A DNA stretch of 64,000 bases, taken from the NCBI GenBank assembly GCA_041658585.1, contig JBAZZX010000008.1, positions 15,365 through 79,364 of the forward strand. The letters are read 5' to 3'. Under the pieces are notes generated by a model. It was not told where the DNA came from. It saw only the letters and a program-made list of their open reading frames with translations, and ran no database searches. Positions within the stretch are counted from its first letter, which is position 1. Every line of letters begins with the position of its first letter. The position numbers and the translations under genes were made by a program. Positions 1-64,000 of the stretch are shown in pieces. The stretch is from Thermodesulfovibrionales bacterium. GTDB lineage: Bacteria > Nitrospirota > Thermodesulfovibrionia > Thermodesulfovibrionales > SM23-35.

Positions 1-1207
1 TTGTTAATTCCTTGTACGGCACTGCCGGCACTTCAATATGTATATCGATCCTGTCAAGCAGGGGGCCTGAAACCCTGTGCCGGTAGCGGTGTATCTGGCT
101 GGGTGTGCAGGTGCACTGATGCCGGGGATCGCCCCAGAAACCGCAGGGGCATGGGTTCATGGCGGAAACGAGCATGAAAGAGGCGGGATACGTTATGGAT
201 GCTACCGCCCTTGAAATGGTCACCTCTCCGTTTTCAAGCGGCTGCCTCAATACTTCGAGCACATTCCTTTTGAATTCCGGCAGCTCATCAAGGAAAAGCA
301 CGCCGTTATGTGCGATGCTGACCTCTCCGGGTTTCGGTATCTGTCCGCCGCCTATCAGCGCAACATCCGATATGGTATGGTGCGGGGAGCGGAACGGTCT
401 GACCGCAAGTAGAGACTGCCTGTTTTTCAGCATACCGGCGACGCTGTGTATTTTTGTGGTTTCCAGAGCTTCGTCAAAAGTCATTCCGGGCAGGATCGAC
501 GGCAGTCTTTTTGCAAGCATTGTTTTGCCCGAGCCGGGCGGGCCGATCATAAGCACATTATGCCCTCCGGCAGCGGCAACTTCAAAAGCTCTCTTGGCGT
601 GTTCCTGGCCTTTGACCTCTATGAAATCCTCCTCATAGATCGAGTTCTCCATTATGGCCTTATTAATATCTACCTTGTAAGGTAGTCTTAGATTGCCGTT
701 TTTTAAAGACTCGATGACTTCGGGCAGGTTCTTAAAGCCGAATACCGGGATGCTTTGAACGACTGCCGCCTCGGGAGCATTTTCTTCAGGGAGGATCACG
801 CCTTTCAGGCCGAGTTCTCTGGCGGTCATTGCCATAGACAGAGCGCCCCGTATGGGTTTCAATTTCCCGTCGAGTGAAAGCTCTCCGGTGAAAAGGTACC
901 CTTCGACTGAGGCCGGATCAAAGACGCCTTCCGCTGCCGCAATCCCGATAGCTATAGGCAGGTCAAAACAGGAGCCTTCTTTCTTAAGGTCGGCCGGCGC
1001 AAGATTGACGGTGATCTGTTTCAGGGGAAAATGAAAACCGATATTTTTCAGGGCTGCCCTGACACGGTCTCTTGATTCCTTGACTGCCGTATCGGGCAGG
1101 CCGACCATCGAAAAATGCGGGAGACCTCTGGAGGTTATATCAACCTCCACCTCTACAGGGTGGGCGTCGATTCCGATGATACTTGCGCTCAGGACTATCG
1201 AAAGCAT
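1..1207 (-). CDS. comM: Mg-chelatase-like AAA+ ATPase, YifB/ComM family (partial; C-terminal end lies beyond the left window edge)
   Basis: Absent from the ORF track because no stop lies in the window. My minus-strand translation from the ATG at 1207 reads [23 protein letters not shown]... It has Walker [18 protein letters not shown] (rc of ~510-560) and ...[13 protein letters not shown] at the window edge. Plus-strand ORFs 159-638 and 446-685 are antisense shadows of this gene. Confidence 0.85.
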
Positions 1208-1287
1208 ATGCTTAATTATATTTTTAACCGTACAGTAATTGCAATATGTTAAAATATAGATTGTGTATATTTATTAAAGGAGTATAA

Positions 1288-3696
1288 ATGGCAAGGGTAC
1301 CGATAAGCATAGAAGAGGAGATGAAGGGCTCATATCTCGATTATGCCATGAGCGTAATCATAGGAAGGGCTTTGCCCGAAGTCAGGGACGGCTTAAAGCC
1401 TGTCCAAAGGAGGATCCTCTATGCGATGTTCAGAGAGGGTCTTCTTCCGGGAAAGAAATATTCAAAATCCGCCGGTGTGGTCGGCGAGGTCTTAAAGAAA
1501 TATCATCCACATGGCGACACGGCAGTATATGACGCAATGGTCAGACTTGCACAGGACTTCAACATGCGTTACCCTTTGGTTGACGGTCAGGGCAACTACG
1601 GGTCCGTTGACGGCGACCCGGCCGCTGCCTACCGGTACACCGAGGCTAAGCTTGCAGCCTTTGCAGAGGAACTCCTTGCCGATATCGATAAAAATACCGT
1701 TGATTTCACGGCGAATTTCGATGAAACCACTGAAGAACCTCTGGTCCTGCCGTCAAGGATACCGAATTTAATCGTAAACGGGTCCACTGGAATTGCCGTT
1801 GGAATGGCCACCAATATACCGCCGCATAATCTCGGCGAGATTATCGACGCCCTTATTCTCTTGCTCGAAAATCCCGATGCAACCCTGAAAGACCTGCTCA
1901 CTTATGTTAAAGGACCTGATTTCCCGACAGGCGGGATCATTCATGGGACTGACGGCATCATGCATGCATACAACGAAGGAAGAGGCATTATAAAGATCAG
2001 GGCAAAGGCCAGGATAGAACGGGAATACAGAGGAGGAGAAAACATTATCGTTACCGAACTCCCCTATCAGGTCAATAAGGCGAGATTAATCGAGAAGATC
2101 GCTCAATTGGTAAGGGAAAAAACCATCGAAGGTTTATCTGAAATAAGAGATGAATCCGACAGGGACGGGATCAGGATCGTCCTTGAACTGAAGAGGGGAG
2201 AGATAGCCGAGGTTATTTTGAACAACCTTTTCAAACATACACAGATGGAATCCACCTTTGGGATAATCCTGCTTGCGCTCGTCAACAACCAGCCCAAGGT
2301 GCTTGCGTTAAAGAAACTGCTCGGTCATTTTCTTCAGCACAGGCGGGATGTTGTTCTGAGGAGGACACGGTTTGAACTGAAAAAGGCCGAGGAAAGGGCG
2401 CATATTTTAGAAGGACTGAAAATAGCCCTCGACCATCTTGATGCGATCATAGCATTGATCAGAAGTTCAAAGAACCCTGAAGAAGCCCGGATCGGACTGA
2501 TGCGGGATTATCCGTTGACCGAGATTCAGGCCCAGGCAATACTCGAGATGAGGCTCCAGAGACTGACCGGACTGGAGAGGGAAAAGATTGTAAAGGAATA
2601 TACGGATATTTTGAAAGAGATAGAGCGGCTAAAGGCCATTCTTGAGAGCGACGCCCTTGTAGTGCAGATTATAAAGGATGAACTTGTAGAGATCAGGAAC
2701 AAATATGCCGATGAGCGGAAGACGGAGATTTCTACGGATACAAAGGAACTGACCCTGGAAGATCTTATAACGGATGAGGAGATGGTGATAGCGCTCTCCC
2801 ATCAGGGGTATATCAAAAGGAACCCCCTCAGCGCTTACCGGAGCCAGCGCCGGGGCGGCAAAGGGCTTATCGGCATGGAAACAAAAGAAGAGGATTTTGT
2901 CAGCGAGCTCTTTATCGGCGCTACTCATGATTACATGCTCTTCTTTTCAAATATGGGACGCCTTTACTGGCTGAAGATATATCAATTGCCTGAAGCGGGC
3001 CGCGCTGCAAAAGGGAAAGCCCTCATAAATCTCCTTGCTTTGTCCGAAGGCGAAAAGATAACGACAGCCCTTCCCGTCCGCGATTTCAAGGACAGCTTCC
3101 TTATCATGGTCACCAAGAACGGCACGGTTAAAAAGACCGCCCTTGAGGAATACAGCAATCCGCGCGGGAAAGGTATTATTGCAATTACCCTTGATAAAGG
3201 CAATGAGCTGATCGCGGTACGAAAGACCGACGGTAAAAGCGATCTTATTATAGGGACCAAGAAGGGTCTCGCAATAAGGTTCAACGAAGAGGATGTCCGG
3301 GGCATGGGACGCACTGCAAAAGGGGTCAAGGGCATTAGACTTATGAAAGGCGACGAGGTTGTTTCTGCTGAAGTTGCCGCTGACAGGACCGCGATCCTGA
3401 CAGTTACTGAAAAGGGGTTCGGCAAGCGTTCAATGGTAGAAGAACACCCCGTGCAAAGCAGGGGCGGCAAAGGGGTCATCGCAATCAAACTTACTGAAAA
3501 AGGCGGCAAGGCCGTCGGTCTCATGCAGGTAAGGGATGAAGACGAGGTCGTTATGATAACAAGTTCCGGGAAGCTCATCAGGACCCTTGCAGGCAACATC
3601 TCTCTCCTTGGAAGAAACACCCAGGGTGTGAAGCTCATGGACGTTGAAGGAGATGACAAGATCGTCAGCATCGGCAGGGTGGCTGAAAAGGATTAA
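1288..3696 (+). CDS. gyrA: DNA gyrase subunit A
   Basis: 802-aa ORF with GyrA hallmarks: [26 protein letters not shown], the catalytic Tyr region [11 protein letters not shown], and a C-terminal repeated beta-pinwheel region. AGGAG lies upstream of the ATG. Confidence 0.97.
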
Positions 3697-3704
3697 TCCG
3701 TAAA

Positions 3705-4370
3705 CTATTTCTCCTCGCCGAGCTCCGTATGCCGGATCATCTTCCCCTTGCACATGTAAATAATCATCTCGCAGATATTCGTTGCGTGGTCTGCAATCCG
3801 CTCAAGATACTTTGCGATATACGTTCTCTTTACCGCTAAAGGAATATTTTTAGGGTCCTGAATCATGAATGACAGAAGCTCCTCAAAGTTTCTTACTGTG
3901 AGGTCATCCACTTCATCATCCCGTTTAATCACTTCGTAGGGCAGCCTTGAACAGCCTGTGACAAAAGAGTCAAGGGAATCCCGCACCATTGATTGGGAGA
4001 TCTCTGCCATCCTCGGTATGTTCACAAAAGGTTTCAACTGCGGTTCTTCATTCAGTTCTATCGTCCTTTCGGCAATGTTGACTGCGAGATCACCCATCCT
4101 CTCAAGGTCTGTCGTTATTTTCATGGCAGTAGTGATTAACCGCAAGTCGCTTGCCATCGGCTGTCTCAGGGCGATGAGTCTCACACATTCTTCATCTATC
4201 CTTACATCGAGCGCATTAACAAGATGGTCCCTTTGGATGACTTCCTTTGCAAGCTCGCTGTCCCTTTCTACAAGGGCTTTCACGGAATCGCGTATGGCGT
4301 TCTCGACCATACAGCCAAGCTTTAATATATTTTGCCTTAATTCCTTCAGCTCATTGTCAAAGATAGCCAT
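3705..4370 (-). CDS. phoU: phosphate signalling/transport accessory protein PhoU
   Basis: 221 aa, two PhoU-type helical repeats (…DLERMGDLAVNIAE…, …YLERIADHATNICE…). It is the last gene of the pstSCAB-phoU order, and its start abuts the pstB stop. Confidence 0.9.
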   Translation of the reverse strand: MAIFDNELKELRQNILKLGCMVENAIRDSVKALVERDSELAKEVIQRDHLVNALDVRIDEECVRLIALRQPMASDLRLITTAMKITTDLERMGDLAVNIAERTIELNEEPQLKPFVNIPRMAEISQSMVRDSLDSFVTGCSRLPYEVIKRDDEVDDLTVRNFEELLSFMIQDPKNIPLAVKRTYIAKYLERIADHATNICEMIIYMCKGKMIRHTELGEEK

Positions 4371-5131
4371 TATCCGAATCTCCCTGTTATATATTCTTCA
4401 GTCAATTTATTAGCCGGATTCACAAAGATAGTATTTGTGTCTCCAAATTCAACCAGCTCCCCTATATACATGAATGCAGTATAATTCGATATTCTCGCCG
4501 CCTGCTGCATGTTATGGGTCACTATTACTATGGTAACAGTTTTCTCCAGTTCCTGAAGCAGGTTTTCTATATGCCCCGTTGATATGGGGTCCAGCGCCGA
4601 GGTAGGCTCGTCAAAGAGAATTACTTCCGGCTCCTGTGCAAGCGACCTTGCAATGCAGAGCCTCTGCATCTGTCCTCCGGAAAGGCCGAGTCCGGGCTCA
4701 TTGAGTTTGTCCTTTACCTCTTTCCATAGATCGGCTTTTACAAGTGCATTTTCTACAATCTCATCGAGCAGGCTCTTCTTTTTTATCCCCCGCAGCCTGG
4801 GTCCGAATGCAACATTTTCATAGACGGAACTCGGGAAAGGGTTCGGTTTCTGAAAGACCATGCCTACCCTGCGTCTTAATTCGATAACATCCGTGTCCTT
4901 ATCGTATATATTTACACCCTGAAAGAGAGCCCGGCCTTCTACCCTCGAAGACGGAATAAGGTCGTTCATCCTGTTCAGGGCCCTCAGGAGCGTTGATTTT
5001 CCGCAGCCGGAAGGACCAATGATTGCGGTAATCCTGTTGATCTCGATGTCGAGCGCTATATTCTTCACCGCTATAAAATCGCCATAATAAATATTAAAGT
5101 CTTTTATCTCGAATATGTTTTTATCTACCAC
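4370..5131 (-). CDS. pstB: phosphate ABC transporter ATP-binding protein PstB
   Basis: Walker [13 protein letters not shown] signature LSGGQMQR, Walker [12 protein letters not shown]. Sits between pstA and phoU. Confidence 0.95.
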
Positions 5132-6024
5132 GATCGTTTCTTTCTTTGCCTTGAACGTAAAATGATCCCTAAAAGGTTCATGCTGAATACCAATAAAATT
5201 AATACAAGAGCTGTCCCATATTGTATGGGTCTTGTTTCCTCTATATGAGTGCCGGCTGTTGCCAGAACATAAATATGATATGGCAAAGCCATAACAGGCT
5301 CAAATAACGATTTTGGTATCCCGGGGGTAAAGAATGCGGCAGCGGTAAACATAATGGGAGCCGTCTCTCCCGATACCTTTGCAGTCCCAAGAATTGCACC
5401 GGTCAGGATTCCCGGCATGGCAGTCGGCAGAACTACCTTTCTGATAGTTTGCCATTTCGTTGCGCCACACGCAAGGGATGCCTCTCTGAAGCTGAACGGG
5501 ACAGCTTTTAACGCTTCTTCCGATGTCGAAATGATATAGGGCAGAACCATTATAGCAAGTGTCAGGGAACCTGCAAGCAGACTCATACCAAAGTTAAGCG
5601 CAACCACAAAGATACCGAGGCCAAAGAGCCCGAATACGACAGAGGGCACACCGGCAAGGGTATACATGGACATCATGACTGCCGTAAGCATAAACCCCGG
5701 TTTTGAATATTCGGCCAGGAAGATTGCGGTTGTTACCCCGATGGGGATAACAAAGATCATGCATAACATGGTCAGCAGGACTGTGCCCATAATAACCGGG
5801 AAAATGCCTCCCTGAGTCATGGCTTCCAGCGGAGGCTGTGTTATAAAATCCCAGCTTAGAACCTGCAGTCCATAATAAGCGACAAAAAATAATATGATGA
5901 AAAGTGTTATTGCTCCCGTAAAACCGAAGGTCCTCATCAGGGACAGGAAAAAACCCTGTTTGAGATTAAACTTTTTCCTGCGGACAAGCCCGAAAGGTTT
6001 ATGGATTTTTTCCATTCCCGGCAT
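5125..6024 (-). CDS. pstA: phosphate ABC transporter permease PstA
   Basis: 299-aa multi-TM permease with the binding-protein-dependent transport loop (…[20 protein letters not shown]…). Overlaps pstB and abuts pstC. Confidence 0.9.
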
Positions 6025-7031
6025 TATACCTTTTCTCCTATTCTCACCGAACGGTATTTCTTTGATACGAAGTTCGAGATGAAACTCAAGATAAAGGTGA
6101 TGAAAAACAGGATCGCGCCGACGCCGAACAGCGCATGGTAATGGAGGCTGCGGTAAGGCGCTTCAGCCATCTCCGCCGCAATAGCAGCAGGCATCGGTCT
6201 GGCGGCGTCAAATATCCAGTGGGGAACAACGGCTGCGCCTCCTGCAACCATCAGGACAATCATGGTCTCGCCGATGATCGTTCCGATGCCGAGGATTACG
6301 GCAATGCTTAACCCTGAAACGGAAGAAGGGATGACCACTTTCCATATAGTCTCCCACTTGTCTGCGCCAAGCGAGTATGAAGCCTCCCGGTATGTGCGCG
6401 GGACCGCAGTCAGCGCGTCCTCTGCGATACTCGCTATAACAGGTATTGCCCTTACCGTAAGCATTAAGGCAGCAGTGGTAATATTCAGTCCCGATGCTAT
6501 GAATAATTTGTCATAACAAAAATCCGCCAGGGTGGTTGAGATAAAAGGGATATGGGTACTTTGCAGCAGTTCCGGAAGCTTTTCCGAAAGCATCGGTGAA
6601 AGCCGGTTAGAGAGTATAGGCGCTATTATGACCATGCCGAAAAAGCCGAGGACGACAGAGGGAAAGCTTGCGAGCATTTCTATCATCGGCTTCAAAAACT
6701 CCTTGACTCTGTGGTTAGCAACCTCTGCTATGTAAACTGCTGTTCCAAGACCTAAAGGGATAGCCATAAGAGCAGTAAGGATTGTAACAGCAAGCGTGCC
6801 CATAATAAGCGGCCACATACCGAAACTCGGAGGGTCATAGGTAGGGTACCAAGCCATTCCAAAGATGACCTTTGAAACCCCGGCTTTATAAAAAATATAA
6901 AACGCTTCTTTAAAGAGAAAAAAGGCAATAAAAAGGAGGACAAGAACCGAGAGCAGTCCTACAGAACTTACTGCAATTTCAACAAACTTCTCTTTTGTCT
7001 GCCATTTCATAATTGTAATAAAAAGGTTCAA
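6024..7031 (-). CDS. pstC: phosphate ABC transporter permease PstC
   Basis: 335-aa multi-TM permease (…EASYSLGADKWETIWKVVIP…), positioned between pstS and pstA. Confidence 0.9.
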   Translation of the reverse strand: MNLFITIMKWQTKEKFVEIAVSSVGLLSVLVLLFIAFFLFKEAFYIFYKAGVSKVIFGMAWYPTYDPPSFGMWPLIMGTLAVTILTALMAIPLGLGTAVYIAEVANHRVKEFLKPMIEMLASFPSVVLGFFGMVIIAPILSNRLSPMLSEKLPELLQSTHIPFISTTLADFCYDKLFIASGLNITTAALMLTVRAIPVIASIAEDALTAVPRTYREASYSLGADKWETIWKVVIPSSVSGLSIAVILGIGTIIGETMIVLMVAGGAAVVPHWIFDAARPMPAAIAAEMAEAPYRSLHYHALFGVGAILFFITFILSFISNFVSKKYRSVRIGEKV

Positions 7032-7095
7032 GGATTAGAGGGTCCAAGGGGCCAAGTCAAGAAAAGCCGGGAACCATCGAACCCAATCCCAATCT

Positions 7096-7908
7096 TTATT
7101 TTATACTCACATACTTTACTTCATTAACAATCTTCTGCCCGTCTTTAGAAAGCATGAAGTCAATGAATTTCGCTATAACGCCGGCAGGCTTTCCATTTGT
7201 GTACATAAACAGGGGTCTTGCAATAGGCCATGAACCGTCGCGCACCGTATTTGCAGAAGCTGATTTGCCGTTTACCGTAAGCGCTTTTACGCTTCTATCA
7301 ATATACCCGATGCCGATATACCCGATCGCAAATCTATTTTGTGAAACGGTCTGGACAGCCTGACCGTTTGAGGCAACGAGCAGTGCATCAGGTTTTACCT
7401 TGTCGCCCTTAAGGATCTTTTCTTCCCAGACCTCATAGGTGCCCGAGCTTGTATCTCTGGAAACCGTAGAGATAGGTCTGTTCGGACCGCCGAGATCTTT
7501 CCAGTTGTTGATCTTCCCGTTATAAATATCCCTGAGCTGTTCCGTGGTGATATCTTTGATCTTCATTGAGGGGTGTACAACCGGAACAATCCCGTCAAGG
7601 GCAACCTTATGGCCGGTGAGCGTAACCCCTTTCCCCTTTGCAGAGGCTACCTCTTTATCCTTTGCCTCACGGGAACTTGTTGCAATATTTGTCGTGCCGT
7701 CGATCAATGCCTTGATGCCGGTTCCCGAACCGCTTCCTGATACGAATACTTTTGCGGCGGGATTCTTTTTCATAAAGACCTCGGCGCCCTTCTGTGCAAT
7801 CGGCAGGACCGTTGTCGAACCGTCAATCCGAAGGTCCTCTGCATATGAGACCCCCATAATTGAACAGACAAATAAGACCGATAAAAATACCGTCATAATC
7901 TTTTTCAT
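7096..7908 (-). CDS. pstS: periplasmic phosphate-binding protein PstS
   Basis: Signal peptide MKKIMTVFLSVLFVCSIMGVSYA and a PBP fold with SGSGSGTG and SRDTSSGT phosphate-binding motifs. GGAGG RBS upstream; first gene of the pst operon. Confidence 0.9.
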   Translation of the reverse strand: MKKIMTVFLSVLFVCSIMGVSYAEDLRIDGSTTVLPIAQKGAEVFMKKNPAAKVFVSGSGSGTGIKALIDGTTNIATSSREAKDKEVASAKGKGVTLTGHKVALDGIVPVVHPSMKIKDITTEQLRDIYNGKINNWKDLGGPNRPISTVSRDTSSGTYEVWEEKILKGDKVKPDALLVASNGQAVQTVSQNRFAIGYIGIGYIDRSVKALTVNGKSASANTVRDGSWPIARPLFMYTNGKPAGVIAKFIDFMLSKDGQKIVNEVKYVSIK

Positions 7909-7926
7909 TACTTACCTCCCTTGGTT

Positions 7927-7985
7927 TTACAATACTACCGGATTATTACAATAATGTTACATTTCCGTTAAATTTATGTTACATA
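7927..7985 (-). promoter_or_regulatory. candidate PhoB-box array upstream of pstS
   Basis: On the plus strand, TTACA/TTACA/TTAAA/TTACA start at 7946, 7957, 7968 and 7979, exactly 11 bp apart. One more TTACA starts at 7927. The sense-strand reading is TGTAACA-N4-TTTAACG-N4-TGTAACA, i.e. 7-bp direct repeats with 4-bp spacers, the architecture known for Pho boxes. Confidence 0.6.
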
Positions 7986-8061
7986 CACCACCTCCCCGAC
8001 AAATATAAGAATCAAAATAAGGATAACAACAATCACTTCGCTATAATATAACCTTGTTTTG

Positions 8062-8090
8062 TTACAGGGATATTAAGCGAATGTTACAAT
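8062..8090 (-). promoter_or_regulatory. second candidate Pho box (TTACA / TTAAG / TTACA in 11-bp phase)
   Basis: GTTACAGGGATATTAAGCGAATGTTACAAT, with repeats starting at 8062, 8073 and 8084. Near-identical composite motifs recur at 10984-11010 and 13051-13088. Confidence 0.45.
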
Positions 8091-8275
8091 TAGCAGTGTG
8101 CTGTTGAAACCATACGGTCAATCTCTTCCGAATTTGTTCTGAGGGCATAAAACGGACATTTTTTGTGGCTCTTTCTTTTGCAGTATTCATACACCTGGAA
8201 ATCACTCGGGTAATAAAGCTTCTCCTGCGCCTTGCAGGCACATGTCAGCCATTTTATAAGATGCGGGCATTTCAT
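8090..8275 (-). CDS. small Cys-rich hypothetical protein (61 aa)
   Basis: ORF preceded by a strong AGGAGG RBS (rc of 8279-8290) and containing six Cys residues. No family recognised. Confidence 0.45.
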   Translation of the reverse strand: MKCPHLIKWLTCACKAQEKLYYPSDFQVYEYCKRKSHKKCPFYALRTNSEEIDRMVSTAHC

Positions 8276-8483
8276 CTCTCCTCCTTTGTGTAATATTCCT
8301 TTTATTAAAGCATTCGATTTTTACAGGAGTATGAAAGTAATGTTAATTCCTGATTAATTTTTTATATAAAGAAAAATTATGAAAGAGTTACTGGACATTT
8401 TGACTTAAAGAATGTTTGTATAAAAAAGATGAATCATTTCAGATAATTCATGAACTAAGAGTCATTCCTACAGGAGGTAATGT

Positions 8484-8903
8484 GTGTTGAAAGTCATGTT
8501 TTTATGCACCGGTAATTCATGCCGTTCACAGATGGCTGAAGGCTTTGCGCGGGAACTCGGCAAAGGTTTTATTGCGGCCTATAGCGCCGGGCTTAGTCCG
8601 CAGGGAGTTAATCCCAAAGCCGTAGCCGTAATGAAAGAGATCGGGATTGATATCTCTCAACAGCAATCTAAAGCTATTGACCCCGAACTGCTTGAAAAAA
8701 TGGATACGGTTATTACGCTCTGCGATAACGCTTCGGAATCCTGCCCGTGGACGCCACCTGCAATAAAACGCATTCACTGGTCGTTAAAAGACCCGGCTCA
8801 TGCAATGGGATCGGAAGAAGAAGTCTTGAACGAGTTCCGGAGGGTCAGGGATGAGATAAAAGAAAAAATAGTCAATTTTCTAAAGGAAATATCCAATAGC
8901 TGA
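8484..8903 (+). CDS. arsC: arsenate reductase, LMW-PTPase (thioredoxin-coupled) type
   Basis: N-terminal CX5R P-loop (VMFLCTGNSCRSQMAEG) plus downstream Cys residues (…ITLCDNASESCPW…). GTG start 5 nt after AGGAGG. Confidence 0.85.
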   Translation: MLKVMFLCTGNSCRSQMAEGFARELGKGFIAAYSAGLSPQGVNPKAVAVMKEIGIDISQQQSKAIDPELLEKMDTVITLCDNASESCPWTPPAIKRIHWSLKDPAHAMGSEEEVLNEFRRVRDEIKEKIVNFLKEISNS

Positions 8904-9107
8904 TAGCTTAGCCGCACACATTACATCTATGGACGATATAATCAGGAATTGTTAACGTGCGCCCTAATCAAAACGTTCGTATCAAATACGACAATTATGA
9001 TATCGCTTTGAACACATCTTCTTCACTGACGATTCCAAGCTTCTTTGCCTTTGGGCCGAGTTCTGCAATTCAGAAACAACGTCACTTAACATTACAAAAA
9101 TAATGAG

Positions 9108-10427
9108 TTAATGTCCCATATGCATCATATTGTTTTCGGTCATTTTTTTCGTTGAGGCAGGACTGAACCGTAAATAGCCTTCAATGGAGAATGGGAGTTC
9201 CCCGTATATTCTTCTGAGATCACGCTCAACAGGAGAGACCGTGCAAAGCGCTCCGATTGATATTGATATGTTATGACTGCTGAAAATGGTCCGGGCCGTT
9301 CCGAGGGTAAAAGCACTGATTGAAAAAAGATCGCGTGCCTTTTCCTCTTCAAGTCCTAATTCTTCACCGGATTTTTTTATAAATTCCATCCTTGTGAATA
9401 ATGCATTTTCCCCGAATTGATAATCCGCCTCTGCCAGAAATGAATTTTGTGCTTTGCCGTGATCCGGTTTGTTCATTCCCCAAACCAGTGATGTTGAAAG
9501 CGTGCTGTCAGAGGAAACAGGATAGTTCCAGATAAGAGATGCGGTTGTACGGTGAATGCTCACCCCCGGCTCAAGGACTTCAGGTTCTTTGATATACCCG
9601 TGAGAAAACTGCAGGCAGGTATTGTTTGAGGGATTCATAGAAAGCCTTATGCTCCCGGAATCGAATCTCGGTTCATCAATGTCATACCTTTTTTCATCCG
9701 GTTCCCTTCCATTGAAGAGGGAGGTATCGATCTTAAACTGTTTGTAAAAATAACCTGCCGTTATTACGCCGAATGTTACATGGGATGAATCCTGCCAGTG
9801 ATGGCCGAGAGGCGCATCCGGATTATTCTGTGCCGATGGCCTGTGCAGGTATGTGGGCGGGCCGAGAGCGGGCTCTCCGGGAAGACCGAAGTAGAGGAAG
9901 AGACCGGAATTCCTTCCTGTTGCAAGACCATATGAAACAGATAACTCGCCAAAAAGATCATGGGGGTGCTGCCGGTCGATAAGCCTCCTGCCATGCCAGG
10001 TTTCACCGCTCTGGAAGAGAAGAGGATATCCTTTCCCCCCTTCAGTCAGCAGATCGAGTGATAGCATACTTCTCAGCATGAGCGCTGAATTATCACCAAG
10101 TTGGCGCTTTCCCATGATCATAAACCAGTTTGGCGCGTCAAATTTCTCATTTCCCCTTGTGCCGTCACTCCCTGCGTCCTGGTTGGTATATCGGAGATAG
10201 ACATTCCAGTGCAACATGAAATCCCATGATCCGGATTTGAAATGATGCCCATGCAGGGATGATGAATCCGGAAGCCAGCTTGTTCCGGAGCCCTCCCGCT
10301 GCATAGGCTGTCCCTGAAAGAGTGCGCTCTGCATGTCCATCTGTGTTTCTGCGCGGCTATCCATAGGAAAAACGAGGATTATACATACCATGAAGCAAAC
10401 ACTGATAATAATTCTGAATGAATTCAT
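9108..10427 (-). CDS. secreted, probably outer-membrane protein of unknown function (439 aa) with a Met/His-rich C-terminal tail
   Basis: Signal peptide MNSFRIIISVCFMVCIILVFPMDSRAE and a GGAGG RBS. The body is rich in aromatic/Gly beta-strand-like segments, and the tail reads …KKMTENNMMHMGH. No named family recognised. Confidence 0.7.
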   Translation of the reverse strand: MNSFRIIISVCFMVCIILVFPMDSRAETQMDMQSALFQGQPMQREGSGTSWLPDSSSLHGHHFKSGSWDFMLHWNVYLRYTNQDAGSDGTRGNEKFDAPNWFMIMGKRQLGDNSALMLRSMLSLDLLTEGGKGYPLLFQSGETWHGRRLIDRQHPHDLFGELSVSYGLATGRNSGLFLYFGLPGEPALGPPTYLHRPSAQNNPDAPLGHHWQDSSHVTFGVITAGYFYKQFKIDTSLFNGREPDEKRYDIDEPRFDSGSIRLSMNPSNNTCLQFSHGYIKEPEVLEPGVSIHRTTASLIWNYPVSSDSTLSTSLVWGMNKPDHGKAQNSFLAEADYQFGENALFTRMEFIKKSGEELGLEEEKARDLFSISAFTLGTARTIFSSHNISISIGALCTVSPVERDLRRIYGELPFSIEGYLRFSPASTKKMTENNMMHMGH

Positions 10428-10746
10428 CTTTCATCCCTCCATTCTTATGAATAATTATTGCACAAGACAGCCCAACAGTAAATTACAGGAATACAAACAA
10501 CCTGTGACCTGGGCAGAAACCGGTGAAATCCTTATTATCTTTGGGGATGTTTGGTTCACCGCGCAAGTGCGCAGAACCAGCATATGATGAAAAATGATGA
10601 ATACCATTTGCAACATGTATTCGAAAGTTTTGCAATCCATTACATTTTATAATTCAACTAATTCATCACCGTCCCTTATTGTCTGGTCACGCGATCGCGC
10701 ATAACAAGGTCATGGGCAACATGATCGTTTTTTGTGGTCAGGCCCT

Positions 10747-10773
10747 AAAATGTCAATAGGCAAGTCTGACCCC
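10747..10773 (-). repeat. dispersed 26-bp motif, copy 1 (GGGGTCAGACTTGCCTATTGACATTTT on the minus strand)
   Basis: Matches 62703-62728 (GGGGTCAGGCTTGCCTATTGATATTT) and, more loosely, 44406-44431 and 47309-47331. Confidence 0.6.
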
Positions 10774-10787
10774 ATGTCCTCATGCCT

Positions 10788-10851
10788 ATGAGACCCCCAT
10801 AATTGAACAGACAAATAAGGCCGATAAAAATACCGTCATAATCTTTTTCGT
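10788..10851 (-). pseudogene. duplicated 5' fragment of pstS (signal-peptide region) with its start codon destroyed
   Basis: Near-identical to 7845-7908, matching from TATGAGACCCCCATAATTGAACAGACAAATAAG onward. The position equivalent to the ATG (CAT on plus) reads CGT here. Confidence 0.75.
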
Positions 10852-10869
10852 TACTAACCTCCTTTGGTT

Positions 10870-11010
10870 TTACAATACTCTTGAATTATTACAATAATGT
10901 TACATTCCCGTTAAATTTCTGTTACATGTATCACCCCCTAAATAACAATAATAAACACATCTATCTAATATAATCCGATATTGTTACGGCAATATTAAAG
11001 GAATGTTAAT
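10870..11010 (-). promoter_or_regulatory. duplicated pstS-type promoter with phased TTACA boxes
   Basis: TTACA/TTACA/TTAAA/TTACA start at 10889, 10900, 10911 and 10922 (11-bp phase). TTACG/TTAAA/TTAAT start at 10984, 10995 and 11006. The region is collinear with 7927-8090. Confidence 0.5.
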
Positions 11011-11094
11011 TCTTTGTAAAATTTGAACCGTTACAGGCAAACAATGATAAGATTTATGGATATTGCTCCGGGATAATGGTTAAATAGTTTTATA

Positions 11095-11192
11095 TCGGAA
11101 GAAGAAGTCATGAACGAGTTCCGGAGGGTCAGGGATGAGATAAAAGAAAAAATAGTCAATTTTCTAATGGAAATAGCCGATAGCTGATAGCT
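11095..11192 (+). pseudogene. duplicated 3' fragment of arsC
   Basis: About 90% identical to 8811-8908 (TCGGAAGAAGAAGTC.TGAACGAGTTCCGGAGGGTCAGGGATGAGATAAAAGAAAAAATAGTCAATTTTCTAA…GCTGATAGCT). It lacks the catalytic N-terminal two thirds of the gene. Confidence 0.8.
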
Positions 11193-11306
11193 CAAAAGAT
11201 CATTCTTTTTGACTTTTAAAAAACAGGACTTGTCCTTTTGTACTTTAGATACAAAGCTTCAACCTTATTTCTGGCCCAAGGGGTTTTTCTCAGAAACTGC
11301 AAACTA

Positions 11307-11594
11307 TTAGCTGAGATGTTTATTGACTAATTTAGTCATCTCGAACATTGAGACTTGCTTCTTCCCGTCGAATACCGCCAAGAGGTTCTCATCAGCATTG
11401 ATATTCCTCTTGTTCTCTGCATCCTGGAGATTATTCTTCTTTATATATTCCCATAGCTTCTTGGTCATTTCCGACCTTGGAAGAGGTCCATTCCCCACTA
11501 TCTTAGACAGCGCCTCGCTGGGTTTCATAGCCTTCATAAATCCTGAGTTAGAGGTCCCTTGCTTTACAGCTTTTTTCTTCTTTTCTGCCATCAT
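11307..11594 (-). CDS. SWIB/MDM2 domain protein
   Basis: 95 aa. After a Lys-rich N-terminus the sequence reads …KPSEALSKIVGNGPLPRSEMTKKLWEYIKKNNLQD…INADENLLAVFDGKKQVSMFEMTKLVNKHL, the typical bacterial SWIB pattern. Confidence 0.85.
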   Translation of the reverse strand: MMAEKKKKAVKQGTSNSGFMKAMKPSEALSKIVGNGPLPRSEMTKKLWEYIKKNNLQDAENKRNINADENLLAVFDGKKQVSMFEMTKLVNKHLS

Positions 11595-11786
11595 TCTTCT
11601 CCTTATGTTTACGGATATATAGTCTTAATTCCTGAGTCTCAGGATGCACGCTTCTAAAAGTATACACTAATTCGCCAAATCCACGCATTCTTACATTGAA
11701 CTGGTGGGATCCATTCGATCCATCAGAACAGATCTCAACGAGTACGCACTTTTGGATATTGCAGATATAGACTATACTTGATGCAA

Positions 11787-12941
11787 TTACAAAGCTACCT
11801 GCAGGGTCAGCTGAATTCTTTTGTCGTCTTTCTTGTCTGATTGTTTGTAGTTCACGGTATCGTAATCTAAAACAATCATGTTCTTGTGCGGCTTGTCGAG
11901 ATGATATGCGGCGCCGACAATATATCTGTTATTTTCATCGTTTTTTGCATCCGTATTAGGATCAAAATGGTCATAACGGCCGATGACGCTGAATTGTTTC
12001 AAGGGTTTAATCTCGGTGAAGAAGGAATAGCCGTCTTTCTTGTTCTCATCATCGCCCTTTTGATTGCCTTTGCCCCAATAGTATTGGCCTGTTAAGGTAA
12101 CATATTGATGTTCAAAACTTACAAATCCCAGATTGGCTGTCCAGTCAGGCTTTGTGTCTTTATTGCCTTGGCCGGTTAACCCGAAATAAGAGAATTGGAG
12201 TCCCGGAACGATGTCAGGGAGCGGCCGTAGAGTGAGTCTTCCTTCTATAACCTTATTTTCATTCTTTTCTGCTGCAGCATATCCGCTGCCGTTATAAATT
12301 CCGACAGACATGCTTCCATAACGGCCGGGGTAATCTTTTGTGACATTATTTTGATAATTCTCGTCGATTGTGCCGCCTAACAAGGAAGCGAATGTTACTC
12401 CAATATCGGCTGAATTGAGCGTATTGTTTCTTTCGATAAACATGGTGTCCTGGCATCTATAGAAGTTGACATGTTCTTCATAGTCAAGCCAAGGCATATG
12501 CACGACGCCTACTTCGATGTTAGGTTTTGTAAGGAACGCAAAGTCGGGAAGATTGAACTGACCGTATGCATACTTAATCCTTACGGCGATAGACCCGTCA
12601 TAGTTGCTGTAAGTCTTATTTTTTGAGTCTTTTGCCTCGTCTTTGACCTGTGTTATGTCGAGTGTCATTCTGGCGCTGAACCATGGCATGAACTCTTTCT
12701 GCACCGTTAAATACCCGCGCTTTATGGCAAATCTGCTGAAATCCGTACCGTTGTTCTCCTGCCCGTCCTGATAGGAGAGATACCATAAAAGACCGAATTT
12801 GAAGCCTTTCAAAGCGTTGACAACCTTCTCAATATCTTTCTGGTCGACGCTTTTTTCCTCTGCTGCCGATGCTGCAGAATATACTGCTATCAGCAGCAAG
12901 CAGCATAAACTGACAACCAAAACCGAAAACCTTTTCTTCAT
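11787..12941 (-). CDS. outer-membrane beta-barrel porin, phosphate-selective porin O/P-like
   Basis: Signal peptide MKKRFSVLVVSLCCLLLIAVYSAASA and alternating beta-strand pattern throughout. I moved the start from the track's 13019 to the ATG at 12941, which is preceded by AGGAGG. A Pho-box array lies 110 bp upstream. Confidence 0.75.
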   Translation of the reverse strand: MKKRFSVLVVSLCCLLLIAVYSAASAAEEKSVDQKDIEKVVNALKGFKFGLLWYLSYQDGQENNGTDFSRFAIKRGYLTVQKEFMPWFSARMTLDITQVKDEAKDSKNKTYSNYDGSIAVRIKYAYGQFNLPDFAFLTKPNIEVGVVHMPWLDYEEHVNFYRCQDTMFIERNNTLNSADIGVTFASLLGGTIDENYQNNVTKDYPGRYGSMSVGIYNGSGYAAAEKNENKVIEGRLTLRPLPDIVPGLQFSYFGLTGQGNKDTKPDWTANLGFVSFEHQYVTLTGQYYWGKGNQKGDDENKKDGYSFFTEIKPLKQFSVIGRYDHFDPNTDAKNDENNRYIVGAAYHLDKPHKNMIVLDYDTVNYKQSDKKDDKRIQLTLQVAL

Positions 12942-13050
12942 ACTTTTCCTCCTTTTTCCTTTTTCATTAATCCGTGTAACAAGCAGATGATTCCAATCCC
13001 CGGCTTTCTGACCTGCCACGCATGAATTAGAATAATTTAATATGTGAATG

Positions 13051-13088
13051 TTACAGGAATATTAAGGAAAGATTAATTTTGTGTTAAA
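13051..13088 (-). promoter_or_regulatory. candidate Pho-box array upstream of the porin gene
   Basis: TTACA/TTAAG/TTAAT/TTAAA start at 13051, 13062, 13073 and 13084, exactly in 11-bp phase. Same composite motif as 8062-8090. Confidence 0.55.
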
Positions 13089-13092
13089 TCAA

Positions 13093-13258
13093 AAACTGCA
13101 GATGTCTAAAATAAATATATTTAACTCGTCTACGACCCGTAGGATGATTTTATATAAAAAGATAGTTGATGGTAATTGCATAAAAATATTTTGGTAACAC
13201 ATCTATATAAGTACACTATTGTATCGAAAAATAAATTTATTTTAGACATCTGCAGTTT
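13093..13258. mobile_element. MITE-like element (166 bp) with perfect 24-bp terminal inverted repeats
   Basis: AAACTGCAGATGTCTAAAATAAAT at 13093-13116 and its exact reverse complement at 13235-13258 flank an AT-rich, non-coding core. A third copy of the terminus lies at 62966-62990. Confidence 0.6.
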
Positions 13259-13286
13259 CTCTTGCAGGTTAATTGCATTTTTAGGG

Positions 13287-15092
13287 TTAAGCTACTGGTA
13301 AGATAAGGAGTATTTTTGTGCCTGTGCCTTCACTGCTTTGGATCTCCATGTCCCAGCCATGCGCCTTTACAAGGTGTTTGACTATAGCCAGTCCGAGACC
13401 GGTCCCCCCGAGATCTCTTGAACGGGCCCTGTCAACCCTGTAAAACCGCTCGCCAAGACGGGATAGGTGTTTCTTCGGAATACCGATGCCGGTATCCTCA
13501 ACGGAAATTTCGATGAAGGATAAGGGATGAGGGATGAGGGACAAATCAGCCGTTTGTTTTGCATTCTGCATTTTGCATTCTGCATTCTGCATTCTTATTG
13601 TTACTCCTCCCTTGTCCGTATACTTTATCCCGTTGTCGACAAGGTTGATTAGTATCTGTATCAGACGGCCTCTGTCCGCGTTTATCCGTATGACTTCGGG
13701 AGATATCTCTTTTTTGAGATAGAGACCCTTGGCGTCGCTCTTGTCTTTCAGGGTTTCAAAAACGGTCTCCGTCACTTCATCGGGATTGACATCCGTCTTT
13801 TCAATCGTTATATCTCCAAGCTCTATCCTTGAGAGGGTGAGAAGATCATTGACAAGGGAGTTCAGGCGTTCGCTGTTGCTTTTAATTGTCTCAAGGAATT
13901 TGAAGGCACTCTCCCTGTCATCGAGGGCGCCTTCAAGGAGCGTTTCCGCAAAACCTTTTATTGCCGTGATGGGGGTCTTTATCTCGTGGGAGACATTTGC
14001 AACGAAATCTTTTCTTACCTCTTCAAGTTTTTTCAGTCTGGTGATATCATGAAACGTCAACACAACGCCGGATAATTCTTCGATGGTTTTATGAGAAGAG
14101 AAGGGTGAAGCGGTGACCATCAGGTGAAGCTCCCTCGGATGGTCGATCTCTATTTCACGGGATATTTTGTGACCGCCTTCGGCAACCATATCTATCAACT
14201 CCATAAGCTCGGCCTTCCGGAATGCCTCCATTAATGTTTTGCCGTCTATGCCCGATGATATGCCGAACAGTTTTGAAACGGCGTCATTACTCAGTATAAT
14301 CCTGCCCTTTGTATCGGTCAGTATCAGGCCGTCCGACATATTTTGGATAATCGCCGCTATCTTCTGTTTTTCATCTTCGCTCTGTTTCAGTTTTGTCTGC
14401 AGTTCATCCGCCATATCGATGATATTTTTGCCGAGCTGACCGAGTTCATCATTGTTTTTCAGAAACAATCTTTTTTTCAAATTCCCTTCCGCCACTTCTT
14501 TTGAAAATTCCGCGATCTCCTCGATAGATTTTGTGACCTTTCTTGTCTGGAAAAGTCCTGTAAGAAGCGCTATGAAAAGTATGGAAAGAGAAGCGATAAT
14601 CACCCTCATCCTGATCTCATTGACAGCCTGTTCAACCTCGTAGAGGGGCATTGACAGCCTCAGGAATCTTTTCGGGTCCGTATCGGTTGATATGGCAAGA
14701 TAAAACTGATTCCTGCTGAGAGTGCTGCTGAACCTTACAGAACTCCCTGTGCCGCTTATATCGGCTTCCTTAATCTCCGGCCTGTTTGCATGGTTCTCCA
14801 TGATATTAGCCGGCTCGTCGGAATCTCCCAAAACTTTTCCTGAATCGTCAATAACCGTTACCCTTGCTCCGGTCCGGTCCTTGAATTGTTTGCTGAAAGC
14901 GTCAAGGTTGTCTGAAAAAGAAAGAGGTATCTGATCCGCAATCAGGCGGGCCTGTATACCGAGGCTTTTCTTGAGGTTTGCAATATAGCTGTCCTTTACT
15001 TCGCGTGAGAGATAAAATTCAAGGGAAAGAAGCAGCAGAGGAGCGATAATAATATAAATCAGCACTATCCTTCTGAAAAGAATATGCTTCAT
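13287..15092 (-). CDS. phoR: phosphate regulon sensor histidine kinase PhoR
   Basis: TM/HAMP/PAS N-terminus, H-box VANVSHEIKTPITAIKGF, and HATPase N/G boxes (LINLVDNGIKYT, DTGIGI, GGTGLGLAIVKH). Overlaps phoB by 1 nt. Confidence 0.9.
   Translation of the reverse strand: MKHILFRRIVLIYIIIAPLLLLSLEFYLSREVKDSYIANLKKSLGIQARLIADQIPLSFSDNLDAFSKQFKDRTGARVTVIDDSGKVLGDSDEPANIMENHANRPEIKEADISGTGSSVRFSSTLSRNQFYLAISTDTDPKRFLRLSMPLYEVEQAVNEIRMRVIIASLSILFIALLTGLFQTRKVTKSIEEIAEFSKEVAEGNLKKRLFLKNNDELGQLGKNIIDMADELQTKLKQSEDEKQKIAAIIQNMSDGLILTDTKGRIILSNDAVSKLFGISSGIDGKTLMEAFRKAELMELIDMVAEGGHKISREIEIDHPRELHLMVTASPFSSHKTIEELSGVVLTFHDITRLKKLEEVRKDFVANVSHEIKTPITAIKGFAETLLEGALDDRESAFKFLETIKSNSERLNSLVNDLLTLSRIELGDITIEKTDVNPDEVTETVFETLKDKSDAKGLYLKKEISPEVIRINADRGRLIQILINLVDNGIKYTDKGGVTIRMQNAECKMQNAKQTADLSLIPHPLSFIEISVEDTGIGIPKKHLSRLGERFYRVDRARSRDLGGTGLGLAIVKHLVKAHGWDMEIQSSEGTGTKILLILPVA
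13512..13595 (-). repeat. 84-nt block of 12 phased heptanucleotides inside phoR, in frame
   Basis: Sense strand: (AGAATGC)x3 AAAATGC AGAATGC, then three non-repeat heptads, then CCTCATC CCTCATC CCTTATC CTTCATC. It encodes RMQNAECKMQNAKQTADLSLIPHPLSFI between the N-box region and the DTGIGI box. Confidence 0.85.
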
Positions 15093-15790
15093 TATTTTCC
15101 GTCGAAGAAGTAACCTATCCCGCGCAGGGTTTTTATATATACCGGTTTCGCCGGATCTTCTTCTATACTTGAACGCAGTCTTCTGATGTGTACGTCGACA
15201 GTCCTCGGCTCAACAAACGCCTCATCACGCCATACGGCATCGAGGAGCTGGTCTCTGCTGAATACCCTGCCTTTTCTTTCGGCAAGAAAAAGGAGCAGTT
15301 TGAACTCTGTTGCGCTCAGTTTGACGGACTTCCCTTTGACTGCAACGGTATATCTTTCCGAGTCTATATCGAGGTCTCCTGTTTTCAATGTCCTGACGGA
15401 TGCGGGTTGCTCTGCGGATCTCCTCAGCACAGCCTTGACACGCGCTATAAGCTCTCTCGGGCTGAAAGGCTTTGTCATATAATCGTCCGCCCCCATCTCA
15501 AGACCGATTATCCTGTCTACTTCCTCTCCCTTTGCAGTAAGCATGATAATCGGCAGCCTTGCAGTCTTTGGATCGTTTCTTATGATGCGGCAGATCTCCA
15601 TCCCCTGAACGCCGGGCAGCATAAGGTCAAGGATAACCAGGTCGTATTTCCCTTTCCTGATTTTTGCGAGCGCATGTTCCCCGTCCGAGGCTGAATCAAC
15701 GGCAAAGCCTTCCTTTTTCAGGTTATATAAGACCAGATCCGCAATATCGGCCTCGTCATCAACAACAAGGACATGCTTTAAGGTATCCAC
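15092..15790 (-). CDS. phoB: OmpR-family response regulator PhoB
   Basis: Receiver domain (VVDDE…DLVILDLMLPG…) plus a winged-helix C-terminal domain. Immediately upstream of phoR and overlapping it. Confidence 0.9.
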   Translation of the reverse strand: MDTLKHVLVVDDEADIADLVLYNLKKEGFAVDSASDGEHALAKIRKGKYDLVILDLMLPGVQGMEICRIIRNDPKTARLPIIMLTAKGEEVDRIIGLEMGADDYMTKPFSPRELIARVKAVLRRSAEQPASVRTLKTGDLDIDSERYTVAVKGKSVKLSATEFKLLLFLAERKGRVFSRDQLLDAVWRDEAFVEPRTVDVHIRRLRSSIEEDPAKPVYIKTLRGIGYFFDGK

Positions 15791-15894
15791 ATAATACTTA
15801 TAGCATTTTCAGGGATTGTTCCGCAATAAAGCATTCAGACAAATGCAAATGTCCCATACATTAATGATACAATATGGACATTGGAGGTTTATCA

Positions 15895-16920
15895 ATGAAA
15901 AATTTACAACCCTCATTGAAAGATTGGAAAGCCCTTTATGAAGTTGCCGTAGAATTCAGGAAAGCGGAGCCGTGGTCATGGATCAAGGAAACCGATGTGT
16001 TCGGCGTTCAGAATCCGAAGACCGGCGAGATCGGCTATTGCTGCATAATGGGCGAACTGGGGGAAGTCCTGGCAATGGCCATATATGAGGGGACTGAAGG
16101 TTTGCAGAGTTATTTAAAGATACAGAAGGGACAGATAAACCCGGGCGATCCCGACGCCCTTTTTATGCAGAAGTGCCTGATGCTGTCCTTCGAGAACGGA
16201 AAATTCGTCGAGGAAGACGACAAAGAGATTATAGATGAATTAGGTCTTACATTCAGGGGACGAAATGCGTGGCCCGTCTTCAGAAGCTATCAGCCGGGCT
16301 ATTTCCCCTGGTTTCTGAACAGGGATGAAGTTTTGTATATGACGCTTGCATTGCGGCAGGCGATGGATGTCTGCCTCCGTATAAAAAAAGACGGGAAGAT
16401 ATTGCATGCTCCCAAAAGGAACTTTTATCTGGTCAGAGCGGCTGAAGAAAAGGCCGGCAAGGTTTTCTGGAAGGATGAATGGAAGGCGCCTGCCCCTGTC
16501 AAGAAGAAAGCGGAAGTTCTCGATGGACCGGTAAATGAAGTCAGGATTCAAAAATTGAAGAAAACGGCAAAGCCTGCTACGGCAGTATGGGAAATAGATT
16601 TCTTCCATACACCTACGCCCGTGATGCAGGGAGAAAGGCCGATTTTCCCTTATGCGATTATGTTGATGGACCACGATACGGGTCTTATTCTTGATATGCA
16701 CCTTGCGGGGACCGCCGCATATCAGAGAGAATTCCTCGATAAATTTCTTGGCTGCATCGAAAAAACATCCGTTATTCCCCTGGAAATACTCGTGAGGAAA
16801 GAAGAGGCGGCCGGGCTTTTTGGACCGTATGCCGCCCGTTTGAATATAAAGCTAAGCACGATTAAGAAACTTAATAATATCGAACATGCCCGCCGGGAGA
16901 TGGAGAAATTTATGCAGTGA
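15895..16920 (+). CDS. hypothetical protein (341 aa)
   Basis: Long ORF. I chose the ATG at 15895 (GGAGG 8 nt upstream) over the track start at 15874. No catalytic motif recognised. Confidence 0.65.
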   Translation: MKNLQPSLKDWKALYEVAVEFRKAEPWSWIKETDVFGVQNPKTGEIGYCCIMGELGEVLAMAIYEGTEGLQSYLKIQKGQINPGDPDALFMQKCLMLSFENGKFVEEDDKEIIDELGLTFRGRNAWPVFRSYQPGYFPWFLNRDEVLYMTLALRQAMDVCLRIKKDGKILHAPKRNFYLVRAAEEKAGKVFWKDEWKAPAPVKKKAEVLDGPVNEVRIQKLKKTAKPATAVWEIDFFHTPTPVMQGERPIFPYAIMLMDHDTGLILDMHLAGTAAYQREFLDKFLGCIEKTSVIPLEILVRKEEAAGLFGPYAARLNIKLSTIKKLNNIEHARREMEKFMQ

Positions 16921-16951
16921 TTACGGGCCGAACGGATAAAGCAGGGGATCC

Positions 16952-17377
16952 TCAGGTCGCTTTTCTCCTTCTCTTTATGAAGAATTTTGTGATTACATAA
17001 GCTATGCCGGAAAATAGAATTCCAAGGACGATACTCCCCACAATGATCGGCCATAAATAATGAGAAAGCAGATTGATGTTTTTTGAGAACTTAATTTCCA
17101 GAAAGTGTCCTCTGAGCATGAGATTCCCGACCTCGGCGCAGATAAAGAGCTGAAAAGGGTAAGTAATGGGATTGGACACCTGGGTGCCGAGCAGTACTAC
17201 CAGCGGACTGAGCCGCAGGAGAGAAGCAAGCCCCAAAGCGATTATGGTGTGAGTGCCGAAGACCGGCACAAAAGCAACGAGTATTCCCACCGCCATCCCG
17301 ACTGCAATCTCATGGGGAGTCAGCCCTTTTTTGGTGAGGCTGATGATATAGGTTTTTAATTTTGCGAAATATTTCAT
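16952..17377 (-). CDS. DUF2062-like small membrane protein
   Basis: 141 aa. The pattern …GLTPHEIAVGMAVGILVAFVPVFGTHTIIALGLASLL… followed by further TM helices is typical of DUF2062. Confidence 0.65.
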   Translation of the reverse strand: MKYFAKLKTYIISLTKKGLTPHEIAVGMAVGILVAFVPVFGTHTIIALGLASLLRLSPLVVLLGTQVSNPITYPFQLFICAEVGNLMLRGHFLEIKFSKNINLLSHYLWPIIVGSIVLGILFSGIAYVITKFFIKRRRKAT

Positions 17378-17386
17378 AGTTAACTG

Positions 17387-17585
17387 ATCAGTTGCATAAC
17401 TTGAAAGGCAGACATGACAAAAAACCTTTTGAATGCGACAAAAATTAAACCATATTCACCTGACGGCACTTTCAACCAGAAGTGCATTATAGATGAATGC
17501 GTGCTGCCATGTGTGAATAGTACATTATGGAGTCGCCAAAAGCTTTTTCATCATGCCAGCCTTTCAAGTTCAGAATGTCTTTGCA
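17387..17585. repeat. ~200-bp hairpin (palindromic) element, copy 1
   Basis: About 90% identical and collinear with 30249-30448. It has ~40-bp imperfect terminal inverted repeats (ACTTGAAAGGCAGACATGAYAAAAAACCTTTTG…) and nested internal inverted repeats. It starts 9 nt from the DUF2062 gene start. Confidence 0.8.
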
Positions 17586-17706
17586 TCGGTTAGGTTAATA
17601 ATACCCAACTTCGGGAATAATTAGCCCGATTAGCTTATCAAAGGATATTTCAAGTCATAATACAAATAAACAGCCAACGGGATTTTCCGGCATCGCAAAA
17701 ACTCTT

Positions 17707-18828
17707 TCACTCGAAAATCACATAGCTCTTTACCTTTTCAGACCTTTTACCCTTCAATTCGACTTCTTCCGGCCGGGTAATCTTTTTCTCGCGGCGTATT
17801 TTGAGTATCTTGCCAACCGTTTCAGGCCCGAGTCCCGGCACCCTGAGCAGTGCCTCCCTGTCGGATGTGTTGAGCCTGACGGGGTAGAATTCAGGATGTG
17901 TGTCAGCCCAAACTTCTTTGGGGTCCTTGTCCATGCGCAGGCTGCCCGATTCATTAAAAAGGATGTCCTCCCTTTTAAAGCCGTATTTGCGGTTAAGAAA
18001 ATCGACCTGATAGAGACGATGCTCCCGCAGAAAAGTCTTTTCACCGTTTGTGAGAAACAGCCTTTCTCCGGGGATGTCCGGATCGCCGAGACCCTTCTGG
18101 TATGCTGAAAAATAAACCCGCTTGAAATTCATAAGGTCGTACAACCCGAACATGGAATCGATGATCTCCGCGTCGGTTTCATCCGAAGCCCCGACAATGA
18201 ATTGAGTGGTGCATTTGACTCTCGAAAACCTCATGCCCTTCTCAGTGAGCCTCCCCATCAACTTTAACGGATGAAGGATGTCTTTATCGTAGTCCTTTTT
18301 ATTTGAAAGGACCGCGAAGTGTTTTTTGCCCGGCGTTTCGATATTAAGCGATGCTGCAGATGCAAGAGAGAGGGCGTCTTCAATTGCCGCATCGGATGCT
18401 CCCGGGATAATCTTCAAATGAATGTACCCCCTGAAACCGTATTTGTATCTGAGAAGCCGGGCAGCGGTATTGATTTTATCCATAGTATAATCCGCATCCC
18501 TGATTACGGCGGAACTCAGGAACAGGCCGGATACCCTTCCCCTTCTCTGATACTCCATGAACACGCGGGCAACCTCTTCAGGTTGGAGCGTACAGCGACG
18601 GACATTCGTTTCAGAGCGGAGAGGGCAGTACTTGCAGTCGTTGGCGCATGCATTGGAAAGAAGGGTTTTCAAAAGGACGGAATACCCGCCCTGAGGCAGA
18701 ACAACCGGGTAAAGCCATTTGCCTTCCGATCCTCTCCTGCGATGCTCATTCTTACCGGTGCCGCACGCGCAGGCCAGATCATACTGTGAATCTTCGGACA
18801 GCACTTTCAGCTTTTCGATAGTATCCAT
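17707..18828 (-). CDS. putative DNA modification/repair radical SAM protein with C-terminal helix-hairpin-helix
   Basis: N-terminus …DSQYDLACACG…, radical-SAM cluster CANDCKYC, and C-terminal HhH …LLRVPGLGPETVGKILKIRR…. Confidence 0.8.
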   Translation of the reverse strand: MDTIEKLKVLSEDSQYDLACACGTGKNEHRRRGSEGKWLYPVVLPQGGYSVLLKTLLSNACANDCKYCPLRSETNVRRCTLQPEEVARVFMEYQRRGRVSGLFLSSAVIRDADYTMDKINTAARLLRYKYGFRGYIHLKIIPGASDAAIEDALSLASAASLNIETPGKKHFAVLSNKKDYDKDILHPLKLMGRLTEKGMRFSRVKCTTQFIVGASDETDAEIIDSMFGLYDLMNFKRVYFSAYQKGLGDPDIPGERLFLTNGEKTFLREHRLYQVDFLNRKYGFKREDILFNESGSLRMDKDPKEVWADTHPEFYPVRLNTSDREALLRVPGLGPETVGKILKIRREKKITRPEEVELKGKRSEKVKSYVIFE

Positions 18829-18949
18829 AGAAACCCTTTAGCCATTATATCACAGCGTCATCCGACTTATGAATGAGAAGAAAGCAGTGAGAGAATATGA
18901 TAGAATAAATCAATCGTGAAAACCCTTCTTACGCAGAAAAGTTGATAAT

Positions 18950-19972
18950 ATGACGATTTTTGAACGTCTTTATCTTGCCGGCTATTCAATAAAAAAGCGA
19001 TATAAACTCAATAACCGAAAAAAACTGCCGTGCAAGGTTATCAGCATCGGCAACATAACACTGGGAGGCACCGGCAAGACCCCTACTGTAATAGCCCTGG
19101 CCCAAAAAGCTTATGGTAATGGATTTCGGCCCTGTATCCTGACGAGGGGATACAGGGGTACTGCAAAAGGTCCCTGTTTTGTCGGCATTGGAGACGGCCC
19201 TTTATTAGATGAAAACCGGGCCGGCGACGAAGCCTACCTAATGGCATTGAAGCTGAAGGGAATACCCGTAATAAAAGGAAAAGACCGGTATGAAGCGGGT
19301 ATTTTTGCCCTTAATAATTTGCCTGCGGATTCCCGTCCCGATCTATTCATCCTCGATGACGGTTTTCAGCACTGGGGGCTTTGCAGGGACAATGATATCC
19401 TTTTGATAGATGGCACAAATCCCTTTGGCAACGGGAAACTGTTTCCCGTCGGCTCATTGAGAGAGCCGGTAAGCGAGATAAGCAGGGCTGATATGATTGT
19501 AATCACAAAAACGGAAGGAAGCCGGAATTTAAAAACAGACGGCGTCTTGGAAGAAATAAGGAAATACAACAAAAAAGCGCCGGTTTTTTTTGCGGTGCAC
19601 AAGCCGTCGCGATTCATAGCCGTAAACGGGGAATCCTTTCCTCTTGAATGGGCAAAGGGCAAAGTCTTTTTTGGTTTTTGCGGCATAGGTAAGCCCCGGT
19701 CTTTTCAACAGACACTGGCGTCTGCCGGTGCGGAATTAACCGGATTGAGGACCTTCAGGGACCATTATCGCTACAGTCAAAAGGACATAAAAACGATAGT
19801 TGACGAGGCCGGAGAACGCAATGCCGGATGGATTGTTACGACTGAAAAAGATATAATGAGATTAAAAGGATTCGTTTTGCCGGAGAATCTGGCGTCTCTG
19901 GAGATAGAATTTGATGTAGAAGAAAAATTTTATCATAAAGTCTTTACGGAAATACAAAACAAAAAAGATTAA
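18950..19972 (+). CDS. lpxK: tetraacyldisaccharide 4'-kinase
   Basis: 340 aa with P-loop ISIGNITLGGTGKTP and ILTRGYRG, the LpxK signature. Confidence 0.9.
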   Translation: MTIFERLYLAGYSIKKRYKLNNRKKLPCKVISIGNITLGGTGKTPTVIALAQKAYGNGFRPCILTRGYRGTAKGPCFVGIGDGPLLDENRAGDEAYLMALKLKGIPVIKGKDRYEAGIFALNNLPADSRPDLFILDDGFQHWGLCRDNDILLIDGTNPFGNGKLFPVGSLREPVSEISRADMIVITKTEGSRNLKTDGVLEEIRKYNKKAPVFFAVHKPSRFIAVNGESFPLEWAKGKVFFGFCGIGKPRSFQQTLASAGAELTGLRTFRDHYRYSQKDIKTIVDEAGERNAGWIVTTEKDIMRLKGFVLPENLASLEIEFDVEEKFYHKVFTEIQNKKD

Positions 19973-20008
19973 GAATTTTTTATTTTTCATCGAATATCGG
20001 AGGGGTCT

Positions 20009-20401
20009 ATGGTCAGGTATATCAATGTGAGGAGCAAATCACGAAACGAGTTTATTGACATTACCGAGATGGTCCAGGAGGTGGTAAAAGAGGCCGGTAT
20101 AACAAAGGGGATATGTTATTTGTATGTGCCGCATACTACTGCCGGGATTACGATAAATGAAGGGGCCGACCCGAGCGTGCAGCGGGACATCGTCAATGCG
20201 CTGAGCAGGCTTGTCCCTCATGAAATGAACTATTCCCATCGCGAGGGCAATGCAGACGCCCATATAAAAACCACCCTTGTCGGCTCATCGTTGAATGTAA
20301 TCGTCGAAGAGGGCAAATTGCTCCTCGGTACCTGGCAGTCGATCTTTTTCTGTGAATTTGACGGCCCAAGGCACAGGAGGATAGCGATTAAATTCATATA
20401 G
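20009..20401 (+). CDS. yjbQ: YjbQ/UPF0047 family protein (secondary thiamine-phosphate synthase-like)
   Basis: 130 aa with …ITEMVQEVV…GICYLYVPHTTAGITINEGADPSV…NADAHIK… typical of UPF0047. Confidence 0.8.
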   Translation: MVRYINVRSKSRNEFIDITEMVQEVVKEAGITKGICYLYVPHTTAGITINEGADPSVQRDIVNALSRLVPHEMNYSHREGNADAHIKTTLVGSSLNVIVEEGKLLLGTWQSIFFCEFDGPRHRRIAIKFI

Positions 20402-20457
20402 CTATAAGTTCTCCATCAGTTACATAAAACAACATCGCAAGAAGTCCTTTTCATGGC

Positions 20458-20542
20458 TGTCATTCCCGAAGTCTTTAATCGGGAATCCATTCTTTTCAAG
20501 AAGTTGCGCGCACCTGGATTCCCGCCTTCGCGGGAATGACAA
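20458..20542. repeat. REP-like double hairpin
   Basis: ATTCCCGA-N9-TCGGGAAT (20462-20486) and ATTCCCGC-CTTC-GCGGGAAT (20518-20537) are framed by GTCATTCCC…GGGAATGAC. ORF 20420-20614 is merely their translation (…SFPRRRESR…). Confidence 0.5.
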
Positions 20543-20596
20543 CTCAAAACACTCGAAACATATGTAAAGAAGCGTTGGACGCACTACAATAGATAT

Positions 20597-21433
20597 ATGA
20601 AGCCTGATAAACATACCAATGAATATAAATCCCTCCGGGATGAAATCAAAAGGCTCAGGAAATCGCTTTCGGAACTCACCCCTCCGTTAGAAATATTGCT
20701 GAAACGCAGAGGGTTTAAAATATATAAAAAAGAACCATCCGACGATCTGCTGCTGCCGGGAAGCGAATATATCGCAAGCTATTACGAAATGATGAAGAAA
20801 TATTCCTTCCGGCTTTTTCTCCGCGAGGTTATCAAGCACCAGACGTTTTTCAGGCTCGAAAACGTTACGCGCTATGCGACGTCGGAGGTGACGGCGGCTT
20901 ATGTTGAATATGCAAAGAGCATAGGCATTATTGGGGATGTGCCTGGAGGTTTCAGGCTTGTTCCCGGTCCGATCAAGAGTTTCGGGGAAACCCTTGAGTG
21001 GTTTACGGCGGAAATATTCAAACAGGAACTTGCAACTGAAGCCGTGTGGGGGATACGTTCTAAGCGTCCCGGGGTCGGAGGTGACTATGATCTTATAGCA
21101 AAAGTGGAAGGCTCTATCCTATACATGGAAATAAAATCCTCTCCACCCAAGCAGATATATCAGAAGGAGATTTCAACTTTTCTTGACCGCGTTATAGATC
21201 TTCACCCGGAAATAAGCATATTTTTTGTGGACACGGAACTTAGAATGAAGGACAAAATCGTGCTTATGTTCGGGGAAGAACTTAAAAACAGACATACGGA
21301 CCCTCCTGAAATCATGAGGATGGAAAAAGAACTCTTTCAGATATGGGACAAGATATTTATAATAAATGCTAAGGACAGTATTTCAGCAAATATAGAAAAG
21401 GTATTATGCCGGTATTTCAGGAGGGACAAATGA
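20597..21433 (+). CDS. hypothetical protein with a PD-(D/E)xK nuclease-like motif
   Basis: 278 aa. …PGVGGDYDLIAKVEGSILYMEIKSSPP… fits the D-x(n)-E-x-K pattern. The preceding region is helical and could be a winged helix. Its stop overlaps the next start (ATGA). Confidence 0.65.
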   Translation: MKPDKHTNEYKSLRDEIKRLRKSLSELTPPLEILLKRRGFKIYKKEPSDDLLLPGSEYIASYYEMMKKYSFRLFLREVIKHQTFFRLENVTRYATSEVTAAYVEYAKSIGIIGDVPGGFRLVPGPIKSFGETLEWFTAEIFKQELATEAVWGIRSKRPGVGGDYDLIAKVEGSILYMEIKSSPPKQIYQKEISTFLDRVIDLHPEISIFFVDTELRMKDKIVLMFGEELKNRHTDPPEIMRMEKELFQIWDKIFIINAKDSISANIEKVLCRYFRRDK

Positions 21434-21588
21434 GTACAACATTTATATGTGCAATATGCGCGTGGAGAGCAACCTGTCAGAAGAAATTTTCCGTTTCAGG
21501 CAAGGATGTACGCTGTGCCGAATTTGTAAAAGACGTCATGATAAAAGAAGAGCCGGCGGAAGAGAAAGAGGGGAAAAAGAAGGAATAA
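21430..21588 (+). CDS. Cys4 mini-protein (52 aa) with an acidic/lysine tail
   Basis: MSTTFICAICAWRATCQKKFSVSGKDVRCAEF… I chose the ATG at 21430, which overlaps the upstream stop, rather than the track start at 21406. Confidence 0.5.
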   Translation: MSTTFICAICAWRATCQKKFSVSGKDVRCAEFVKDVMIKEEPAEEKEGKKKE

Positions 21589-21668
21589 AAGCGGACTAAA
21601 ATTCAAAGGAGTTCCCTGCTTGTAGACATATGTTTCTTTTAGCACAACGCCTGTGATATATTTCTTGC

Positions 21669-23504
21669 ATGATCAGTGATCTTAGATTGCATGGAAGCCT
21701 GGGTCCGATAGAGTTCTTTGCCCTAGTGGGGGGCACAGGCGCTTATAATACCTATTTCTATGAAGAAGGTCCCTGGGGGATCAGATTTTTTTCAAGGGGC
21801 AACGAGTTTACCATAACCGAGCAGGGTATCCATTATAAAGGCACGGGCGGAAGTTTCTGCGAATACATGTTCGGGGTGGAAAAGCCCTTCAAGGATTTAA
21901 TCAAAAAGTCGGTCGCCAACAGGCTTATTATGTTCGGCGCCTTCCTCGACGAAAAGGAAAAGGTAATCTTTACGAATAATACCGAGGGCAGAGAGTCTTT
22001 TTATCGTCTCTTCCTTCAGGGACATGCGGTAGAGAATTATTATTTTTTCATTTCTTCGGATTTTCAGGGAGACTGCACCAAGAGGCAAAAGCATATTTTA
22101 AAAGGGGTCGGCAAGTTCCTTAAGCGGACACATCTTCTCGCGGAAGACCAGGATACGGAACTCCTTGACGGGTTTTTTGCAGAATTAAAAGAAAAAAATT
22201 CCACTGTTTTTGTCTTTAAACTTGTGCATACCGGCAATAAAAAATTTTATAAAGGGCTGAAAGAGTTTTATTCCAAAGACCGTTTGCTGAGCATGAATGA
22301 AGAGCTCTATCTCGAGGATATCGTTGCCAGATATGATATAGACCGCTACCAGCTTGAGAGGATGAGGATAGATATCATGTCCCGGCATATCGACAACAAA
22401 AGCGTTGTCGATGAATACCGGGACATCCTTCTTGGAGGGATACTTAAAGATACGATGCAGCACTCGGAGTATGCCCGCCTCAACCGGCTGCGGACCCTCG
22501 GGATAAGAAATAACATACCCGACGTACTTTTCGAGACGCTCGATGAGCTGCTCCTGAAAGGCAGAAAGATACAGGAGATCGAAGAGCCGGAGCATCTCAG
22601 AGAGACAAGGGTGATTCTCCAGAGCCTGTTTTTCAAGGACCCGTCCCTGAAGAGGCATATTATCAATAACGAAGATATTATAAGGCTGGTAAAGGCAAAA
22701 AATGCCGCAGAGTTAAAGGGAGATAAAGGTTTTGAACAGATACTTCTTGATACGGTCCGGACCTGCGATGAGATTGTCCGTGAAACGAATGATTTCAGTT
22801 ACTTCGAGGAATTTACGTCGATAGCAACGTATTTTGACAGATATGACAATGTCGCAGCTTTGTTAAGTAAAACGGCATTCCTTGAGAATGTCGAGTTTAC
22901 CGAGGATTCTCTGCGAAGCCTTATCGGGAATAAAAAGGAGTTTGACGAACTGGACGCAGGGCTTTTTGATGATATTTTCATCAAGACACTCCTGAACAAC
23001 AAATATATCAGCGCTTATGGCAGAAAAAAGATTCAGGCCATATCCAGGGGGATTAAAAAGATTTCCGTAGGAGATGCGTCATTGCGGGAGGTTATTAAAG
23101 AGTTAAGGATAATAACCGAAGAAGAAAAGCTTTACCGCAAGGTGCATACGGCCCTGAAAGAGCGTATGCGCAGCTTCTTCCCCGGCCTTGATACAAAAAG
23201 AGGGCGTGACAAGATACGGGAGGATATTGCGCGCGAGATTTCCGAAAAAGGGTTTGCCGGCGAGGTGACAAAGAGATTATTTGAAAAGGTTTTTCTTGAT
23301 CTCAGAAAAGAGTCTTTCTATCTGAACCACCTTTTGCCGCTAATCATACAGAATAAAGATGTTTTATTAAGGGAAGATTTCCTGAATAACAGCGGCCTTG
23401 ACAGGTTTTATATCGAAACTCTGGAAAAGGAATATTTTGAGCAAAGAAAGCTGGATCCGTCTTTGCTTGAACATCTGCTTGTTGGAGGCGGCGAGCGGAT
23501 TTGA
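21669..23504 (+). CDS. large hypothetical protein (611 aa), mostly helical, no NTPase motif seen
   Basis: Long uninterrupted ORF with no Walker A and no recognised catalytic motif. Its last 22 nt overlap tRNA-Cys on the opposite strand. Confidence 0.65.
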   Translation: MISDLRLHGSLGPIEFFALVGGTGAYNTYFYEEGPWGIRFFSRGNEFTITEQGIHYKGTGGSFCEYMFGVEKPFKDLIKKSVANRLIMFGAFLDEKEKVIFTNNTEGRESFYRLFLQGHAVENYYFFISSDFQGDCTKRQKHILKGVGKFLKRTHLLAEDQDTELLDGFFAELKEKNSTVFVFKLVHTGNKKFYKGLKEFYSKDRLLSMNEELYLEDIVARYDIDRYQLERMRIDIMSRHIDNKSVVDEYRDILLGGILKDTMQHSEYARLNRLRTLGIRNNIPDVLFETLDELLLKGRKIQEIEEPEHLRETRVILQSLFFKDPSLKRHIINNEDIIRLVKAKNAAELKGDKGFEQILLDTVRTCDEIVRETNDFSYFEEFTSIATYFDRYDNVAALLSKTAFLENVEFTEDSLRSLIGNKKEFDELDAGLFDDIFIKTLLNNKYISAYGRKKIQAISRGIKKISVGDASLREVIKELRIITEEEKLYRKVHTALKERMRSFFPGLDTKRGRDKIREDIAREISEKGFAGEVTKRLFEKVFLDLRKESFYLNHLLPLIIQNKDVLLREDFLNNSGLDRFYIETLEKEYFEQRKLDPSLLEHLLVGGGERI

Positions 23505-23557
23505 ACCGCTGCATAAAGGTTTTGCAGACCTCTCCCTTGCCACTTGGGTACGCCGCC
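23483..23557 (-). tRNA. tRNA-Cys (GCA)
   Basis: The reverse complement folds as a cloverleaf: acceptor GGCGGCG/CGCCGCC, anticodon stem GAGGT/ACCTT with loop CTGCAAA, T-arm AGCGG-TTCAAAT-CCGCT, encoded CCA. Confidence 0.88.
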
Positions 23558-23639
23558 TTATCAGTTCCGGTCAATTAGTCTTGCGCTTGGGGAAAAGAGA
23601 CCTTTAACCGTCAATTCTTAACTTTTAGCTTTTTAAAAA

Positions 23640-23715
23640 TGGAGCGGGAAACGGGACTCGAACCCGCGACCCCAACCTTGGCAAGGTTGTGCTCTACCAA
23701 CTGAGCTATTCCCGC
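23640..23715 (-). tRNA. tRNA-Gly (GCC)
   Basis: The reverse complement reads GCGGGAATAGCTCAGTTGGTAGAGCACAACCTTGCCAAGGTTGGGGTCGCGGGTTCGAGTCCCGTTTCCCGCTCCA. It is a canonical cloverleaf with anticodon loop TTGCCAA. Confidence 0.95.
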
Positions 23716-23853
23716 ATTCTCGATTCAGATATGAAAAACCAAGAGATTCTCCGGGGAATCTCTCAATGTAAAGCCCTTAACTTATATGCAAGCAATAAGC
23801 TATAATGAACGTTACTATAAAAATAGTAAACGGAAAGGGCACTTTTTGTCAAC

Positions 23854-25353
23854 ATGTTATATCCTGATTTAGAAACTTTTAAAGCTCTTTCGTCTCAGGG
23901 CAACCTCATCCCGGTCTACAGAGAGATACTTGCCGATACGGAAACTCCGGTGTCGGCAACCCTGAAACTTGGGGGTTCACCGGCTTTCCTGCTTGAAAGT
24001 ATGGTAGGCGGGGAGAAATGGGCGCGGTATTCCTTCCTCGGCTCAAAGCCGTCAAGAATTATTAAAGCCCGGGGGAACAGGATCGAGATAAAGGACAAAC
24101 AAACAGGGACACGGCGTTTCAAGGCAGACAACCCCATGGATGTTGTTAAAAAAGAACTTGCTGCATATAAACCGGTAAATGTGAGGGGGCTGCCGAGATT
24201 CTTCGGCGGGTTGGTCGGATATATAGGCTACGATATGGTCAGATTCTTTGAAGAGCTCCCTGACAATAAAAAACAGGGCCTGAAAATGCCCGACCTTTTT
24301 CTCATGGTCACGGATACGGTTATTATCTTTGACAACCTGAAAGGCAAGATAAAAGTCGTCTCCAATGCCCATATCAACGGCAAGTCTCCCGAGGAGGCAT
24401 ACCGGGAAGCAGAGGAGAAAATAGATAGTATTATCGAGAAGCTGCGGAGGTCAAAAGGCAGGACCAGAAAGGCAAATCCCCTTCTGCCTTCTCTTACCGA
24501 AGAGAGGCGGGAAGGCGGGTATTCATCCTCATTTACGTCAAGAGAGGCTTTTGAAGACGCGGTAACAAAAAGCAAGGAATACATTCTATCGGGAGATGTG
24601 GTCCAGGTTGTCCTTTCTCAGAGGTTCGACCGTGAATTTGCCCTTGATCCTTTCAATGTATACAGGGCTCTGCGTATTATCAACCCCTCTCCTTACATGT
24701 ATTATATCGACACGGGGGACGCAAAACTCGTCGGTTCATCCCCTGAAATTCTGGTAAGGCTTGAAGGTAAAAAGATCATCCTGAGACCTATTGCCGGGAC
24801 GCGGAGAAGGGGTGAAACGGAAGAGGAAGACAAGCTCCTTGAAGAGGAACTCAAGAAAGACCCCAAGGAAATGGCGGAACATATTATGCTTGTTGACCTC
24901 GGCAGAAACGATGTAGGAAGGGTTGCAGAGATCGGTTCCGTTAAGGTTACGGAGCTGATGTCCGTGGAACAGTACAGCCATGTTATGCATCTTGTGTCAA
25001 ACGTAGAAGGCGCTCTCAGAGACGGTCTTGACGCCTTCGATGTGCTTGAAGCCTGTTTCCCGGCAGGCACCGTCACCGGGGCTCCCAAGGTCAGGGCTAT
25101 GGAGATCATTGAAGAGCTTGAGCCTACAAAAAGAGGGCCCTATGCCGGCGCAGTAGGCTATATCAGTTATTCAGGCAATATGGATACCTGCATAACGATC
25201 AGGACCCTTATAATAAAGGGGAATAAGGTCTATGTGCAGGCAGGCGCAGGGATTGTCGCCGACTCGGTTCCGGAAAAAGAATATGAAGAGACGGTCAACA
25301 AGGCTATGGGCATGATGAAGGCCGTTGATATGGCGGAAACGCAATTACAATAA
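23854..25353 (+). CDS. trpE: anthranilate synthase component I
   Basis: 499 aa with …[12 protein letters not shown]…, …PSPYMYY…, …[19 protein letters not shown]… motifs, followed by trpG and trpD. Confidence 0.95.
24454..24530 (+). repeat. heptamer-phased low-complexity segment inside trpE
   Basis: AAAGGCA at 24454 and again at 24468. CTTCTGC/CTTCTCT at 24481-24494. GAGGCGG/GAAGGCG at 24504-24517, followed by ATTCATCCTCAT. It encodes …[27 protein letters not shown]…, a linker that looks longer than usual. Confidence 0.5.
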
Positions 25354-25363
25354 TGGTAAGTTT

Positions 25364-25927
25364 ATGTTATTAATGATCGATAATTATGATTCTTTTACCT
25401 ATAACCTCGTCCAGTACCTTGGAGAGCTTGGCGCGGATATCAGGGTATTCAGGAACAATAAGATTACGGTTCAGGAGATAGAAAAATTAAATCCCGAGCG
25501 TATTGTGATCTCGCCGGGCCCATGTACGCCGAAAGAAGCCGGCGTTTCCATAGAGGTGATCAAACATTTTGCGGGGAAGATGCCGGTCCTCGGTGTGTGT
25601 CTTGGTCATCAATCCATAGGCGCCGCCTTTGGCGGTAATATAATACGGGCGCCGAGGCTTATGCACGGCAAGACGTCTCTTATATACCATAACGGAGAAA
25701 CCGTCTATAAAGGACTTCCCAATCCCTTTGAGGCAACGAGATATCATTCGCTGTTGATAGAAAGAGAAACCCTTCCCGACTGTCTTTATATTACCGCATG
25801 GACGGACGCAGGAGAAATTATGGGGGTAAGGCATAAAGAATATATTATCGAAGGCGTTCAATTTCATCCCGAGTCGATACTTACTGCCGTCGGCAAAGAC
25901 CTGTTGAAAAATTTCCTGAAGTTATGA
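25364..25927 (+). CDS. trpG: anthranilate synthase component II (glutamine amidotransferase)
   Basis: [19 protein letters not shown]…, catalytic GVCLGHQ and …FHPES…. I used the ATG at 25364, after the trpE stop, instead of the track start at 25325. Confidence 0.93.
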
Positions 25928-26934
25928 TTAAAGAAGCGATAAACCTGCTGGTCAATAATATAAGCCTTACAGAGCCTGAGATGGCGTTATGTATGAGCGA
26001 CATCATGGAGGGCAAAGCCACGGATTCCCAGATCGGGGCGGTCTTAACGGCATTGAGGATTAAAGGCGAGACCGTTGAGGAAATAACAGGCGCGGCAAGG
26101 ATGATGAGAAAAATGGCGACGACCATCAAGGCGCCTGAGGGAGTGCTTGACACCTGCGGCACCGGAGGAGACATGTCGCACACCTTCAATATCTCGACAA
26201 CAACCGCCTTTGTGGTTGCAGGAGCAGGTACGCCGGTTGCAAAGCACGGCAACCGTTCCGTATCAAGCCAATCCGGCAGCGCCGATGTGCTCGAGGCTCT
26301 CGGTGTAAAAATAGACCTGCAGCCTGACAGGGTCGAGAAATGTCTTTTCGAGACGGGCTTCGGCTTCCTCTTTGCGCCCTTGTTTCATCCGGCAATGAAA
26401 TATGCAATAGGTCCGCGCAGGGACATGGGGATCAGGACGATATTCAATATCCTTGGACCGATAACAAACCCTGCCGGCGCTAAGAGACAGATACTCGGCG
26501 TATTTGCAGGAAAGCTCACCGATACCCTTGCACAGGTATTGGGAAACCTTGGGGCTGTTGACGCCATAGTCGTCCATGGAGAAGACGGGCTTGACGAGGT
26601 CAGTTTGTCGGGCAAGACAAAGGTGGCAAGATTCAGAGATGGAAAAGTGGAAAACTTTCACATACAGCCGGAAGATTTCGGAATATGGAGAAGTGATATC
26701 GACTCAATACGGGGTGGAAATAAGGAAGAAAACGCTGCAATAACGCTATCAGTTCTACGCGGGGAAAAAGGTCCGAAAAGAGATATCATCCTCATGAATT
26801 CAGCCGTTGCTCTGATAGCCGCAGGAAAATCAACGGACTTTAAGACGGCATTCAGTATGGCAGCCGCTTCGATAGACTCGGGCATGGCATTAAAGAAACT
26901 TGAAGAGGTCAAGAAGGTCAGCAATGCGTTGTAA
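25924..26934 (+). CDS. trpD: anthranilate phosphoribosyltransferase
   Basis: 336 aa with …DTCGTGGD…NISTT…KHGNRS…[11 protein letters not shown]… Start overlaps the trpG stop. Confidence 0.95.
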
Positions 26935-26946
26935 AGAGGAGGTTTT

Positions 26947-27864
26947 TTGGCTGTTAAGGTAGGAGTTATCGGCGTCGGGTATCTCGGTCAGCATCATGCG
27001 CGTATTTATTCGGAGCTTGAAGAGACGGAGCTTGTTGCCGTCGTTGATATTGACAGGGAAAAGGCCGGCGCGCTGGCCGTGAAATATAACTGCGAAGCCT
27101 TCGATGATTACAGGGAAATCTTTCATAAAGTAGACGCCCTGAGCATTGTAACGCCGACAACATTTCATTATTCAATAGCTCTTGACTGCCTCCGGGAGGG
27201 CAAAGATATCCTCATAGAAAAGCCCGTTACCGTGACTATTGAAGAAGCCGATGATCTGATCAAAGAATCAAGGCATAGGAACCTTATAATTCAGGTCGGC
27301 CATCTTGAAAGATATAACCCTGCAATTCTTGCAGCTTCCGATTTTTTCAACACACCGGTATTTATGGAGTCCGAAAGGCTTTCACCCTTTCTCGGAAGGG
27401 CAACCGACGTTGATGTGACCCTTGATCTTATGATTCACGATATAGATATTATGCTGAGCCTCATTGCTAAACCGGTAAAGACTGTCAGGGCGGTCGGAGG
27501 CAAAGTCCTCACGGACAAGATTGATGTAGCCAAGGCATGGCTTGAGTTTGAGGGCGGCTGCGCAGCACTGGCCACCGTAAGCAGGATGTCTCCCGAGAAA
27601 CACCGGACGTTAAAGGTTTTTCAAAAGGATTCTTTCATATCCATTGATTATCAGAATTCAGAGATAAAGCGTTTTTTCAGGACAGGCGGAGATATATCCT
27701 CGGAAGTAATAAAACCTGAAAAAAAGGAGCCCTTAAAAGAAGAATTGAAAGACTTCATCCGATGTGTCAGAGAGAGGACAAGGCCAAAGGTATCGGGGAT
27801 TGAAGGAAGAGACGCACTCAAGGTTGTTCTTGAAATAAATGAGATGATAAAAAACAATAATTGA
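26947..27864 (+). CDS. Gfo/Idh/MocA-family NAD-dependent sugar oxidoreductase (GnnA-like candidate)
   Basis: Rossmann N-terminus VGVIGVGYLGQHH and an …EKP… motif. It overlaps the downstream aminotransferase gene and sits in a lipid A gene context. Confidence 0.8.
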   Translation: MAVKVGVIGVGYLGQHHARIYSELEETELVAVVDIDREKAGALAVKYNCEAFDDYREIFHKVDALSIVTPTTFHYSIALDCLREGKDILIEKPVTVTIEEADDLIKESRHRNLIIQVGHLERYNPAILAASDFFNTPVFMESERLSPFLGRATDVDVTLDLMIHDIDIMLSLIAKPVKTVRAVGGKVLTDKIDVAKAWLEFEGGCAALATVSRMSPEKHRTLKVFQKDSFISIDYQNSEIKRFFRTGGDISSEVIKPEKKEPLKEELKDFIRCVRERTRPKVSGIEGRDALKVVLEINEMIKNNN

Positions 27865-27878
27865 GGAGAAGTCAAAGC

Positions 27879-28970
27879 ATGGTTCCGATGGTTGATCTTA
27901 AAAAGCAGTTCAGGGAAATTAAAGGTGAAGTTTTTGATATTCTTGCGGAAATATTGGAAAGTGGTCATTACGTACTGGGTGCAAGGGTTTCAGATTTAGA
28001 AAAAAAAATATCGGATTACCAGGGTGTTCAGCATGCAATAGGTGTTGCCTCAGGCACCGATGCGCTTCACCTATCGATTGAGGCAATGGATATAGGCCCG
28101 GGGGATGAGGTCATCACAACACCTTTTACTTTTTTTGCCACTGCCGAGGCAATCCTCTATACCGGAGCCACGCCGGTATTTACAGACATTGATCCCGATA
28201 CGTTAAATATAGACACACGTCAAATAGAGCATCATATTACAAAAAAGACCAGGGCGATTCTTCCCGTTCATATCTTCGGACATCCTGCCGATATGGATGC
28301 AATTTTAAAAATCGCTAAAAAACACAGGCTGAAGGTCATTGAAGACTGCGCCCAGTCTTTCGGCGCAGAGCTTAACGGCAAGAAAACCGGCAGCATCGGA
28401 GATGCAGGCTGTTTCAGTTTTTATCCGAGCAAAAACCTTGGGGCTTATGGCGACGGAGGCATGATAACCCTCAATAATCAAAAGGCGGCTGAAATAATCA
28501 GACAGTTAAGAAACCACGGGTCCAAGGGTTCGTACAGACACAAACGTGTAGGTTTCAACAGCAGGCTCGATGAGCTGCAGGCCGGCATCCTTCTTGTAAA
28601 ATTCAGGCATATAGATGAATACAACGGCAAAAGGAGACAAAAGGCGGCCCTTTACACCAGGCTCCTTTCCGATACCGTGCAATGTCCTGTTGAAAAGCAG
28701 GGCGCAGTCCATGTCTATCACCAGTACACCATCAGGAACAAAAAGAGAGACATTATACAGGCCAAACTCAGGGAAAACGGCGTCTCCTCAGTCGTCTATT
28801 ATCCTACGCCTTTGCACCTGCAGGAGGCATTGAGATTTTTAGGCTATCATAAGGGCGATTTCCCCGTTACAGAGAAGGCGGCCAAAGAGGTCCTTTCTTT
28901 GCCGATGTACCCGGAGCTTGAGGAATCAACAATAAAGAAGATAGCAAAGGTCATCAAAGAAACCGTCTGA
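27879..28970 (+). CDS. DegT/DnrJ/EryC1-family PLP-dependent sugar aminotransferase (GnnB-like candidate)
   Basis: …VPMVDLKKQF…, …SGTDALHL…, …FSFYPSKNLGAYGDGG… (PLP lysine region). I chose the ATG at 27879, downstream of GAGGAG. Confidence 0.85.
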   Translation: MVPMVDLKKQFREIKGEVFDILAEILESGHYVLGARVSDLEKKISDYQGVQHAIGVASGTDALHLSIEAMDIGPGDEVITTPFTFFATAEAILYTGATPVFTDIDPDTLNIDTRQIEHHITKKTRAILPVHIFGHPADMDAILKIAKKHRLKVIEDCAQSFGAELNGKKTGSIGDAGCFSFYPSKNLGAYGDGGMITLNNQKAAEIIRQLRNHGSKGSYRHKRVGFNSRLDELQAGILLVKFRHIDEYNGKRRQKAALYTRLLSDTVQCPVEKQGAVHVYHQYTIRNKKRDIIQAKLRENGVSSVVYYPTPLHLQEALRFLGYHKGDFPVTEKAAKEVLSLPMYPELEESTIKKIAKVIKETV

Positions 28971-29074
28971 TTATTTGCAGCTTCCCCCCATCACTATAAG
29001 GGTATTAAAATAGTAACTCCAAGAGAATTTTGGAATTTGTTAAAACTAAAAGAGCGTAAGGATAAATCGTAGGT

Positions 29075-30238
29075 ATGGCAGCGATAATGATCATTTCCGG
29101 CGAAAGTTCCGGCGAATTATACGGGGCGCTCCTTGCGAATGCATTAAAGAGCAAATGGCCTGATGTCCGCATTATAGGCATCGGAGGGCAGAGGATGTCG
29201 GAAGCAGGGGTCGAAGTCGTTTCACGCATATCCGACGCCTTCGGCATTATCGAGGCGGTTGCTTCATTAAGAAAACTTAAAACGGCATATAACAACGCTG
29301 TAGAAGCCCTCAAAAAATTCAGGCCCGACGTCCTCGTGCTGATCGATTATCCTGACTTCAATCTGAAAGTTGCAAAAAAGGCAAAAGCGCTCGGGATAAA
29401 GGTTTTATATTATGTCAGCCCCCAGGTATGGGCCTGGCGCAAAGGCAGGGTCCCCAAGATCGCAAGCCTCGTAAACAGAATGGCGGTTTTACTTCCTTTT
29501 GAAGAAAAGATATATAAAGACGCCGGATTGAAATGTGATTTCGTAGGACATCCCATACTGGAGGAAATTCAAGGTGTTTTAGCAAAGGGGAATAAAGCGG
29601 AATTTAAAACCGCTCTCGGCCTCGACCCGGTCAAACCTCTGCTTTCCCTTCTCCCCGGCAGCAGACCTCATGAACTCAAAAAACTCCTGCCTCTTATGAT
29701 AGAAGTCGTAAGGCAATTCAGGAACGATCCTGAGATATTAAAAGGCAACAAGGAATATCAGTTCTGTATGCCCCTTGCTCCTAACACCGATGAACAAAAA
29801 TACCATATCTTCATAGAGACACTTAAAAAAGAAGGAGTAGCAATAAAGAAAGGGGAATCCGTCAAAGTCCTTGCTGCATCCGATATGGCGGTTGTTGCAT
29901 CCGGCACCGCGACCCTCCAGACAGCCTTTCTCGAAGTGCCTATGGTGGTGGTGTATAAAATGTCGCCTCTTGAGTTTCAGATCGGAAAGCGTATCATAAA
30001 TGTGAACCACATATCTCTCGTAAATATTCTCGCCGGCAAAGAGGTTGTTGTCGAACTCCTTCAGGAGCGCGCAAATCCCGGAGAAACCATAAAAGAGCTT
30101 AAGAAGATAATATTTGATATGGAATACAGGGGAAATATGATCAACCAATTCAAAAAAATAAAAGGACCTTTTATCGGCAAAAAAGCATCACAAAGGGTGG
30201 CGGATATCATATTGGAAATGGTCATCTGGAGAAAATAA
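29075..30238 (+). CDS. lpxB: lipid-A-disaccharide synthase
   Basis: 387 aa with N-terminus IMIISGESSGELYGALL…, …IDYPDFNL… and …SGTATLQTA… typical of LpxB. Confidence 0.9.
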   Translation: MAAIMIISGESSGELYGALLANALKSKWPDVRIIGIGGQRMSEAGVEVVSRISDAFGIIEAVASLRKLKTAYNNAVEALKKFRPDVLVLIDYPDFNLKVAKKAKALGIKVLYYVSPQVWAWRKGRVPKIASLVNRMAVLLPFEEKIYKDAGLKCDFVGHPILEEIQGVLAKGNKAEFKTALGLDPVKPLLSLLPGSRPHELKKLLPLMIEVVRQFRNDPEILKGNKEYQFCMPLAPNTDEQKYHIFIETLKKEGVAIKKGESVKVLAASDMAVVASGTATLQTAFLEVPMVVVYKMSPLEFQIGKRIINVNHISLVNILAGKEVVVELLQERANPGETIKELKKIIFDMEYRGNMINQFKKIKGPFIGKKASQRVADIILEMVIWRK

Positions 30239-30248
30239 ACCTAAACGT

Positions 30249-30448
30249 TGCAAAAGACATTCTAAACTTGAAAGGCAGACATGATAAAAAACCTTTTGAA
30301 TGCGACAAAAAATTAGCCATATTCACCTGAAGGCACTTTTAACCTAAAGTGCATTTTAGATGAATGCGTGCTGCCATGTGTAAATAGTACATTATGGAGT
30401 CGCCAAAAACTTTTTCATCATGTCTACCTTTCAAGTTATGCAACTGAT
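30249..30448. repeat. ~200-bp hairpin (palindromic) element, copy 2
   Basis: The core is collinear with 17387-17585, but the outermost 12-16 bp are swapped and reverse-complemented relative to copy 1. It ends 19 nt before the waaA ATG. Confidence 0.8.
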
Positions 30449-30467
30449 GAGGTAATACTCTATAAAA

Positions 30468-31751
30468 ATGTATTTCATATATAGCCTCATATATATTATC
30501 GTAATCATCATTCTTTTGCCTTTTGAATATCTCAAAAGACCGGCGGAGATTAGAAGAAAATGGCTTAGAGATAAGTTCGGTCTTTTAGATGCATCCTTCA
30601 TCCTTAACCCCTCATCCGTTGTTTGGGTCCACGCCGTATCAGTCGGCGAGGTTATGGCCGCATCACCGCTTTTAAAAAAATTAAGAGAACGCTATCCGGG
30701 AAAAAGGATAATCCTTTCCACTATAACCGACACCGGGCAAAAAGTTGCAAGAGAAAGAGCGCCCGAAGGAACAGCCGTTGTTTATCTTCCCTTTGATATC
30801 CCTTTCATATTGAACAATGTTTTGAACAGGGTAAAACCCGACCTGCTGATCGTCATTGAAACCGAACTCTGGCCCAACCTGATAAGGGGTTTCAATGAGA
30901 AAGGAATACCCGTACTGCTGCTCAATGGAAGGATATCCGAAAAATCATTTAAAGGTTATAAAAAGGTATCACGCTTTATGAAAAAAGTCCTTTCCCATGT
31001 AGATTTCTTCGGTATGCAGAGTGAGGAATACGCAGACAGGATCAGGCAATTGGGAGTTGATGCCCGCAGAGTTGTGACATTAGGCAATTTCAAATTTGAT
31101 ACCATACCTCCTTCAGAACTCCCGCTATGGACAAAGGAATTGCAGGGTCCGGTTATTGTTGCAGGCAGCACCTTTGAAGGTGAGGAAGAACTGATGACCG
31201 ATGTTTATCTTAAGCTTAGGGAAGACTTCCCTGATATCAATCTGATCATCGCCCCACGCCATCCCGAGAGGTTTAAACCCGTTGAAGAAATGCTCAAATC
31301 AAAAGGGGTCTCATTTGTAAAACGTTCCGGAATTGATAGCTTAAAGTCGCAGAACGTTGAACGCAGAACGTTGAACGGTTTTATCGTCCTTCTCGACACA
31401 GTCGGCGAACTGTCATCCGTTTACGGCATATCGGACATCGCCGTTATCGGAAAGAGTTTCAGAGGCCGTGGAGGCCAGAATCCCCTCGAACCCGCCTACT
31501 GGGGCAAGCCCATCATATGCGGCCCGCATATGGAGAATTTTCCGATTATCGGGGAGTTTTACAAAGAAGGCGCTGCTATCCGGGTCGGAGAAGAAGACCT
31601 CCTCACAAAATTAAAAGACCTCCTCCTTTCACCCGAAAAGTCAAAAGCAATCGGCTCAAAGGCACGGATGCTATACAATAAAAACGCCGGAGCAGTTGAA
31701 AAGGCGATGGAGATTATTGAAAGGCGAATTTCTAAAACGGATTATTCATAA
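30468..31751 (+). CDS. waaA: 3-deoxy-D-manno-octulosonic acid (Kdo) transferase
   Basis: 427 aa with …VWVHAVSVGEV…, …ETELWPN…, …DTVGEL… and …GGQNPLEPA…, the WaaA/KdtA hallmarks. Confidence 0.9.
   Translation: MYFIYSLIYIIVIIILLPFEYLKRPAEIRRKWLRDKFGLLDASFILNPSSVVWVHAVSVGEVMAASPLLKKLRERYPGKRIILSTITDTGQKVARERAPEGTAVVYLPFDIPFILNNVLNRVKPDLLIVIETELWPNLIRGFNEKGIPVLLLNGRISEKSFKGYKKVSRFMKKVLSHVDFFGMQSEEYADRIRQLGVDARRVVTLGNFKFDTIPPSELPLWTKELQGPVIVAGSTFEGEEELMTDVYLKLREDFPDINLIIAPRHPERFKPVEEMLKSKGVSFVKRSGIDSLKSQNVERRTLNGFIVLLDTVGELSSVYGISDIAVIGKSFRGRGGQNPLEPAYWGKPIICGPHMENFPIIGEFYKEGAAIRVGEEDLLTKLKDLLLSPEKSKAIGSKARMLYNKNAGAVEKAMEIIERRISKTDYS
31349..31376 (+). repeat. tandem GCAGAAC GTTGAAC x2 (four phased heptamers) inside waaA
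   Basis: Perfect 14-nt duplication GCAGAACGTTGAAC GCAGAACGTTGAAC, encoding …SQNVERRTLN… just before the DTVGEL motif. Confidence 0.8.
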
Positions 31752-32438
31752 ATTCTTCATCTAAGGTTAACGTTTTCCAGGGTCTGCCTTTATCTTCTAT
31801 AGCAGACTTTAATTTTGGATCCTTCTCAAATATTTACAAAGTTGGTATATGATTTAAAGAGCGACGGTTGACGGAGGTAGACATTATGGCCTGCTGCTAT
31901 CTTAGAATAGCGCGAACTACCTTCAAGATCAGGCGCATATTTTTACTGTCGGCTTCAAACAAGATTTGTCGCCAGATCATAACTAAATTATCACTTCCTC
32001 CGAAGAAACACTCTGACATTTGCTAAAAAAATGAAGAATTGCCCGAAAAACAAACAGTGACCATACCGGACCTTACAGCGCGTTTCTTCCCCATAGAAAG
32101 ACGCAACTTCAAAAATTCTGTCCCCTGCTGATTACTAAAAAAACTCACAACCCAATGCTTCCAGTGAGAGGGGTGAATTGCTTCCGTAAAATAAGTTTTT
32201 GAACTTCAGGTCACAATGCAACAGTTCAAACGCAAATCGATAAAAATGATTTTCTTGACTTCCATGCCCCCCTTAGAATTCCTCTCGTCTTGAGATTCAT
32301 TGAGAGCTTGGCAGCCGGCTCAGCCTTGCTCTCTTTAAATGAGAAATCATTGAAATATAATTGTCTTTTAATACGTACACACGGTTGAATTATGCTGTAC
32401 CCTTGCTATACTATGAGCTAAAGGAGATCATAGTGCTT

Positions 32439-34292
32439 ATGAAGAAAAATGATTTTCCTGGAATTGAAGACATATTCGAAACGGTCCGCGAACCGCTTTT
32501 AGTTCTGGATGCTAACCTGAATATTCTCTCTGCCAACCGGAGCTTCTATAACATCTTCAAGGTAGAGCAGGGAGAAACCATCGGACATCTCATCTTCGAT
32601 GTCGGCAATAAACAGTGGGACATCCCTGCGCTTCGGACATTGCTTGAGGACATTCTCCCAACACACAAACGGCTTGATAGCTACGAAGTTGAGCATGATT
32701 TCCCCACCATCGGCCACAAAACAATGCTCCTGAATGCCCGCTAGGTCTATCGGAAAGATGTCGGCACGCAGATGATACTACTCGCCATTGAGGACATTAC
32801 CGAGCGTAAGGAGATAGAAAAGGGTCTGGAAAAGACCCGTAAAGAACTGGAGGTAACTAAAATATCCGAAGATGCCGCCCGCGAGTACGCCGAGAGCATC
32901 ATCAACACCGTGCGTGAACCCTTAATTTCTCTGGATCAAGATTTAAGGGTAGTCACCGCCAGCCGCTCCTTCTATGATGTCTTTAAGGTAACCCCTGAAG
33001 AGACCGTGGGACAGCTTATCTATGACCTCGGCAATAAACAGTGGAATATCCCCAAGCTGCGGGAACTGCTGGAAACCATCCTTCCCCAAAAGGCATCCTT
33101 TGATAACTATGAGGTTGAACACGAGTTTTCTACCATAGGCAGGCGCATAATGCTTTTGAATGCCCGGCAAATTCAAAGAGTGTCGGGAAAAGAGCGGATA
33201 ATCCTTCTCGCCATTGAGGACATTACCGAGCGTAGGCAACTGGAAAGCTTATTAGAGGAATCTGAAGAGCGCTTCAGACGTCTTTTTGAGACGGCAAACG
33301 ACGGGATAGTGCTTCTCGAAAAACACGAAGGGAAGATAACCCATGCTAATCCAGCCTCGACGGAGATGTTGGGCTATTCCAAAGAGGAGTGCATCGGGAA
33401 AAAGCTTCAGAATATCGGTGTCTCGCTTGATATGGGTGATTTTCAAAAGATAATGCAAACATTGGACAAGAGCGGCATTATTTATTACGATGATGTTCCG
33501 GTAAAAACCAAGGCCGGGCAATATATTGATACGGATATATATATGGTTGACAGGGCAAGATTGGTTCAATGTAATATGCGCGACATCACCGAGCGGAAGC
33601 GGGTTGCGGAGGTAATAAAAAAAAATGAAGAACAGTTGCGAAATCTGACAGCATACATGCAGAAGGTAACAGAGATGGAAAGAACCAATATAGCTCGTGA
33701 AATTCACGATGAACTTGGACAGGCATTGACTATATTAAAGATGGACTTGTCCTTGTTCCGAAAGATGTTTTCTGAGGATCAAACATCAATTCTTGAAAAA
33801 ACAGATGCGATGTCAAGACTGATTGATAAAACGATCCAGACGGTTAAAAGGATTGCCACTGACTTAAGACCCGGACTCTTAGATGACTTGGGTCTATCGG
33901 CAGCTATTGAGTGGCAGTTAGGAGAATTTCAGGAACGAACAGGCATCACATGTAAGATAATAATAGATCCCAAGGATGTCACATTTGATAGAGATCGTAA
34001 TACTGCTCTTTTCCGTATCTTTCAGGAGACCCTGACGAATATTGCCCGACATGCAGAGGCGACAGAAGTCAGCGTAAGCTTAAAGCAGAAGGACGGGCAG
34101 ATAGAACTGAAGGTTCAAGACAACGGCAGAGGAATTACAGAAGAGGAGCTTACTCATCCGAAATCATTTGGTCTCATCGGGATTAGAGAACGTGCTATAA
34201 TTTTTGGCGGAGATAGCAACGTTAAAGGTTTTCCCGGTAAAGGAACAACCGTGACCGTGAAAATCCCGGCTAAGAATATTCAAGAAAGTTGA
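32439..34292 (+). pseudogene. triple-PAS sensor histidine kinase (HisKA_3/NarL-partner type) interrupted by one in-frame TAG at 32742-32744
   Basis: Track ORFs 32361-32744 and 32772-34292 are in the same frame. The TAG sits where the paralogous second PAS module has CAA (…MLLNAR*VY… versus …MLLNARQIQ…). Downstream are REIHDELGQ (H-box) and HATPase motifs. The 3' ORF might still be expressed from the ATG at 32772. Confidence 0.65.
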
Positions 34293-34924
34293 TGATAAGA
34301 ATTCTCATTGCAGATGATCATCCCATGTTTCGTGAAGGACTGAGACGCATCCTCGCAGGATGTCCTGATATTAATGTTGCCGATGAAGCAAGTAATGGAC
34401 AGGAAGTCTTTGAGAAAGTGTGGAATAATGAGTACGATATGGTTTTGCTGGACATTGCAATGCCTGGAACACCGGGACTTGAAGTCTTGAAACGACTGAA
34501 AAATGAAAAGCCAAAACTCCCTGTTCTTGTTTTAAGCATGTATCCTGAAGAGCAGTATGCAGTCCGGGTTATAAAGGCCGGCGCTTCCGGATATCTTACC
34601 AAAGAAAGTGCGTCAGAAGAGTTAATATCAGCAATACGAAGAATATCAGGAGGGAGAAAATATATCACTTCGTCCATTGCCGAGAGATTAGCTGACGATG
34701 TGGAGCCCACTGCTGAAAAGCCGCTTCATGATACGCTCTCGGATCGTGAATTTGAAGTGTATCGTATGATCGTAGCAGGAAAGACGACAACACAAATTGC
34801 CGAGGAACTTTTTTTGAGCGTCAAGACTATTAGCACCTATCGATCCCGCATTCTGGAAAAGATGAAAATGAAAACAAATGCGGAATTGATACACTATGCT
34901 ATTAAGCACAATATGTTTGACTGA
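34289..34924 (+). CDS. NarL/LuxR-family response regulator
   Basis: Receiver (ILIADDHPMF…DMVLLDIAMPG…) plus a LuxR HTH (…LSDREFEVYRMIVAGKTTTQIAEELFLSVKTISTYRSRI…). Overlaps the kinase stop. Confidence 0.9.
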   Translation: MMIRILIADDHPMFREGLRRILAGCPDINVADEASNGQEVFEKVWNNEYDMVLLDIAMPGTPGLEVLKRLKNEKPKLPVLVLSMYPEEQYAVRVIKAGASGYLTKESASEELISAIRRISGGRKYITSSIAERLADDVEPTAEKPLHDTLSDREFEVYRMIVAGKTTTQIAEELFLSVKTISTYRSRILEKMKMKTNAELIHYAIKHNMFD

Positions 34925-35256
34925 TTCGATCTCACTTTTATTTAGCAATCCTTCAAAGTCTTCATCATTTCTTTTTCATATGTCTGCCTGATGTAGGACA
35001 ACGCCTACAAAAAATAGTCATCAAATCCGTCCCAAAAAATAGACAACCACTGATATTTTTATCATTTCCACTTTGATAAAGTAAATCATGGGTACACAAA
35101 AAGGCGTGGCTCAGACAAAATCAATAGTCAATATTTAATAGGTGATCATTTAATGAAACAAGCTGTATTTATGAAGTGTACAAAAGACGGATAATATTGC
35201 TAAGAAATTGAGAAAATAGTGATTTATCATATTTCGTTTCAGAAAGGTGAAGTAGG

Positions 35257-35631
35257 ATGAAAGTTTTTATTGCTGATGACTCAAGTGAAATTCGAAAAAG
35301 GATTATAGCTATGCTTTCTGATTTAGCAGAAAGCATTGAGATGATAGGAGAGGCAGAAAACGTTCAAGATGCAATAAACAGCATCCATGAATTTGATCCG
35401 GATGTGGTAATTCTTGACATTAGGATGCCGGGAGGAAGCGGTATCGATGTGCTGAAAAAAATCAAGAAAAAAAATGAGGTACCGGTAATCATAATACTGA
35501 CAAATTACCCGTATTCCCAGTACCGGAAAAAATGTATGGAGGCTGGTGCAGATTTCTTTTTTGATAAGTCGGGAGATTTTGAAGAAATTGTTAAGGTTGT
35601 GAGTGATATATCAGGAGGAAGGATTTTATAA
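35257..35631 (+). CDS. stand-alone receiver-domain response regulator
   Basis: 124 aa with …VFIADDS…DVVILDIRMPGGSG…TNY…K… The stop overlaps the next start (TAATG). Confidence 0.85.
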   Translation: MKVFIADDSSEIRKRIIAMLSDLAESIEMIGEAENVQDAINSIHEFDPDVVILDIRMPGGSGIDVLKKIKKKNEVPVIIILTNYPYSQYRKKCMEAGADFFFDKSGDFEEIVKVVSDISGGRIL

Positions 35632-35837
35632 TGGCAACAGAAATAGTAGAAATTTCAGGTATTGAAACTTCTCAAAAGGTAAAGACTAAAGCAGAGGCTC
35701 CTGCTGCAAAATCATGTAAATCAAATAAATGTAAAGTATGCGGCATAAACACATACCAAAAAGACGGTATGTGTGTCCTATGCAAAACCGGTATCACGCA
35801 GATATATGAAATGATTGAATCATTAAAAACCGCTTAA
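35631..35837 (+). CDS. small Zn-ribbon-like protein (68 aa)
   Basis: …CKSNKCKVCG…(12 aa)…CVLCK… Translationally coupled to the receiver gene and 23 nt upstream of the sigma gene. Confidence 0.5.
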   Translation: MATEIVEISGIETSQKVKTKAEAPAAKSCKSNKCKVCGINTYQKDGMCVLCKTGITQIYEMIESLKTA

Positions 35838-35860
35838 GAACAAGAAGGGGAATAAGTTAT

Positions 35861-37309
35861 ATGCGGACAGAGGTACCGGATACAATGAGAGAAGATGATA
35901 TTTTTACAGAGATTATAGACTCAGGCAAGATGCGTGGAATGCTCACCCATAGTGGAATAAATGATGCATTCCCGCCAGGCTCTCTCTGCAACGATGAATT
36001 AGAAGACCTTCTGGATCTTCTCCATGATAGAGGAGTCAAAGTTGTAGACAGTCAGGAAACCACTAACTTTGAAGAGGAAGAACTGGTAGAGCAGGAGAAA
36101 CAAGATGAAGAGGAACATGAACATGAGAAGACAGAAGACCTTATTCAGGCATATTTCCACTCTATGGGTGATATTACGATACTTACAAAAGATGAGGAAA
36201 TAGAGCTTGCAAAAAAACTGGAAGAAGGAAAAGAGGTTCTAAAAGCAACGGTAATGGCAATGCCCTTATACGTGAAAATCGAAGCAGGCTTAGATCACAG
36301 AGAGCAAGAGGATTCAGATAATACAGAAGAAGAAAAACAAGATCTATCCTTAAGCAAGACCTTGGAAATACTCGATGATCTTATGATGAGCAGGGGAGAT
36401 AATAAGAGAAAGATTTCGGGATATGAGACGTTACAGGATTTGAACGGTTTAACAGATGGGAAAGAGAAGATAGATTTCACTACAAAAGACTGTCAGGCTG
36501 AAAATATGCATGTTGAATCAGAGACAGGAATGACAATTGATATATTAAAAAAGAACTATGAAAGAATCTCAAAAGCAATGGAGCTTGTCACGAAAACGAA
36601 GAATGAATTAATAATCCATAACCTGAGACTCGTTGTGTATGTCGCTAAAAACTATATAGGAAGAGGCCTCTCTCTACTTGACCTCATTCAGGAAGGCAAT
36701 ATCGGTCTTATAAAAGCTATAGATAAGTTTGATTACAAAAGAGGGTTTAAATTCAGTACCTATGCGACATGGTGGATAAAGCAGAAAATTTTAAGGGCTC
36801 TTATGGATCAGGTAAAAACGATTAGACTCCCTGTCCATATAACAGACCTATATGGCAAGATTATCAAAGTTTCCAGCGAACTGGTATCGAATCTCGGCAG
36901 GGAACCAAGAACAGAAGAAATTGCTAAAAGATTAGGAGTCCCTGTAAAGAAAGTCGATGATATTTTAGGGGCGATTCAGGATCCGATAACCCTTCAAACC
37001 CCGATAGGAGATGAGGAGTCGACCCTTGAGGATGTTATTGGTAATAACAGTCCTTCTCCATATGCAGATGCTGAAAGAAACAAGATTACTGAGCAGATAC
37101 TCAAGGTGCTGCACACGCTGACACCAAAGGAGGAGGAGGTAGTACGCATGAGGTTTGGGATCGGAATCGATAGAGACCACACGCTTGAAGAAGTTGGAAG
37201 ACATCTCTCTGTTTCGCGTGAAAGGGTACGACAAATAGAGGCTAATGCAATGAGAAAACTCAAACATCCAAAAAGACTCAAGACATTAGAGATTTTAGAT
37301 AAGGCCTGA
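35861..37309 (+). CDS. RpoD-family (group 1/2) sigma-70 factor
   Basis: Region 1.1-like N-terminus and an acidic spacer. Region 2 reads LLDLIQEGNIGLIKAIDKFDYKRGFKFSTYATWWIKQ; regions 3 and 4 read …EEVVRMRFGI… and LSVSRERVRQIEANAMRKL. Region 2.4 (WWIKQKILRAL) deviates from the canonical WWIRQAITRAI. Confidence 0.88.
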   Translation: MRTEVPDTMREDDIFTEIIDSGKMRGMLTHSGINDAFPPGSLCNDELEDLLDLLHDRGVKVVDSQETTNFEEEELVEQEKQDEEEHEHEKTEDLIQAYFHSMGDITILTKDEEIELAKKLEEGKEVLKATVMAMPLYVKIEAGLDHREQEDSDNTEEEKQDLSLSKTLEILDDLMMSRGDNKRKISGYETLQDLNGLTDGKEKIDFTTKDCQAENMHVESETGMTIDILKKNYERISKAMELVTKTKNELIIHNLRLVVYVAKNYIGRGLSLLDLIQEGNIGLIKAIDKFDYKRGFKFSTYATWWIKQKILRALMDQVKTIRLPVHITDLYGKIIKVSSELVSNLGREPRTEEIAKRLGVPVKKVDDILGAIQDPITLQTPIGDEESTLEDVIGNNSPSPYADAERNKITEQILKVLHTLTPKEEEVVRMRFGIGIDRDHTLEEVGRHLSVSRERVRQIEANAMRKLKHPKRLKTLEILDKA

Positions 37310-37667
37310 TTTTGATAGGGAGATGGAAGAAATATTCTTAGAAATGGAAAGAGATTATTGATGGAGAAAAATTATTTTGGGTTTCCCAAAAGACCAAAAC
37401 GTTTCTAACACCTCCAACTAACACTTTCAATTGCTTGATACCATCGAGTATTACCGGTACAAGTATTGGACAATCTGATCTGACATCAAATACCGCATGG
37501 GATCAGAGGGACCGGAGCTGCTATTGCGGAATGTGCAGGTGGCGCCCGTCATAAAGTAATCAATCAGCCACGAAGGAGCTCTTTTTTTTCATTGGTTCTG
37601 TTAATAAAGTATGCAGAGAGTATTCACAGAGTTTAAAAATCTTCCGGTTTAGATATACAATAGCTGT

Positions 37668-38048
37668 ATGAAAGCCAAGAAGAATTTAATAATTGTCGGT
37701 GACCGGGTACTTGTAGAACCTGATGAGGGGGCTGAAAAGACAAGCTCCGGGCTCTATCTTCCTGCGACAGTCAGAGAAAAGGAAAAGGTGGTCGGCGGTT
37801 ATGTCGTTAAAACAGGCCCCGGTTATGCCGTCCATGACCCGCATACTTCGGACGAACCCTGGGCTTCCGGGAAGACGAAAGAAATAAAATATATCCCTCT
37901 CCAGGCTTCAGAAGGTGATTATGCGATCTTTCTCAAAGAGTCTGCCGTGGAGATTGAATTCGAGGGGAAGAAGTATCTGATTCTCCCCCATTCTGCTATT
38001 CTGGCACTTGTTAGGGTTGAGATAGAAGATGTCGAAGCAGAAGGTTGA
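37668..38048 (+). CDS. GroES/Cpn10-like small protein with an internal insertion
   Basis: …LIIVGDRVLVEPDEGAEKTSSGLYLPATVREKEKVVGGYVVKTGPG… resembles the GroES mobile-loop region. At 126 aa it is longer than GroES. It overlaps the dinG-like start by 20 nt. Confidence 0.65.
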   Translation: MKAKKNLIIVGDRVLVEPDEGAEKTSSGLYLPATVREKEKVVGGYVVKTGPGYAVHDPHTSDEPWASGKTKEIKYIPLQASEGDYAIFLKESAVEIEFEGKKYLILPHSAILALVRVEIEDVEAEG

Positions 38049-39951
38049 TTTGAAAGAACTCGAATCCGCTTTCAAAATTCTAGAGCAAAAACTGCCCGGT
38101 TATGAAATCAGGCCGCAGCAGATGAAGATGGCTGGGAAGGTTCATGAATGTCTGACAGAAAAAAAGAACCTCCTCATCGAGGCCGGTACAGGCGTCGGCA
38201 AGTCATTTGCATATCTGATTCCCGCAATACTGTCTCAGGAAAAGACTGTTGTATCAACCGCATCCATTGCATTGCAGGACCAGCTGGTGAACAAGGACCT
38301 GGCATTTCTCCGGGACGTTCTTCCTGTAAAATTTTCCTATGCGATCCTGAAGGGCAAGAACAATTATCTCTGCCTGAAACGGGAAAACGAGTATGCGGAA
38401 CTCGATGAGAAGTATCTGAAATTCCGTGAATGGGTTTCGGATACGGAGACCGGCGATAAGGATGAGCTTCCGTTCATTCCTGAATTCTGGTCGAAGGTAT
38501 GCGGGGATACGGATGATTGCAGTGTAACAGTATGCCCGTACTACAAGGTGTGTTTCTATTACAGGCATTACCGGAACCTTTATAAATATGACGTTATTGT
38601 CGTCAACCATCATCTCCTGATGTATGACCTTCTTTCGGAATTCAACCTTATGCCTTTTCATGACCAATTGATTATAGATGAGGCGCACCAGCTCGAACAT
38701 GTTATTTCCCATGTTCTGGGGAGCAGCCTGAGCCATTCCAAGATAACATGGCTTCTTTACAGGTTGAAGGGATTGAAGATAGCGGTAGATCACATCTTTG
38801 AACCGGTCGACGGTTTTTTCAAAAGACGGGATATGTCTTTTCAGTCCCTTAACCTGATATCCGATGATATCGTTGAGGGATTAAACATGCTGAAAGATCT
38901 CCTTGCTCTTGATAACGTGCTGCAACGATTGACCGCCTTTGAAGAGACCCTTGACGATACCATGCTCAGGGACAGAATACAAACTACCCTGATCTATATC
39001 CGGTCTCTTGAGGCTACAATCAATGATTTCATAAGCCGGCAGGACAAGGACAGAGTTTATTTTATGACGCACGAGAAGGGAATGATAGAGCTTAAAAGCA
39101 ACCTTGTGGAATCCCGGAAGCCTTTTCAGGAATTAGTCGACGCCTATGACAGTCTGATCATGACTTCTGCTACACTGACAGCCGGAGGAGCTTTCGGTTT
39201 TATCAGGGAGAGACTGGGCATGAAAGACTTTCAGGAAATGGTTGTAGGTTCCCCCTTTGATTATAAAAGACAGGCGCTCCTCTATATCAATAGAGACTTG
39301 CCGGTCCCCGATAAGGAGAACAGCGAATCTTTTTTCAGGGAAAGCCTTAAGACTATTGAGGATCTGATCATTGCTTCCAGAGGCAGGGCGCTGGTTTTGT
39401 TCACTTCCCATAAAAATCTTAAGTACGTCTCAGCCCGTATCAGGACGGATTACCCCGTCAAGTCACAGGGCGACATGCCGCCGGGAAAACTGATCCAGTG
39501 GTTCAAAAAGACGCCGAATGCCGTGCTGCTCGCCACAGCCACCTTCTGGCAGGGCATTGATATCAAGGGAGAACAGTTAAGTCTGGTTGTTATCGTAAAG
39601 ATGCCGTTCGGCACGCCGGGAGACCCTGTGTATGACGAGCGGTGCAGAAGGCTGCAGGAGAGATGGTTCACAGACCTTGCGCTCCCGTCCGCCATTCTCC
39701 TCTTAAGGCAAGGCTTTGGAAGGCTGATCAGAAGCTCGGAAGACTTCGGAGTGGTTGCTTTGCTGGATCCAAGACTTGTTCGCAGCTCCTATGGGAAAAC
39801 AATCATCTCATCCTTGCCGGAAATGGATGTTGTCCATACCATTGAGCCTGTGAAGAGTTTTTTTGATGCTGTCCGGGATTCTAATGGAAAAGAGCATAGA
39901 GATGCGTCTTTAAAGGACAAGAGCAAGAAATCAAGAAAGGTGCGCATATGA
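38029..39951 (+). CDS. dinG: DinG/XPD-family ATP-dependent DNA helicase with an Fe-S cluster domain
   Basis: Walker A EAGTGVGKSFAYL, DEAH box IIDEAHQL, the Cys cluster …CGDTDDCSVTVCPYYKVC…, and C-terminal …ATATFWQGIDI… and …QGFGRLIR… motifs. Confidence 0.85.
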   Translation: MSKQKVDLKELESAFKILEQKLPGYEIRPQQMKMAGKVHECLTEKKNLLIEAGTGVGKSFAYLIPAILSQEKTVVSTASIALQDQLVNKDLAFLRDVLPVKFSYAILKGKNNYLCLKRENEYAELDEKYLKFREWVSDTETGDKDELPFIPEFWSKVCGDTDDCSVTVCPYYKVCFYYRHYRNLYKYDVIVVNHHLLMYDLLSEFNLMPFHDQLIIDEAHQLEHVISHVLGSSLSHSKITWLLYRLKGLKIAVDHIFEPVDGFFKRRDMSFQSLNLISDDIVEGLNMLKDLLALDNVLQRLTAFEETLDDTMLRDRIQTTLIYIRSLEATINDFISRQDKDRVYFMTHEKGMIELKSNLVESRKPFQELVDAYDSLIMTSATLTAGGAFGFIRERLGMKDFQEMVVGSPFDYKRQALLYINRDLPVPDKENSESFFRESLKTIEDLIIASRGRALVLFTSHKNLKYVSARIRTDYPVKSQGDMPPGKLIQWFKKTPNAVLLATATFWQGIDIKGEQLSLVVIVKMPFGTPGDPVYDERCRRLQERWFTDLALPSAILLLRQGFGRLIRSSEDFGVVALLDPRLVRSSYGKTIISSLPEMDVVHTIEPVKSFFDAVRDSNGKEHRDASLKDKSKKSRKVRI

Positions 39952-41363
39952 TATCAACAAGTGTCATATTATTTATTCTTCTGGGGGTTTTTGCCGGCGG
40001 TATTATAGGCTGGATCATCGCTGCCTTGCGTCAAAAGCAGAATTATGCAAAGCAGATTGCCGACATTCAGATATATCATGCAAATAAGCTGACAGAAGCT
40101 GAGGGGAAAGCGCAATATGCAGGGGCGCAGGTTGATGAACTGAGGCAGCAGAACCGGAAATATGAAGAAGAGATATTACAGATAAGAAATGAACTGAATG
40201 GAGAACGGCAGACAAAAATTGAGGCCCTCACAAAACTCGAAGCCTCACAGAAAAGCTTTGAGGAGCAAAAGGCATTGATCGAGGCGATGAAGACTGAGAT
40301 GACTGATACTTTTAATGCCCTTTCAGCGGCAGCTTTGAAAAGCAGCAGTGAAGATTTTCTCAGACTCGCCTCCCAGCATCTCGGCAAGGTGGTTGCAGAT
40401 ACGAAAGGAAGGCTCGGAGAGCATCAGGCTGCGCTGGATGGAATGATAAAGCCTTTGCATGAAACATTGAAGCGTTATGAGGAGCAGATAAGATCGATAG
40501 AAGAGAACAGGCATAAGGCTTACGGCAGCCTCGAAGAGCAGTTGAGATCTTTGGCCACAACCCATGAAAATCTTCAGAGGGAGACCGGCAATCTTGTATC
40601 AGCCCTGAGAAAACCCCAGGTCAGGGGCAGGTGGGGTGAGATGCAGCTTCGGAGAGTTGCTGAACTTTCCGGCATGTCAATACACTGTGATTTTACGGAA
40701 CAGCAATCCGTGGACACGGATAAAGGCAGGATAAGACCGGATATGATTGTGCATCTTCCCATGGAGCGGGAAATTGTTGTAGACTCTAAAGTGTCTCTTG
40801 AGGCTTATCTGGACGCTGCATCTGCGGTGACAGAAGAGGAGAGAAAGATAAAGATGGCAAAACATGGCCAGCAGGTAAGGGCGCATATGAACAAGCTGTC
40901 ATCAAAGGAATACTGGAGCCAGTTCAGGCAGTCTCCTGAATTTGTCGTTCTTTTTATCCCGGGCGAATCCTTCCTGAGTTCAGCCCTTGAAATGGATAAT
41001 ACCCTTATTGAAGACGGCATACAGAAAAAGGTTATCATTGCCACACCGACTACGTTTATCGCATTGTTAAGCGCTATTGCCTATGGCTGGAGACAGGAGC
41101 AGATGACGAGGAATGCTCAGGAGATCAGCGAGATCGGTAAGCAGTTCTATGAAAGAATGCTTACCCTTGTGCAGCACTTTGAAAGTATAGGCGCCAACCT
41201 CGAAAGGGCTGTAGGAGCGTATAATAAGACGGTCGGCTCGCTTGAGACAAGGATACTGCCATCGGTGAGGAGGTTCAGAGAACTGGGGGTCACCGGCGCC
41301 TCCGAGATACCGGTTATCGAGCCGATAGACCAAAAACCGAGAACTTCAGGTATACTTGAATGA
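39948..41363 (+). CDS. rmuC: DNA recombination protein RmuC
   Basis: N-terminal TM segment, long coiled coil, and a conserved C-terminal domain (…RGRWGEMQLRRVAELSGM…PDMIVHLP…VVDSKVSL…). ATGA overlap with dinG. Confidence 0.88.
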   Translation: MISTSVILFILLGVFAGGIIGWIIAALRQKQNYAKQIADIQIYHANKLTEAEGKAQYAGAQVDELRQQNRKYEEEILQIRNELNGERQTKIEALTKLEASQKSFEEQKALIEAMKTEMTDTFNALSAAALKSSSEDFLRLASQHLGKVVADTKGRLGEHQAALDGMIKPLHETLKRYEEQIRSIEENRHKAYGSLEEQLRSLATTHENLQRETGNLVSALRKPQVRGRWGEMQLRRVAELSGMSIHCDFTEQQSVDTDKGRIRPDMIVHLPMEREIVVDSKVSLEAYLDAASAVTEEERKIKMAKHGQQVRAHMNKLSSKEYWSQFRQSPEFVVLFIPGESFLSSALEMDNTLIEDGIQKKVIIATPTTFIALLSAIAYGWRQEQMTRNAQEISEIGKQFYERMLTLVQHFESIGANLERAVGAYNKTVGSLETRILPSVRRFRELGVTGASEIPVIEPIDQKPRTSGILE

Positions 41364-41411
41364 AATATAAGACATAATATAGAGATTTTAAACTTAAAGG
41401 AGGGTCAAAAA

Positions 41412-41690
41412 ATGTCAGAGAGATTAGGTCATGAGGAGTTTATCAGAAAGGCGATCGTGAGCCTGAGGAAGGACAATTTCAAGGGGATTCATACCGTTTT
41501 TTCCGGCTTTAATAACGCTTTCAAGAAATATTTTGAGGGAGAAAACCCTGTTGAGGTGACAAACAAACTTGCCGAAGAGGGAAAGATCGTTATCAGACCC
41601 GTTAAAGGCGGGGTCATGCTTTATATGCCCGAAGACGCCCCTGCTTCAAGAGATTCCGCTGACGAAGCATTGAAAAAAATGGGACTTTAA
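41412..41690 (+). CDS. hypothetical protein (92 aa)
   Basis: ORF with GGAGG upstream, co-directional with rmuC and followed by a strong hairpin. No family recognised. Confidence 0.5.
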   Translation: MSERLGHEEFIRKAIVSLRKDNFKGIHTVFSGFNNAFKKYFEGENPVEVTNKLAEEGKIVIRPVKGGVMLYMPEDAPASRDSADEALKKMGL

Positions 41691-41726
41691 AAGCAAAAGG
41701 CATTTGAAACTGCAAAAGATCCGCGA

Positions 41727-41764
41727 AATATCCGGGGCGAAAATATATTTTCGCCCCGGATATT
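41727..41764 (+). terminator. perfect 38-bp palindrome, probable intrinsic terminator or stable RNA hairpin
   Basis: AATATCCGGGGCGAAAATA|TATTTTCGCCCCGGATATT. It has a GC-rich stem core and a U-rich 3' arm, and lies directly after the last gene of the operon. Confidence 0.5.
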
Positions 41765-41827
41765 ATAATGCGGCCTGAATTTGCGCCTTTAGTTATACCT
41801 TATTCATGAACATGAAAACGTGAAGGC

Positions 41828-42032
41828 TATTTAACCTGGATTATTTATAAAATTGGCAATGGCAACCGAGGATAGAGTATTTGCGCGGTTTTTTTTGCCG
41901 ATAGTCAAATACAGTATTTGAAAATAGAGAGGCAAAAGCCTCGCAGGGAGGAACGACCGAGAATGAGCGCAAATACCCTATCCTCGGTTCAATCAGAAAT
42001 ATTTGTGAATAATCCTGGGTAAGTTATTTAAC
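41828..42032. mobile_element. MITE-like nested inverted-repeat element
   Basis: Inner IR AACCGAGGATAGAGTATTTGCGC (41864-41886) matches rc of 41967-41989 at 22/23. Outer IR CCTGGATTATTTATAAA pairs with TTTGTGAATAATCCTGG. The direct repeat TATTTAACC occurs at 41828-41836 and 42024-42032. No ORF. Confidence 0.45.
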
Positions 42033-42041
42033 CGCCTGCAT

Positions 42042-42797
42042 ATGAGCCTCTTTAAGTTCTATTTAAAAACAAGCCTCTTGTTTATTGTTACCGTCATGCT
42101 TGCGCCCTTCTATTTTTTTGTGCTGTTAATCTTCTTCACATGGCGACATAGTATCGGACCTAAACTTGTCCAATGGTATTCAAAACTCTGCCTCTTGATA
42201 TTCAGAGTCGATATTGAAGAAATTAAAAACTTCGATATCTTCACAAGCAGTGGGAAAGGCGCAATAATAATTTCAAACCACGCCAGTTTCCTGGATATTT
42301 TTGTGCTTTCTTCTCTCTTTGGATCGGTCTTTGTAAGTAAAGCCGAGATCAAGTATTATCCAATAATCGGGCAAATCGCGTGGTTGGCAGGAGTTATTTT
42401 TCTTGCCCGGGATTCCTCAAAGGAAAGGCTGAGATTACTCAGGACAATTGCGAACAAATGTTCAACTCGCATTCTTGTTGTTTTTCCACAGGGTACGACC
42501 AGCCGCATTACCGAACGATTAGCTTTCAACAGAGGCATTTTCAAGGTAATAGAACTGAACCCGGAGGTATCATTATTGCCGGTAACGCTTCATTATAAAG
42601 AAGATGCGGAAATTGCATGGAACAAACCGCAATCTTTGAAAGAGAATTCAATCAGGATCTGCGCTCAGAAAAGAATCCATGTCAAAGTGCTCATCCACAA
42701 TCCTGTAACAATTGAAGATTACCGGGAAAAGACCTCCGCACAAATATGCAAAATCGTAGAACAGACCGTTTTAGGGCCTTTACAGGAAGAACATTAG
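42042..42797 (+). CDS. 1-acyl-sn-glycerol-3-phosphate acyltransferase-like (PlsC family)
   Basis: N-terminal TM segment, HX4D motif NHASFLD, and the FPQGTTS motif. Confidence 0.8.
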   Translation: MSLFKFYLKTSLLFIVTVMLAPFYFFVLLIFFTWRHSIGPKLVQWYSKLCLLIFRVDIEEIKNFDIFTSSGKGAIIISNHASFLDIFVLSSLFGSVFVSKAEIKYYPIIGQIAWLAGVIFLARDSSKERLRLLRTIANKCSTRILVVFPQGTTSRITERLAFNRGIFKVIELNPEVSLLPVTLHYKEDAEIAWNKPQSLKENSIRICAQKRIHVKVLIHNPVTIEDYREKTSAQICKIVEQTVLGPLQEEH

Positions 42798-43103
42798 AAG
42801 TGCAAGTACCGCAGTTTTATGAGCAACCCGGCATTTCATGGTGGAGGAGGCGGGAATTGAATTAATGTCAGGCTTTTTATGTATTTTTCCCCTCACAGAA
42901 AGAAATGTTTTTTCCAGAACCAAGAACAGCGTTTGTTTTCTCATAAAACTACCACCCAAATGATATCTCTGCGGACACGCATAACACAAATTTAGGATCA
43001 TGTGATGATCAATGTTGAGAATTATCAGAAGAATTAATTATAGATATGAGACGCTTGGGTGAAGCTTCTGTGAAGCAAATTGGGACTCGGGAATATCTAC
43101 AAC

Positions 43104-43892
43104 CTAACGAACCATTTCGGTAATGCGTGAAGCTAAAGAACCAGCCCCGAGAGTTGCAAGGTGGGTCTGCATTTCATCCTTGGATAAGGTACCGATTTGC
43201 CATAGGAGGCTGTCGAGATGCACCATTGTCACTTTAGGATTCACCTCCCGAATTCGTTCAAGCACCTGCTGCCATCTTTCCCGTTCAGCCTGTTCGTTAA
43301 CATGCGGGAGGCCGAGACGAGTGGAAATGGTGAGGATGCGTGAATCGACCGGCACCGGAATTGCGCTGAAGTCAAACATAGTTTCGTCAACCATAAGAAG
43401 TGCGAGCGCCAAGCACTTCATTGCAAAAGCTATCGTTTTCTTTTCTGGATTTTGACTCATTGTACGACCAAGGGCATGCCAAATTCTCCCGAAGTCCGCC
43501 GCAATTGAAGCTGAATCACTTCCCCAAATCTTGCTACAAAACTCACTTGACAAGAATCGATGAAGCCGTTCGACCTTGGCTTTCGCCATTCGTTCTTGGT
43601 CGTAAAAGGGTTCTAAGAGGCCTATCAACTTAAGTGGCTCTTCTGGGTCGGAGTTAAGCGGAATCAGGGGTACCACTTTTGGCCAATAAGCAACCTCCGC
43701 CTTTCCCTTTAATTGATAATCGTTCAAACCAAGGATTATGAACAGGGTAGCAAAATGTCCGAACACCCACGTGTTTGAAAACGGCTGCATCCATTTCCAT
43801 CCAGCTGATCCTTCCGTCATGGTGGCCTTCCATGTCGCTGGCGGAAGCTGGGAAAGCAATTCGACAAATTCATCTAATCGATTAGACGGCAC
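43104..43892 (-). CDS. AGOG-type (archaeal GO-glycosylase family) N-glycosylase/DNA lyase
   Basis: 262 aa. Matches my recollection of Pyrococcus/Pyrobaculum AGOG blocks: NDYQLKGKAE (cf. SYQLTGRGE), KKTIAFAMKCLALAL (cf. SKTIVFTVKMFGYAS, catalytic Lys), IPVPVDSRI (cf. IPIPEDLRI, catalytic Asp), HLDSLLWQIG (cf. HIDSLIWPLLG). GTG start 6 nt after AGGAGG. Confidence 0.7.
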   Translation of the reverse strand: MPSNRLDEFVELLSQLPPATWKATMTEGSAGWKWMQPFSNTWVFGHFATLFIILGLNDYQLKGKAEVAYWPKVVPLIPLNSDPEEPLKLIGLLEPFYDQERMAKAKVERLHRFLSSEFCSKIWGSDSASIAADFGRIWHALGRTMSQNPEKKTIAFAMKCLALALLMVDETMFDFSAIPVPVDSRILTISTRLGLPHVNEQAERERWQQVLERIREVNPKVTMVHLDSLLWQIGTLSKDEMQTHLATLGAGSLASRITEMVR

Positions 43893-43928
43893 CAGGGGCC
43901 TCCTTAAAGTGCGGCACCGGATTGGATG

Positions 43929-44249
43929 CTAAAAAACTAGCGCTTTTATCGGCCATTTATAAAAATAAACTTTCTTGAGAGCTTCTATATGTTCTTTTTG
44001 GTTTCGCCCTGAGCCTTTGTAACCCTCTCCAGGGATGCCAGTTTTCTTGTTAACTACCAAAGCTTGCAACGGAGGCAACTTCCGTTTATTGCAGTATATT
44101 TGAATTACGCTAAGAAAGTACCGCGCCGAGCGTGGGTGCAACCCTATTTTGTTGCATAGTTCGCCATAGGTCAGCGGCTTATCTTTGTTAAGTGCCCTCC
44201 GAGCCAAGATGGGCCAAACCTTACTCGCTCGTTTTCTGTGGTTTATCAT
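43929..44249 (-). CDS. small winged-helix-like DNA-binding protein (106 aa)
   Basis: …PLTYGELCNKIGLHPRSARYFLSVIQIYCNKRKLPPLQALVVNKKTGIPGEGY… resembles the MGMT/ATL-type wHTH layout but lacks the PCHR active site. It lies 36 nt upstream of the AGOG-like gene. Confidence 0.45.
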   Translation of the reverse strand: MINHRKRASKVWPILARRALNKDKPLTYGELCNKIGLHPRSARYFLSVIQIYCNKRKLPPLQALVVNKKTGIPGEGYKGSGRNQKEHIEALKKVYFYKWPIKALVF

Positions 44250-44405
44250 GTAAAGCCCTTATCCATTTCCAGTTGCTATGCACAGATTATAACAAAAGTT
44301 AGAGTTCTCAACAACAGGAAGGAGGCTTGCTTTCTTGGCCTCTCTGGAATATCGTGAGTCTTTCGCCCTGTAAGACGCATGTTATTTCTATCATGCGGGG
44401 GACTC

Positions 44406-44431
44406 GGGGTCAGACTTGTTTATTGACTTTT
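44406..44431 (+). repeat. dispersed 26-bp motif, copy 2 (GGGGTCAGACTTGTTTATTGACTTTT)
   Basis: Shares AGACTTGTTTATTG exactly with 47311-47324, in direct orientation. Related to 10747-10773 (rc) and 62703-62728. Confidence 0.6.
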
Positions 44432-44728
44432 CCCATGTATTTCCATCGTTAATCAGCATATTTGTCAATATACCGTAATTATTTAGTTGCAGGTCTTAGA
44501 AACGTTTTTGTTTTCTGGTGGACGTAAACCAATTTTTCCAATTCGCACCGGGTATATTGTTCATGAAATACGAAGTATATGCAGACATTCGCAACCTTGC
44601 GGTTTAGCTATTGATCTTATGTTTACCCATGCCACACTTCTGAATGTATTAGTGAATCAACTATTTCCTTCAGAAACATATAGCTGTAAAGTTTGCATAG
44701 GTGTAAGAAGGGCGGAAGGCAGGCAAAT

Positions 44729-45493
44729 CTAAATTTCCACAATCTCCAGATCATCTGCTGAATGAATGAACGGCTTTTCAAGATCTGCGATTGCAATGAG
44801 ACGCGTAAATGTATACGCATATGAAGTCATGAGTGTAATACATCTCTTGTCGAATATTATGGGCTTGATCCGGGGCTGATGTGACCTGATAAGCACATTC
44901 TTTCCGAGCTGCTTCATGACATGCATAAAATAATCTTCACCAAACTTGGGTCTGTCTTCCAAATCATTGACAATTTCACCTTTCATTTCTACAAAGTCAC
45001 CCCATGTGATCTGGTGCCATTGTTCACTGCATAACTGAATAGTGTCGATTTCCTCCAATGTATTTACGGCAGGCGGTACTCCATGAACAGCAAAAATGCC
45101 ATTTTCCGTAACTACTGCAAAAGACAGAAACCGGAATATATCCGAAAAAGAATTATATTCATCAGGAGCGAGACTTTCCCAAAAATCTGCCGGGTTGAAT
45201 GGTACAGAGCAATATCCTTCATGGTTACCCATGAGCAGAAATACTTGATCAGGAGATTCAGATTTTTTTTCAAGCAGAAACGCAATATTGTCTTTTGAAT
45301 CCGGCCCCCTGTCGACATAATCCCCGAGAAAGACCAGGGTATATCCGGGCTTAAAGTACCGGCTGAATACGGTTTCAGTTGCATCAAGATCTCCATGCGT
45401 GTCACCGACAAATACGGCCTTACCTTTCGCCTGTAGCCTGATAAGACGCCGGTCCCTGGCTAATATTTCCCTGACAGATTTAAAATTTTGCAT
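44729..45493 (-). CDS. PPP-family Ser/Thr protein phosphatase (metallophosphoesterase)
   Basis: GDTHGD, GDYVDRG and GNHE motifs. I prefer the ATG at 45493 over the TTG at 45508. It starts 18 nt downstream of the kinase stop. Confidence 0.85.
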   Translation of the reverse strand: MQNFKSVREILARDRRLIRLQAKGKAVFVGDTHGDLDATETVFSRYFKPGYTLVFLGDYVDRGPDSKDNIAFLLEKKSESPDQVFLLMGNHEGYCSVPFNPADFWESLAPDEYNSFSDIFRFLSFAVVTENGIFAVHGVPPAVNTLEEIDTIQLCSEQWHQITWGDFVEMKGEIVNDLEDRPKFGEDYFMHVMKQLGKNVLIRSHQPRIKPIIFDKRCITLMTSYAYTFTRLIAIADLEKPFIHSADDLEIVEI

Positions 45494-45510
45494 ATTTCTG
45501 ACCCGCAAGC

Positions 45511-47046
45511 TTACATATCATCGAACGGTGTTATCCGCAGGACAGCCCCGGTTCCGCTCACGTTTCTGTTGAACTCTTCGATAAACCGTTTCAAAACAAG
45601 TTGTTCTTCTTCCTGATACACTAAAAACATCGCTATCATTTTATTCTGCCTGCAAAAGCAAGGCTCTGATTTCACTCCTAACCTTTCTGCAAGAGGATTA
45701 AGATCTCTGAGTGCTTCCGTAATATTGCCGTATCGTTCAGAAGGATCTTTCCTTATTGTTCTCATGAGGAAATTATGCAATTCATCCGGCAGATCTTTTA
45801 TTGTCGTACGAGTGTCGGGAATATCTTCCTGCAGATGCCAGGTTATTATGTTTTTCATATGACACCCAGGGAACGGCCTCTTGCCTGTAATCATCTCATA
45901 CACAGTTATGCCAAGCGAATAAATATCTGCACGTTCATCAACAGGGTCTCCCTTGATTTGCTCGGGAGAAATGTAATAAATTGTACCAGGGAAAAGAAAA
46001 TTTTCGTCAACAGTCCCACGGCGGCATGCCAGTCCGAAATCAATAATCTTCACCTGCCCTTCGGGTTGTATGAAGATATTCCCCGGATTAATATCCTGAT
46101 GGATGATGCCATTCTTGTGTGCATATTCGAGACCATGACATATCTGCATGGTAATGTCCACTATCTGTGAAACAGAAAGCTTTGGTTTGGCCCTCATAAT
46201 ATTTTTCAAGAGAGTTCCATCAAGGTATTCCATAATGATGAAGACCGTCTTGTACAGTTCCTCTATATCATATACTTTCACAATATTGGGATGGTTTAAC
46301 TGTGCTATTGTCTTGGCTTCATTACGGAATATGTCGAGGAAATCAGGATCCATCGCTAATTCATGATTCAACATCTTAATGGCTACCGGTAAAGTAAGAA
46401 CGCTGTGAACGCCCCTGTAAATGATACTCGAACCACCATGCCCAATTTTTTCGGTTACTGTATATTTGCCGATTTTTCTCTCCTCTGCCACTTTTGAGGC
46501 AATCAACCTGCGGGTGAGCACGGCAGACAGAAAATTCCTGAGTTCCGGGTATTCTCCGGACAGTTTTTCAAACTCTTCTCTGCTCATACTCAATACGTCC
46601 ATATCGGTTTCCGCATCTGCGTGAGCTTTCCGCGGCTCGTCGCTAAACAGCACTGATTCTCCTGCCACATCACCGGGACCGAGCTGCCCCACATTATAGA
46701 GCAGGTTTTTTTTCTCAACATTAACGGCACATGTACCCTGAAGAATAAGATAAAAGAAGTTCCCTCCTTCTCCCTGCGTGATAAGCCGATCCCCTTGCTT
46801 TATGCGTATGAATGTCGTATGCCGTAAAAAATGAAGTACAAGCTCTTGAGGCAGAGGATTGAGCATTTCCGAACATAGATGGAACTGTACGGATAAAGGT
46901 CCCTGTACGGTCAGCTGCTCTCTCTGTGTTAAGGAAGAGGTATCATCCGGATGTAATTGCTCCTGAGGCATCTGAATCTCGAGAAAATAGCAAAATGATT
47001 GAGTATGTGAAGGGGTTACCTGTTTTATCTGTCCATCGATAGACAT
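45511..47046 (-). CDS. cyclic-nucleotide-binding domain / Hanks-type Ser/Thr protein kinase fusion
   Basis: The cNMP-binding beta-barrel reads …IKQGDRLITQGEGGNFFYLILQGTC…GPGDVAGE… The kinase has GHGGSSIIY…VAIK, the HQDINPGN catalytic loop, DFGLA and …SPEQ. A ~60-aa C-terminal extension follows. Confidence 0.9.
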   Translation of the reverse strand: MSIDGQIKQVTPSHTQSFCYFLEIQMPQEQLHPDDTSSLTQREQLTVQGPLSVQFHLCSEMLNPLPQELVLHFLRHTTFIRIKQGDRLITQGEGGNFFYLILQGTCAVNVEKKNLLYNVGQLGPGDVAGESVLFSDEPRKAHADAETDMDVLSMSREEFEKLSGEYPELRNFLSAVLTRRLIASKVAEERKIGKYTVTEKIGHGGSSIIYRGVHSVLTLPVAIKMLNHELAMDPDFLDIFRNEAKTIAQLNHPNIVKVYDIEELYKTVFIIMEYLDGTLLKNIMRAKPKLSVSQIVDITMQICHGLEYAHKNGIIHQDINPGNIFIQPEGQVKIIDFGLACRRGTVDENFLFPGTIYYISPEQIKGDPVDERADIYSLGITVYEMITGKRPFPGCHMKNIITWHLQEDIPDTRTTIKDLPDELHNFLMRTIRKDPSERYGNITEALRDLNPLAERLGVKSEPCFCRQNKMIAMFLVYQEEEQLVLKRFIEEFNRNVSGTGAVLRITPFDDM

Positions 47047-47308
47047 TTTCCTGGTCCTTTGTTATTTATTTAATTTCTTTCAATCGTTATGTCGCTATAG
47101 TTAATCAATCTGACTTCATAAACAAAGCTATTGGTATGTGTGTCAACTAATTTAGATGCAATATCCTTATTTTTAAATATACCATAAGATATAGATTGTC
47201 AGTGCGAATGCGCACACGATTTATAATATATAAAATGCATCTTACCATGAAATGCTAACTTGGTATAACATAAAAAATTTGTCCATATTAAATTTCGAGG
47301 GGGAAAAC

Positions 47309-47331
47309 TAAGACTTGTTTATTGTCATTTT
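47309..47331 (+). repeat. dispersed 26-bp motif, copy 3 (degenerate; CTAAGACTTGTTTATTGTCATTT)
   Basis: The 14-nt core is identical to 44412-44425 and in the same orientation. The leading GGGGTC is missing. Confidence 0.5.
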
Positions 47332-47491
47332 ATGACTTTTTAGGAGTATGAATTTCGTACGCTTTTCTAATGCAGATTAAGCACAGAGAACGAAGATATC
47401 TTCCTTTATTGATTTTTAAAAGAAATACGCTGAAATTCGGGATTCGGCATCCGCAGTTTTCGGGTTAAGAAATGGGATTGTTATTTACAAC

Positions 47492-47833
47492 TCAGCATGT
47501 CAGATGTAAGGCTGCTATGACTGTTTTGTTTTTTTGTAATTCGTTGAACAGCTCAACCGCTTTTCCGGTCCGCTCCACATAAACCATAATGCCCTTTGCT
47601 TCAAGATGTGAAATGGTTTCCTTCGATACTTTTATTACCCCGAAAAAACCCGTTCCGATTATCACTACTGCGGGCTCGGCCCTGAGAACACCCGTCAGAT
47701 CTTCAATCTGCAGATTATGCCCCTCTTTTCTCCACCAGGAAGCATCTACCCTTTCCGTATAGATGATCACGTCAGAGGTATAGGTTTTACCGTCAATCGT
47801 TATTTTGCCAAAGGTGTAATGTTCGATCTTCAT
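47492..47833 (-). CDS. Mth938-like (DUF498) domain protein
   Basis: 113 aa. …FGKITIDGKTYTSDVIIY…AEPAVVIIGTGFFG…LEAKGIMVYVERTGKAVELFNEL… is typical of the family. Confidence 0.7.
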   Translation of the reverse strand: MKIEHYTFGKITIDGKTYTSDVIIYTERVDASWWRKEGHNLQIEDLTGVLRAEPAVVIIGTGFFGVIKVSKETISHLEAKGIMVYVERTGKAVELFNELQKNKTVIAALHLTC

Positions 47834-47882
47834 TCCCCTTATTACCCCTTAAATATGATATTATAAATAACTGTACCACAAC

Positions 47883-47980
47883 GGGAGTGTATAGGGTTCC
47901 GGTGTCCCTCTTGGACTTCAAATCCAATGTTGCCTGTTACAAACGGGCAGGGTGGGTTCGATTCCCACACACTCCCGCCA
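47883..47980 (+). tRNA. selC: tRNA-Sec (UCA), selenocysteine tRNA
   Basis: 98 nt. It has an 8-bp acceptor stem GGGAGTGT/ACACTCCC, anticodon stem TTGGA/TCCAA with loop CTTCAAA (anticodon TCA), a long variable arm TGTTGCCTGTTACAAACGGGCAGG, T-arm GTGGG-TTCGATT-CCCAC and an encoded GCCA end. Confidence 0.9.
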
Positions 47981-48042
47981 TTCATTTCCGTAGTTTGCGC
48001 GTTGAGAAATCAATTATCCAATTTATAGAGAGGTAATAAATC

Positions 48043-49527
48043 ATGCTTGATGAGAATATCGAAAATAAGCCCCCGGATACTGAAAATACGGATTTAAAGG
48101 GAGAGCAGGAAGAAAACTTCGCTGCAATGCTCGACCAATACTGTATGGGTAAAAGACTTTATCCCGGGCAGAAGGTCAGAGCAAAGGTCGTAAGTGTATC
48201 GGGGGGCCGTGTGTATATCAATCTCGGGGGGAAAAGTGAAGGGGCCGTGGATCTGACCGAATTCACCGATAAAGAGGGAGTAGCCGGTGTTCGGGAAGGT
48301 GATGAGATAGAGGCATTTTTTGTGACCGTCGAGGACGGGTTAATGAAACTGACAACCATGATAGGCGGATACTCGGCCTTAACATTGAACTCTATCAGTG
48401 ACGCATACGAGGCCGGGGCGCCGGTGAACGGCGAGGTAAAACAGGAGATCAAGGGAGGCTTTGAGGTATCGGTAGGCGGGGTGAGATGTTTCTGTCCTTT
48501 TTCCCAGATCGACATGAAGGGCCAACACGAAGGCGACGGATATCCCGGCCGCACATTCCCCTTTAAGATATTGGAATACGGAGAAGATGGGAAAAAAATA
48601 GTCCTCTCCAGAAGAGCGCTCCTCGAACAGGAGAAAGAAGCAAAGGTCGAGAAGCTTAAGGAGAGCCTTGCAGTAGGAATGGATGTCACTGTCGAAGTAA
48701 AATCCATACGGAATTTCGGGGTTTTTGTGGACCTGGGAGGCATTGACGGTCTAATTCCCATGAGCGAAGTGTCATGGGACAGGAATGTAACCCCTGTTGA
48801 TATGCTGTCCATCGGGCAGAACATAACCGCAAAGATCATCTCTTTAGACTGGGAGAACAACCGTCTCGCGTTGAGTTTGAAGGCAATGCAGCCGGACCCC
48901 TGGGCTTCAGCCGCTGAAAAATATTCGGTAGACGCAAGGGTAAGCGGTTCCATTGTCCGTCTCGCCCCCTTCGGCGCTTTTGTGAGGCTTGAACCGGGGG
49001 TTGACGGTCTGGTCCATATCTCTAATCTCGGCGCAGGCAGGCGGATTAACCATCCGAGGGAAGTTGTCGAGGCAGGACAATTGGTAGAGGTCTATGTTCT
49101 TTCAGTGGACCAACAGAACAGGAAGCTCTCTCTCTCGATGCAGCCCAAGGTTGAGCCTGTAGAGATTGTCCTTCCCGCTGTGGGAGAAATCCTCGAAGGC
49201 ACCGTTGAGAAGGTAATGCCCTACGGGATTTTTCTGAAGATAAATAACGGTATAACGGGACTGATTCCCAACCCTGAAATGGGAACGCCTGCAGGCACGG
49301 ACCACAAACGCATGTTCCCTCCCGGCACAAAGATGCAGGTTGCCGTGATCGATGTGGATACTGCAAACAATAAAGTCGGCCTCAGCCGCAAAAACATTAT
49401 AGAAAAGGCGGCGCAGGATGAGTTCAACCAATATAGGGAATCCGTAAAAAACTCCGCTGAAGCCTCGGTTAGCCTCGGTAGTCTTGGAGACATACTCAAG
49501 GCCAAACTGGAAGAGAAGAAAAGTTAG
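48043..49527 (+). CDS. rpsA: multi-S1-domain RNA-binding protein (ribosomal protein S1-like)
   Basis: 494 aa with five or six S1/OB repeats (…G..V.G.V……G.FV.L…..GL.H.S…). It is shorter than E. coli S1 and has an acidic N-terminus. Confidence 0.7.
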   Translation: MLDENIENKPPDTENTDLKGEQEENFAAMLDQYCMGKRLYPGQKVRAKVVSVSGGRVYINLGGKSEGAVDLTEFTDKEGVAGVREGDEIEAFFVTVEDGLMKLTTMIGGYSALTLNSISDAYEAGAPVNGEVKQEIKGGFEVSVGGVRCFCPFSQIDMKGQHEGDGYPGRTFPFKILEYGEDGKKIVLSRRALLEQEKEAKVEKLKESLAVGMDVTVEVKSIRNFGVFVDLGGIDGLIPMSEVSWDRNVTPVDMLSIGQNITAKIISLDWENNRLALSLKAMQPDPWASAAEKYSVDARVSGSIVRLAPFGAFVRLEPGVDGLVHISNLGAGRRINHPREVVEAGQLVEVYVLSVDQQNRKLSLSMQPKVEPVEIVLPAVGEILEGTVEKVMPYGIFLKINNGITGLIPNPEMGTPAGTDHKRMFPPGTKMQVAVIDVDTANNKVGLSRKNIIEKAAQDEFNQYRESVKNSAEASVSLGSLGDILKAKLEEKKS

Positions 49528-49585
49528 GGTTAACCTTTCGCCGGATTGTGGAATTTGACAGCTTTACCGTATTTGTGTTTTAATA

Positions 49586-49697
49586 AATTCACCTTTAAAG
49601 ACGGCCCTGTGAGGCTGAAAAGGTAAAGGAGGCAGCGTGAGCTGCAAGGGTTAACAAAAAGATATGCCTTCCGCTCAATCGAGGGGAAGGCTTTTTT
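49586..49697 (+). promoter_or_regulatory. PyrR-binding attenuator (binding hairpin plus intrinsic terminator) upstream of pyrR
   Basis: CUUUAAAGACGGCCCUGUGAGGCUGAAAAGG resembles the PyrR binding loop consensus (…GUCCAGAGAGGCU.G.AAGG). It is followed by terminator GCCTTCC-N12-GGAAGGC-TTTTTT at 49666-49697. Confidence 0.6.
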
Positions 49698-49732
49698 ATG
49701 CCTGTTTATTGTCCCCATGGAGTTGTAATAGT

Positions 49733-50293
49733 ATGCCTAAAGAATTAATGAACAAAAAAGACATCGACAGGGCCATAACAAGGATGGCCCATGAAATCCT
49801 TGAAAAAAACAAGGGCATGGAAAAACTATGTCTTGTCGGGATACAGCGGGGCGGGGTTTTTTTGGCGCAAAGGCTTGCAGCAAAAATAAAACAGATCGAA
49901 AAGAAGGACATACCGGTCGGTTCGCTCGATATAGCTTTTTATCGTGACGATCTCAATATACGAAAAGAGCAGCCTATGGTCAGGAGGACCGAGATTGCCT
50001 TTGAGGTGACGGATTTAAAGATAGTTCTCGTTGATGACGTCCTCTTTACCGGCAGGTCTATAAGGGCTGCGATGGATGCATTGATGGACATAGGCAGACC
50101 GTCGCTGATTCAGCTTGCCGTGCTGGTAGACAGAGGCCACAGGGAATTGCCTGTTAAGGCTGATTATGTCGGCAAAAATATCCCTACTTCAACAAGTGAA
50201 ACCGTTGTTGTACAGTTTGAAGAAGAAGGTTTGGAAGACAGGGTCATGCTTGAGAAACCGGACGCCGGAGAAGTAAAGAGTGCTGAACAGTAA
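49733..50293 (+). CDS. pyrR: bifunctional pyrimidine operon regulator / uracil phosphoribosyltransferase PyrR
   Basis: [22 protein letters not shown]… and the PRPP-binding loop [17 protein letters not shown] chose the ATG at 49733 because the track start at 49664 lies inside the terminator hairpin. Confidence 0.9.
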
Positions 50294-51200
50294 AGACCTT
50301 TTAGGTATAAAGGAACTTTCAAAGGAAGAGATATACCTTTTCCTCGATACCGCAGCAGGTTTTAAGGATGTTATCGGAAGGGATATCAAGAAGGTCCCCG
50401 CCCTCCGGGGCAAGACGACCGTCAATCTCTTCTTTGAGCCGTCTACCAGGACAAGGACGTCCTTTGAGCTTGCTGCAAAAAGACTAAGCACGGATGTTAT
50501 TAATTTTTCGGTCCCGACAAGCAGTGTGATCAAGGGCGAAAGCCTGATTGACACGGCGCTCACTGTCCAGGCTCTTGGCGCTGACTTTATCATCATCAGG
50601 CATTCCTCATCCGGGGCGCCGCACCTCCTTGCAAAGAAAATGAAGGCGTCTGTTATCAATGCCGGTGACGGCACGAACGAGCATCCGACACAGGCGCTGC
50701 TTGACGCCTTTACGATAAAAGAAAAGAAGGGTAAAATCGAAGGTCTTGAGATAGCAGTCGTGGGAGATATTGCCCATAGCAGGGTTGCCAAGTCGAATAT
50801 ATATTGTTTGACAAAACTTGGCGCAAAGGTGAGATTGATCGGTCCTCCGACCCTGATACCGAAAGAGATAGAAGAACTCGGCGTCGGTATTTTTCATAAT
50901 ATGGAAGACGGCGTCAGGGGCGTGGATGTTCTGATGATGCTCAGGATTCAGATGGAAAGACAGGACAAGGGGTTCTTTCCGTCAACGGAAGAGTATTCCA
51001 AAAACTGGGGTCTGACAACAGACAGGCTTTCCCTCGCAAAAGACGATGCTATTGTGATGCACCCGGGGCCGATGAACCGTGGGATCGAGATCGTCTCTGA
51101 AATTGCGGACGGACCGAAGTCCGTAATCCTTGAGCAGGTTACAAACGGTATTGCCGTAAGAATGGCGGTCATGTATTTACTTGCAGGAGTCAAGAGATGA
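50280..51200 (+). CDS. pyrB: aspartate carbamoyltransferase catalytic subunit
   Basis: …[13 protein letters not shown]…, …HPTQALLD…, …HPGP… motifs. GTG start overlapping the pyrR end. Confidence 0.95.
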
Positions 51201-52501
51201 ATATCGTAATAAGGAATGGACATATTATTGACCCGTCACAGGGGATTGACGGAGTTGGGGACATATATATAGAAAGCGGAAAGATAAAAGAAATAAACAT
51301 AAAGAGCATGGAGCATGGAGCTCGGAGCACGGGGCAAAAACCGCAATCATCCGACGTCCGGATTATTGACGCAAGCGGGCTTCTGATTGTCCCCGGCCTT
51401 ATCGATATGCATGTGCATCTGAGAGAGCCGGGGTTTGAATACAAGGAGACGATAAGAACCGGAACTCTCGCTGCAGTCAAAGGCGGTTTTACGACAGTCT
51501 GCTGTATGCCGAATACAAACCCCGTAAATGACCATGCAAGCGTTACCGAATTCATCATAAGAAAAGCGAAACAGGAAGGTCACTGCACCGTTCATCCTAT
51601 CGGCGCAATAACCAAAGGCCAGAAAGGCGAAGAGCTTGCGGAGATAGGGACGATGAAGAATGAGGGCTGTATTGCCTTCTCCGATGACGGCCAGCCTGTG
51701 ATGAACAGCGCCATGATGCGCAGGGCGCTTGAGTATTCAAAGGCTTTCAAAGTGCCGGTCATCTCGCACAGTGAAGATCTTACCCTTTCAGACGGCGGAG
51801 TAATGAACGAAGGACTGACGTCCGTAACTCTCGGACTAAAAGGAATCCCGGCAGAGGCTGAACAGATAATGATTTTCAGGGATATCCTGCTGGCAGAGCT
51901 TACAGGCGGAAGATTGCATATAGCCCATGTATCAACTGCCGGTTCGGTACATCTTATCAGAGAGGCCAAACAAAGGGGGATAAACGTCACTGCTGAAACG
52001 TGTCCTCATTATTTCAGTATCACTGAGGACGCCGTTAAAGGATATAACACAAACGCAAAGGTCAACCCCCCTTTAAGAACAAGCCGTGATTTGGAAGCTA
52101 TAAAGGATGGGTTGAGGGACGGCGCTATCGACGCTATAGCAACCGACCATGCGCCTCATCATGTTGATGAAAAACTGCAACCCTTTGACATGGCCCCTTT
52201 CGGGATATCGGGACTTGAAACCGCGCTGAGTCTGAGCCTGCAGCTTGTAAGGGAAGGTGTTCTGACAAGAAAAGAACTCGTTGGAAAGATGACCCTGAAT
52301 CCTGCAAAGATACTCGGTCTTGATAAAGGCTTTCTAAAGCCCGGTTCCGAGGCGGAGTTGGTCGTGATAGACGAGAACAAAGAATTTGAGGTTAAGTCCG
52401 AACGATTTGTATCAAAAGGTAAAAACACGCCTTTTGAAGGAAGGATATTAAAAGGAATGCCTGTATTCACGTTTTGCAAAGGAAAACTCTATGAGCTGTA
52501 A
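51197..52501 (+). CDS. pyrC: dihydroorotase
   Basis: …[14 protein letters not shown]… metal-binding motif, …DHAPH… motif. ATGA overlap with pyrB. Confidence 0.93.
51304..51338 (+). repeat. five phased heptamers inside pyrC (GAGCATG GAGCATG GAGCTCG GAGCACG GGGCAAA)
   Basis: Read directly from the sequence. It encodes …[12 protein letters not shown]… in the loop between the N-terminal beta-strands, where dihydroorotases are normally about 10 residues shorter. Confidence 0.8.
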
Positions 52502-53693
52502 GGCGCTGCTGGTCCTTTCCGACGGCATTGTTTTTGAAGGAAAGAGTTTCGGCGCAAGCGGAGAGACGCTTGGCGAGGTTGTCTTCAACACCTCGATGAC
52601 AGGGTATCAGGAGATACTTACCGATCCTTCATACAGGGGTCAGATCGTTACCATGACCTATCCGCAGATGGGCAACTACGGTGTGAATGAAGAGGATATT
52701 GAATCTCTGAACGGCCCAAAGGTCGAGGGTTTTATTGTAAGGGAATATATCGATTTCCCGAGCAACTGGAGGACTAAAAAGTGCGGAGCGCAAAGCGCCG
52801 GGCGCGGAGTCATACACTCGTTAGGAGATTATTTGAAGGCTTATGGGATAGTCGGCATAGAACATATAGACACTCGCGCATTGACAAGGCATCTGAGAAA
52901 CCACGGCGCCCGGATGGGTATAATTTCTACCGTTGATCCTGATCCTGAAAGCCTTTTGAAAAAGGTGAAAAAACATCCCGGCATATCGGCCTTTGATTTA
53001 GTCAGGGATGTTACGGCGAAAGAGATATATAAATGGCAAGACGGAGTATGGAAGTGGAAACGGGAAGAAAAAGAAGCTGAAAAGGAATCCTCCGCCCTAC
53101 GCCCTACGCCCTCTGCATTTAAACGGGTGGTTGTTTACGACTTCGGAGTCAAATTCAACATCCTCCGTAATCTTGTTGACGCGGGGTTTGACGTTACGGT
53201 TGTGCCTGCGCAGACCCCTGCGGAAGCAGTGCTTGAAATGGACCCTGATGGGGTTATCCTCAGTAACGGCCCGGGAGACCCTGAGACAGTCACTTATGCA
53301 ATCGGGAATGCAAAAAAAATAATTGGCAAAAAGCCCGTCTTCGGGATCTGCCTGGGACATCAGATACTCGGTCTTGCAATGGGCGGCAGGACATATAAAC
53401 TGAAATTCGGCCATCACGGCGGCAACCATCCTGTCAAAGCTTTAGTTACCGGCAGGGTTGAGATAACATCTCAGAACCATAACTACTGCGTTGATATCAA
53501 CAGTCTTCGCGGCCGGGTCAGGCTTACCCATAAAAACCTCTACGACGGGACTGAAGAAGGCATGGAGCATGTGGAATTGCCGGTATTTTCCGTCCAGCAC
53601 CATCCGGAAGCAGGCCCGGGACCGAACGACGCCGCGCATATTTTTAAAAGATTCAGAGATTTGATAGAGGGAGTTTGTGCCGAAAAGAACTGA
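52491..53693 (+). CDS. carA: carbamoyl-phosphate synthase small (glutaminase) subunit
   Basis: …[17 protein letters not shown]…, catalytic GICLGHQ and …QHHPE…. Confidence 0.95.
52784..52811 (+). repeat. four phased heptamers inside carA (CGGAGCG CAAAGCG CCGGGCG CGGAGTC)
   Basis: Encodes …[11 protein letters not shown]… between SNWR and SLGDYLK. E. coli CarA reads SNFRNTEDLSSYLK here, about 10 residues shorter. Confidence 0.7.
53093..53113 (+). repeat. three phased heptamers inside carA (CGCCCTA CGCCCTA CGCCCTC)
   Basis: 21 nt, exactly 7 codons (ALRPTPS), in the inter-domain linker. The linker is about 7 residues longer than in E. coli CarA. Confidence 0.8.
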
Positions 53694-56600
53694 TATTAAA
53701 AAGATACTCCTCATAGGCTCCGGCCCTATCATAATCGGCCAGGCATGTGAGTTCGACTATTCCGGCACGCAGGCCTGCAAGGCTTTAAGGGAAGAGGGAT
53801 ATAAGGTCGTCCTGGTCAATTCCAATCCTGCAACCATTATGACGGACCCTGAGACTGCCGATGTAACATACATCGAGCCGTTAACTGCCGACATCCTTGA
53901 AATGATAATAAAGAAAGAAAGACCGGATGCCATCCTCCCTACAATGGGCGGCCAGACCGCACTGAACCTCGCTGTCGAACTTGCCGAAAAAGGCATACTT
54001 GATAAATATAAGGTTGAACTCATCGGAGCAAAGCTTGACGCTATCAGGAAGGCTGAAGACAGAGAGCTTTTTAAAGAGGCCATGAAAAAGATCGGGCTTG
54101 ATGTCCCGGTATCCGCACATATCGGGTCTATGAAAGACGGGCTTGAAGCGGTCGAATATATAGGTTTCCCGGCTATCCTCAGACCTTCTTTTACCCTGGG
54201 AGGGACCGGAGGCGGCATTGCGTACAACATAGAGGAGTATCAGGTATTGCTTGAGCGGGGGTTAAAGCTCAGTCCCGTCGGGCAGGTGCTGGTGGAAGAG
54301 TCCGCCCTTGGCTGGAAAGAGTATGAGCTTGAGGTCATGCGGGATGTGAAAGATAATGTCGTGATAATATGTTCAATAGAGAACTTTGATCCGATGGGGG
54401 TCCACACCGGCGATTCGATTACTGTTGCGCCCGCACAAACCCTCACCGATAAAGAATACCAGAGGATGCGCGATGCGTCTATCGCGATCATACGCGAGAT
54501 CGGGGTCGATACCGGCGGCTCGAACATCCAGTTCGCCCTGAATCGGGATAACGGCAAAATGATAGTTATAGAGATGAACCCAAGGGTCTCACGAAGCTCG
54601 GCCCTTGCATCAAAAGCGACCGGTTTCCCCATAGCAAAGATCGCGGCAAAGCTTGCAGTAGGGCTGACCCTCGAGGAGATCCCGAATGACATAACAAGAG
54701 AAACCCCTGCGTCCTTTGAACCGACGATAGATTACGTAGTTACAAAGTTTCCCCGGTTTGCCTTTGAAAAATTCCCGGAAGCTGACCCAACCCTTACAAC
54801 TCAGATGAAATCCGTTGGCGAGGTTATGGCAATCGGGAGGACGTTTAAAGAATCCCTGCAAAAGGCGATAAGAAGCCTCGAGATCGGAACACGCGGTTTT
54901 GAAGACGTCCAGGCTGATATGAACGTCATCAAATCTAAACTCAAAACTCCTAACGCTGAAAGAGTCTGGTACATTGCACAGGCAGTGCGGGAGGGAATGA
55001 GCATTCAGGAAATCCATGAGCTCACATGGATCGACCCGTGGTTTCTGGAGAATATAAAACAGATTATAGAAATGGAAGGGCGAATTTCTGCAGAAGCCCC
55101 GAAGCTCGGAAGTTCGGACCCTGAACTGATCTTCCCGCCTTCTCATCTTCATAACTTCTTGCCTTTGCTGAAGGAGGCCAAACAGCTCGGGTTCTCCGAC
55201 AGGAGGATTGCCCAGCTTCTCAATCTGCAAGAAGCCGATATAAGGCATTTAAGAAAGCGGAACAGCATAAAAGCTGTTTACAAGATGGTCGATACCTGTG
55301 CCGCAGAGTTTGCCGCTTACACCCCTTATCTGTATTCGACTTATGAAATACCATTTTACACAATTCATCCTTCATCCCTCACACTTAATCCTTTGGTCGA
55401 GTGTGAAGCCAACCCCTCGGACAGGAAAAAGGTCATTATACTCGGCTCGGGTCCGAACAGGATCGGCCAGGGCATTGAATTCGACTATTGCTGCGTCCAT
55501 GCAGTGTTTGCATTGAAAGAACTCGGTTATGAAACGATTATGGTCAACTGCAATCCCGAGACGGTCAGCACCGACTATGACACTGCCGACAGATTATATT
55601 TTGAACCCTTAACTATAGAAGATGTTTTGAACATTATAGACGCCGAAAAACCGGAAGGAGTTATTGTTCAGTTCGGAGGACAGACTCCGTTGAAACTTGC
55701 AGTGCCTCTTGAAAGGGAAGGTGTTAAAATCCTCGGCACTTCGCCTGATTCTATTGACAGGGCGGAGGACAGGAGACGCTTTAAAGAACTCCTTCATAAA
55801 CTCAACCTGAAACAGGCCGACAGCGATACGGCGATGTCGGTTGACGAGGCTTTATCCGCTGCCGGAAGGATCGGGTATCCTGTTATGGTAAGGCCGTCAT
55901 ATGTGCTCGGCGGCAGAGCGATGGAGATCGTCTATGACGAGAATTCACTCAGTGAATATATGAAGAGGGCCGTCAAGGCATCTCCGGAGCATCCCGTGCT
56001 CGTGGACAAATATCTTGAAGACGCCATAGAAGTAGACGTAGATGCTATCTCGGACGGCAAAGACGTAATCATCGGCGGCGTTATGGAACATATAGAGGAG
56101 GCGGGCATCCACTCGGGCGATTCAGCCTGTTCCCTTCCCCCGCACTCTCTGCCTAAAGAAATCGTCAGAGAGATAAAACGCCAGACAAAGGCCCTTGCCA
56201 GGGAACTAAATGTCATAGGTCTTATGAACGTTCAGTTCGCCGTCAAGAATCAGGACATTTATATCCTTGAAGTCAATCCAAGGGGATCAAGGACAATCCC
56301 CTTTGTCGGAAAGGCAACCGGCGTTCCATTGGCAAAGCTTGCCGCCAAGGTTATAGTCGGCAGGACATTAAAGGAATTAGGGGTTACGAAAGATAAAAAT
56401 ATCAAACATATTGCAGTGAAAGAAGCCGTTTTCCCGTTTGACAGGTTCCACGGAGTCGATTCCATCCTCGGCCCTGAGATGAAATCTACCGGCGAGGTAA
56501 TGGGTATAGACAAGGATTTCGGCATTGCCTTTGGAAAATCCCAGATATCCTGCGGCAACAGGATCCCTTTGGAAGGCAGGATATTTATCAGTCTGAAAGA

Positions 56601-56982
56601 TAAGGACAAGCCTGCTTCCGTTCCGATAGTGAAAAAAATGCTTGAACTCGGCATTTCGGTCATCGCAACCAAAGGAACTGCCAAATATCTGAAAGACCGC
56701 AGTCTTGATGTAGAGGTTGTGAATAAGGTTGCAGAGGGCAGGCCCCACATTGTAGATAAGATCAAGAACAAGGAGATACACTTCGTCATAAACACCGTAA
56801 GCGGCGCGCAGGCACAGAAAGACTCGTTTTCGATAAGACAGAGCGCCCTTCAGTACAGGGTGCCGTTTACGACAACCATATCGGGCGCAACCGCGGCAGT
56901 AAACGCCATAGAGATGCTGAAAAAGAAACGGATGGACATAAAGTCGCTTCAGGAGTATCACGGAATTAAACCGAAAGAATAA
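53677..56982 (+). CDS. carB: carbamoyl-phosphate synthase large subunit
   Basis: 1101 aa with duplicated ATP-grasp halves (…[17 protein letters not shown]… and …[16 protein letters not shown]…) and a C-terminal MGS-like domain. Confidence 0.97.
55348..55398 (+). repeat. 51-nt in-frame insertion in carB with heptamer phasing (ATTCATC CTTCATC CCTCACA CTTAATC…)
   Basis: Here the protein reads [29 protein letters not shown]. coli CarB reads STYEEECEANPS with no insert. The 7-nt period is clearest at 55363-55397. Confidence 0.8.
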
Positions 56983-56990
56983 ACATAACA

Positions 56991-57557
56991 TTGAAAGAGA
57001 CCAAGCTCCGTTTAATAGAACCCGTAGAAAAAACCGGCCTTATTATCGTCCTGACCGGTGACGGCAAAGGGAAGACTACCGCTGCCTTAGGGACCGTCCT
57101 ACGGGCTGCCGGACACGACATGAAGGTCTGCATCATAGAGTTCATGAAGGGCGACATGTACTCCGGGGAGATTGACGGCGTCAGGAAACTTGCCCCGAAT
57201 GTGGAGTTCCATATTACAGGCAAGGGATTCTGCGGAATAAAGGGTGATCCCTATCCATTTAAAGAACATCGCGGGAATGCACAGGCAGCGATAAAACTTG
57301 CAAAGGAGAAGCTGCTTTCAGGAAAATTCGATATCCTGATCCTCGACGAAATCAACAATGCCGTTGATCTGAAACTCGTTGACCTCCGGCAGATTATGGA
57401 ATTAATAGACGTCAAGCCGCCGCTGATGCATTTAATCCTTACCGGAAGGAACGCCCATCCGGAAGTTGTTAAAAGGGCCCACACTGTTACGGAAATGAAA
57501 GAGATAAAACACGCCTTCCGGCAGGGAATTAAACCGCAAAAGGGGATAGATTATTAA
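56991..57557 (+). CDS. cobO: cob(I)yrinic acid a,c-diamide adenosyltransferase
   Basis: 188 aa with P-loop TGDGKGKTTAALG and …ILDEIN… TTG start as in the track. Confidence 0.85.
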   Translation: MKETKLRLIEPVEKTGLIIVLTGDGKGKTTAALGTVLRAAGHDMKVCIIEFMKGDMYSGEIDGVRKLAPNVEFHITGKGFCGIKGDPYPFKEHRGNAQAAIKLAKEKLLSGKFDILILDEINNAVDLKLVDLRQIMELIDVKPPLMHLILTGRNAHPEVVKRAHTVTEMKEIKHAFRQGIKPQKGIDY

Positions 57558-57660
57558 CGCGTTAAAATTGGTAACGGCAGGATTTTCTCCGGTTTTACAG
57601 TATGCTCCCCGTTGTCTCCGAATCCATTGCTATTTCACGGGTTTTTTTGGATAATGAATA

Positions 57661-60330
57661 ATGGTTAAAAAAGTTATTCCGGAAATATTTTTAAAATCCG
57701 CCGGGGAATATAAGGACAACATTGCCTTCAACTATTTCGATCGGGAATGGAAAAGCATTAAGTACCATGAGCTTCTGAGCAATACCAAAGCGATTGCATC
57801 CTATCTCATTAATAACGGCATTCAAAAAGGCGACAGGGTTGCAGTCCATTCTGAAAACAGGCCCGAATGGTGCACGGCATATCTGGCGCTGTCTATGTCA
57901 GGCGGCATAGGCGTACCGATTGATGTACAGCTTGGTCCGAATGAAATAAAAAACCTGCTTGATGATTCCGAAGCAAAGGTCATATTCCACAGTTCTAAAA
58001 CGGAAGAAAATGTTACAAAAGCATTAAAACAACCCGGCAAGCCGCAAGTTGTTCAAATAAATTTTGACTCACCTGAGTTCAATAAAATCCTGCAGACGCC
58101 CGATATAGGCAAATATCCGGACATTTCAGAGGAAGACCTTGCATCTATCATCTATACCTCCGGCACGACCGGCAAACCAAAAGGGGTTATGCTTACCCAT
58201 AAAAATTTCTGTTCGGACGCCGATGCGCTTATTGAGGCGGGGATCCTTTCGCATGATGACAGTGTTATTTCAGTGCTTCCATTGCATCATACCTATCCTT
58301 TTTTGGGCAATTGCATCCTGCCCGTTTTTTTAGGAACAGCCATCACCTATCCTCAAAGCCTGAAAGGTCCCGATCTTATGGCCGCGATGAGGGATTTCGG
58401 CGTGACCATGCTTGTCAGTGTGCCTCAGTTGCTTGAATTGATACGAAACGGTATTTTCAACAAGATCAGGCAATTGCCCGGACCGCTGCCTAAAATAATG
58501 TTCAGGATATTGAATATCTCGGGAACGCTGAGAAGAAAATTCGACATAAACCTCGGCAAGGTTGTTTTTAAATCAGTCCACAGGTCCCTCGGCGAGAAGT
58601 TCAGGTTCTCCGCCTGCGGCGGCGCAAAGCTCGACCCGCAGGTGATGAAAGACCTTGAGGCGCTTGGGTTGACAATACTTGAAGGGTACGGCCTTACAGA
58701 GACGTCTCCGGTTGTCGCCTTTAATCCGATTGAAAAGAGGAAACCGGCTTCCGTAGGGAAGCCTTTACCATCGGCAGAGATAAAGATAATCGACCCTGAA
58801 AGCGGTAAAGAGATGGATATTATGCGGGAAGGCGAGATTATTATCAGAGGCCCGATGGTGATGAAAGGATATTACAAAAACCCGGAAGCAACCTCGGATG
58901 TTCTAAAAGACGGCTGGTTCCACAGCGGAGATCTCGGGTACATTGATAATGACGGCTATATCTTTATAACCGGCAGGATAAAAGAGGTGATTGTTTTAAG
59001 CTCGGGGAAGAATATCTATCCCGATGAAGTCGAAAAACAGTATCTGAAAATACCGTTGATCAAAGAGATATGCGTAATGGGAGTCGAGGAGAAAGGAATG
59101 ATCGAATCCCTTCAGGCGGTTATCGTTCCGGATACGGAATATGCCAAAACAGCGCAGATCAGCCATATACAGGAAGCCCTGAAATGGGAGATAAATAATG
59201 CTTCTACCCATCTGCCGTCATACATGAGGCTTAAAGGATACACTCTGTATCCCGAACCTCTGCCAAGGACTCCGCTTGGAAAACTCCGGAGGTTTATGGT
59301 CAAAGACTTGTTACAAGCTAAGGACAAGGAGCAGAGAGAGAAGAGCGAAGATCAAAGCCTGATACAAGATGAAATAGGTGGAAAAGTAGCCGAATGTATC
59401 CGGCCTCTTTTAAAAGAAAAAATTCCTATTCAGGCAACGGACAATCTTGAGCTTGATCTCGGGCTCGACTCATTGGCCAAGATCGAACTTGTCGTTATGC
59501 TCGAAAAGGTTTTCTCGATGAAACTGCCTGAAACCCTGACTGCGGAGGCGCAGACGGTTGCAGAATTAATTGTGAGGATTAAGGAATATGACTCCGGTGG
59601 AATCAGATCCGTTAATAAGATGCCGGCCTGGAAAGATATTTTAACGACCGAACCTCCTTTTGATGACAAAAAAAAGGTCGGGTTTCATCACAATTCATTT
59701 GACCGGCTGATTATATTCATGGGGCTGCAATTGGCAAAGATCGTCTCGAAAATATTTTTCAGCCTGATAACCGAAGGTCTTCAAAATATACCGGCACAAG
59801 GGCCGTATATCATCACCCCGAACCACGCGAGCTATCTCGACGCCTTTGCAGTTGTTTCGGGAATGCCGTCAAAAACATTCAGGGACTTATATACCCTGGG
59901 CATTCAGAAATATTTTACCGGAAGAGCCGGGAAATCCTTTGCAAAGCTTGCCAACGTTATACCTATCGACCAGGAAAAATATCTCAATAAAGCCCTGCAG
60001 ATGTCATCATATGTATTAAGAAACGGGAAATCGCTTCTGATTTTCCCTGAAGGAGGCAGGTCCTTTGACGGGGAACTTATGGAGTTCAAGAAAGGCGTAG
60101 GCATACTCGCCCTAGAGTTGAATATACCTGTCATACCTGCATATATCGAAGGCTCTTTTGAAGCCTTGCCGAGGAGTGCAAAATGGCCCAAATTCAGGCA
60201 GATAAAGGTAGCCTTTGGGAAACCGTTATTTCCATACAATGCAGATATGTTGAAGAAACCGGCGGGTACTGATAACTACCAATTCTTTGTCAATGCACTG
60301 AAGGAGCGGGTGAAAAGCTTAAGAAGTTAA
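57661..60330 (+). CDS. tri-domain fusion: AMP-dependent acyl ligase + acyl-carrier (PP-binding) domain + PlsC-type acyltransferase
   Basis: AMP-binding IIYTSGTTGKPKGV, the carrier motif LGLDSLAKIEL, and acyltransferase motifs NHASYLD and FPEGGRS. Confidence 0.85.
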   Translation: MVKKVIPEIFLKSAGEYKDNIAFNYFDREWKSIKYHELLSNTKAIASYLINNGIQKGDRVAVHSENRPEWCTAYLALSMSGGIGVPIDVQLGPNEIKNLLDDSEAKVIFHSSKTEENVTKALKQPGKPQVVQINFDSPEFNKILQTPDIGKYPDISEEDLASIIYTSGTTGKPKGVMLTHKNFCSDADALIEAGILSHDDSVISVLPLHHTYPFLGNCILPVFLGTAITYPQSLKGPDLMAAMRDFGVTMLVSVPQLLELIRNGIFNKIRQLPGPLPKIMFRILNISGTLRRKFDINLGKVVFKSVHRSLGEKFRFSACGGAKLDPQVMKDLEALGLTILEGYGLTETSPVVAFNPIEKRKPASVGKPLPSAEIKIIDPESGKEMDIMREGEIIIRGPMVMKGYYKNPEATSDVLKDGWFHSGDLGYIDNDGYIFITGRIKEVIVLSSGKNIYPDEVEKQYLKIPLIKEICVMGVEEKGMIESLQAVIVPDTEYAKTAQISHIQEALKWEINNASTHLPSYMRLKGYTLYPEPLPRTPLGKLRRFMVKDLLQAKDKEQREKSEDQSLIQDEIGGKVAECIRPLLKEKIPIQATDNLELDLGLDSLAKIELVVMLEKVFSMKLPETLTAEAQTVAELIVRIKEYDSGGIRSVNKMPAWKDILTTEPPFDDKKKVGFHHNSFDRLIIFMGLQLAKIVSKIFFSLITEGLQNIPAQGPYIITPNHASYLDAFAVVSGMPSKTFRDLYTLGIQKYFTGRAGKSFAKLANVIPIDQEKYLNKALQMSSYVLRNGKSLLIFPEGGRSFDGELMEFKKGVGILALELNIPVIPAYIEGSFEALPRSAKWPKFRQIKVAFGKPLFPYNADMLKKPAGTDNYQFFVNALKERVKSLRS

Positions 60331-60351
60331 GAAGTTGCGAGGTTGTTTGTA

Positions 60352-61032
60352 TTACAAGGCCAAAAGATTCAATGATTGCAAAAGATTCATATGGTCCGAC
60401 AAATCCTTTAACACATAATCCGCCTTTGCTTCTGTCAGCTCGTCCATGGAATACGGGCCGGTAGCCACGCCGATACAGACGGCGCCGTAGATATGGGCGC
60501 ATTCGACATCGCGGGGGGTATCGCCGATCACGATGCTTTTTTCAATATCTATCCTTTTATCAAACATTTCCTCAAACCTGTTTACTGCAAACGGCAAAAG
60601 TTTGTTCCTGTCTTCATCGTCGCTTCCAAAGGCCCCTGACGGAAAATATTTATTGAGATCAAAAGGCTCAAGTTTTATCCTTGCGCCCTGTTCAAGATTT
60701 CCAGTGAGAAGTCCTAATCCGATATCTTCAATGGGATTTAATTGCTCCAATATCTCATAAATACCGGGTTTTGTATGTTTTCCGTCATTCCGTATCTCTT
60801 GCCTGAGCTGCAAAAGATAGGCTTCAATAATCGCATCAAAATCGTCCATTGAAAGCCCGTGTTTTATCAAGCCTTCTTTAATTATCTGAGTGTCAGTCTT
60901 GCCCGCCATGCTTATGCCCTGAAAGGCATTGAGAACCGAGAAGACCTTCCTGAATGCAAGATCCAGCGAACGGACCCCTGCCCCGCCCGAATGAATCAAT
61001 GTCCCGTCTATGTCGAAAAGGACCAAGCGCAT
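60352..61032 (-). CDS. HAD-superfamily hydrolase (phosphoglycolate phosphatase-like)
   Basis: Motif I LFDIDGTL, a …GDTPRD… motif III region, and a cap domain in between. Confidence 0.8.
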   Translation of the reverse strand: MRLVLFDIDGTLIHSGGAGVRSLDLAFRKVFSVLNAFQGISMAGKTDTQIIKEGLIKHGLSMDDFDAIIEAYLLQLRQEIRNDGKHTKPGIYEILEQLNPIEDIGLGLLTGNLEQGARIKLEPFDLNKYFPSGAFGSDDEDRNKLLPFAVNRFEEMFDKRIDIEKSIVIGDTPRDVECAHIYGAVCIGVATGPYSMDELTEAKADYVLKDLSDHMNLLQSLNLLAL

Positions 61033-61146
61033 GAATTATTGTAACCTTTACTGTATTTCTCTCTCAAGCTTTAAAGAAAACTTCTGTAAAAAAAGGGCGA
61101 GATTTTTAGCCCACCCTTTTTTATTACGCTATGAAAGAATTATTAT

Positions 61147-62427
61147 TTACTTTTTATGCGTTGCCCTCATTGTTTGCGCAAGTTCCTTGATTTCTCCAAG
61201 GTCTTTTACCATCATTGCCCAGCCATACCAATATGCATAATCAGGATTGACATGGAAGAAAGCCTGATATGTTCTCATGCGGTGCTTCATATACATCTGG
61301 AACAGTACCTGGTCTATATGTGAAAGCTTATTCGTATCGCCGCCGCCTGTTTGCATGAAGTACAGGAAATCCGGATAAGCAAAGGAATAATTATCAGGCT
61401 TTTTGATGATACCTTCTTTGTATAGACCTGCAACTATCTCTATTGCTTCGGCAAGTAGTCTGTCTGCTTTCTGCATCATGGAGTCACCCATTGCAAGTTG
61501 TTCACGTGCATATCGTGAAGAATGACATTGACTGCAAATCTTTATCATTTTTTCACGTTCGGTTTTCCATGCATCCTCGGTTAAACGAGCCAAATCCACC
61601 GCCTTTACGGCGTCGAGACGGGCGGTAGGTTGCCCCGTTTCCGGATTGAGCACTCCAAGCGCCTTAAGCAGGGTTATCTGGTCCGCTTTCCATTGAGCAT
61701 TTTCAGGCAGCGGCAGCCTCACGCCAAGGAATCCCCAGGCTGTTCTGTTTTCATGGCTGCCATTCGACATATGGCAATCCTGACATTTTGGAGCTTGAGC
61801 GTCTACCGGGAGATTTCCTGAATCCTTAGCGAACCATCTCGATCCATGTTTTGCACTGCTCCACATCTCCCACTGTGGGTGATCATATCCCATATGGCAT
61901 TGCTGACAGGCCCTGGGATCAAGGGCTTCTTTTTTAGAAAATGTATGTCTGGTATGGCATTCATCGCAAGAATTATTTTGATATCGATACCCTTTCGCGC
62001 GTTGCTCTTTTTTCTGGTCCTCGCTTTTGATCCCCATATTATGACAACCACCGCATCCTCTCCCGCCTTCCATAAGCTCATCGGGTTCGACATGAGTGAT
62101 CGGCATAGCATTCAGCGATGTCCAGCCAAAATTGTGTTTTCCTTTTGCAAATTCATCGAACTGTTTTTTGTGGCACTGAGCACAGAGGTGTTCATCCGGA
62201 AATTGGGCAAGTTGAACATTCTGCAGGCCGGTGTGTTTGTCCCCATGGCATGTTGAACAGGTCACCCCCTTCTTGCTATGGTTGCTCGCTTCCCAGTCTT
62301 TCACCATTCCCGGCGTAACACCCCGATGGCAGTTTACACAGGATTCCGTGTCTGCTGATGAAGAATCCGGGAACCCCCAGAATGAGATGAGAAGAGAAAA
62401 TGATACAAGAATGATTAATTTTTTCAT
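61147..62427 (-). CDS. periplasmic octaheme c-type cytochrome, hydroxylamine oxidoreductase (HAO)-like
   Basis: Signal peptide plus eight CxxCH motifs (CVNCH, CSTCH, CAQCH, CGGCH, CDECH, CQQCH, CQDCH, CSQCH). The helical C-terminal domain (…YQAFFHVNPDYAYWYGW…) resembles the HAO family as I recall it. Confidence 0.8.
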   Translation of the reverse strand: MKKLIILVSFSLLISFWGFPDSSSADTESCVNCHRGVTPGMVKDWEASNHSKKGVTCSTCHGDKHTGLQNVQLAQFPDEHLCAQCHKKQFDEFAKGKHNFGWTSLNAMPITHVEPDELMEGGRGCGGCHNMGIKSEDQKKEQRAKGYRYQNNSCDECHTRHTFSKKEALDPRACQQCHMGYDHPQWEMWSSAKHGSRWFAKDSGNLPVDAQAPKCQDCHMSNGSHENRTAWGFLGVRLPLPENAQWKADQITLLKALGVLNPETGQPTARLDAVKAVDLARLTEDAWKTEREKMIKICSQCHSSRYAREQLAMGDSMMQKADRLLAEAIEIVAGLYKEGIIKKPDNYSFAYPDFLYFMQTGGGDTNKLSHIDQVLFQMYMKHRMRTYQAFFHVNPDYAYWYGWAMMVKDLGEIKELAQTMRATHKK

Positions 62428-62702
62428 TGACAGCCTCCTTTTTTAAGTAAAAAATCTCTGCTTTATTATGCTATTCCGGAATGCCTGCTAATACAATTAT
62501 TTCTTTACTATTGCGCTAAAAACTTTTTCCTTATCGATTTTTTCAGGACCTCCTTTAAATTTATTGTTTAATGCTGCACCGTTACTAACGAACTCCACTT
62601 TTTCAATTTTACCACCTTTTCTTTAAAACTTATAGGCCTAATGCCGTTTTGATTTTGTTTTCATGAGATCCAACGATAACTTTATCGCCGATAACAGGTC
62701 AT

Positions 62703-62728
62703 GGGGTCAGGCTTGCCTATTGATATTT
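62703..62728 (+). repeat. dispersed 26-bp motif, copy 4 (GGGGTCAGGCTTGCCTATTGATATTT)
   Basis: Closest to the reverse complement of 10747-10773. It lies just 3' of the truncated transposase fragment. Confidence 0.6.
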
Positions 62729-62758
62729 AGTCCTCTCTTCAGAATTTCAATCACCTTT

Positions 62759-62965
62759 TCAGCTTCGATTTTGTGTCCTGTCCTCGGAGAACATCCTCAG
62801 TACTTGATCCCTATCGATGATACCATCTCCTGATTTTCCTGTATAGCTATTATGGCTGCTCCACCAATACTCCTGCGCTCTTTCAACAACCCTTGCCTTC
62901 ACCGGGTTGAGATGAATGTATTTTACAAGCGATAACAAATACTCATCCCGGTCACAAAGTATTCC
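62759..62965 (-). pseudogene. C-terminal fragment of a Y1 (IS200/RAYT-like) transposase
   Basis: My minus-strand translation reads GILCDRDEYLLSLVKYIHLNPVKARVVERAQEYWWSSHNSYTGKSGDGIIDRDQVLRMF… The YIHLNPV…Y.WSS block is typical of REP-associated Tyr transposases. There is no N-terminal HUH half and no start codon. Confidence 0.6.
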
Positions 62966-62990
62966 TTTATTTTAGACATCCGCAGTTTCT
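62966..62990. repeat. solo copy of the MITE terminal repeat
   Basis: TTTATTTTAGACATCCGCAGTTTCT compared with the terminus at 13235-13258 (ATTTATTTTAGACATCTGCAGTTT). It directly abuts the truncation point of the transposase fragment. Confidence 0.6.
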
Positions 62991-63069
62991 CCGACAGTTT
63001 AAATGTATTTTTCGGGGCAACATACCCCGGTGTTTTTTTATTCAATTTTTTGAGTATAATCTTTCTGTT

Positions 63070-63933
63070 ATGAAAAAACAGGTCAGCATCAGGATGAGAG
63101 CGTCAAAAATAATCCAAAATGCTCGCCTCGGCGAGTCGTCTGGGGCGACAAAACTCAAGACTCAAAACAAAAATATATCGGAAATCCATATCTCCGGGGC
63201 GGAAGGGATATATGAATCGTCTGAGATATTCAGAACGGTTAAAAAATATATTCAAAGGGCTCTAAGGCATCCGAAGGGAGAAGCTGACAGGATTGTAATT
63301 ACCATAGAAACTATTCAGGAAAAGCCTGAAAGCATTTCATCCCTGCCGGTGTCAACGGTTACATGCAACACCCCTGTTGAAGGGAGAAAAATAATCAAAA
63401 AATTACTTCATTCAATTGGGGTATCAAATAAGGCCGTGAATACGGCGTTGTCAATATTGAGAAAAGGCGCTATGCGGGGTGCGGCTATTATTACGGCAGA
63501 AAGCGGACTGCGTCTTGAACCTGACAGGGAACGCGGGGTCAGGGCGTCAAGGCTCGGCATCAGCAAATCGGCGTTAAAACGGCTTAGCGCCGGTCTTTCA
63601 CGCTGCGGGATTAATACCGATATTGTTAGAGAGGCTGTTATCCTTGCATCAAAAGTAGCGGCATCCCGGGAGGTAATAGCGGAATTATGCATGTCCGACG
63701 ACCCAGATTACACGACCGGTTATGTGGCATCGCAAAGGTTCGGGTATATAAGGGTCCCCAATATCAAATTTGTAGCAAACAGGAGCGGCGGCAGGGCCTT
63801 TTTTATCAGGGAAGCCGCAGATGTTGAAAAAATAATAGATTATCTCGAAAGGACCCCTGTCATTATAGATAGTATTTCTCCCTGCCGGGGTGTTACAGGA
63901 ATCGATGAAATCATTGATTGTGTTAATAAGTAA
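63070..63933 (+). CDS. bioW: 6-carboxyhexanoate-CoA ligase (pimeloyl-CoA synthetase)
   Basis: …VSIRMRAS…HISGAEG… and …ELCMSDDPDYTTGYVAS…GY.R… match the B. subtilis BioW blocks (SVRMRAS…HISGGE; ELCWSDDPDYITGYVAG). Confidence 0.85.
   Translation: MKKQVSIRMRASKIIQNARLGESSGATKLKTQNKNISEIHISGAEGIYESSEIFRTVKKYIQRALRHPKGEADRIVITIETIQEKPESISSLPVSTVTCNTPVEGRKIIKKLLHSIGVSNKAVNTALSILRKGAMRGAAIITAESGLRLEPDRERGVRASRLGISKSALKRLSAGLSRCGINTDIVREAVILASKVAASREVIAELCMSDDPDYTTGYVASQRFGYIRVPNIKFVANRSGGRAFFIREAADVEKIIDYLERTPVIIDSISPCRGVTGIDEIIDCVNK
63148..63168 (+). repeat. three phased heptamers inside bioW (ACAAAAC TCAAGAC TCAAAAC)
   Basis: Part of an ~14-residue excess between RMRAS and HISG relative to B. 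subtilis BioW. It is preceded by a small hairpin, CTCGCC-TC-GGCGAG (63122-63135). Confidence 0.6.
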
Positions 63934-64000
63934 TCCGTCGGCCAAAGGAACAACGGACAATAAAATCAGGGCTGCCTGTCATATCCTTGAAGCCGGCGGC
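63905..64000 (+). CDS. diacylglycerol/lipid kinase family protein (YegS/BmrU-like), N-terminal 32 codons only
   Basis: My translation from the ATG at 63905 reads MKSLIVLISNPSAKGTTDNKIRAACHILEAGG, the usual start of DAGK-catalytic-domain lipid kinases. It overlaps the bioW end and runs off the window. Confidence 0.55.
   Translation, partial: MKSLIVLISNPSAKGTTDNKIRAACHILEAGG

Follow-up and report, generated by a model that had tools for sequence, protein, structure and literature searches.

Heptanucleotide SSRs are over-represented in bacteria and have been ascribed to polymerase slippage, according to the summaries of Mrazek 2007 given in PMC4679880 and PMC4692102. The heptamer families include the cyanobacterial STRR, GGGAATC in Xanthomonas and GGGGAYT in Nostoc (PMC4692102), and TAACTGA in Beggiatoaceae (PMC4679880). 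As these summaries present them, heptamer LSSRs (Mrazek et al. 2007) are tandem 7-nt units in a few to about 10 copies at many loci per genome. Their copy number and sequence vary among close relatives, and slippage was proposed as the cause. The Rickettsia RPE (Ogata et al. 2000), as described in PMC10969869, are selfish-looking short repeats found in frame in unrelated metabolic and housekeeping genes. They are translated as extra surface segments compatible with function, and at least some copies are palindromic.

The arrays described here share these properties, and heptamer SSRs (STRR, Xanthomonas GGGAATC) and the RPE are the closest known kinds. As in Xanthomonas, convergent (inverted) pairs are frequent, and one strand of the CCCTCAT family has a G3N4 pattern. 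However, heptamer LSSRs are strongly intergenic and under-represented in ORFs, whereas here 14 of 18 arrays lie within genes, in frame and in the middle of enzymes. TAACTGA contains stops in all three frames, whereas the present units are stop-free in the sense direction, with one exception among 25. The units themselves (CCYTCAT, AGAATGC, CAGAAGT, CGGAGTT and AAGTTCA) and the clade, Nitrospirota, also differ from the known families. An RPE, as PMC10969869 describes it, is about 150 bp with a conserved consensus and encoded peptide for each family. Here the copies have nothing in common beyond a 7-nt unit, they differ in length by unit steps, most of those in the window are non-palindromic and the behavior is microsatellite-like. 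The arrays are thus an unusual form of a known repeat class: in genes, in frame and in housekeeping enzymes. The preliminary description of this DNA knew of no earlier report, and a literature search likewise found no description of such in-enzyme arrays for this clade (Thermodesulfovibrionales, Nitrospirota).

Period-7 arrays in the window

The window is the whole stretch of DNA analyzed, 64,000 nt from a Thermodesulfovibrionales bacterium (GCA_041658585.1, contig JBAZZX010000008.1, positions 15,365 to 79,364 of the forward strand). The following sites were identified.

13512-13541, minus strand: PhoR array B, (CCCTCAT)x4.3, read as LSLIPHPLSF (TRF, alignment)
13560-13597, minus strand: PhoR array A, (AGAATGC)x5, read as RMQNAECKMQNA, in a loop of the HATPase_c domain (TRF, alignment)
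24470-24535, plus strand: TrpE linker, imperfect C-rich/G-rich inverted pair CCTTCTGCCTTCTC / GAGAGGCGGGAAGG, then a TTCATCC remnant, read as 20 aa
30589-30620, plus strand: WaaA N-terminal site, degenerate (TCATCCY) array, read as DASFILNPSSV (TRF, lag-7)
31348-31377, plus strand: WaaA C-terminal site, 14-nt unit CGCAGAACGTTGAA x2.1 (two related heptamers), in a variable-length loop
51294-51339, plus strand: PyrC array, about 4.5 units of (GGAGCAY), within an extra 17-aa segment (TRF, lag-7)
52776-52817, plus strand: CarA site 1, degenerate 42-nt (6-unit) array, CGGAGCG CAAAGCG CCGGGCG CGGAGTC, read as 14 aa
53083-53122, plus strand: CarA site 2, (CCTMCGC)x3.4 after GAA-rich sequence, in the inter-domain linker of the two-domain CarA
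55348-55398, plus strand: CarB insert, 17 aa long (+16 aa), after E. coli residue 548, with about three (TTCATCC) units at 55364-55393
63146-63177, plus strand: BioW N-terminal region, (CAAAACT)x2.9 (TRF, lag-7)

PhoR arrays A and B are separated by a spacer of about 20 nt (about 13541-13560). TRF placed period-7 arrays at 13512-13541, 13560-13595, 31348-31377, 51304-51329, 53089-53112, 55364-55393 and 63149-63168. These are sites named in the preliminary description, whose host gene names agree with the gene identification. TRF also found an additional waaA array at 30592-30617.

At three thresholds, 18, 12 and 5 lag-7 regions were found in the window, and any other lag gave at most 10, 5 and 2. 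When codon order was shuffled within each gene, the means fell to 4.69, 2.34 and 0.06, and none of 300 shuffles reached the observed counts; the enrichment thus holds against codon-preserving shuffles. In a separate count of the window, period 7 gave 8 arrays and the other periods from 4 to 20 gave 0-3. The neighborhoods of carB contain 1.59 lag-7 arrays per 10 kb in clade loci. In non-clade loci (1.47 Mb) the figure is 0.35, and lags 6 and 9 predominate there.

Extra residues and 21-nt variation among relatives

Lineage-specific extra residues coincide with the arrays in PhoR, WaaA (two sites), PyrC, CarA (two sites) and CarB. PhoR has 19 aa more than VicK 4i5s, and PyrC has 12 aa more than the Aquifex DHOase, with a segment that differs in length and sequence in L001, L002 and L208. 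CarA site 1 adds 12 aa relative to E. coli and also to relatives L001, L201 and L203, and it is empty in these three and in 77 of 120 homologues. The CarB insert was present in all six clade sequences examined, mostly much longer and with different interiors, and was missing from L002 and every other (non-clade) CarB aligned. WaaA residues 41-54 and 293-310 are longer than in the shortest relatives of the order; P0261, P0267 and P0294 lack about 7 aa of the N-terminal segment.

The remaining sites are less clear. At CarA site 2 the gain over the E. coli linker is only about 3 aa, and over the clade minimum about 10 aa. TrpE and BioW are weaker insertion cases. The TrpE segment has 62 aa where 52-57 is usual (about 5-10 aa longer) in a naturally variable linker, with a heptamer peptide of KLKVKSS type there in the nearest relative, P0361. 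BioW has about 13 extra N-terminal residues relative to B. subtilis BioW. The earlier claim that every array coincides with extra residues therefore stands for PhoR, WaaA, PyrC, CarA site 1 and CarB; the segments in TrpE, BioW and (against E. coli) CarA site 2 do not qualify as clean insertions. The alignments of PhoR, CarA, PyrC and CarB show that the segments are missing from non-clade orthologues, and the observation of in-gene period-7 arrays with extra residues is confirmed.

Four independent assemblies share about 17 kb with the window, most of it at 95-98% nucleotide identity. Aside from the phoR start-codon region, the only in-gene indels of at least 3 nt were two 21-nt events, in PhoR arrays A and B. 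Array A is shorter by 21 nt (three units) in close relatives L204 and L205, and 21 nt of array B are missing in L206. In L204, L205 and L207 array B is less pure than its counterpart in the window. The array A unit is AGAATGC in the window, AAAATGC in L207 and AGAATTC in L206, each spread across most of the units. Among the 14 closest PhoR clusters (75-94% identical), most proteins have 601 or 594 aa and some have 597 or 588; all indels lie within arrays A and B except for a 3-aa tail in two clusters, and in the twelve closest the array indels are 7-aa gaps. The expectation that only frame-compatible events survive is borne out by these lengths, and the copy-number polymorphism proposed for related strains is present. 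A genuine MITE-like element of about 200 nt lies at 13090-13289 of the window.

In waaA, L209 (95.4% identical) has a perfect (TCATCCC)x4 at the N-terminal site that is degenerate in the window, and 6 of 59 gene-wide differences are concentrated in 30 nt at this site. One A-to-G difference between L209 and the window is present in both copies of the 14-mer. At CarA site 1, the 42 nt are a perfect (CGGAGTT)x4 in L202, and L208 has about three (AAGTTCA) units.

The arrays are extremely unlikely to be products of chance, conserved segments of ancient origin or artefacts of assembly. One lag-7 match, carB 54927-54962, does lie within conserved sequence and is due to chance; the linkers of TrpE and CarA site 2 are naturally variable, and some of the relatives are long-read MAGs, in one of which carB (L201) may contain a frameshift error. 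This reading is already contradicted by the shuffles, by the orthologues outside the clade and by five independent assemblies (ENA, NCBI, JGI), in which the arrays occupy identical positions and differ only by in-frame 21-nt steps or substitutions.

Throughout Thermodesulfovibrionales the array loops are hot-spots filled with three-frame heptamer translations (SSLIPHPSS, KFKVQSS, EFGVRSS). These include the PhoR sites, the CarB site within the clade, the WaaA C-terminal loop, enlarged in relatives by as much as about 50 aa, and CarA site 2, which ranges from 11 to 58 aa across the order with length peaks at 11, 18, 25 and 32 aa.

Recurrent units, inverted pairs and seeding

The CCYTCAT unit was said to recur between genes, and it does: it is found in phoR, carB and the waaA N-terminal site of the window, in carA of L001 and L208 and in waaA of L209. 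Arrays of this unit also occur in more than 120 metagenome contigs whose G+C spans 0.28 to 0.72, and 38 of 125 have an inverted (ATGARGG)n partner no more than 150 nt upstream, mostly 5-41 nt away. A second family, GCAGAAY, was proposed to be common to phoR and waaA; this is weak, as the waaA repeat at 31348 is a 14-mer duplication. A TCA core is present in 12 of 25 units compared with 16% expected. A purine-rich array is frequently followed by a pyrimidine-rich array, as in L001 carA site 2 with (CAGAAGT)n then (CCYTCAT)n, and the two are reverse complements in some relatives and many metagenome contigs. The order-wide hot-spots, these pairs (a hairpin in relatives) and the wide metagenomic occurrence of CCYTCAT go beyond the preliminary description. 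Slippage alone leaves unexplained the recurrence of CCYTCAT, the excess of the TCA core and the frequent A-then-B pairing.

These features could possibly reflect a mobile palindromic element, RPE-, REPIN- or MITE-like, with heptamer-array arms (A-array, loop, reverse-complement array), which a transposase or template switching would have copied into many genes, although we regard this as rather unlikely. SSR dynamics would then be secondary decay or maintenance; the idea concerns seeding and partly overlaps with evolution by misaligned pairing, discussed below. The A-then-B architecture is found in PhoR, CarA site 2 and CarB in several genomes, and convergent heptamer pairs are known from Xanthomonas (PMC4692102). 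In L202 the (GAGTTCG)n and (CGAACTC)n of carA site 2 form a strong hairpin (fold z = -6.2). One unit occupies both carA sites in each of two genomes, CGGAGTT in L202 and AAGTTCA in L208, and one heptamer unit of L202 is also in two adjacent CofH-like genes. However, site 1 and site 2 units are not significantly more alike than permuted pairings (184 of 2000 permutations reach the observed similarity). The copies have no common consensus beyond the 7-nt unit, and no candidate transposase was linked to the arrays. Most window inserts lack hairpin potential (PhoR z = +0.31, CarB +1.05, CarA site 2 +2.06); the TrpE inverted pair has z = -2.53. MITEs and REP/REPIN (Nezha, ERIC, Correia; PMC10969869, PMC3116915) are likewise small non-autonomous repeats, often hairpin-forming and occasionally in frame in ORFs. 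Unlike these, the heptamer inserts lack a long consensus, and filled and empty CarA site 1 alleles showed no terminal inverted repeats or target-site duplication. These alleles also showed no obvious common 7-mer that could nucleate an array, and no birth of an array from local sequence was caught in the relatives compared.

Reading frame, orientation and array evolution

On the sense strand 24 of the 25 units are stop-free. Inversion would put a stop into 15 of the 25; ATGAGGG, the antisense of CCCTCAT, contains TGA, for example. The preliminary description took sense-strand-only occurrence, together with recurrence, as a sign of a shared source. The orientation is real; it is no evidence of mechanism, because all three frames of an array are read and many inverted units hold stops, so stop avoidance accounts for it. 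The argument from recurrence against independent slippage was also too strong: the unit recurs, but in-situ slippage and concerted evolution are visible in relatives.

The constraint on frame bears on two other readings. RNA excision, ribosomal bypass or a protein-splicing-like step could remove the inserts before the mature protein, and strong hairpins, as in the inserts of some relatives (L202), are a feature of known bypass elements. No selection on the inserts would then be expected, yet frame is always kept, 24 of 25 units are stop-free and length variants differ by exactly 21 nt. There are also no conserved boundaries as needed for splicing or for take-off and landing sites, and skipping is highly improbable.

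In contingency loci of Haemophilus, Neisseria and Campylobacter, frame-shifting unit changes switch surface or virulence genes on and off. The arrays are like these phase-variable loci in being coding-sequence tandem repeats with copy number changed by slippage. They could be useful in this way, as evolvable flexible linkers, or as mRNA hairpins or G-quadruplex/i-motif structures tuning translation or transcription. The persistence of the hot-spots throughout the order is in keeping with a use, as is (GGGATGA)n, antisense to (CCCTCAT)n, a G3N4 pattern like the G4-forming GGGAATC of Xanthomonas (PMC4692102); L209 waaA has four perfect units. However, the hosts are essential cytoplasmic housekeeping enzymes and not surface or virulence genes, and only frame-preserving (three-unit) variants were seen, with no out-of-frame allele among the assemblies and protein clusters compared. 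Positions are conserved and insert sequences are not, many relatives lack the arrays (as at CarA site 1), and most window inserts fold no better than shuffles. A useful role thus appears improbable.

It is probable that these are heptanucleotide arrays of microsatellite type that evolve by misaligned pairing, with selection for frame, stop-free units and tolerant loops. Misaligned pairing between units, through replication slippage or intra-array conversion, would lead to units being gained, lost and homogenised. As 7 is not a multiple of 3, an array would be read in three frames in turn, giving a 7-aa peptide period. In an essential gene the survivors would be net three-unit changes (21 nt, 7 aa) or pairs of changes that compensate each other, and viable units would be those with no stop in any sense-strand frame, which would fix orientation. 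An opened loop may serve as a neutral landing pad where existing arrays degenerate and others form or are copied in, and the same sites would for this reason be hot-spots. Purine-rich and then pyrimidine-rich arrays, where they are reverse complements, would give a hairpin of arrays. We infer slippage as the molecular mechanism and neutrality of the inserts, and the constraints on frame and stops suggest that the inserts are translated.

The arrays are a lineage-wide trait of Thermodesulfovibrionales, located in tolerant loops and inter-domain linkers of ordinary proteins. Extra loop residues in essential enzymes of this bacterium are still growing and shrinking, in 21-base steps, between close relatives.

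Heptamer arrays within core genes

A preliminary description had placed tandem arrays with a 7-nt period inside conserved housekeeping genes of the window. Tandem Repeats Finder (TRF) rows of period 7 fall at the same positions, and the host genes agree with those given there: a PhoR/PnpS-type kinase, TrpE, WaaA, PyrC, CarA, CarB, and BioW. Period 7 accounts for 12 of the 32 TRF rows obtained for the whole window, with copy numbers of 2.9-5.1 and matches of 69-100%. The units found are CCYTCAT, AGAATGC, GGAGCAY, CCTACGC, and CAAAACT. Perfect arrays are known from the relatives L202, L208, and L209 (L numbers denote genome loci of other assemblies). Sites that are referred to by name are:

13512..13541 (-), PhoR array B, (CCCTCAT)n
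13560..13597 (-), PhoR array A, (AGAATGC)n
30592-30617, an additional TRF array in waaA
52776..52817, CarA site 1, a degenerate array in CarA
53083..53122, CarA site 2, the linker between the two CarA domains

A separate period scan identified eight arrays at period 7 and between zero and three for each other period from 4 to 20. A sliding lag-match count gave 18, 12, and 5 regions for lag 7 at three thresholds, with at most 10, 5, and 2 for other lags. Lack of enrichment over codon-preserving shuffles had been proposed as a refutation. Codon order was randomised gene by gene in 54 ORF-defined genes with intergenic DNA unchanged, and 300 shuffles averaged 4.69, 2.34, and 0.06 regions. The observed counts were reached in 0 of 300, so the period-7 signal is real. 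Fourteen of the 18 lag-7 regions lie inside genes; the window is 86% coding. In carB neighbourhoods of non-clade bacteria (1.47 Mb), lags 6 and 9 prevail and few repeats have lag 7 (0.35 per 10 kb), whereas in clade loci lag 7 prevails at 1.59 per 10 kb, 4.5 times the non-clade density. An antisense CCYTCAT-like match in pyrC (51653-51666) was attributed to chance, as it has two units only and lies in conserved sequence (MKNEG).

Every array had been said to coincide with extra residues, and this holds against orthologues for CarB, CarA site 1, PyrC, PhoR, and WaaA. CarB possesses a 17-aa segment after its STYE motif that is without counterpart in L002 or in any non-clade CarB aligned, and so the objection that distant orthologues might carry segments of the same length does not apply to it. 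Sixteen residues are extra relative to E. coli and are placed after its residue 548, which we take to be near the boundary of the oligomerisation and carbamoyl-phosphate domains. CarA site 1 has 12 additional residues when compared with E. coli, L201, L203, and the closest locus, L001, a Thermodesulfovibrionales MAG whose CarB is 81% identical to that of the window, which assigns the window to this order of Nitrospirota. PyrC is longer by 12 residues than Aquifex DHOase, WaaA by 10 than Aquifex WaaA, and PhoR, in an ATPase-domain loop, by 11 and 8 than VicK. Both WaaA sites exceed those of the shortest relatives in the order. Thus, in-frame insertion into conserved protein-coding genes is observed. 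The coincidence is weaker at three sites. The TrpE segment has 62 aa, against the usual 52-57, in a naturally variable linker, and it is an imperfect C-rich/G-rich inverted pair, not a clean tandem array. At CarA site 2 the excess over the E. coli linker is only about 3 aa, and BioW was compared with B. subtilis and Aquifex BioW only. An AlphaFold2 model of the window CarA (alignment A1) had a mean pLDDT of 51.8, too low for locating inserts, and they were instead placed by alignment to solved structures.

A separate gene (57661-60330) encodes an 889-aa acyl-CoA ligase-like protein. Its family match falls in two stretches, at about residues 5-259 and 313-558, with an unmatched gap of about 50 aa between them; the C-terminal extension is long, and where the ligase domain ends there is a weak lag-7 region (59324-59362).

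Unit turnover and reading frame

Copy-number polymorphism between strains was one of the checks proposed for these arrays, and it was found in both PhoR arrays. PhoR clusters at 88-94% identity are 601, 594, and 597 aa long. Of 14 aligned clusters, the twelve closest show gaps of 7 aa, each coinciding precisely with array A or array B; two of them also differ by a 3-aa tail. The remaining two clusters are more distant (75-76% identical), with gaps of 5 and 8 aa at these same places. Four of the contigs behind the clusters, L204-L207, come from ENA, NCBI (two), and JGI. These share 95-98% nucleotide identity with the window over most of about 17 kb, and 91-93% in phoR itself. Three AGAATGC units (21 nt) fewer are present in array A of L204 and L205, and 21 nt are missing from array B of L206. 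These two differences are the sole in-gene indels of at least 3 nt outside the phoR start-codon region, where L206 has indels of 6 and 29 nt. Lengths thus change by a multiple of three nucleotides, and the protein by 601 versus 594 aa. Copy number varies by whole units between close strains. Recurrence of the same arrays in five assemblies of independent origin excludes an assembly artefact.

In array A, unit variants are spread over most copies within a genome: AGAATGC in the window, AAAATGC in L207, and AGAATTC in L206. The waaA gene of another close relative, L209, is 95.4% identical and contains a perfect (TCATCCC)x4, while the window array is of the same length and degenerate; six of the 59 gene-wide differences fall inside those 30 nt. 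In the 14-nt repeat of waaA, the sole A/G difference from L209 occurs in both copies. The 21-nt steps and the homogenised unit variants are signatures of misaligned pairing and concerted evolution, and we infer that slippage is the molecular mechanism active in these arrays.

Across a 7-nt repeat the reading frame shifts from one unit to the next, and all three frames are used. Therefore, an array inside a gene must lack TAA, TAG, and TGA cyclically on the sense strand. This is the case for 24 of the 25 units found in clade genes, and 15 of the 25 would gain a stop if inverted, including all CCYTCAT arrays (antisense ATGAGGG). The preliminary description had noted that its two recurring families always lie on the sense strand. 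The pattern holds, but translation enforces it, and thus it is no evidence on origin. The stop-free rule is the main argument that the inserts would be translated and not skipped. The suggestion that only frame-compatible events in tolerant loops survive was upheld, as both frame filtering and loop tolerance are shown.

Other variable elements are present in the window. A MITE-like element of about 200 nt (13090-13289) has terminal inverted repeats of about 30 nt (AAAACTGCAGATGTCTAAAATAAATATATTT...) and a partial copy at 62966-63016. Further copies are found in L205 (7581-7765 and 11783-11964) and L204 (7804-7974). Its different places in close relatives make it look mobile within the species group. 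About 200 nt (20400-20604) holding REP-like palindromes (GTCATTCCCGAAG...CGGGAATCC and GGATTCCCGCCTTCGCGGGAATGACA) are missing from L204 and L205, which are 96-98% identical there. A 410-aa ORF without an NCBIfam match (11787-13019, (-)) has a (TCCTTTT) array near its 5' end. It shares 70-83% nucleotide identity with relatives against 95-98% for neighbouring genes, which makes it locally hypervariable.

Insertion hot-spots and recurring units across the order

Among the 120 closest CarA clusters, the protein ranges from 371 to 435 aa. CarA site 1 has an empty state of 3 residues in 77 of these and a 15-residue state in 20. CarA site 2 spans 11-58 residues with peaks at 11, 18, 25, and 32, that is, in 7-aa steps. 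The PhoR loop, both WaaA sites, and the PyrC site are also hot-spots. An insert is present at the CarB site in all six clade sequences examined, 17 aa long in the window and much longer in most others; the ends are conserved and the interiors differ. Heptamers translated through their three frames give exactly the inserted peptides, an origin confirmed in the DNA of L001, L201, L202, and L208:

KFKVQSS, translated (AAGTTCA)n
EFGVRSS, translated (GAGTTCG)n
EVRSQKS, translated (CAGAAGT)n
SSLIPHPSS, translated (CCCTCAT)n

A second insert family, likewise in frame and with a C-rich arm followed by a G-rich arm (hairpin-type), encodes NPPLPPFTKGGxGG-like peptides. It is nested in the same loops as heptamer arrays in CarA, PhoR, and WaaA homologues (e.g., P0004, P0068, P0151, and P0276), and TrpE 24470-24535 in the window resembles it. 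In L208 carB, an array with an 8-nt period, (GACCCCTG) x3.5, lies directly past the STYE codons and adjoins (GGATTCR) heptamers; therefore, the process is not strictly confined to 7-nt units. Two neighbouring CofH-like radical-SAM genes of L202 (591-670 and 2395-2444) each contain a sense-strand (CACGCAT)n at differing protein positions, and thus adjacent paralogues share one unit. L202 also has two genes inserted between carA and carB (11271-12305), one for a flavin reductase and one that is bAvd/23S-rRNA-IVP-like, and its CarB is 1141 aa long. In L201, a frameshift in the variable linker that lies 5' of the heptamer site causes carB (11208-14514) to be called as two genes; either an error of long-read assembly or a true split, as in Aquifex, could account for it.

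Recurrence of units in different genes had been offered as evidence for a shared source rather than independent slippage. GCAGAAY does not stand as such a family, as the waaA repeat is a 14-nt duplication whose resemblance to phoR is weak. CCYTCAT does recur. In the window it is found in phoR, carB, and waaA, with five matches to the 14-mer pattern against 0.14 expected, and outside it carA of L001, carA of L208, and waaA of L209 also have it. Three CCYTCAT units were found in at least 120 metagenome contigs, with G+C from 0.28 to 0.72. Some of the arrays are in frame in a leucyl-tRNA synthetase and a Mur ligase, as identified by eye from sequence motifs. Among the listed matches, 38 of 125 arrays (about 30%) are preceded within 150 nt by an inverted (ATGARGG)n array, mostly 5-41 nt away, giving a hairpin made of arrays. 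Clade inserts are often a purine-rich array followed by a pyrimidine-rich array. In L202 carA the two are reverse complementary and form a strong hairpin (fold score against shuffles, z = -6.2), and the hairpin of the window TrpE is moderate (z = -2.5). For most of the window's own inserts a hairpin was rejected: folding of the PhoR, CarB, CarA site 2, and two WaaA inserts was no stronger than that of shuffles, and a short-range inverted-repeat scan of the window returned no heptamer-array hairpins. TCA, which is TGA on the opposite strand, occurs in 12 of 25 units against 16% expected (binomial 2e-4, ignoring shared ancestry). The recurring CCYTCAT, the array pairing, and the TCA core suggest a shared source or copying process.

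A shared source is plausible, but other results speak against it, and the signatures of slippage are visible. No long consensus was found between copies, the 7-nt units alone recur, and the PhoR, CarA, and CarB inserts have unrelated spacers and flanks. Classical transposition was rejected, and the arrays differ from a MITE, as neither terminal inverted repeats nor a target-site duplication was found when the filled CarA site 1 (window, L202, and L208) was compared with the empty one (L001, L201, and L203). Concerted evolution between CarA sites 1 and 2 is not significantly supported. The two share units in several genomes, yet 184 of 2000 permutations match the observed similarity (26 homologues). 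It is rather unlikely, in our estimation, that the arrays are seeded by a dedicated, still-active copy-and-paste process that spreads units into many genes and across phyla. The candidates for such a process are a hairpin element of heptamer arrays mobilised by a putative ssDNA transposase, and template switching between arrays. The units it spreads would share an xTCA/TGA core (CCYTCAT, CAGAAGT, AAGTTCA, and CACGCAT).

Comparison with known repeats and significance

In many bacteria, heptanucleotide SSRs are described as outnumbering every other long-unit SSR class, and polymerase slippage is the ascribed cause (Mrazek 2007, as relayed by PMC4679880 and PMC4692102). Described families include cyanobacterial STRR, Xanthomonas GGGAATC, Nostoc GGGGAYT, and Beggiatoaceae TAACTGA, and these are reported to be mainly intergenic and depleted from ORFs, which is typical of them and not strictly defining (PMC4679880, PMC4692102). 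The present arrays likewise have a 7-nt unit repeated head to tail in about three or more copies, with copy-number variation and inverted pairing. They differ in being in frame inside housekeeping genes, with 14 of 18 genic (in contrast to PMC4692102). Convergent array pairs are common to these arrays (38 of the 125 metagenomic arrays listed, and L202 carA) and to G4-forming GGGNATC-type heptamers (Rehm et al. 2015), and the same inverted arrangement is described for Xanthomonas GGGAATC repeats (PMC4692102). Judged by sequence, with at least four G3 tracts at 7-nt spacing, the antisense strand of the L209 waaA array, (GGGATGA)x4, and many metagenome CCYTCAT arrays are candidates for G4 formation; the window PhoR array has three intact G3 tracts only. 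The units of cyanobacterial STRR1-3, reportedly given by Mazel et al. in 1990 as CCCCAGT, TTGGTCA, and CAACAGT, are not matched by those of the window.

Rickettsia RPEs also colonise metabolic genes in frame, as elements of about 150 bp with a conserved consensus (PMC10969869). A conserved consensus of about 100-150 bp and peptide, as in RPE families, was looked for here and not found. Palindromy is seen in L202 carA (z = -6.2) and the window TrpE (z = -2.5) and is absent in the window PhoR, CarB, and CarA site 2. Phase-variable contingency loci likewise undergo slippage in ORFs. Those switch genes on and off by frameshift, whereas here all alleles seen are in frame and differ by multiples of 21 nt. 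According to the preliminary description, no account of it in enzymes such as CarAB, PyrC, PhoR, or WaaA is known, and a search of the available literature found none of such heptamer insertions, including for Thermodesulfovibrionales or Nitrospirota.

The observation is confirmed and its first interpretation is partly supported. The kind of repeat is familiar and the setting is new: heptamer microsatellites that keep the reading frame of core enzymes throughout a bacterial order. The class of mechanism is also familiar. The location is unusual, as are the clean arithmetic of 7 against 3 and the hot-spots shared throughout the order, and through these the question of seeding is directly testable.

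Microsatellites with a non-triplet unit are believed to be kept out of essential genes. In this case they are tolerated by an entire order of bacteria, in carbamoyl-phosphate synthetase, dihydroorotase, Kdo transferase, and a phosphate sensor kinase, among other enzymes. Their signature consists of steps of 21 nt, a 7-aa period in the peptides, and units free of stops in a single orientation. As a practical warning, the inserts will disturb alignments, HMM scores, and phylogenies of Nitrospirota MAG marker genes. Should an active element prove to be the seeding mechanism, genes would harbour a new class of selfish DNA. Were seeding to proceed by the copy-and-paste process, Thermodesulfovibrionales would be the second, mechanistically distinct case of selfish DNA remodelling the surfaces of core enzymes, after Rickettsia RPEs. 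The order offers a natural system for measuring the protein length variation created by slippage-prone DNA, and the same system could serve to map the insertion-tolerant loops of well-studied enzymes.

Follow-up and report, generated by a model that had tools for sequence, protein, structure and literature searches.

The catalytic domain of a PhoR-type sensor kinase from a Thermodesulfovibrionales bacterium carries, within its coding sequence, a two-family heptanucleotide block that is quite probably a long-lived simple sequence repeat (SSR) in a permissive loop, where slippage turns the units over and only changes that keep the frame get through selection. As a coding microsatellite held in frame by selection it is a clean example but, in concept, an ordinary one, and it reveals no new system or mechanism. 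The gene lies in a contiguous stretch of 64,000 nucleotides (hereafter the window).

The kinase gene (13287-15092, minus strand) codes for 601 amino acids, in which Pfam recognizes TM, sCache-like, HAMP, PAS, HisKA (E-value 7e-22) and HATPase_c (2e-25) domains. The NCBIfam model PnpS gives 397.9 bits, just short of its cut-off of 400, and phoR_proteo gives 282.3 bits against a cut-off of 334.2; the scores against these equivalog models are reduced because the loop insert costs score. More than 6000 homologues were found, many of them labelled PhoR or PnpS by their sources. The protein possesses the HisKA phospho-acceptor and a HATPase_c domain in which the residues of the N-box (N483, N487 and K490; codons 13623-13646, minus strand), situated in helix 474-490 of the AlphaFold2 model, are invariant in the alignments. 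The same is true for D533, T534, G535 and G537 of the G1 box (D533-T-G535-I-G537; 13482-13496, minus strand, counted from the ORF start), which directly follows strand 526-533. The stop of a phoB-type OmpR-family response regulator gene (15092-15790, minus strand; Pfam Response_reg and Trans_reg_C; 279.6 bits against NCBIfam PhoB TIGR02154, cut-off 296.2) overlaps the kinase start codon, and farther downstream, at a distance of 5-9 kb and with the same orientation, are the genes of the PstS family protein, PstC, PstA, PstB and PhoU (pstS-pstC-pstA-pstB-phoU operon, 3705-7908), all with NCBIfam matches above the cut-off. The assignment to a PhoR-type kinase of a Pho locus, proposed in a first-pass annotation of the window, is thereby upheld by the Pfam domains, the adjacent PhoB-type regulator and the pstSCAB-phoU linkage. 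Judged from sequence, the gene is of the PhoR/PnpS type and part of a pstSCAB-phoU ... phoR-phoB locus, and a role in phosphate control is predicted.

On the sense (minus) strand the block extends over 84 nt, from 13595 to 13512, and reading of the window sequence gives exactly the letters that had been described. The family-1 array (13561-13595, minus strand) consists of five units, AGAATGC three times, AAAATGC and AGAATGC; its product, R500-MQNAECKMQNA, closes strand 496-504 and opens the loop. It is followed by a spacer of three heptads (13540-13560, minus strand; AAAACAA ACGGCTG ATTTGTC, product KQTADLS), the first of which looks like a decayed family-1 unit and which is kept as AAAACAA TCTGATG ATTTGTC in the relatives L161, L164, L165 and L167. 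The family-2 array (13512-13539, minus strand; product LIPHPLSFI) has the four units CCTCATC CCTCATC CCTTATC CTTCATC, and the residues with which strand 526-533 begins (S-F-I) are coded by the last of them. The block thus contains codons of both flanking β-strands and corresponds to 28 codons, R500-I527, of the 601-codon frame. The peptide quoted for it earlier, QNAECKMQNAKQTADLSLIPHPLS between GGVTIRM and FIEISVEDTGIGI, is correct.

Tandem Repeats Finder (TRF) reports period 7 for both arrays, with 5.1 copies, 93% matches and a score of 65 at 13560-13595, and 4.3 copies, 86% matches and a score of 46 at 13512-13541, and both outscore every other period-7 array in the window. The window contains four exact period-7 repeats (at least two copies plus 3 nt), whereas 100 second-order Markov shuffles gave 0.06 on average and 1 at most; for periods 4-6 the same shuffle test gave no comparable excess. 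The block therefore consists of head-to-tail 7-nt units above chance expectation, as is characteristic of a heptamer SSR. NCBI, JGI, Logan and ENA all list the same 601-aa protein, which is encoded on two contigs, so the sequence of the block is no assembly artefact. Each array taken separately is short, which is the one point in favour of a codon-usage coincidence or an assembly error, but considering the excess over the shuffles, the agreement of four sources and the orthologous arrays in nine independently assembled relatives, the probability of such an origin is negligible.

The block codes, according to the AlphaFold2 model, for the tip of a hairpin between two strands, of which one follows the N-box helix and the other ends in the G1 box. 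The model contains strands 496-504 and 526-533 and, between them, a loop at 506-523 with pLDDT below 50, and the Bergerat fold is kept; the pseudogene that a disrupted fold would have implied is not seen. The block-mean pLDDT is 86-92 over most of the surrounding catalytic domain but lower, 67-80, right after the loop, in strand 526-533 and the G1 box. The hairpin tip is probably a solvent-exposed, disordered loop, and from topology, rather than from coordinates, it is expected at the end of strand 526-533 opposite to the G1 box, away from the ATP site. It had been asked whether the insert makes a surface loop near the ATP lid. The model places it in a surface loop and leaves the fold undisturbed, but the loop is not the lid, which in the model comprises residues 547-566 and is separate from the repeat-coded part.

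The best PDB matches of the model are WalK, VicK and HK853, whose HATPase_c domains share the Bergerat fold and the hairpin linking the strand behind the N-box with the one ahead of G1. The length of this hairpin varies between kinases, but its turn is short, roughly 6 residues, both in solved structures and in orthologues from outside the clade, whereas the turn of the window PhoR has about 18 residues more and is generated by a DNA microsatellite. From the N-box asparagine to the end of the G1 box there are 52 residues in the window kinase and 33-35, uniformly, in the orthologues outside the clade, and in alignments to the solved WalK and PhoR catalytic domains about 16-18 residues at the block have no counterpart; an insert had been claimed at this place, and both measures agree with it. 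In alignments of relatives the loop is hypervariable and has no conserved residue. L170 and other relatives carry an unrelated in-frame G+C-rich palindrome in the same PhoR loop, which is a separate thing from the heptamer block. Because this unrelated palindrome is accommodated at the same place, the loop can be regarded as permissive; its tip probably tolerates nearly any length and sequence and would be nearly neutral for kinase function.

Scans of contigs from genomes and metagenomes gave, among the matches listed, no relative closer than about 65% identity, and the DNA of the close alleles was retrieved individually from the contigs encoding them. The set comprises nine independently assembled alleles that are 89-96% identical in nucleotide sequence outside the loop and have no indels there: upstream of the loop all nine have 1497 nt, and downstream eight have 216 nt and L168 has 219 nt, with one extra codon at or near the 3' end. 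Relatives thus carry the segment with its repeat structure, and the length variation that had been predicted is present. The number of family-1 units is 2, 5 or 11 (11 in L167 alone) and that of family-2 units is 1 or 4, which is the whole-unit copy-number polymorphism between close relatives known from SSRs. All differences in unit number between the nine alleles are multiples of three (21 nt, 7 aa), and the two arrays change independently of each other in such steps. At 88% identity or more, the loop lengths of the proteins are 38, 45, 52 and 66 residues, all separated by 7-aa steps. The first-pass annotation ascribed the intact frame to the fact that exactly 12 heptads equal 28 codons; the count is right, but it is not what keeps the frame, since each array steps by three units independently.

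These observations suggest a simple sequence of events. Slipped-strand mispairing at replication would add or drop heptamer units. Since a heptamer does not fill whole codons, gaining or losing one or two units would cut the kinase short before the G1, F and G2 boxes (the predicted products have 510-574 aa and lack all three), and such variants would be removed by selection; three-unit changes alone would persist. One point against slippage is that tracts of 5 and 4 units are short for high slippage rates.

The same truncated products could be read differently, as the OFF state of a phase-variable contingency locus in which slips of one or two units switch PhoR off and on and alter the output of the Pho regulon in a subpopulation. 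On the one hand, the unit length, the products without ATP-binding boxes and the 11-unit allele of L167 would fit such a locus, and intragenic heptanucleotide SSRs are proposed mediators of phase variation in Haemophilus influenzae (PMC2651432). The intragenic and promoter tracts of this species (hmw1A/hmw2A and the TonB-dependent receptor gene) have in common with the phoR tract that 7-nt units lie within or beside an ORF and that their gain or loss alters frame or expression. On the other hand, they are perfect, have 8-38 units, belong to genes of surface proteins and are out of frame in some strains (PMC2651432), whereas the phoR tract has 4-5 imperfect units in the gene of a housekeeping regulator, which is neither a surface nor a restriction-modification gene, and all its known alleles are in frame. 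The long, near-perfect tract of contingency loci is absent from the window and out-of-frame alleles are absent from the close set; each of the roughly 25 close alleles that were compared keeps the frame. The out-of-frame 57-aa tail had no match among 5.8 billion proteins in a search of limited sensitivity, and P0123 and P0125, the truncated members of the cluster, are already broken off upstream of the tract. Phase variation is therefore improbable.

The units themselves differ by lineage (ARAATGC, ARAATTC, GGAGTGC), and in family 2 the relatives are more degenerate (CCTTATC ACTCAAC CTTCATC CCTGGTT) or have three units missing (L162, L169). Within arrays, unit identity is 0.91 in the window, 0.83 in L162 and 0.71 in L168, compared with 0.78 between the arrays of the window and L162 and 0.57 between those of the window and L168, while the flanking gene is 93-96% identical. 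On this sequence evidence the units are homogenised lineage by lineage, which is concerted evolution; recurrent gain and loss of units would keep them alike within an array and let the arrays of different lineages drift apart. Farther away, orthologues at 62-65% identity (L003, L081-L083) have GTKAAAA-type arrays in the same heptad register, and L101 (43% identity) has (TGCRGAR)x4 and (CYGAACT)x4 at the same site. The first-pass annotation needs correcting in that the insert is no recent peculiarity of the source genome: the same register is found in orthologues down to about 62% identity, and the comparison indicates an old, clade-wide and hypervariable tract. The recurrence of CCTYCATC in the window and the family-1-like unit in the distant L101 are not fully explained by local slippage.

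Within the clade the loop stays long, about 40-60 residues compared with 33-35 elsewhere, and such persistence over a long time could mean some benefit, which counts against a strictly neutral loop. It has to be considered, then, whether the hairpin length is functional, acting for example through docking between the catalytic domain and DHp, through the kinase/phosphatase balance or through contact with a partner, with the SSR kept as a source of selectable 7-residue variants. The clade-wide extension, the independent elaboration of the loop in L101, L098 and L097 and the presence of several length classes side by side among near-identical genes are in line with this adaptive tuning. It is nevertheless unlikely, as the sequence is hypervariable with zero conserved residues, the loop is predicted to be disordered, and unrelated inserts such as the L170 palindrome are tolerated at the same place. 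Furthermore, similar heptamer tracts are present in linkers of unrelated enzymes of the window, which argues for mutation pressure rather than a PhoR-specific function. A related and still more doubtful idea is that of an evolvability device: a propensity of the lineage for 7-nt slippage would provide variants of the PhoR catalytic domain, some of them differing in length by 7 residues and others frameshifted and transiently OFF, by which populations of these anaerobes could diversify Pho signalling, and the same engine would remodel linkers of carA, carB, waaA and pyrC across the Thermodesulfovibrionales.

The repeats might also act as nucleic acid, modulating phoR transcription or translation as an antisense GGGATGA-repeat G-quadruplex, an mRNA hairpin or what a dispersed mobile repeat has left behind. 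Three GGG tracts and one GG tract with 4-nt spacing, at 13512-13541 of the plus strand, resemble the G-rich heptamer repeats of Xanthomonas and Nostoc (PMC4692102), and the CCTYCATC unit recurs in the window. However, the family-2 units of close relatives (CCTTATC, ACTCAAC and others) lack the G-tract pattern and unit sequences vary freely from lineage to lineage, which makes a role of this kind very improbable. The specific forms were rejected separately. The sense RNA of 13610-13497 has a folding energy of -19.4 kcal/mol, compared with -19.0 in shuffles (z = -0.13); a G-quadruplex needs at least four G3 tracts, and the antisense pattern of three GGG and one GG is absent from close relatives; and for a mobile or REP-like element the block in the window has neither terminal (inverted) repeats nor other mobile hallmarks. 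The arrays are open (stop-free) in the sense orientation only, as is expected because of coding constraint.

Slippage in a permissive coding loop, the preferred reading, also agrees with the wider genomic background. Exact period-7 repeats amount to 3.9-10.6 per 100 kb in Thermodesulfovibrionales-type loci and to 0.69 in other phyla (about 1.46 Mb), an enrichment that rests on tens of events, some of them from the PhoR loop itself; periods 4-6 are far less consistently enriched, with 5 and 6 raised only in small sets of close relatives. This several-fold enrichment suggests that the lineage is habitually prone to period-7 slippage. The other period-7 arrays of the window lie in linkers or at domain edges of waaA, pyrC-like, carA, carB and bioW genes, and in the window and related loci the units are diverse and most arrays are intragenic.

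Heptamers are reported as the over-represented class of long SSRs in many bacteria, which has been explained by slippage of the polymerase (Mrazek, Guo and Shah 2007, as cited in PMC4692102 and PMC4679880). The phoR tract resembles the repeats of these surveys in the head-to-tail heptamers, the copy-number differences between related genomes and the lineage-dependent over-representation of period 7. As far as they are represented there, the surveys stress intergenic heptamers and expect coding units in multiples of three, whereas the phoR tract is inside a conserved catalytic domain, changes only in triplets of units and is kept at one orthologous site across the clade with concerted evolution. 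Abundant tandem heptamers as a lineage trait are also known as the cyanobacterial STRR, TAACTGA of Beggiatoaceae and GGGAATC/GGGGATT of Xanthomonas/Nostoc (PMC4679880, PMC4692102), in which one or a few favoured units are mostly intergenic and have proposed regulatory or G4 roles; in contrast, the units here (ARAATGC, CCTCATC, GAGCATG, CCTACGC and others) are diverse, mostly intragenic and translated. Literature searches brought up no report specifically on heptamer repeats of Nitrospirae or of histidine kinases.

The phoR tract is an unusually clean natural case of a microsatellite that is accommodated in an essential catalytic domain although its unit length cannot be divided by three. In the 2/5/11 and 1/4 series the selective filter is directly visible, as only three-unit steps survive, and the lineage-specific units represent concerted evolution at a single orthologous site across deep divergence. 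The period-7 bias of the Thermodesulfovibrionales seems to write 7-residue inserts into the loops and linkers of ordinary enzymes, which bears on the evolution of protein loops and also on annotation, because equivalog models narrowly miss such proteins. In metagenomes the tract could serve as a strain-typing marker.

With regard to the individual units, family 1 is not enriched elsewhere in the window (5 matches against 3.55 expected, four of the five inside the array). A dispersed family of one favoured heptamer of the STRR, TAACTGA or GGGAATC type was rejected in view of the diverse, mostly intragenic units and the mild recurrence of CCTYCATC. This family-2 unit is also found at three other sites of the window, with 5 matches against 0.79 expected.

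The heptamer block lies in a 601-aa ORF on the minus strand (13287-15092), which comprises sCache-like, HAMP, PAS, HisKA and HATPase_c domains. Its top NCBIfam models are PnpS (397.9 bits against a cut-off of 400, so that the equivalog threshold is missed by 2 bits) and proteobacterial PhoR. Despite this shortfall, the first-pass naming of the gene as PhoR is well supported by architecture and genomic context: a PhoB-type regulator gene is located upstream and overlaps the kinase start codon, and pstS-pstC-pstA-pstB-phoU, all five above their NCBIfam cut-offs, lie on the same strand at 3705-7908. Among the matches listed, homologues come from metagenome-assembled genomes of Thermodesulfovibrionales and other Nitrospirota. 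Two outer-membrane/porin-like genes (9108-10427 and 11787-13019, both minus), one weakly matching Porin_4 and the other matching no family, are found between phoR and the pst operon and may encode phosphate-regulated porins. The 5' region of 11787-13019 carries a TCCTTTT repeat (x2.3, 12950-12965), and an intergenic array, ATAGCTG x2.9 (11173-11192), separates the 439-aa outer-membrane gene from a SWIB-domain gene.

Reading 13300-13800 on both strands gave the 84-nt two-family block exactly as first described. On the minus strand, family 1 runs downward from 13595 (AGAATGC three times, AAAATGC, AGAATGC), followed by a spacer (AAAACAA, ACGGCTG, ATTTGTC) and by family 2 down to 13512 (CCTCATC twice, CCTTATC, CTTCATC). 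Tandem Repeats Finder reports both as period-7 arrays, at 13560-13595 (5.1 copies, 93% matches, score 65) and 13512-13541 (4.3 copies, 86% matches, score 46), and they are the strongest such arrays in the window, as had been proposed. With two copies plus three bases as the minimum for an exact repeat, the 64 kb contain 4 period-7 repeats, whereas 100 composition-preserving shuffles averaged 0.06 and never exceeded 1; no comparable excess was found there for exact repeats of periods 4-6. An identical protein is recorded in four public sources, on two contigs, and an assembly artefact is therefore ruled out. The block is a heptamer microsatellite within the coding sequence of a permissive kinase loop, and the original reading was essentially right.

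The closest homologues (88-94% protein identity) differ in length only within this loop, in 7-residue steps; the same segment carries repeats there too. At the DNA level, eight close alleles (phoR loci with L-numbers) were compared with the window, to which they are 89-96% identical outside the loop. The part upstream of the loop is exactly 1497 nt in all nine sequences, and the part downstream is 216 nt in eight of them (219 nt in L168, with one extra codon at or near the 3' end). Family 1 has two units in L161, L165 and L169, five in the window, L162, L164, L166 and L168, and eleven in L167, whereas family 2 has one unit in L162 and L169 and four in the other seven. Copy numbers always differ by a multiple of three units (21 nt): at 587 aa, the shortest allele carries 2+1 units, and the 5+4 of the window amount to two additions of three units each. 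The reading frame is thus kept because each array changes only by triplets of units, and not, as the first-pass annotation had it, because twelve heptads equal 28 codons. In several relatives (L164 3615-3631, L165 12146-12162, L096 4729-4757, L092 4369-4386), the phoR stop codon is closely followed by further exact heptamer repeats, with units grouped as AAATGAA; AAGTTTG and TGAAGGG; AAGTGTG.

The best reading of this series is a heptanucleotide simple-sequence repeat (SSR) that would turn over by slipped-strand mispairing, with selection letting through only in-frame, three-unit changes; slippage as the process and near-neutrality of the loop are what we infer. This matches what Mrazek et al. 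2007 described, according to PMC4692102 and PMC4679880: among long SSRs, heptamers are the over-represented class in many bacteria, which is ascribed to polymerase slippage. When slips of one or two units were simulated, the products were 510-574 aa long and lacked G1, F and G2. Mechanistically, the tracts could serve as a phase-variable PhoR switch, a role proposed for intragenic heptamer SSRs in H. influenzae (PMC2651432), but the PhoR tracts are short and imperfect, the known alleles are all in frame, and a protein search with the out-of-frame tail found no match. Two truncated PhoR proteins of the window protein's 90% cluster, P0123 (312 aa) and P0125 (153 aa), on contigs of 23 kb and 12 kb, have out-of-frame tails that stop before the heptamer tract is reached; the probable cause is a frameshift or sequencing error at another point of the gene, with no connection to the SSR.

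Units are alike inside one array and unlike across lineages, family 1 being ARAATGC in the window, L164 and L167, ARAATTC in L162 and GGAGTGC in L168. Mean unit identity is 0.71-0.91 within arrays against 0.57-0.80 between them, in a flanking gene that is 93-96% identical, a pattern that points to concerted evolution. No relative has as regular a family 2 as the window (relatives of equal length have CCTTATC, ACTCAAC, CTTCATC, CCTGGTT), which suggests recent turnover in this lineage. Orthologues at 62-65% identity (L003, L081-L083) have arrays of GTKAAAA type in an identical heptad register, with peptides (KLKVKSE, KFKVQSE) that predominate in the wider family, and L101, only 43% identical, carries (TGCRGAR)x4 and then (CYGAACT)x4 at the same site. 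L098 has two other heptamer families there. Across the whole clade, therefore, the site has been a heptamer-repeat hotspot. At 43-55% identity, L101 (array at about 1300-1380), L098 and L097 have elaborated their arrays independently, their closest relatives having the short 33-residue form.

The block encodes R500-I527. In an AlphaFold2 model based on an alignment of 57 sequences, the N-box helix (474-490) is followed by a strand (496-504), a segment with pLDDT below 50 (506-523) and a second strand (526-533) that continues directly into the G1 box (D533-x-G535-x-G537); the last family-2 unit, CTTCATC, encodes the S-F-I that starts this conserved strand. Block means of pLDDT are 86-92 across most of the surrounding catalytic domain and lower, at 67-80, in strand 526-533 and the adjoining G1 box, and the top structural matches are WalK, VicK and HK853. 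From this layout the tract is predicted to extend the tip of a β-hairpin with the Bergerat fold intact, which speaks against the pseudogene that a broken fold would have implied. The first-pass annotation had asked whether the insert forms a surface loop near the ATP lid; the model shows a loop, and the lid (547-566) is a distinct low-confidence segment. The hairpin tip and the G1 box are at opposite ends of strand 526-533, and by this topology the tip probably points away from the nucleotide pocket. The earlier claim of extra residues is borne out: alignment gives approximately 16-18 more than in the solved WalK and PhoR catalytic domains, and the N-box asparagine is 52 residues from the end of G1 in the window against a uniform 33-35 in orthologues outside the clade.

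That the long loop is kept clade-wide could speak for a function in which its length tunes the kinase, but this is improbable, as the loop is predicted to be disordered, has no conserved residue and accepts unrelated inserts. In seven other relatives it reads PPYPPFTKGG (L170 3001-4812, which is relative P0104, and P0029, P0031, P0037, P0039, P0090 and P0112), encoded in L170 by a palindrome that is rich in G+C and in frame, CCCCCCTTTA-C-TAAAGGGGGG, with a G8 run after it. This is a hairpin element, inserted and translated in frame, and an unrelated insert tolerated where the heptamer arrays sit. A role of the tract as nucleic-acid structure is unsupported, the RNA folding z-score being -0.13 and the antisense G-tracts not being conserved.

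Exact period-7 repeats occur at 6.3 per 100 kb in the window, 10.6 in close relatives and 3.9 in Thermodesulfovibrionales-type loci, against 0.69 in about 1.46 Mb from other phyla; without the PhoR loop, our own count still gives about 3. Periods 4-6 are enriched far less consistently, 5 and 6 being raised solely in small close-relative sets. Elsewhere in the window, the heptamer arrays occur within housekeeping genes (waaA, a dihydroorotase-like gene, carA, carB, bioW and lpxK), mostly at linkers or domain edges and in stop-free sense orientation, and it seems that these tracts build up in the linkers of such enzymes. The waaA/kdtA-like gene (30468-31751, plus) has two period-7-based arrays, CATCCTT x3.7 at 30592-30617, encoding ASFILNPSS near the start of Glycos_transf_N, and an exact 14-mer x2.1 (CGCAGAACGTTGAA) at 31348-31377, encoding SQNVERRTLN. 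In the amidohydrolase/dihydroorotase-like gene (51197-52501, plus), GAGCATG x3.7 (51304-51329, SMEHGARST) lies at residue 36, ahead of the Amidohydro_1 domain, which begins at residue 64. carA (52491-53693, plus) has CCTACGC x3.4 (53089-53112) in the linker that joins its CPSase small-chain domain to the GATase domain, and carB (53677-56982, plus) has TTCATCC x4.3 (55364-55393) between the oligomerisation domain and the second pre-ATP-grasp domain. The carB unit belongs to the PhoR family-2 unit family. The dimer pattern CCTYCATC gives 5 hits where shuffles predict 0.79, at four separate window loci (13512-13540 minus, 30595-30609 plus, 51652-51666 minus and 55362-55376 plus), and this heptamer may be favoured or may spread from site to site; its HPSS-type peptides are also present in the PhoR loop of two relatives with 64-66% identity (P0032 and P0103), and a family-1-like unit is present in the distant L101. 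These recurrences may reflect either favoured heptamers or arrays seeded from conserved local codons.

Follow-up and report, generated by a model that had tools for sequence, protein, structure and literature searches.

The two hairpin elements in the window, by which we mean the whole 64-kb stretch of DNA that was analysed, are in all likelihood copies of a ~212-bp non-autonomous MITE, and the reversed core that sets one apart from the other is likely to be a slow, passive by-product of the element's own inverted repeats and not a switch. Each copy comprises an A terminus, a core and a B terminus, which form one unit whose core is occasionally reversed. The whole A-core-B unit is mobile, and the core inverts in place, including within one insertion compared across strains. 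Copy 1 inserted recently, beside the start of a DUF2062 gene; the insertion of copy 2, between lpxB and waaA, is older and became fixed with its core flipped. The family to which they belong is multi-copy in uncultured Thermodesulfovibrionales-like (Nitrospirota) genomes.

Coordinates of the parts of both copies are collected in Table 1. Between the termini lies an internal quasi-palindrome of 173 nt with arms of 34–42 nt, the outer ~21 nt of which are nearly perfect. Folded as a DNA hairpin, copy 1 reaches −35.6 kcal/mol (z = −4.65 against shuffled controls) and copy 2 −46.6 kcal/mol (z = −8.8). An initial sequence-only reading had described two collinear cores of ~170 bp and ~90% identity, bounded by imperfect inverted repeats and inverted relative to the outer ends, and this geometry was borne out. 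The cores (17398-17570 and 30265-30437) form a direct repeat that is collinear over 173 nt at 92% identity, and both are bounded by 34-nt imperfect inverted repeats (85%). The ends match as reverse complements (17380-17431 with 30404-30455, 52 nt, 87%; 17537-17582 with 30253-30298, 46 nt, 89%), and these matches, with the core profile given below, confirm the inversion of the centre. The conserved ends are swapped and reverse-complemented between the copies, as that reading held, but the length of 12–16 bp assigned to them did not stand: the A end has 14 nt (consensus CTsATCAGTTGCAT) and the B end 24–25 nt (consensus yAGAATGTCTTTTGCAaCGkTTAGG). It had also placed the elements 9–19 nt from gene starts; they do lie close to gene starts, but with the true boundaries the distances become 6 nt for DUF2062 and 16 nt for waaA. 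The edge of copy 1 is measured from the DUF2062 ATG (17375-17377, minus strand), the insertion itself lying 2 nt upstream of the start, and copy 2 lies 1 nt past the lpxB stop and ahead of the waaA ATG at 30468. Copy 2 has no clean target-site duplication, with TAAA on one side and GTAA on the other.

Table 1. Features of the two element copies, in positions of the window.
Feature	Position	Strand	Description
MITE copy 1	17384..17594	+	211 bp; usual order A terminus-core (alpha to beta)-B terminus; boundaries based on alignment to ~37 copies and on the empty site in L057, which lacks precisely 17384-17594 plus one TTAA
Target-site duplication TTAA, left, copy 1	17380..17383	.	Empty site has one TTAA
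Target-site duplication TTAA, right, copy 1	17595..17598	.	Empty site has one TTAA
A terminus, copy 1	17384..17397	+	CTGATCAGTTGCAT; kept at one end in every copy and in the second subfamily with a different interior
Left (alpha) arm of internal inverted repeat, copy 1	17398..17431	+	34 nt, 85% complementary to 17537-17570
Right (beta) arm of internal inverted repeat, copy 1	17537..17570	+	Pairs with 17398-17431
B terminus, copy 1	17571..17594	+	CAGAATGTCTTTGCATCGGTTAGG; from alignment of copies
MITE copy 2	30240..30451	-	212 bp; termini run A to B on the minus strand, core reversed relative to termini (flipped)
B terminus, copy 2	30240..30264	-	Plus-strand reverse complement CCTAAACGTTGCAAAAGACATTCTA
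Core of copy 2 (inverted segment)	30265..30437	+	Includes arms 30265-30298 and 30404-30437
A terminus, copy 2	30438..30451	-	Plus strand ATGCAACTGATGAG; 16 nt upstream of waaA ATG

Related copies, ~40 in all, were recovered from metagenomes and one Thermodesulfovibrionales MAG, and the A and B ends are present in every one of them. Alignment of their ends gives a unit, 212 bp in its modal length, that starts with CTCATCAGTTGCAT and finishes with TTTTGCAACGTTTAGG; as a parent IS would carry them, the MITE ends read CTCATCAGTTGCA...TGCAACGTTTAGG. An inverted-repeat scan of one genome per species located at least 6–7 copies in MAG JBAZWR01, where A always adjoins alpha and B always adjoins beta, as in window copy 1. 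The metagenome scan used a pattern built from the asymmetric interior alone and was therefore blind to the flanks, and the 30 true loci that it returned all have both A and B ends. Overall there are ~31 distinct loci, with six copies on contigs of sample Ga0265292 and two in the window. Most copies are flanked by a 4-bp AT-rich direct repeat, typically TAAA, TTAA, ATAA, TTAT, ATGA or TATA, and the best flanking direct repeat averages 3.38 nt against 2.54 ± 0.15 for shuffled left/right pairings (500 shuffles, maximum 3.0). No ORF of ≥80 aa lies inside the element, nor could one do so at a size of 211–212 bp. The outermost ends are alike at ~8 of 13 positions (C..A...GTTGCA), forming a weak terminal inverted repeat, and it is in the interior that the long inverted repeats lie. 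A second, diverged subfamily (L018 2860-3140; L040 600-900) has both termini in common with the first and a different outer stem, which supports the A and B ends being what the transposition machinery recognises. Size, lack of an ORF, copy number, target-site duplication and precise empty sites are those of a MITE.

Searches for relatives of the element were negative within their respective scopes: no autonomous IS that could be the parent, with matching termini, turned up in ~375 kb of related DNA, Rfam gave no match at gathering threshold (and at E ≤ 1 one chance plant-miRNA match of 17 bits), BLAST against PLSDB plasmids returned no match, and we found no MITE described for a Thermodesulfovibrionales-like lineage in the literature. 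With respect to their surroundings, about two-thirds of copies run from A to B in the direction of both neighbouring genes, the upstream gene of these co-directional copies stopping at the A end and the downstream gene starting a few nt past the B end. Both window copies are oriented opposite to this common arrangement relative to their neighbours.

The interior of the element is variable among copies. A perfect palindrome, TCCCGAAAGCTTTCGGGA, stands in place of part of the beta arm in L005 and L020 and of the alpha arm in L034 and L038, and resembles a nested insertion of a mini-hairpin; hairpins of a similar TTCCCG...CGGGAA type are present elsewhere between genes, among them in L054 and in the window at ~20460. 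A 30-nt insert (TCCGCACTCAGGCGGATTCGCCGAGGAGAAC), itself a small hairpin, adjoins the beta arm in L005, L009, L013, L014 and L038, resulting in variants of 242–252 bp, and a mini variant at L004 1017-1120 has lost its entire interior. One MAG copy (L009 3663-3695) carries its A terminus as a tandem duplicate (ACTCGTCAGTCGCATAA + ACTCACCGGTTGCCTAA). When window 30299-30403 is set against L026 (95.4% identical), the central ~45 nt of the copy 2 core differs at ~9 positions (~20%), far above the flanks, a contrast suggestive of local hypermutability or of gene conversion with other copies as donors.

Further repeats are scattered through the window. At 20405-20560, sequence resembling the A terminus (TCCATCAGTTACATAA, 20412) precedes two ATTCCCG...CGGGAAT hairpins, which stand where the usual core would be; a third element, related or chimeric, is a possibility. 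Another MITE-like element of ~185 bp, whose terminal inverted repeats are CCTGGATTATTTATAAAAT / ATATTTGTGAATAATCCTGGG, occupies 41835-42019, an intergenic spot at which L030 and L039 have the MITE studied here, and copies of it abut the studied MITE in L040 and L033. A 32–33-nt repeat, AAATGTCAATAGGCAAGTCTGACCCCATGTCC, recurs at 10748-10780, 44400-44431 and 62696-62728 in two orientations with 84–91% identity. Positions 13093-13122 and 13229-13258 form a 30-nt inverted repeat (97%) with arms 106 nt apart, and one arm and flank of this 13093-13295 region appear again at 62966-63025 (60 nt, 80%), possibly representing a further hairpin repeat family. Direct repeats at 7840-8014 and 10783-10957 (175 nt, 87%) and at 8810-8908 and 11094-11192 (99 nt, 96%), 2.3–2.9 kb apart, suggest a local segmental duplication or paralogous genes. 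The window also carries tRNA genes at 23486-23557 and 23643-23715 and a tRNA-Sec gene at 47883-47976 (73 bits), from which it follows that the organism uses selenocysteine.

Mobility of the element is recorded at empty sites. Related sequence L057, 97.0% identical to the window over 2.27 kb, is without copy 1 and has a single TTAA, reading ...gggtatcaTTAActATG, where the window reads ...gggtattaTTAA, the 211 bp of the element and TTAActATG. At an insertion that L019, L029 and L032 carry between copies of TAAA (...tgTAAA, 212 bp, TAAAatgc...), L010 and L022 are empty with a single TAAA, reading ...cattgTAAAatgc... Given two clean empty sites, the 'conserved flanks' of the hairpin are the mobile element's own termini and no genomic target. 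The waaA locus is likewise free of the element in relatives L054, L055 and L056; at this spot L054 and L055 hold unrelated repeat-rich sequence, and the lpxB-waaA spacer has thus been remodelled.

The insertion shared by L019, L029 and L032, which come from three metagenomes, also captures the inversion. It is one orthologous insertion, with a common site, TAAA target-site duplication and A/B orientation, and with flanks ~96% identical over 400 nt on each side, and its core is in the usual orientation in L019 and L029 and reverse-complemented in L032. Core orientation calls are unambiguous, since against the core profile the forward orientation scores ~190 bits and the reverse ~55 bits. Flipped cores were found at 4 of the ~31 loci, namely window copy 2 (with its orthologues L026 and L053), L018, L032 and one of three L046 copies, and the diverged subfamily likewise has an interior that is homologous to a flipped core. 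Inner features specific to each arm (ATAAAAAACC...AATGCGAC vs ATGAAAAAGC...GGCGAC) travel together with the core, which places the exchange in the near-perfect repeats formed by the outermost ~21 bp of each arm (AACTTGAAAGGCAGrCATGAT). Inversion looks slow, on a scale of a few percent sequence divergence, and is probably neutral, or regulatory only incidentally.

The arms of a copy resemble each other more closely than those of different copies. Mismatches between arms average 1.92 of 21 positions within a copy, against 3.38 when arms are exchanged at random among copies, none of 2000 permutations reaching so low a value, and in the orthologous trio L019/L029/L032 substitutions are matched on both arms (GGC/GGC, GAC/GAC, GGT/GGT). 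Stem pairs covary, one pair, for example, being G-C in 13 copies and A-T in 15. When one fixed G-T pair is left out, stem mismatches comprise 25 G-T and 27 A-C, a balance that favours neither RNA strand, and the pattern points to an interaction of the two arms at the DNA level. We infer that the flip would arise through occasional recombination between the element's own two arms, with no dedicated invertase, for which RecA-type exchange, cruciform resolution and replication template switching are candidate routes. Arm-to-arm exchange of this kind would homogenise the arms if non-reciprocal and invert the core if reciprocal, and such interaction would keep the arms complementary. Counting against a passive origin, both the maintained complementarity of the arms and the gene-orientation bias of the copies could reflect selection for function.

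A rival reading makes the element a programmed inverton, in which a trans-acting site-specific recombinase encoded elsewhere would flip the core at its inverted repeats and so aim an internal promoter or RNA element at or away from DUF2062 and waaA, with phase variation at many MITE-seeded loci. We regard this as unlikely. It would accommodate the occurrence of both core orientations, even at one orthologous insertion, the complementary arms, the adjoining gene starts and the weak sigma-70-like matches on one core strand (ATGAAA-16-CATAAT; TACACA-18-TAAAAT), and Correia elements are reported, in a review (PMC10969869), to invert and to bear promoters. However, no gene of a recombinase, invertase or transposase family (including Phage_integrase and Resolvase) was found among those of the 64-kb window, which is where the nearby invertase that the sequence-only reading had suggested looking for was sought. 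The orientation at waaA is, moreover, constant in five assemblies and in relatives ~5% diverged. An identical flipped state at lpxB-waaA was recovered in the NCBI MAG, ENA ERZ27247322, ENA ERZ27247688, the JGI metagenome Ga0075359 (95.4% identity across 6.5 kb) and two Logan assemblies, and it is the state of L001, L026, L053 and the Logan contigs L002, L003 and L016. Every assembly of each window locus has one orientation, assemblies displaying the majority orientation only, such that low-frequency switching within a population would not show. Three of these Logan contigs end inside the element, the first base of L002 and of L003 lying exactly 30 nt into the beta arm and the last of L016 36 nt into the alpha arm. 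Logan assemblies use k=31, and we rejected these ends as a sign of mixed orientations: breaks are expected of k=31 graphs at multi-copy repeats, L041 has an identical beta arm beside a B end (shared 30-mers), and the lpxB contig continues past the point where a flipped minority would branch. The TATAAT of copy 1 and TAAAAT of copy 2, read earlier as promoter elements, are present, but only as weak promoter-like matches. Matches reach only 9 of 12 positions, and at that level the copy 1 region has 1 against 1.3 expected from shuffles, and hence no more than chance, and the copy 2 region 5 against 1.6. Candidate promoters in copy 2 face away from waaA, as had been predicted, and inspection of the termini by hand revealed no convincing sigma-54 boxes nor a well-spaced −35/−10 pair. 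Core orientation had no significant relation to gene direction, with flipped cores at 3 of 8 loci not co-oriented with their neighbours and 1 of 14 co-oriented (p = 0.12). Of the first explanation advanced by the sequence-only reading, core inversion is supported as an event, seen in both orientations of an orthologous insertion, but the phase-variable promoter or UTR is not supported, given the lack of a recombinase in the window, the constant lpxB-waaA orientation and the weak promoter matches. A looser version, a 'mobile inverton' by which the MITE spreads an invertible hairpin module in Thermodesulfovibrionales genomes and a distant recombinase flips the module at low frequency, strikes us as quite improbable; were it true, insertions beside lpxB/waaA (LPS genes) or the DUF2062 gene would become phase-variable. 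Nothing found requires a programmed fast switch.

Three further readings were weighed. Conservation of the sequence for a role in RNA, with the hairpin acting inside operons as a stability or RNase III signal, or else as an sRNA, and with the flip being incidental, would suit the very stable fold, the covarying stem pairs and the position of most copies between co-directional genes, with which they would be co-transcribed. It is a poor candidate, and we give it very little weight: G-U and A-C mismatches show no strand preference, there is no Rfam family match, presence or absence differs between 97%-identical genomes, and both orientations are tolerated. The second explanation of the sequence-only reading, site-specific insertion of a MITE into a conserved 28-bp target, was right that a MITE is involved, but the target did not hold, as the target-site duplication encloses the ends and empty sites do not have them. 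Restated as a nested insertion, the idea would have the 173-nt hairpin be a MITE in its own right, entering a conserved 39-bp sequence either way round. Long terminal inverted repeats on the hairpin would agree with this, and the mini version in L004, together with variants bearing other nested palindromes, implies that the interior is modular. Yet a search of ~375 kb of related DNA found no hairpin-less A+B, the empty target that such a model calls for; the hairpin/terminus junctions have no duplication, empty sites are without A, core and B all together, and L019, L029 and L032 differ in core orientation alone, which would require precise excision and reinsertion. Nested insertion is accordingly a highly improbable account, and one already largely refuted. 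Least credible of all is an assembly artefact, with the repeat joined the wrong way round at one locus. Although 34-nt inverted and multi-copy repeats break short-read graphs, and Logan contigs do stop inside the element, the junctions B'-alpha and beta-A' were recovered independently in different samples and by different assemblers, Logan contigs hold arm-specific bases across both junctions, and arms of 34 nt are shorter than a typical read.

With both loci read as copies of a non-autonomous MITE whose core flips passively, the finding, as it stands, is ordinary mobile-element biology. It defines a recently active MITE family in uncultured, environmentally widespread Thermodesulfovibrionales-like Nitrospirota, and provides a natural series at single loci from empty site to insertion to core flip. 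Effects on expression are plausible, since insertions lie 2–16 nt from the start codons of envelope-related genes. The family also offers a caution for inverton-finding pipelines, in that repeat-bounded segments internal to a MITE can differ in orientation between strains with no sign of a programmed switch.

Several known systems share parts of this behaviour. ERIC/IRU, RUP, BOX and REPIN sequences are likewise imperfect palindromes, intergenic, often co-transcribed and with a modular interior subject to insertions and deletions, but their sequences and host taxa are others, and REPINs are moved by RAYT without target-site duplication, whereas the element described here duplicates 4 bp. With invertons such as fimS, hin and the Mpi-controlled promoters of Bacteroides it has in common a segment bounded by inverted repeats, found in two orientations beside genes, and the invertons of Bacteroides occupy many loci with the same inverted repeats, as does the element family. 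In contrast, for invertons a site-specific recombinase has been assigned, a promoter demonstrated and both orientations found in one culture, whereas the element has both orientations between strains and no recombinase in the window.

Like the Correia elements (CREE/NEMIS) of Neisseria, the element is small (212 bp, against 100–160 bp), ORF-less, multi-copy and intergenic near gene starts, has long inverted repeats that fold as a hairpin, and is polymorphic for presence or absence between strains. Correia elements have TA as their target-site duplication. The duplication here is instead 4 bp and AT-rich, the host phylum differs, the two are presumably unrelated in sequence, and the hairpin that inverts sits within transposition termini that are separate from it and asymmetric, which makes the flip visible against the ends of the element itself. 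Correia elements also have promoter activity, bind IHF and are processed by RNase III, traits that in the present element would be conjecture. It is not a member of the Correia family, a separation drawn from target-site duplication and Nitrospirota-type host. Correia elements are likewise hairpin MITEs for which inversion in place and promoters have been reported and a part in phase variation proposed (PMC10969869, citing Elbeyioglu 2017 and Siddique 2011), and they are the nearest precedent for the flip seen here. After those of Neisseria, the family described here would be the second case, from a phylogenetically remote host, of a hairpin MITE inverting in place, which suggests that long quasi-palindromic repeats are generally prone to such inversion. 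In plastid DNA, hairpin-associated small inversions flip the segment between two repeats recurrently and independently, without a dedicated recombinase (PMC12371153). As in the element, this segment lies between short inverted repeats and the stems stay complementary; unlike the element, plastid inversions are organellar, lie outside mobile elements and usually have loops that measure from a few bp up to some tens. From these likenesses we infer that the flip of the element and the plastid small inversions may be parallel in mechanism.

Follow-up and report, generated by a model that had tools for sequence, protein, structure and literature searches.

A heptamer-repeat insert in CarB of a Thermodesulfovibrionales bacterium: a probable passenger in a permissive linker that collects repeat cassettes

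CarB of the Thermodesulfovibrionales bacterium studied here carries 17 additional residues between its two halves. Alignments show this insert to be composed of two layers, an ancient linker extension and, nested in it, an array of four CTTCATC-type units. The junction is an order-wide hotspot of hypervariable cassettes with fast turnover. Considering all data together, we regard it as fairly probable that the best explanation as a whole is a passenger repeat of this two-layer origin, tolerated in a permissive linker between the halves and encoding a functionless peptide. The window (the whole stretch of DNA analysed, 64,000 nt of contig JBAZZX010000008.1) contains the host gene:

53677-56982, + strand: carB (1101 aa), which codes for the large carbamoyl-phosphate synthetase subunit and contains the insert (from ORF, translation and phmmer)

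In a phmmer search against all PDB chains, CarB of the window was matched end to end by E. coli CarB structures (1bxr, 1jdb and others; E = 0). The translation has 17 in-frame residues at 55348-55398 (ATA CCA TTT TAC ACA ATT CAT CCT TCA TCC CTC ACA CTT AAT CCT TTG GTC) that separate YSTYE from ECEANPS, and in the phmmer alignment E. coli CarB is gapped by 16 residues between E548 and E549 opposite to them. The insert that an earlier note on this DNA had placed between the halves of CarB is therefore real, and the heptamer DNA quoted there matches the sequence exactly. The claim that a conserved protein was interrupted also holds, since the residues are absent from E. coli CarB, from several Nitrospirota families reading YSTYE-x-ECEANPS, and from the second CarB paralogue of the same genome (contig C72, 53% identity), whose insert-free junction reads YFSTYHAPDQVPSSARRKIMVIGGGP. 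Two segments of the window CarB are extra in comparison to E. coli, the 16 residues at the junction and a stretch of about 11 within the oligomerisation domain (aa ~477-494 of the query). In E. coli CarB, residues 401-552 form the oligomerisation domain and residues 553-933 the carbamoyl-phosphate synthetic unit (PMC6245113). The junction insert is located 4-5 residues ahead of the boundary between these domains, in the connector of the two homologous halves, and extra residues appear to be tolerated near this boundary.

Inteins have a splicing domain of at least ~130 residues and conserved terminal blocks, while the insert comprises 17 residues, is hypervariable and is always in frame. Its small size, its variability and its unbroken frame rule out an intein, an intron or recoding. 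An AlphaFold model of CarB had a mean pLDDT of 66.9 and a pTM of 0.48, with values below 50 for region 533-580. Several clearly folded regions also had a pLDDT below 50, so that low values are no peculiarity of the insert, and the model was dropped as a source for an exposed loop.

The 51 nt of the insert are made up of three parts:

55348-55362, + strand: codons for IPFYT, the lineage-wide linker extension xPF[YF]x, not derived from heptamers and conserved across order-level relatives and metagenomic CarBs
55364-55393, + strand: 30-nt module TTCATCC TTCATCC CTCACAC TTAATCC TT, a decayed array of four CTTCATC-family units (from TRF and the match to (CYTCATC)4)
55394-55398, + strand: right border TGGTC (end of L, then V), directly before the codons for ECEANPS (from the junction DNA alignment)

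The earlier note had attributed all 17 residues to one heptamer insert, and this view was not borne out: the heptamer-derived part is the 30-nt module, translated as (I)HPSSLTLNP(L), which is nested in the conserved xPF[YF] extension and accounts for 30 of the 51 nt and 10 of the 17 codons. The first five codons (IPFYT) and the last two (LV) represent the older extension of about 7 residues (xPFYx...xV). TRF reported a period of 7 with 4.3 copies, 69% matches and a score of 32 for 55364-55393, which is weak taken alone; the 28 nt ATTCATC CTTCATC CCTCACA CTTAATC have 4 mismatches to (CYTCATC)4. A more regular module, ATTCATC CCTCATC CCTCACC CTTCATC, is found in the sister species L002. The junction DNA alignment further revealed homology between the window module and the right arm of the cassette in a metagenomic relative (L031); the right border TGGTC corresponds to TCGTG at the matching place in L031 and L032.

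The unit of the module is dispersed over many loci of the window genome (G000; 2.97 Mb, 99 contigs). With at most 4 mismatches, (CYTCATC)4 was matched at 25 loci, compared to none on either strand of five size-matched order-3 Markov genomes, and a control pattern gave 0 matches. This rules out a chance resemblance to the heptamer. Genome-wide, 97 arrays of period 7 with at least 3 copies were counted (period 8: 45), the periods compatible with triplets being less frequent than period 7 (period 6: 46; period 9: 25), and CTTCATC/GATGAAG is the most frequent unit family of period 7. Two further arrays of this family lie in the window:

13512-13539, - strand: CTTCATC-family array in a phoR-like gene, CCTCATC/CTTCATC x4 on the coding strand (from TRF and the family listing)
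30596-30616, + strand: three-unit array CTTCATC CTTAACC CCTCATC in the 427-aa ORF 30468-31751, equivalent to C8:45960-45980 (from TRF and the family listing)

Comparison of the arrays confirmed the statement of the earlier note that carB shares its unit family with the second block of the phoR-like gene. The arrays have the stereotyped form [AT]TTCATCC (TTCATCC)n TT(T), with four units at about 15 of 26 family loci, about seven at two, and two or three at the remainder. Perfect arrays of G000 are located at C5:6381-6412, C7:35846-35873, C21:42996-43026 and C34:11275-11304. The array length of n x 7 + 2 is divisible by three for n = 1, 4 and 7, and the carB module, a head-to-tail array of a short unit as in microsatellites, is the 30-nt form with four units. 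The family is not predominantly intergenic: about 20 of the 25 loci are located in same-strand, stop-free frames of at least 100 codons, and some lie outside ORFs. At every family locus inside an ORF, that of carB included, the coding strand reads CTTCATC, which alone is free of stops in all frames, since three or more heptamers use all three frames and GATGAAG repeats hold TGA.

To place the junction in a wider frame, CarB was compared among 30 relatives from 13 families of Thermodesulfovibrionales. All 24 insert-bearing CarB orthologues from these genomes have extra residues at this junction, with differing lengths. The layout is a conserved xPF[YF], followed by 3 to ~80 hypervariable residues and then ECEANPS. 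The best 120 database matches to aa 530-600 were all CarBs of Nitrospirota/Thermodesulfovibrionales, and the same layout was present in all 119 readable junctions. In all of the ~150 CarBs of Thermodesulfovibrionales type that were examined, xPF[YF] is kept ahead of every variable cassette, and junction inserts in the order extend over ~10 to 80 residues; short, non-repetitive linkers are found in the members L014, L016, L018 and L019. Among other Nitrospirota, xPF[YF] plus a variable stretch occurs in family f18 and in part of f21, and the E. coli-like YSTYE-x-ECEANPS in f14 (same class), f16, f19, f20, f22, f24 and part of f21. A private recent insertion is ruled out, as the site is filled throughout the order and the module is common to species with 90-97% identical CarB. 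The same 17 residues, which according to the earlier note should not recur in unrelated lineages, are confined to a species/genus cluster (L002, L003, P0002-P0006, P0122-P0134).

In the relatives, the insert DNA consists of tandem arrays with units of 7 or 8 nt, in most cases with a purine-rich block ahead of a pyrimidine-rich one, or of G/C palindromes. Examples are:

L006: (GGGGTCAA)4 ... (AATCCTCG)4
L008: (CAGGATA)4 ... (TCATGCA)2 (TCGTGAA)2
L012: (AGTTAAAG)4 ... (CAACTCYY)n
L011 and L024: (TGTCAAAG)n ... (ACTCTGAY)n
L004, L028 and many P-numbers: G/C palindrome CCCCCC-TTnnnAA-GGGGGG, translated PPLxKGG

In L031 the left arm AAGGATG AAGGAGG AAGTATG AATGAGG AAAG-AAAAAAT faces the right arm ATTCATC CTTCATC CCTCATC CTTCATC CTTTCGTG, followed by GAATGT; its right end is homologous to CTTAATC CTTTGGTC GAGTGT of the window. 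Purine and pyrimidine blocks are largely complementary, and RNA folding of nine relatives' cassettes gave one long arm-to-arm hairpin for each. The z-scores were -5.2, -5.8, -1.4, -1.1, -2.4, -2.5, -1.7, -2.5 and -2.5, that is below -2 in six of nine cases, compared to a mean of -0.36 (sd 1.14) and 6% below -2 for 80-nt windows of the window carB. The window insert has a pyrimidine arm without a facing arm and does not form the hairpin that characterises RPE or MITE sequences. An mRNA hairpin in this copy was rejected: there is just a local 8-bp stem (UCACACUU/GAGUGUGA) with a z-score of -1.66, which is not significant, and this stem is lost in L002.

We compared the cassettes with the repeat load of the genomes by searching for (CTTCATC)3 with at most 2 mismatches; a control pattern gave 0 matches in hit-rich genomes. 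The numbers of matches were 25 in G000, 22 in G004, 19 in G001, 25 in G012, 26 in G015 and 10 in G011, versus 0 in the congeners G002, G003 and G005, whose carB holds other cassettes. Outside the family, 11 of 12 other families had no match and the remaining one had a single match. The HPSSL module is present in carB of three genomes, G000, G004 and G001, all of them rich in (CTTCATC)3, and the carB cassette of G015 is the purine version of the CTTCATC unit. Copies of the G/C palindrome number 191 for G011 and 139 for G017, versus only 6 for G000; the carB insert of G017 is built of palindromes, and carB of G011 also has a large insert at the junction. G000, G012, G014 and G017 are rich in the 8-mer AAGGATTC. 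For the GTGAAAA pattern the search control carried no information, as reversal of this pattern yields a rotation of the repeat itself. From these counts, the cassette type in carB follows the repeat family that is abundant in the respective genome.

Pairs of closely related sequences illustrate how the cassettes change. Between L031 and L032, whose flanks are identical, the difference is exactly three units (CTTCATC CCTCATC CTTCATC), equal to 21 nt or 7 residues. At other CTTCATC arrays, G000 shares most sites with its congeners G004 (~95% DNA identity) and G001 (~80%), with indels of 42, 18 and 6 nt in the orthologous arrays. At C3:8959 a concerted change turned three units from CTTCATC into CCTCATC, and a perfect array of four units on C34 of G000 is retained with flanks down to 78% identity. 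Other pairs show replacement of the whole cassette: L033 and L034, 96% identical over 1.5 kb, carry unrelated arrays of the (GTGAAAA) and the (AAGGRTTC) type, respectively, between TTCTATA and AGAAAAAAGG; L035 and L004 (96%) are distinguished by a 39-nt array adjoining a palindrome, and at 90% identity L036 has the palindrome where L013 has 8-mer arrays. Of the 118 pairs whose flanks are at least 95% identical, 31 differed in insert length. On a FastTree tree built without the insert columns, which has many open forks and on which the sister pairs cited are starred, we counted 8 changes for the 27 rows with HPSSL, 9 for the 16 with PLxKGG and 11 for the 20 with RVQG.

Within the species of the window, all 11 full-length alleles from different samples encode 1101 aa and show point changes only. 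Variation affects 6 of 17 positions of the insert versus 5.2% of positions elsewhere in CarB (Fisher p = 2e-4, with alleles that are not independent). The earlier note had suggested looking for sister genomes that lack the insert or have another copy number; none was found among the 11 alleles of the species together with L002 and L003, all being of equal length. Steps of whole units were seen at the homologous module of L031/L032 and in the arrays of G004/G001, with the window module invariant. The heptamer module in the window species is frozen in length and decaying by point mutation. No close relative with an empty site for the 30-nt module was present among the CarBs compared, and for this reason its arrival in carB is a step that we infer.

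These data are consistent with the following scenario. Genomes of the family would have been colonised by lineage-specific short tandem arrays (units of 7 or 8 nt, often in two complementary arms) and by G/C palindromes. In an essential gene only in-frame, stop-free copies in a permissive loop would survive, and this filter would lead the same two CarB loops to collect repeats repeatedly. Turnover takes place by strand slippage that adds or removes three units (21 nt) per step, by other in-frame indels, and by replacement of the entire cassette between fixed borders (TTYTAYA ... GARTGYGA), the latter probably by recombination. We infer that the linker is permissive, that the peptide is a passenger, and that selection filters for frame and absence of stops; the peptide encoded by the insert most likely has no specific function.

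Plain slippage leaves unexplained that one unit occurs at ~25 loci and that four is the preferred number, even outside ORFs. For this reason we keep as a serious rival the view that the cassettes are small mobile fold-back elements, inserted by a hairpin-recognising enzyme (HUH/RAYT-type transposase), with the window module as a surviving pyrimidine arm, although we consider it rather unlikely. It would account for the stereotyped ends of the ~25 loci ([AT]TTCATCC ... CATCCTTT) with their four units inside and outside ORFs, for the patchy distribution among congeners (19-25 matches in G000/G001/G004 versus 0 in G002/G003/G005), and for the palindrome repeated genome-wide in up to 191 copies. 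The arm-to-arm hairpins of the relatives also fit (six of nine with z below -2, down to -5.8, versus 6% of carB windows), as does L031, in which (AAGGATG)5 lies opposite (CATCCTT)4. However, no target-site duplication, terminal inverted repeat or linked transposase is apparent in the listed flanks of the family loci. Slippage by three units and concerted unit changes are microsatellite behaviour, and the window copy is single-armed without significant fold (z = -1.66). In a bolder version, which we consider speculative and would put slightly lower still, family f1 of Thermodesulfovibrionales would harbour undescribed self-propagating fold-back cassettes with complementary arms of 7- or 8-nt arrays. 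These would invade lineage by lineage and lodge, without breaking the frame, in tolerant loops of essential genes, where the CarB linker would be a target again and again. The cassettes would be exchanged between near-identical alleles by a dedicated mechanism (hairpin-directed transposition or templated switching), and the window module would be a half-decayed copy.

The passenger reading was also weighed against a role at the level of the mRNA, in which the hairpin or an SD-like purine arm pauses ribosomes for folding of the N-terminal half or perhaps allows internal initiation of the C-terminal half. The position exactly between the duplicated halves would suit this role, the cassettes of the relatives tend to fold into hairpins clearly more than the carB background does, and the purine arm of L031 has AGGAGG followed by an in-frame ATG. 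Against this stand the window copy, which lacks a second arm and forms no significant structure, the short, non-repetitive linkers of L014, L016, L018 and L019, and the free variation of sequence, length and fold strength, with the same arrays in other loops and genes; we consider such a role improbable. That HPSSLxLHP is a selected protein feature, e.g., a flexible tether or a motif interacting with the oligomerisation domain, is very improbable: HPSSL-type inserts at at least 8 places on the CarB tree and the four-unit array on C34 of G000, perfect despite flanks at 78% identity, speak for it, but the peptide is a mere three-frame reading of (CTTCATC)n found in unrelated proteins, is about 7 times more variable within the species than the remaining CarB, is replaced by chemically unrelated cassettes in near-identical CarBs, and is absent from many Nitrospirota, from E. 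coli and from the paralogue.

Genome-wide families of heptanucleotides are known as STRR of Calothrix/Nostoc, GGGAATC of Xanthomonas and GGGGA(T/C)T of Nostoc (Rehm et al. 2015, PMC4692102), where a general excess of heptameric SSRs in bacteria is credited to Mrazek et al. 2007. These families are enriched between genes and depleted in ORFs, and their four-unit bias was ascribed to G-quadruplexes (PMC4692102). The CTTCATC family resembles them in having one 7-nt unit at many loci, a bias for four units, occasional inverted pairs and a lineage-specific distribution. It differs in that long, translated open frames contain about 20 of the 25 loci, with a C/T-rich coding strand, and in that 8-nt units and complementary two-arm arrays occur as well; the G-quadruplex account does not obviously fit the four-unit bias seen here. 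The literature library that was searched yielded no paper on heptamer or octamer arrays in Thermodesulfovibrionales.

A coding heptanucleotide VNTR, AAGACTC, forms the poly-psi motif of neuO, the O-acetyltransferase gene of an E. coli K1 prophage (PMC3046976). As in neuO, the 7-nt unit of the carB module is read in three frames as a 7-residue repeat, and the frame survives only copy changes in multiples of three. The neuO repeat is long and perfect, slips actively as a contingency locus and, placed at the 5' end of an accessory gene, turns expression on and off, whereas the carB module is short and decayed, does not vary in length within the species and lies in the interior of a housekeeping enzyme. 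Ogata et al. are said to have described, in 2000, palindromic elements of Rickettsia (RPE) in frame in protein genes, of 100-150 bp and defined sequence. The carB cassettes of the relatives are similar in that hairpin-forming repeats survive in essential ORFs as extra surface peptide; unlike RPEs, they have arms of 7-8 nt tandem arrays, span 30-250 nt and are rapidly swapped at a single site, and the window copy is no palindrome. In Borg elements, tandem repeats are reported to create disordered protein regions (PMC9879509). Both are fast-evolving tandem repeats that add new, probably unstructured protein segments. Borg repeat units within ORFs are reported to be divisible by three. The unit length in carB is not a multiple of three, and the viable steps are of three units only. 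In our reading, the carB insert is probably akin to the known coding heptanucleotide repeats and in-frame palindromic elements.

Taken alone, the insert in the window is a harmless relic, and more can be learned from its setting. A single, defined linker in a universal enzyme serves throughout the order as a natural assay for insertion tolerance and records the active repeat family of each genome. Repeats of 7 or 8 nt, which are not triplets, can last in essential genes through three-unit steps and cassette swaps. This bears on how heptamer families with the same unit spread in bacterial genomes. For annotation it is relevant that such inserts, and frameshifts at them, are readily taken for errors, and for protein engineering of CPSase a permissive site is indicated between the two halves.

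The second loop of CarB that holds a repeat cassette is located upstream of the junction:

55093-55170, + strand: second cassette, in the oligomerisation domain (~aa 473-498), with two complementary arms of degenerate 8-nt arrays (from TRF and alignment)

Its arms read GAAGCCCC GAAGCTCG GAAGTTCG ... CTTCCCGC CTTCTCAT CTTCATAA CTTCTTGC, with a TRF period of 8 at 55093-55118, and it contains 11 residues extra in comparison to E. coli. Frameshifts are present at both carB cassettes of G012; the same copy is broken elsewhere too, so that they are not distinguishable from assembly errors. Within the species of the window, this cassette (aa 475-494) is the only stretch of CarB more variable than the junction insert. 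It is also hypervariable among the relatives, with two-block arrays in L012 and L028.

Besides the cassette at the junction between its two halves, the CarB encoded in the window has a further repeat-built insert:

Window 55093-55170: second carB cassette, in the oligomerisation domain of CarB and separate from the junction cassette

This cassette accounts for 11 additional residues in comparison with E. coli, and within the species it is the most variable part of CarB. Among the carB sequences of relatives, the same site holds a clean two-block array in L012, (GACACGGA)4 + (CACCGCGT)4, and in L028, (CTCAAAG)4 + (AAATCCG)4. In the window both complementary arms are built of degenerate 8-mers, (GAAGNNCG)3 ... 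(CTTCNNNN)4.

The main heptamer family of the window's own genome (G000), CTTCATC, has a preferred copy number of four units over about 26 loci, and this includes arrays outside ORFs. Since four units are preferred there as well, selection for the reading frame alone does not explain the preference. The following loci of the family and of the 8-mer AAGGATTC lie outside the window, numbered by contig of G000:

C15:11336 and C21:25305: examples of CTTCATC-family arrays outside ORFs
C8:81524-81540: about 2 kb past the window's end, orthologous to C25:9700 of the congener G004
C2:200-9400 and C7:85500-89660: dense clusters of AAGGATTC

The C8 site and its orthologue, in genomes of about 93% identity, differ in six CTTCATC-family units, which form one block of 42 nt. 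This difference is a recent gain or loss that is compatible with the reading frame. For AAGGATTC, 24 matches in G000 stand against none in the five congeners, among them G004 with a CarB that is 97% identical, which points to recent gain of the clusters or to their location on a mobile region. Some arrays within these clusters recur every 53 nt.

Further carB sequences lie outside the window:

C9:734000-734460 of G012, a relative of the same order: broken carB (L029)
C72:1155-4343 of G000: second CarB paralogue, 53% identity

In the G012 gene the frame is lost within both cassette sites (8-mer arrays at the junction, heptamers in the oligomerisation domain), and two further breaks are found at non-repeat places. 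Real inactivation driven by slippage and indel errors of long reads cannot be told apart here. The congener G001 has an additional carB copy full of stop codons (C11:182924-186185), either a pseudogene or an assembly problem, and the module CTTCATC CCTCAGC CTTCATC persists at its junction. The C72 paralogue, found in G000 and several relatives, has a short, E. coli-like junction without repeat cassette.

In the junction cassette of L031, a metagenomic relative, AGGAGG lies in the purine arm with an in-frame ATG 4-5 nt downstream of it, immediately 5′ of the C-terminal half of CarB. This pair is a potential internal start. In Aquifex and Methanocaldococcus, carB is divided into two genes at this same junction.

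Repeats also lie at gene starts on C15, outside the window:

C15:11250-11800 of G000: two neighbouring prepilin-like genes

Both genes begin inside a (CATCCTT)4 array, and their leader peptides are therefore repeat-encoded. About 40 nt upstream of each lies a complementary (AAGGATG)n array, and the two arrays could form a 5′ hairpin sequestering the start region. The upstream arrays contain many SD-like and ATG motifs.
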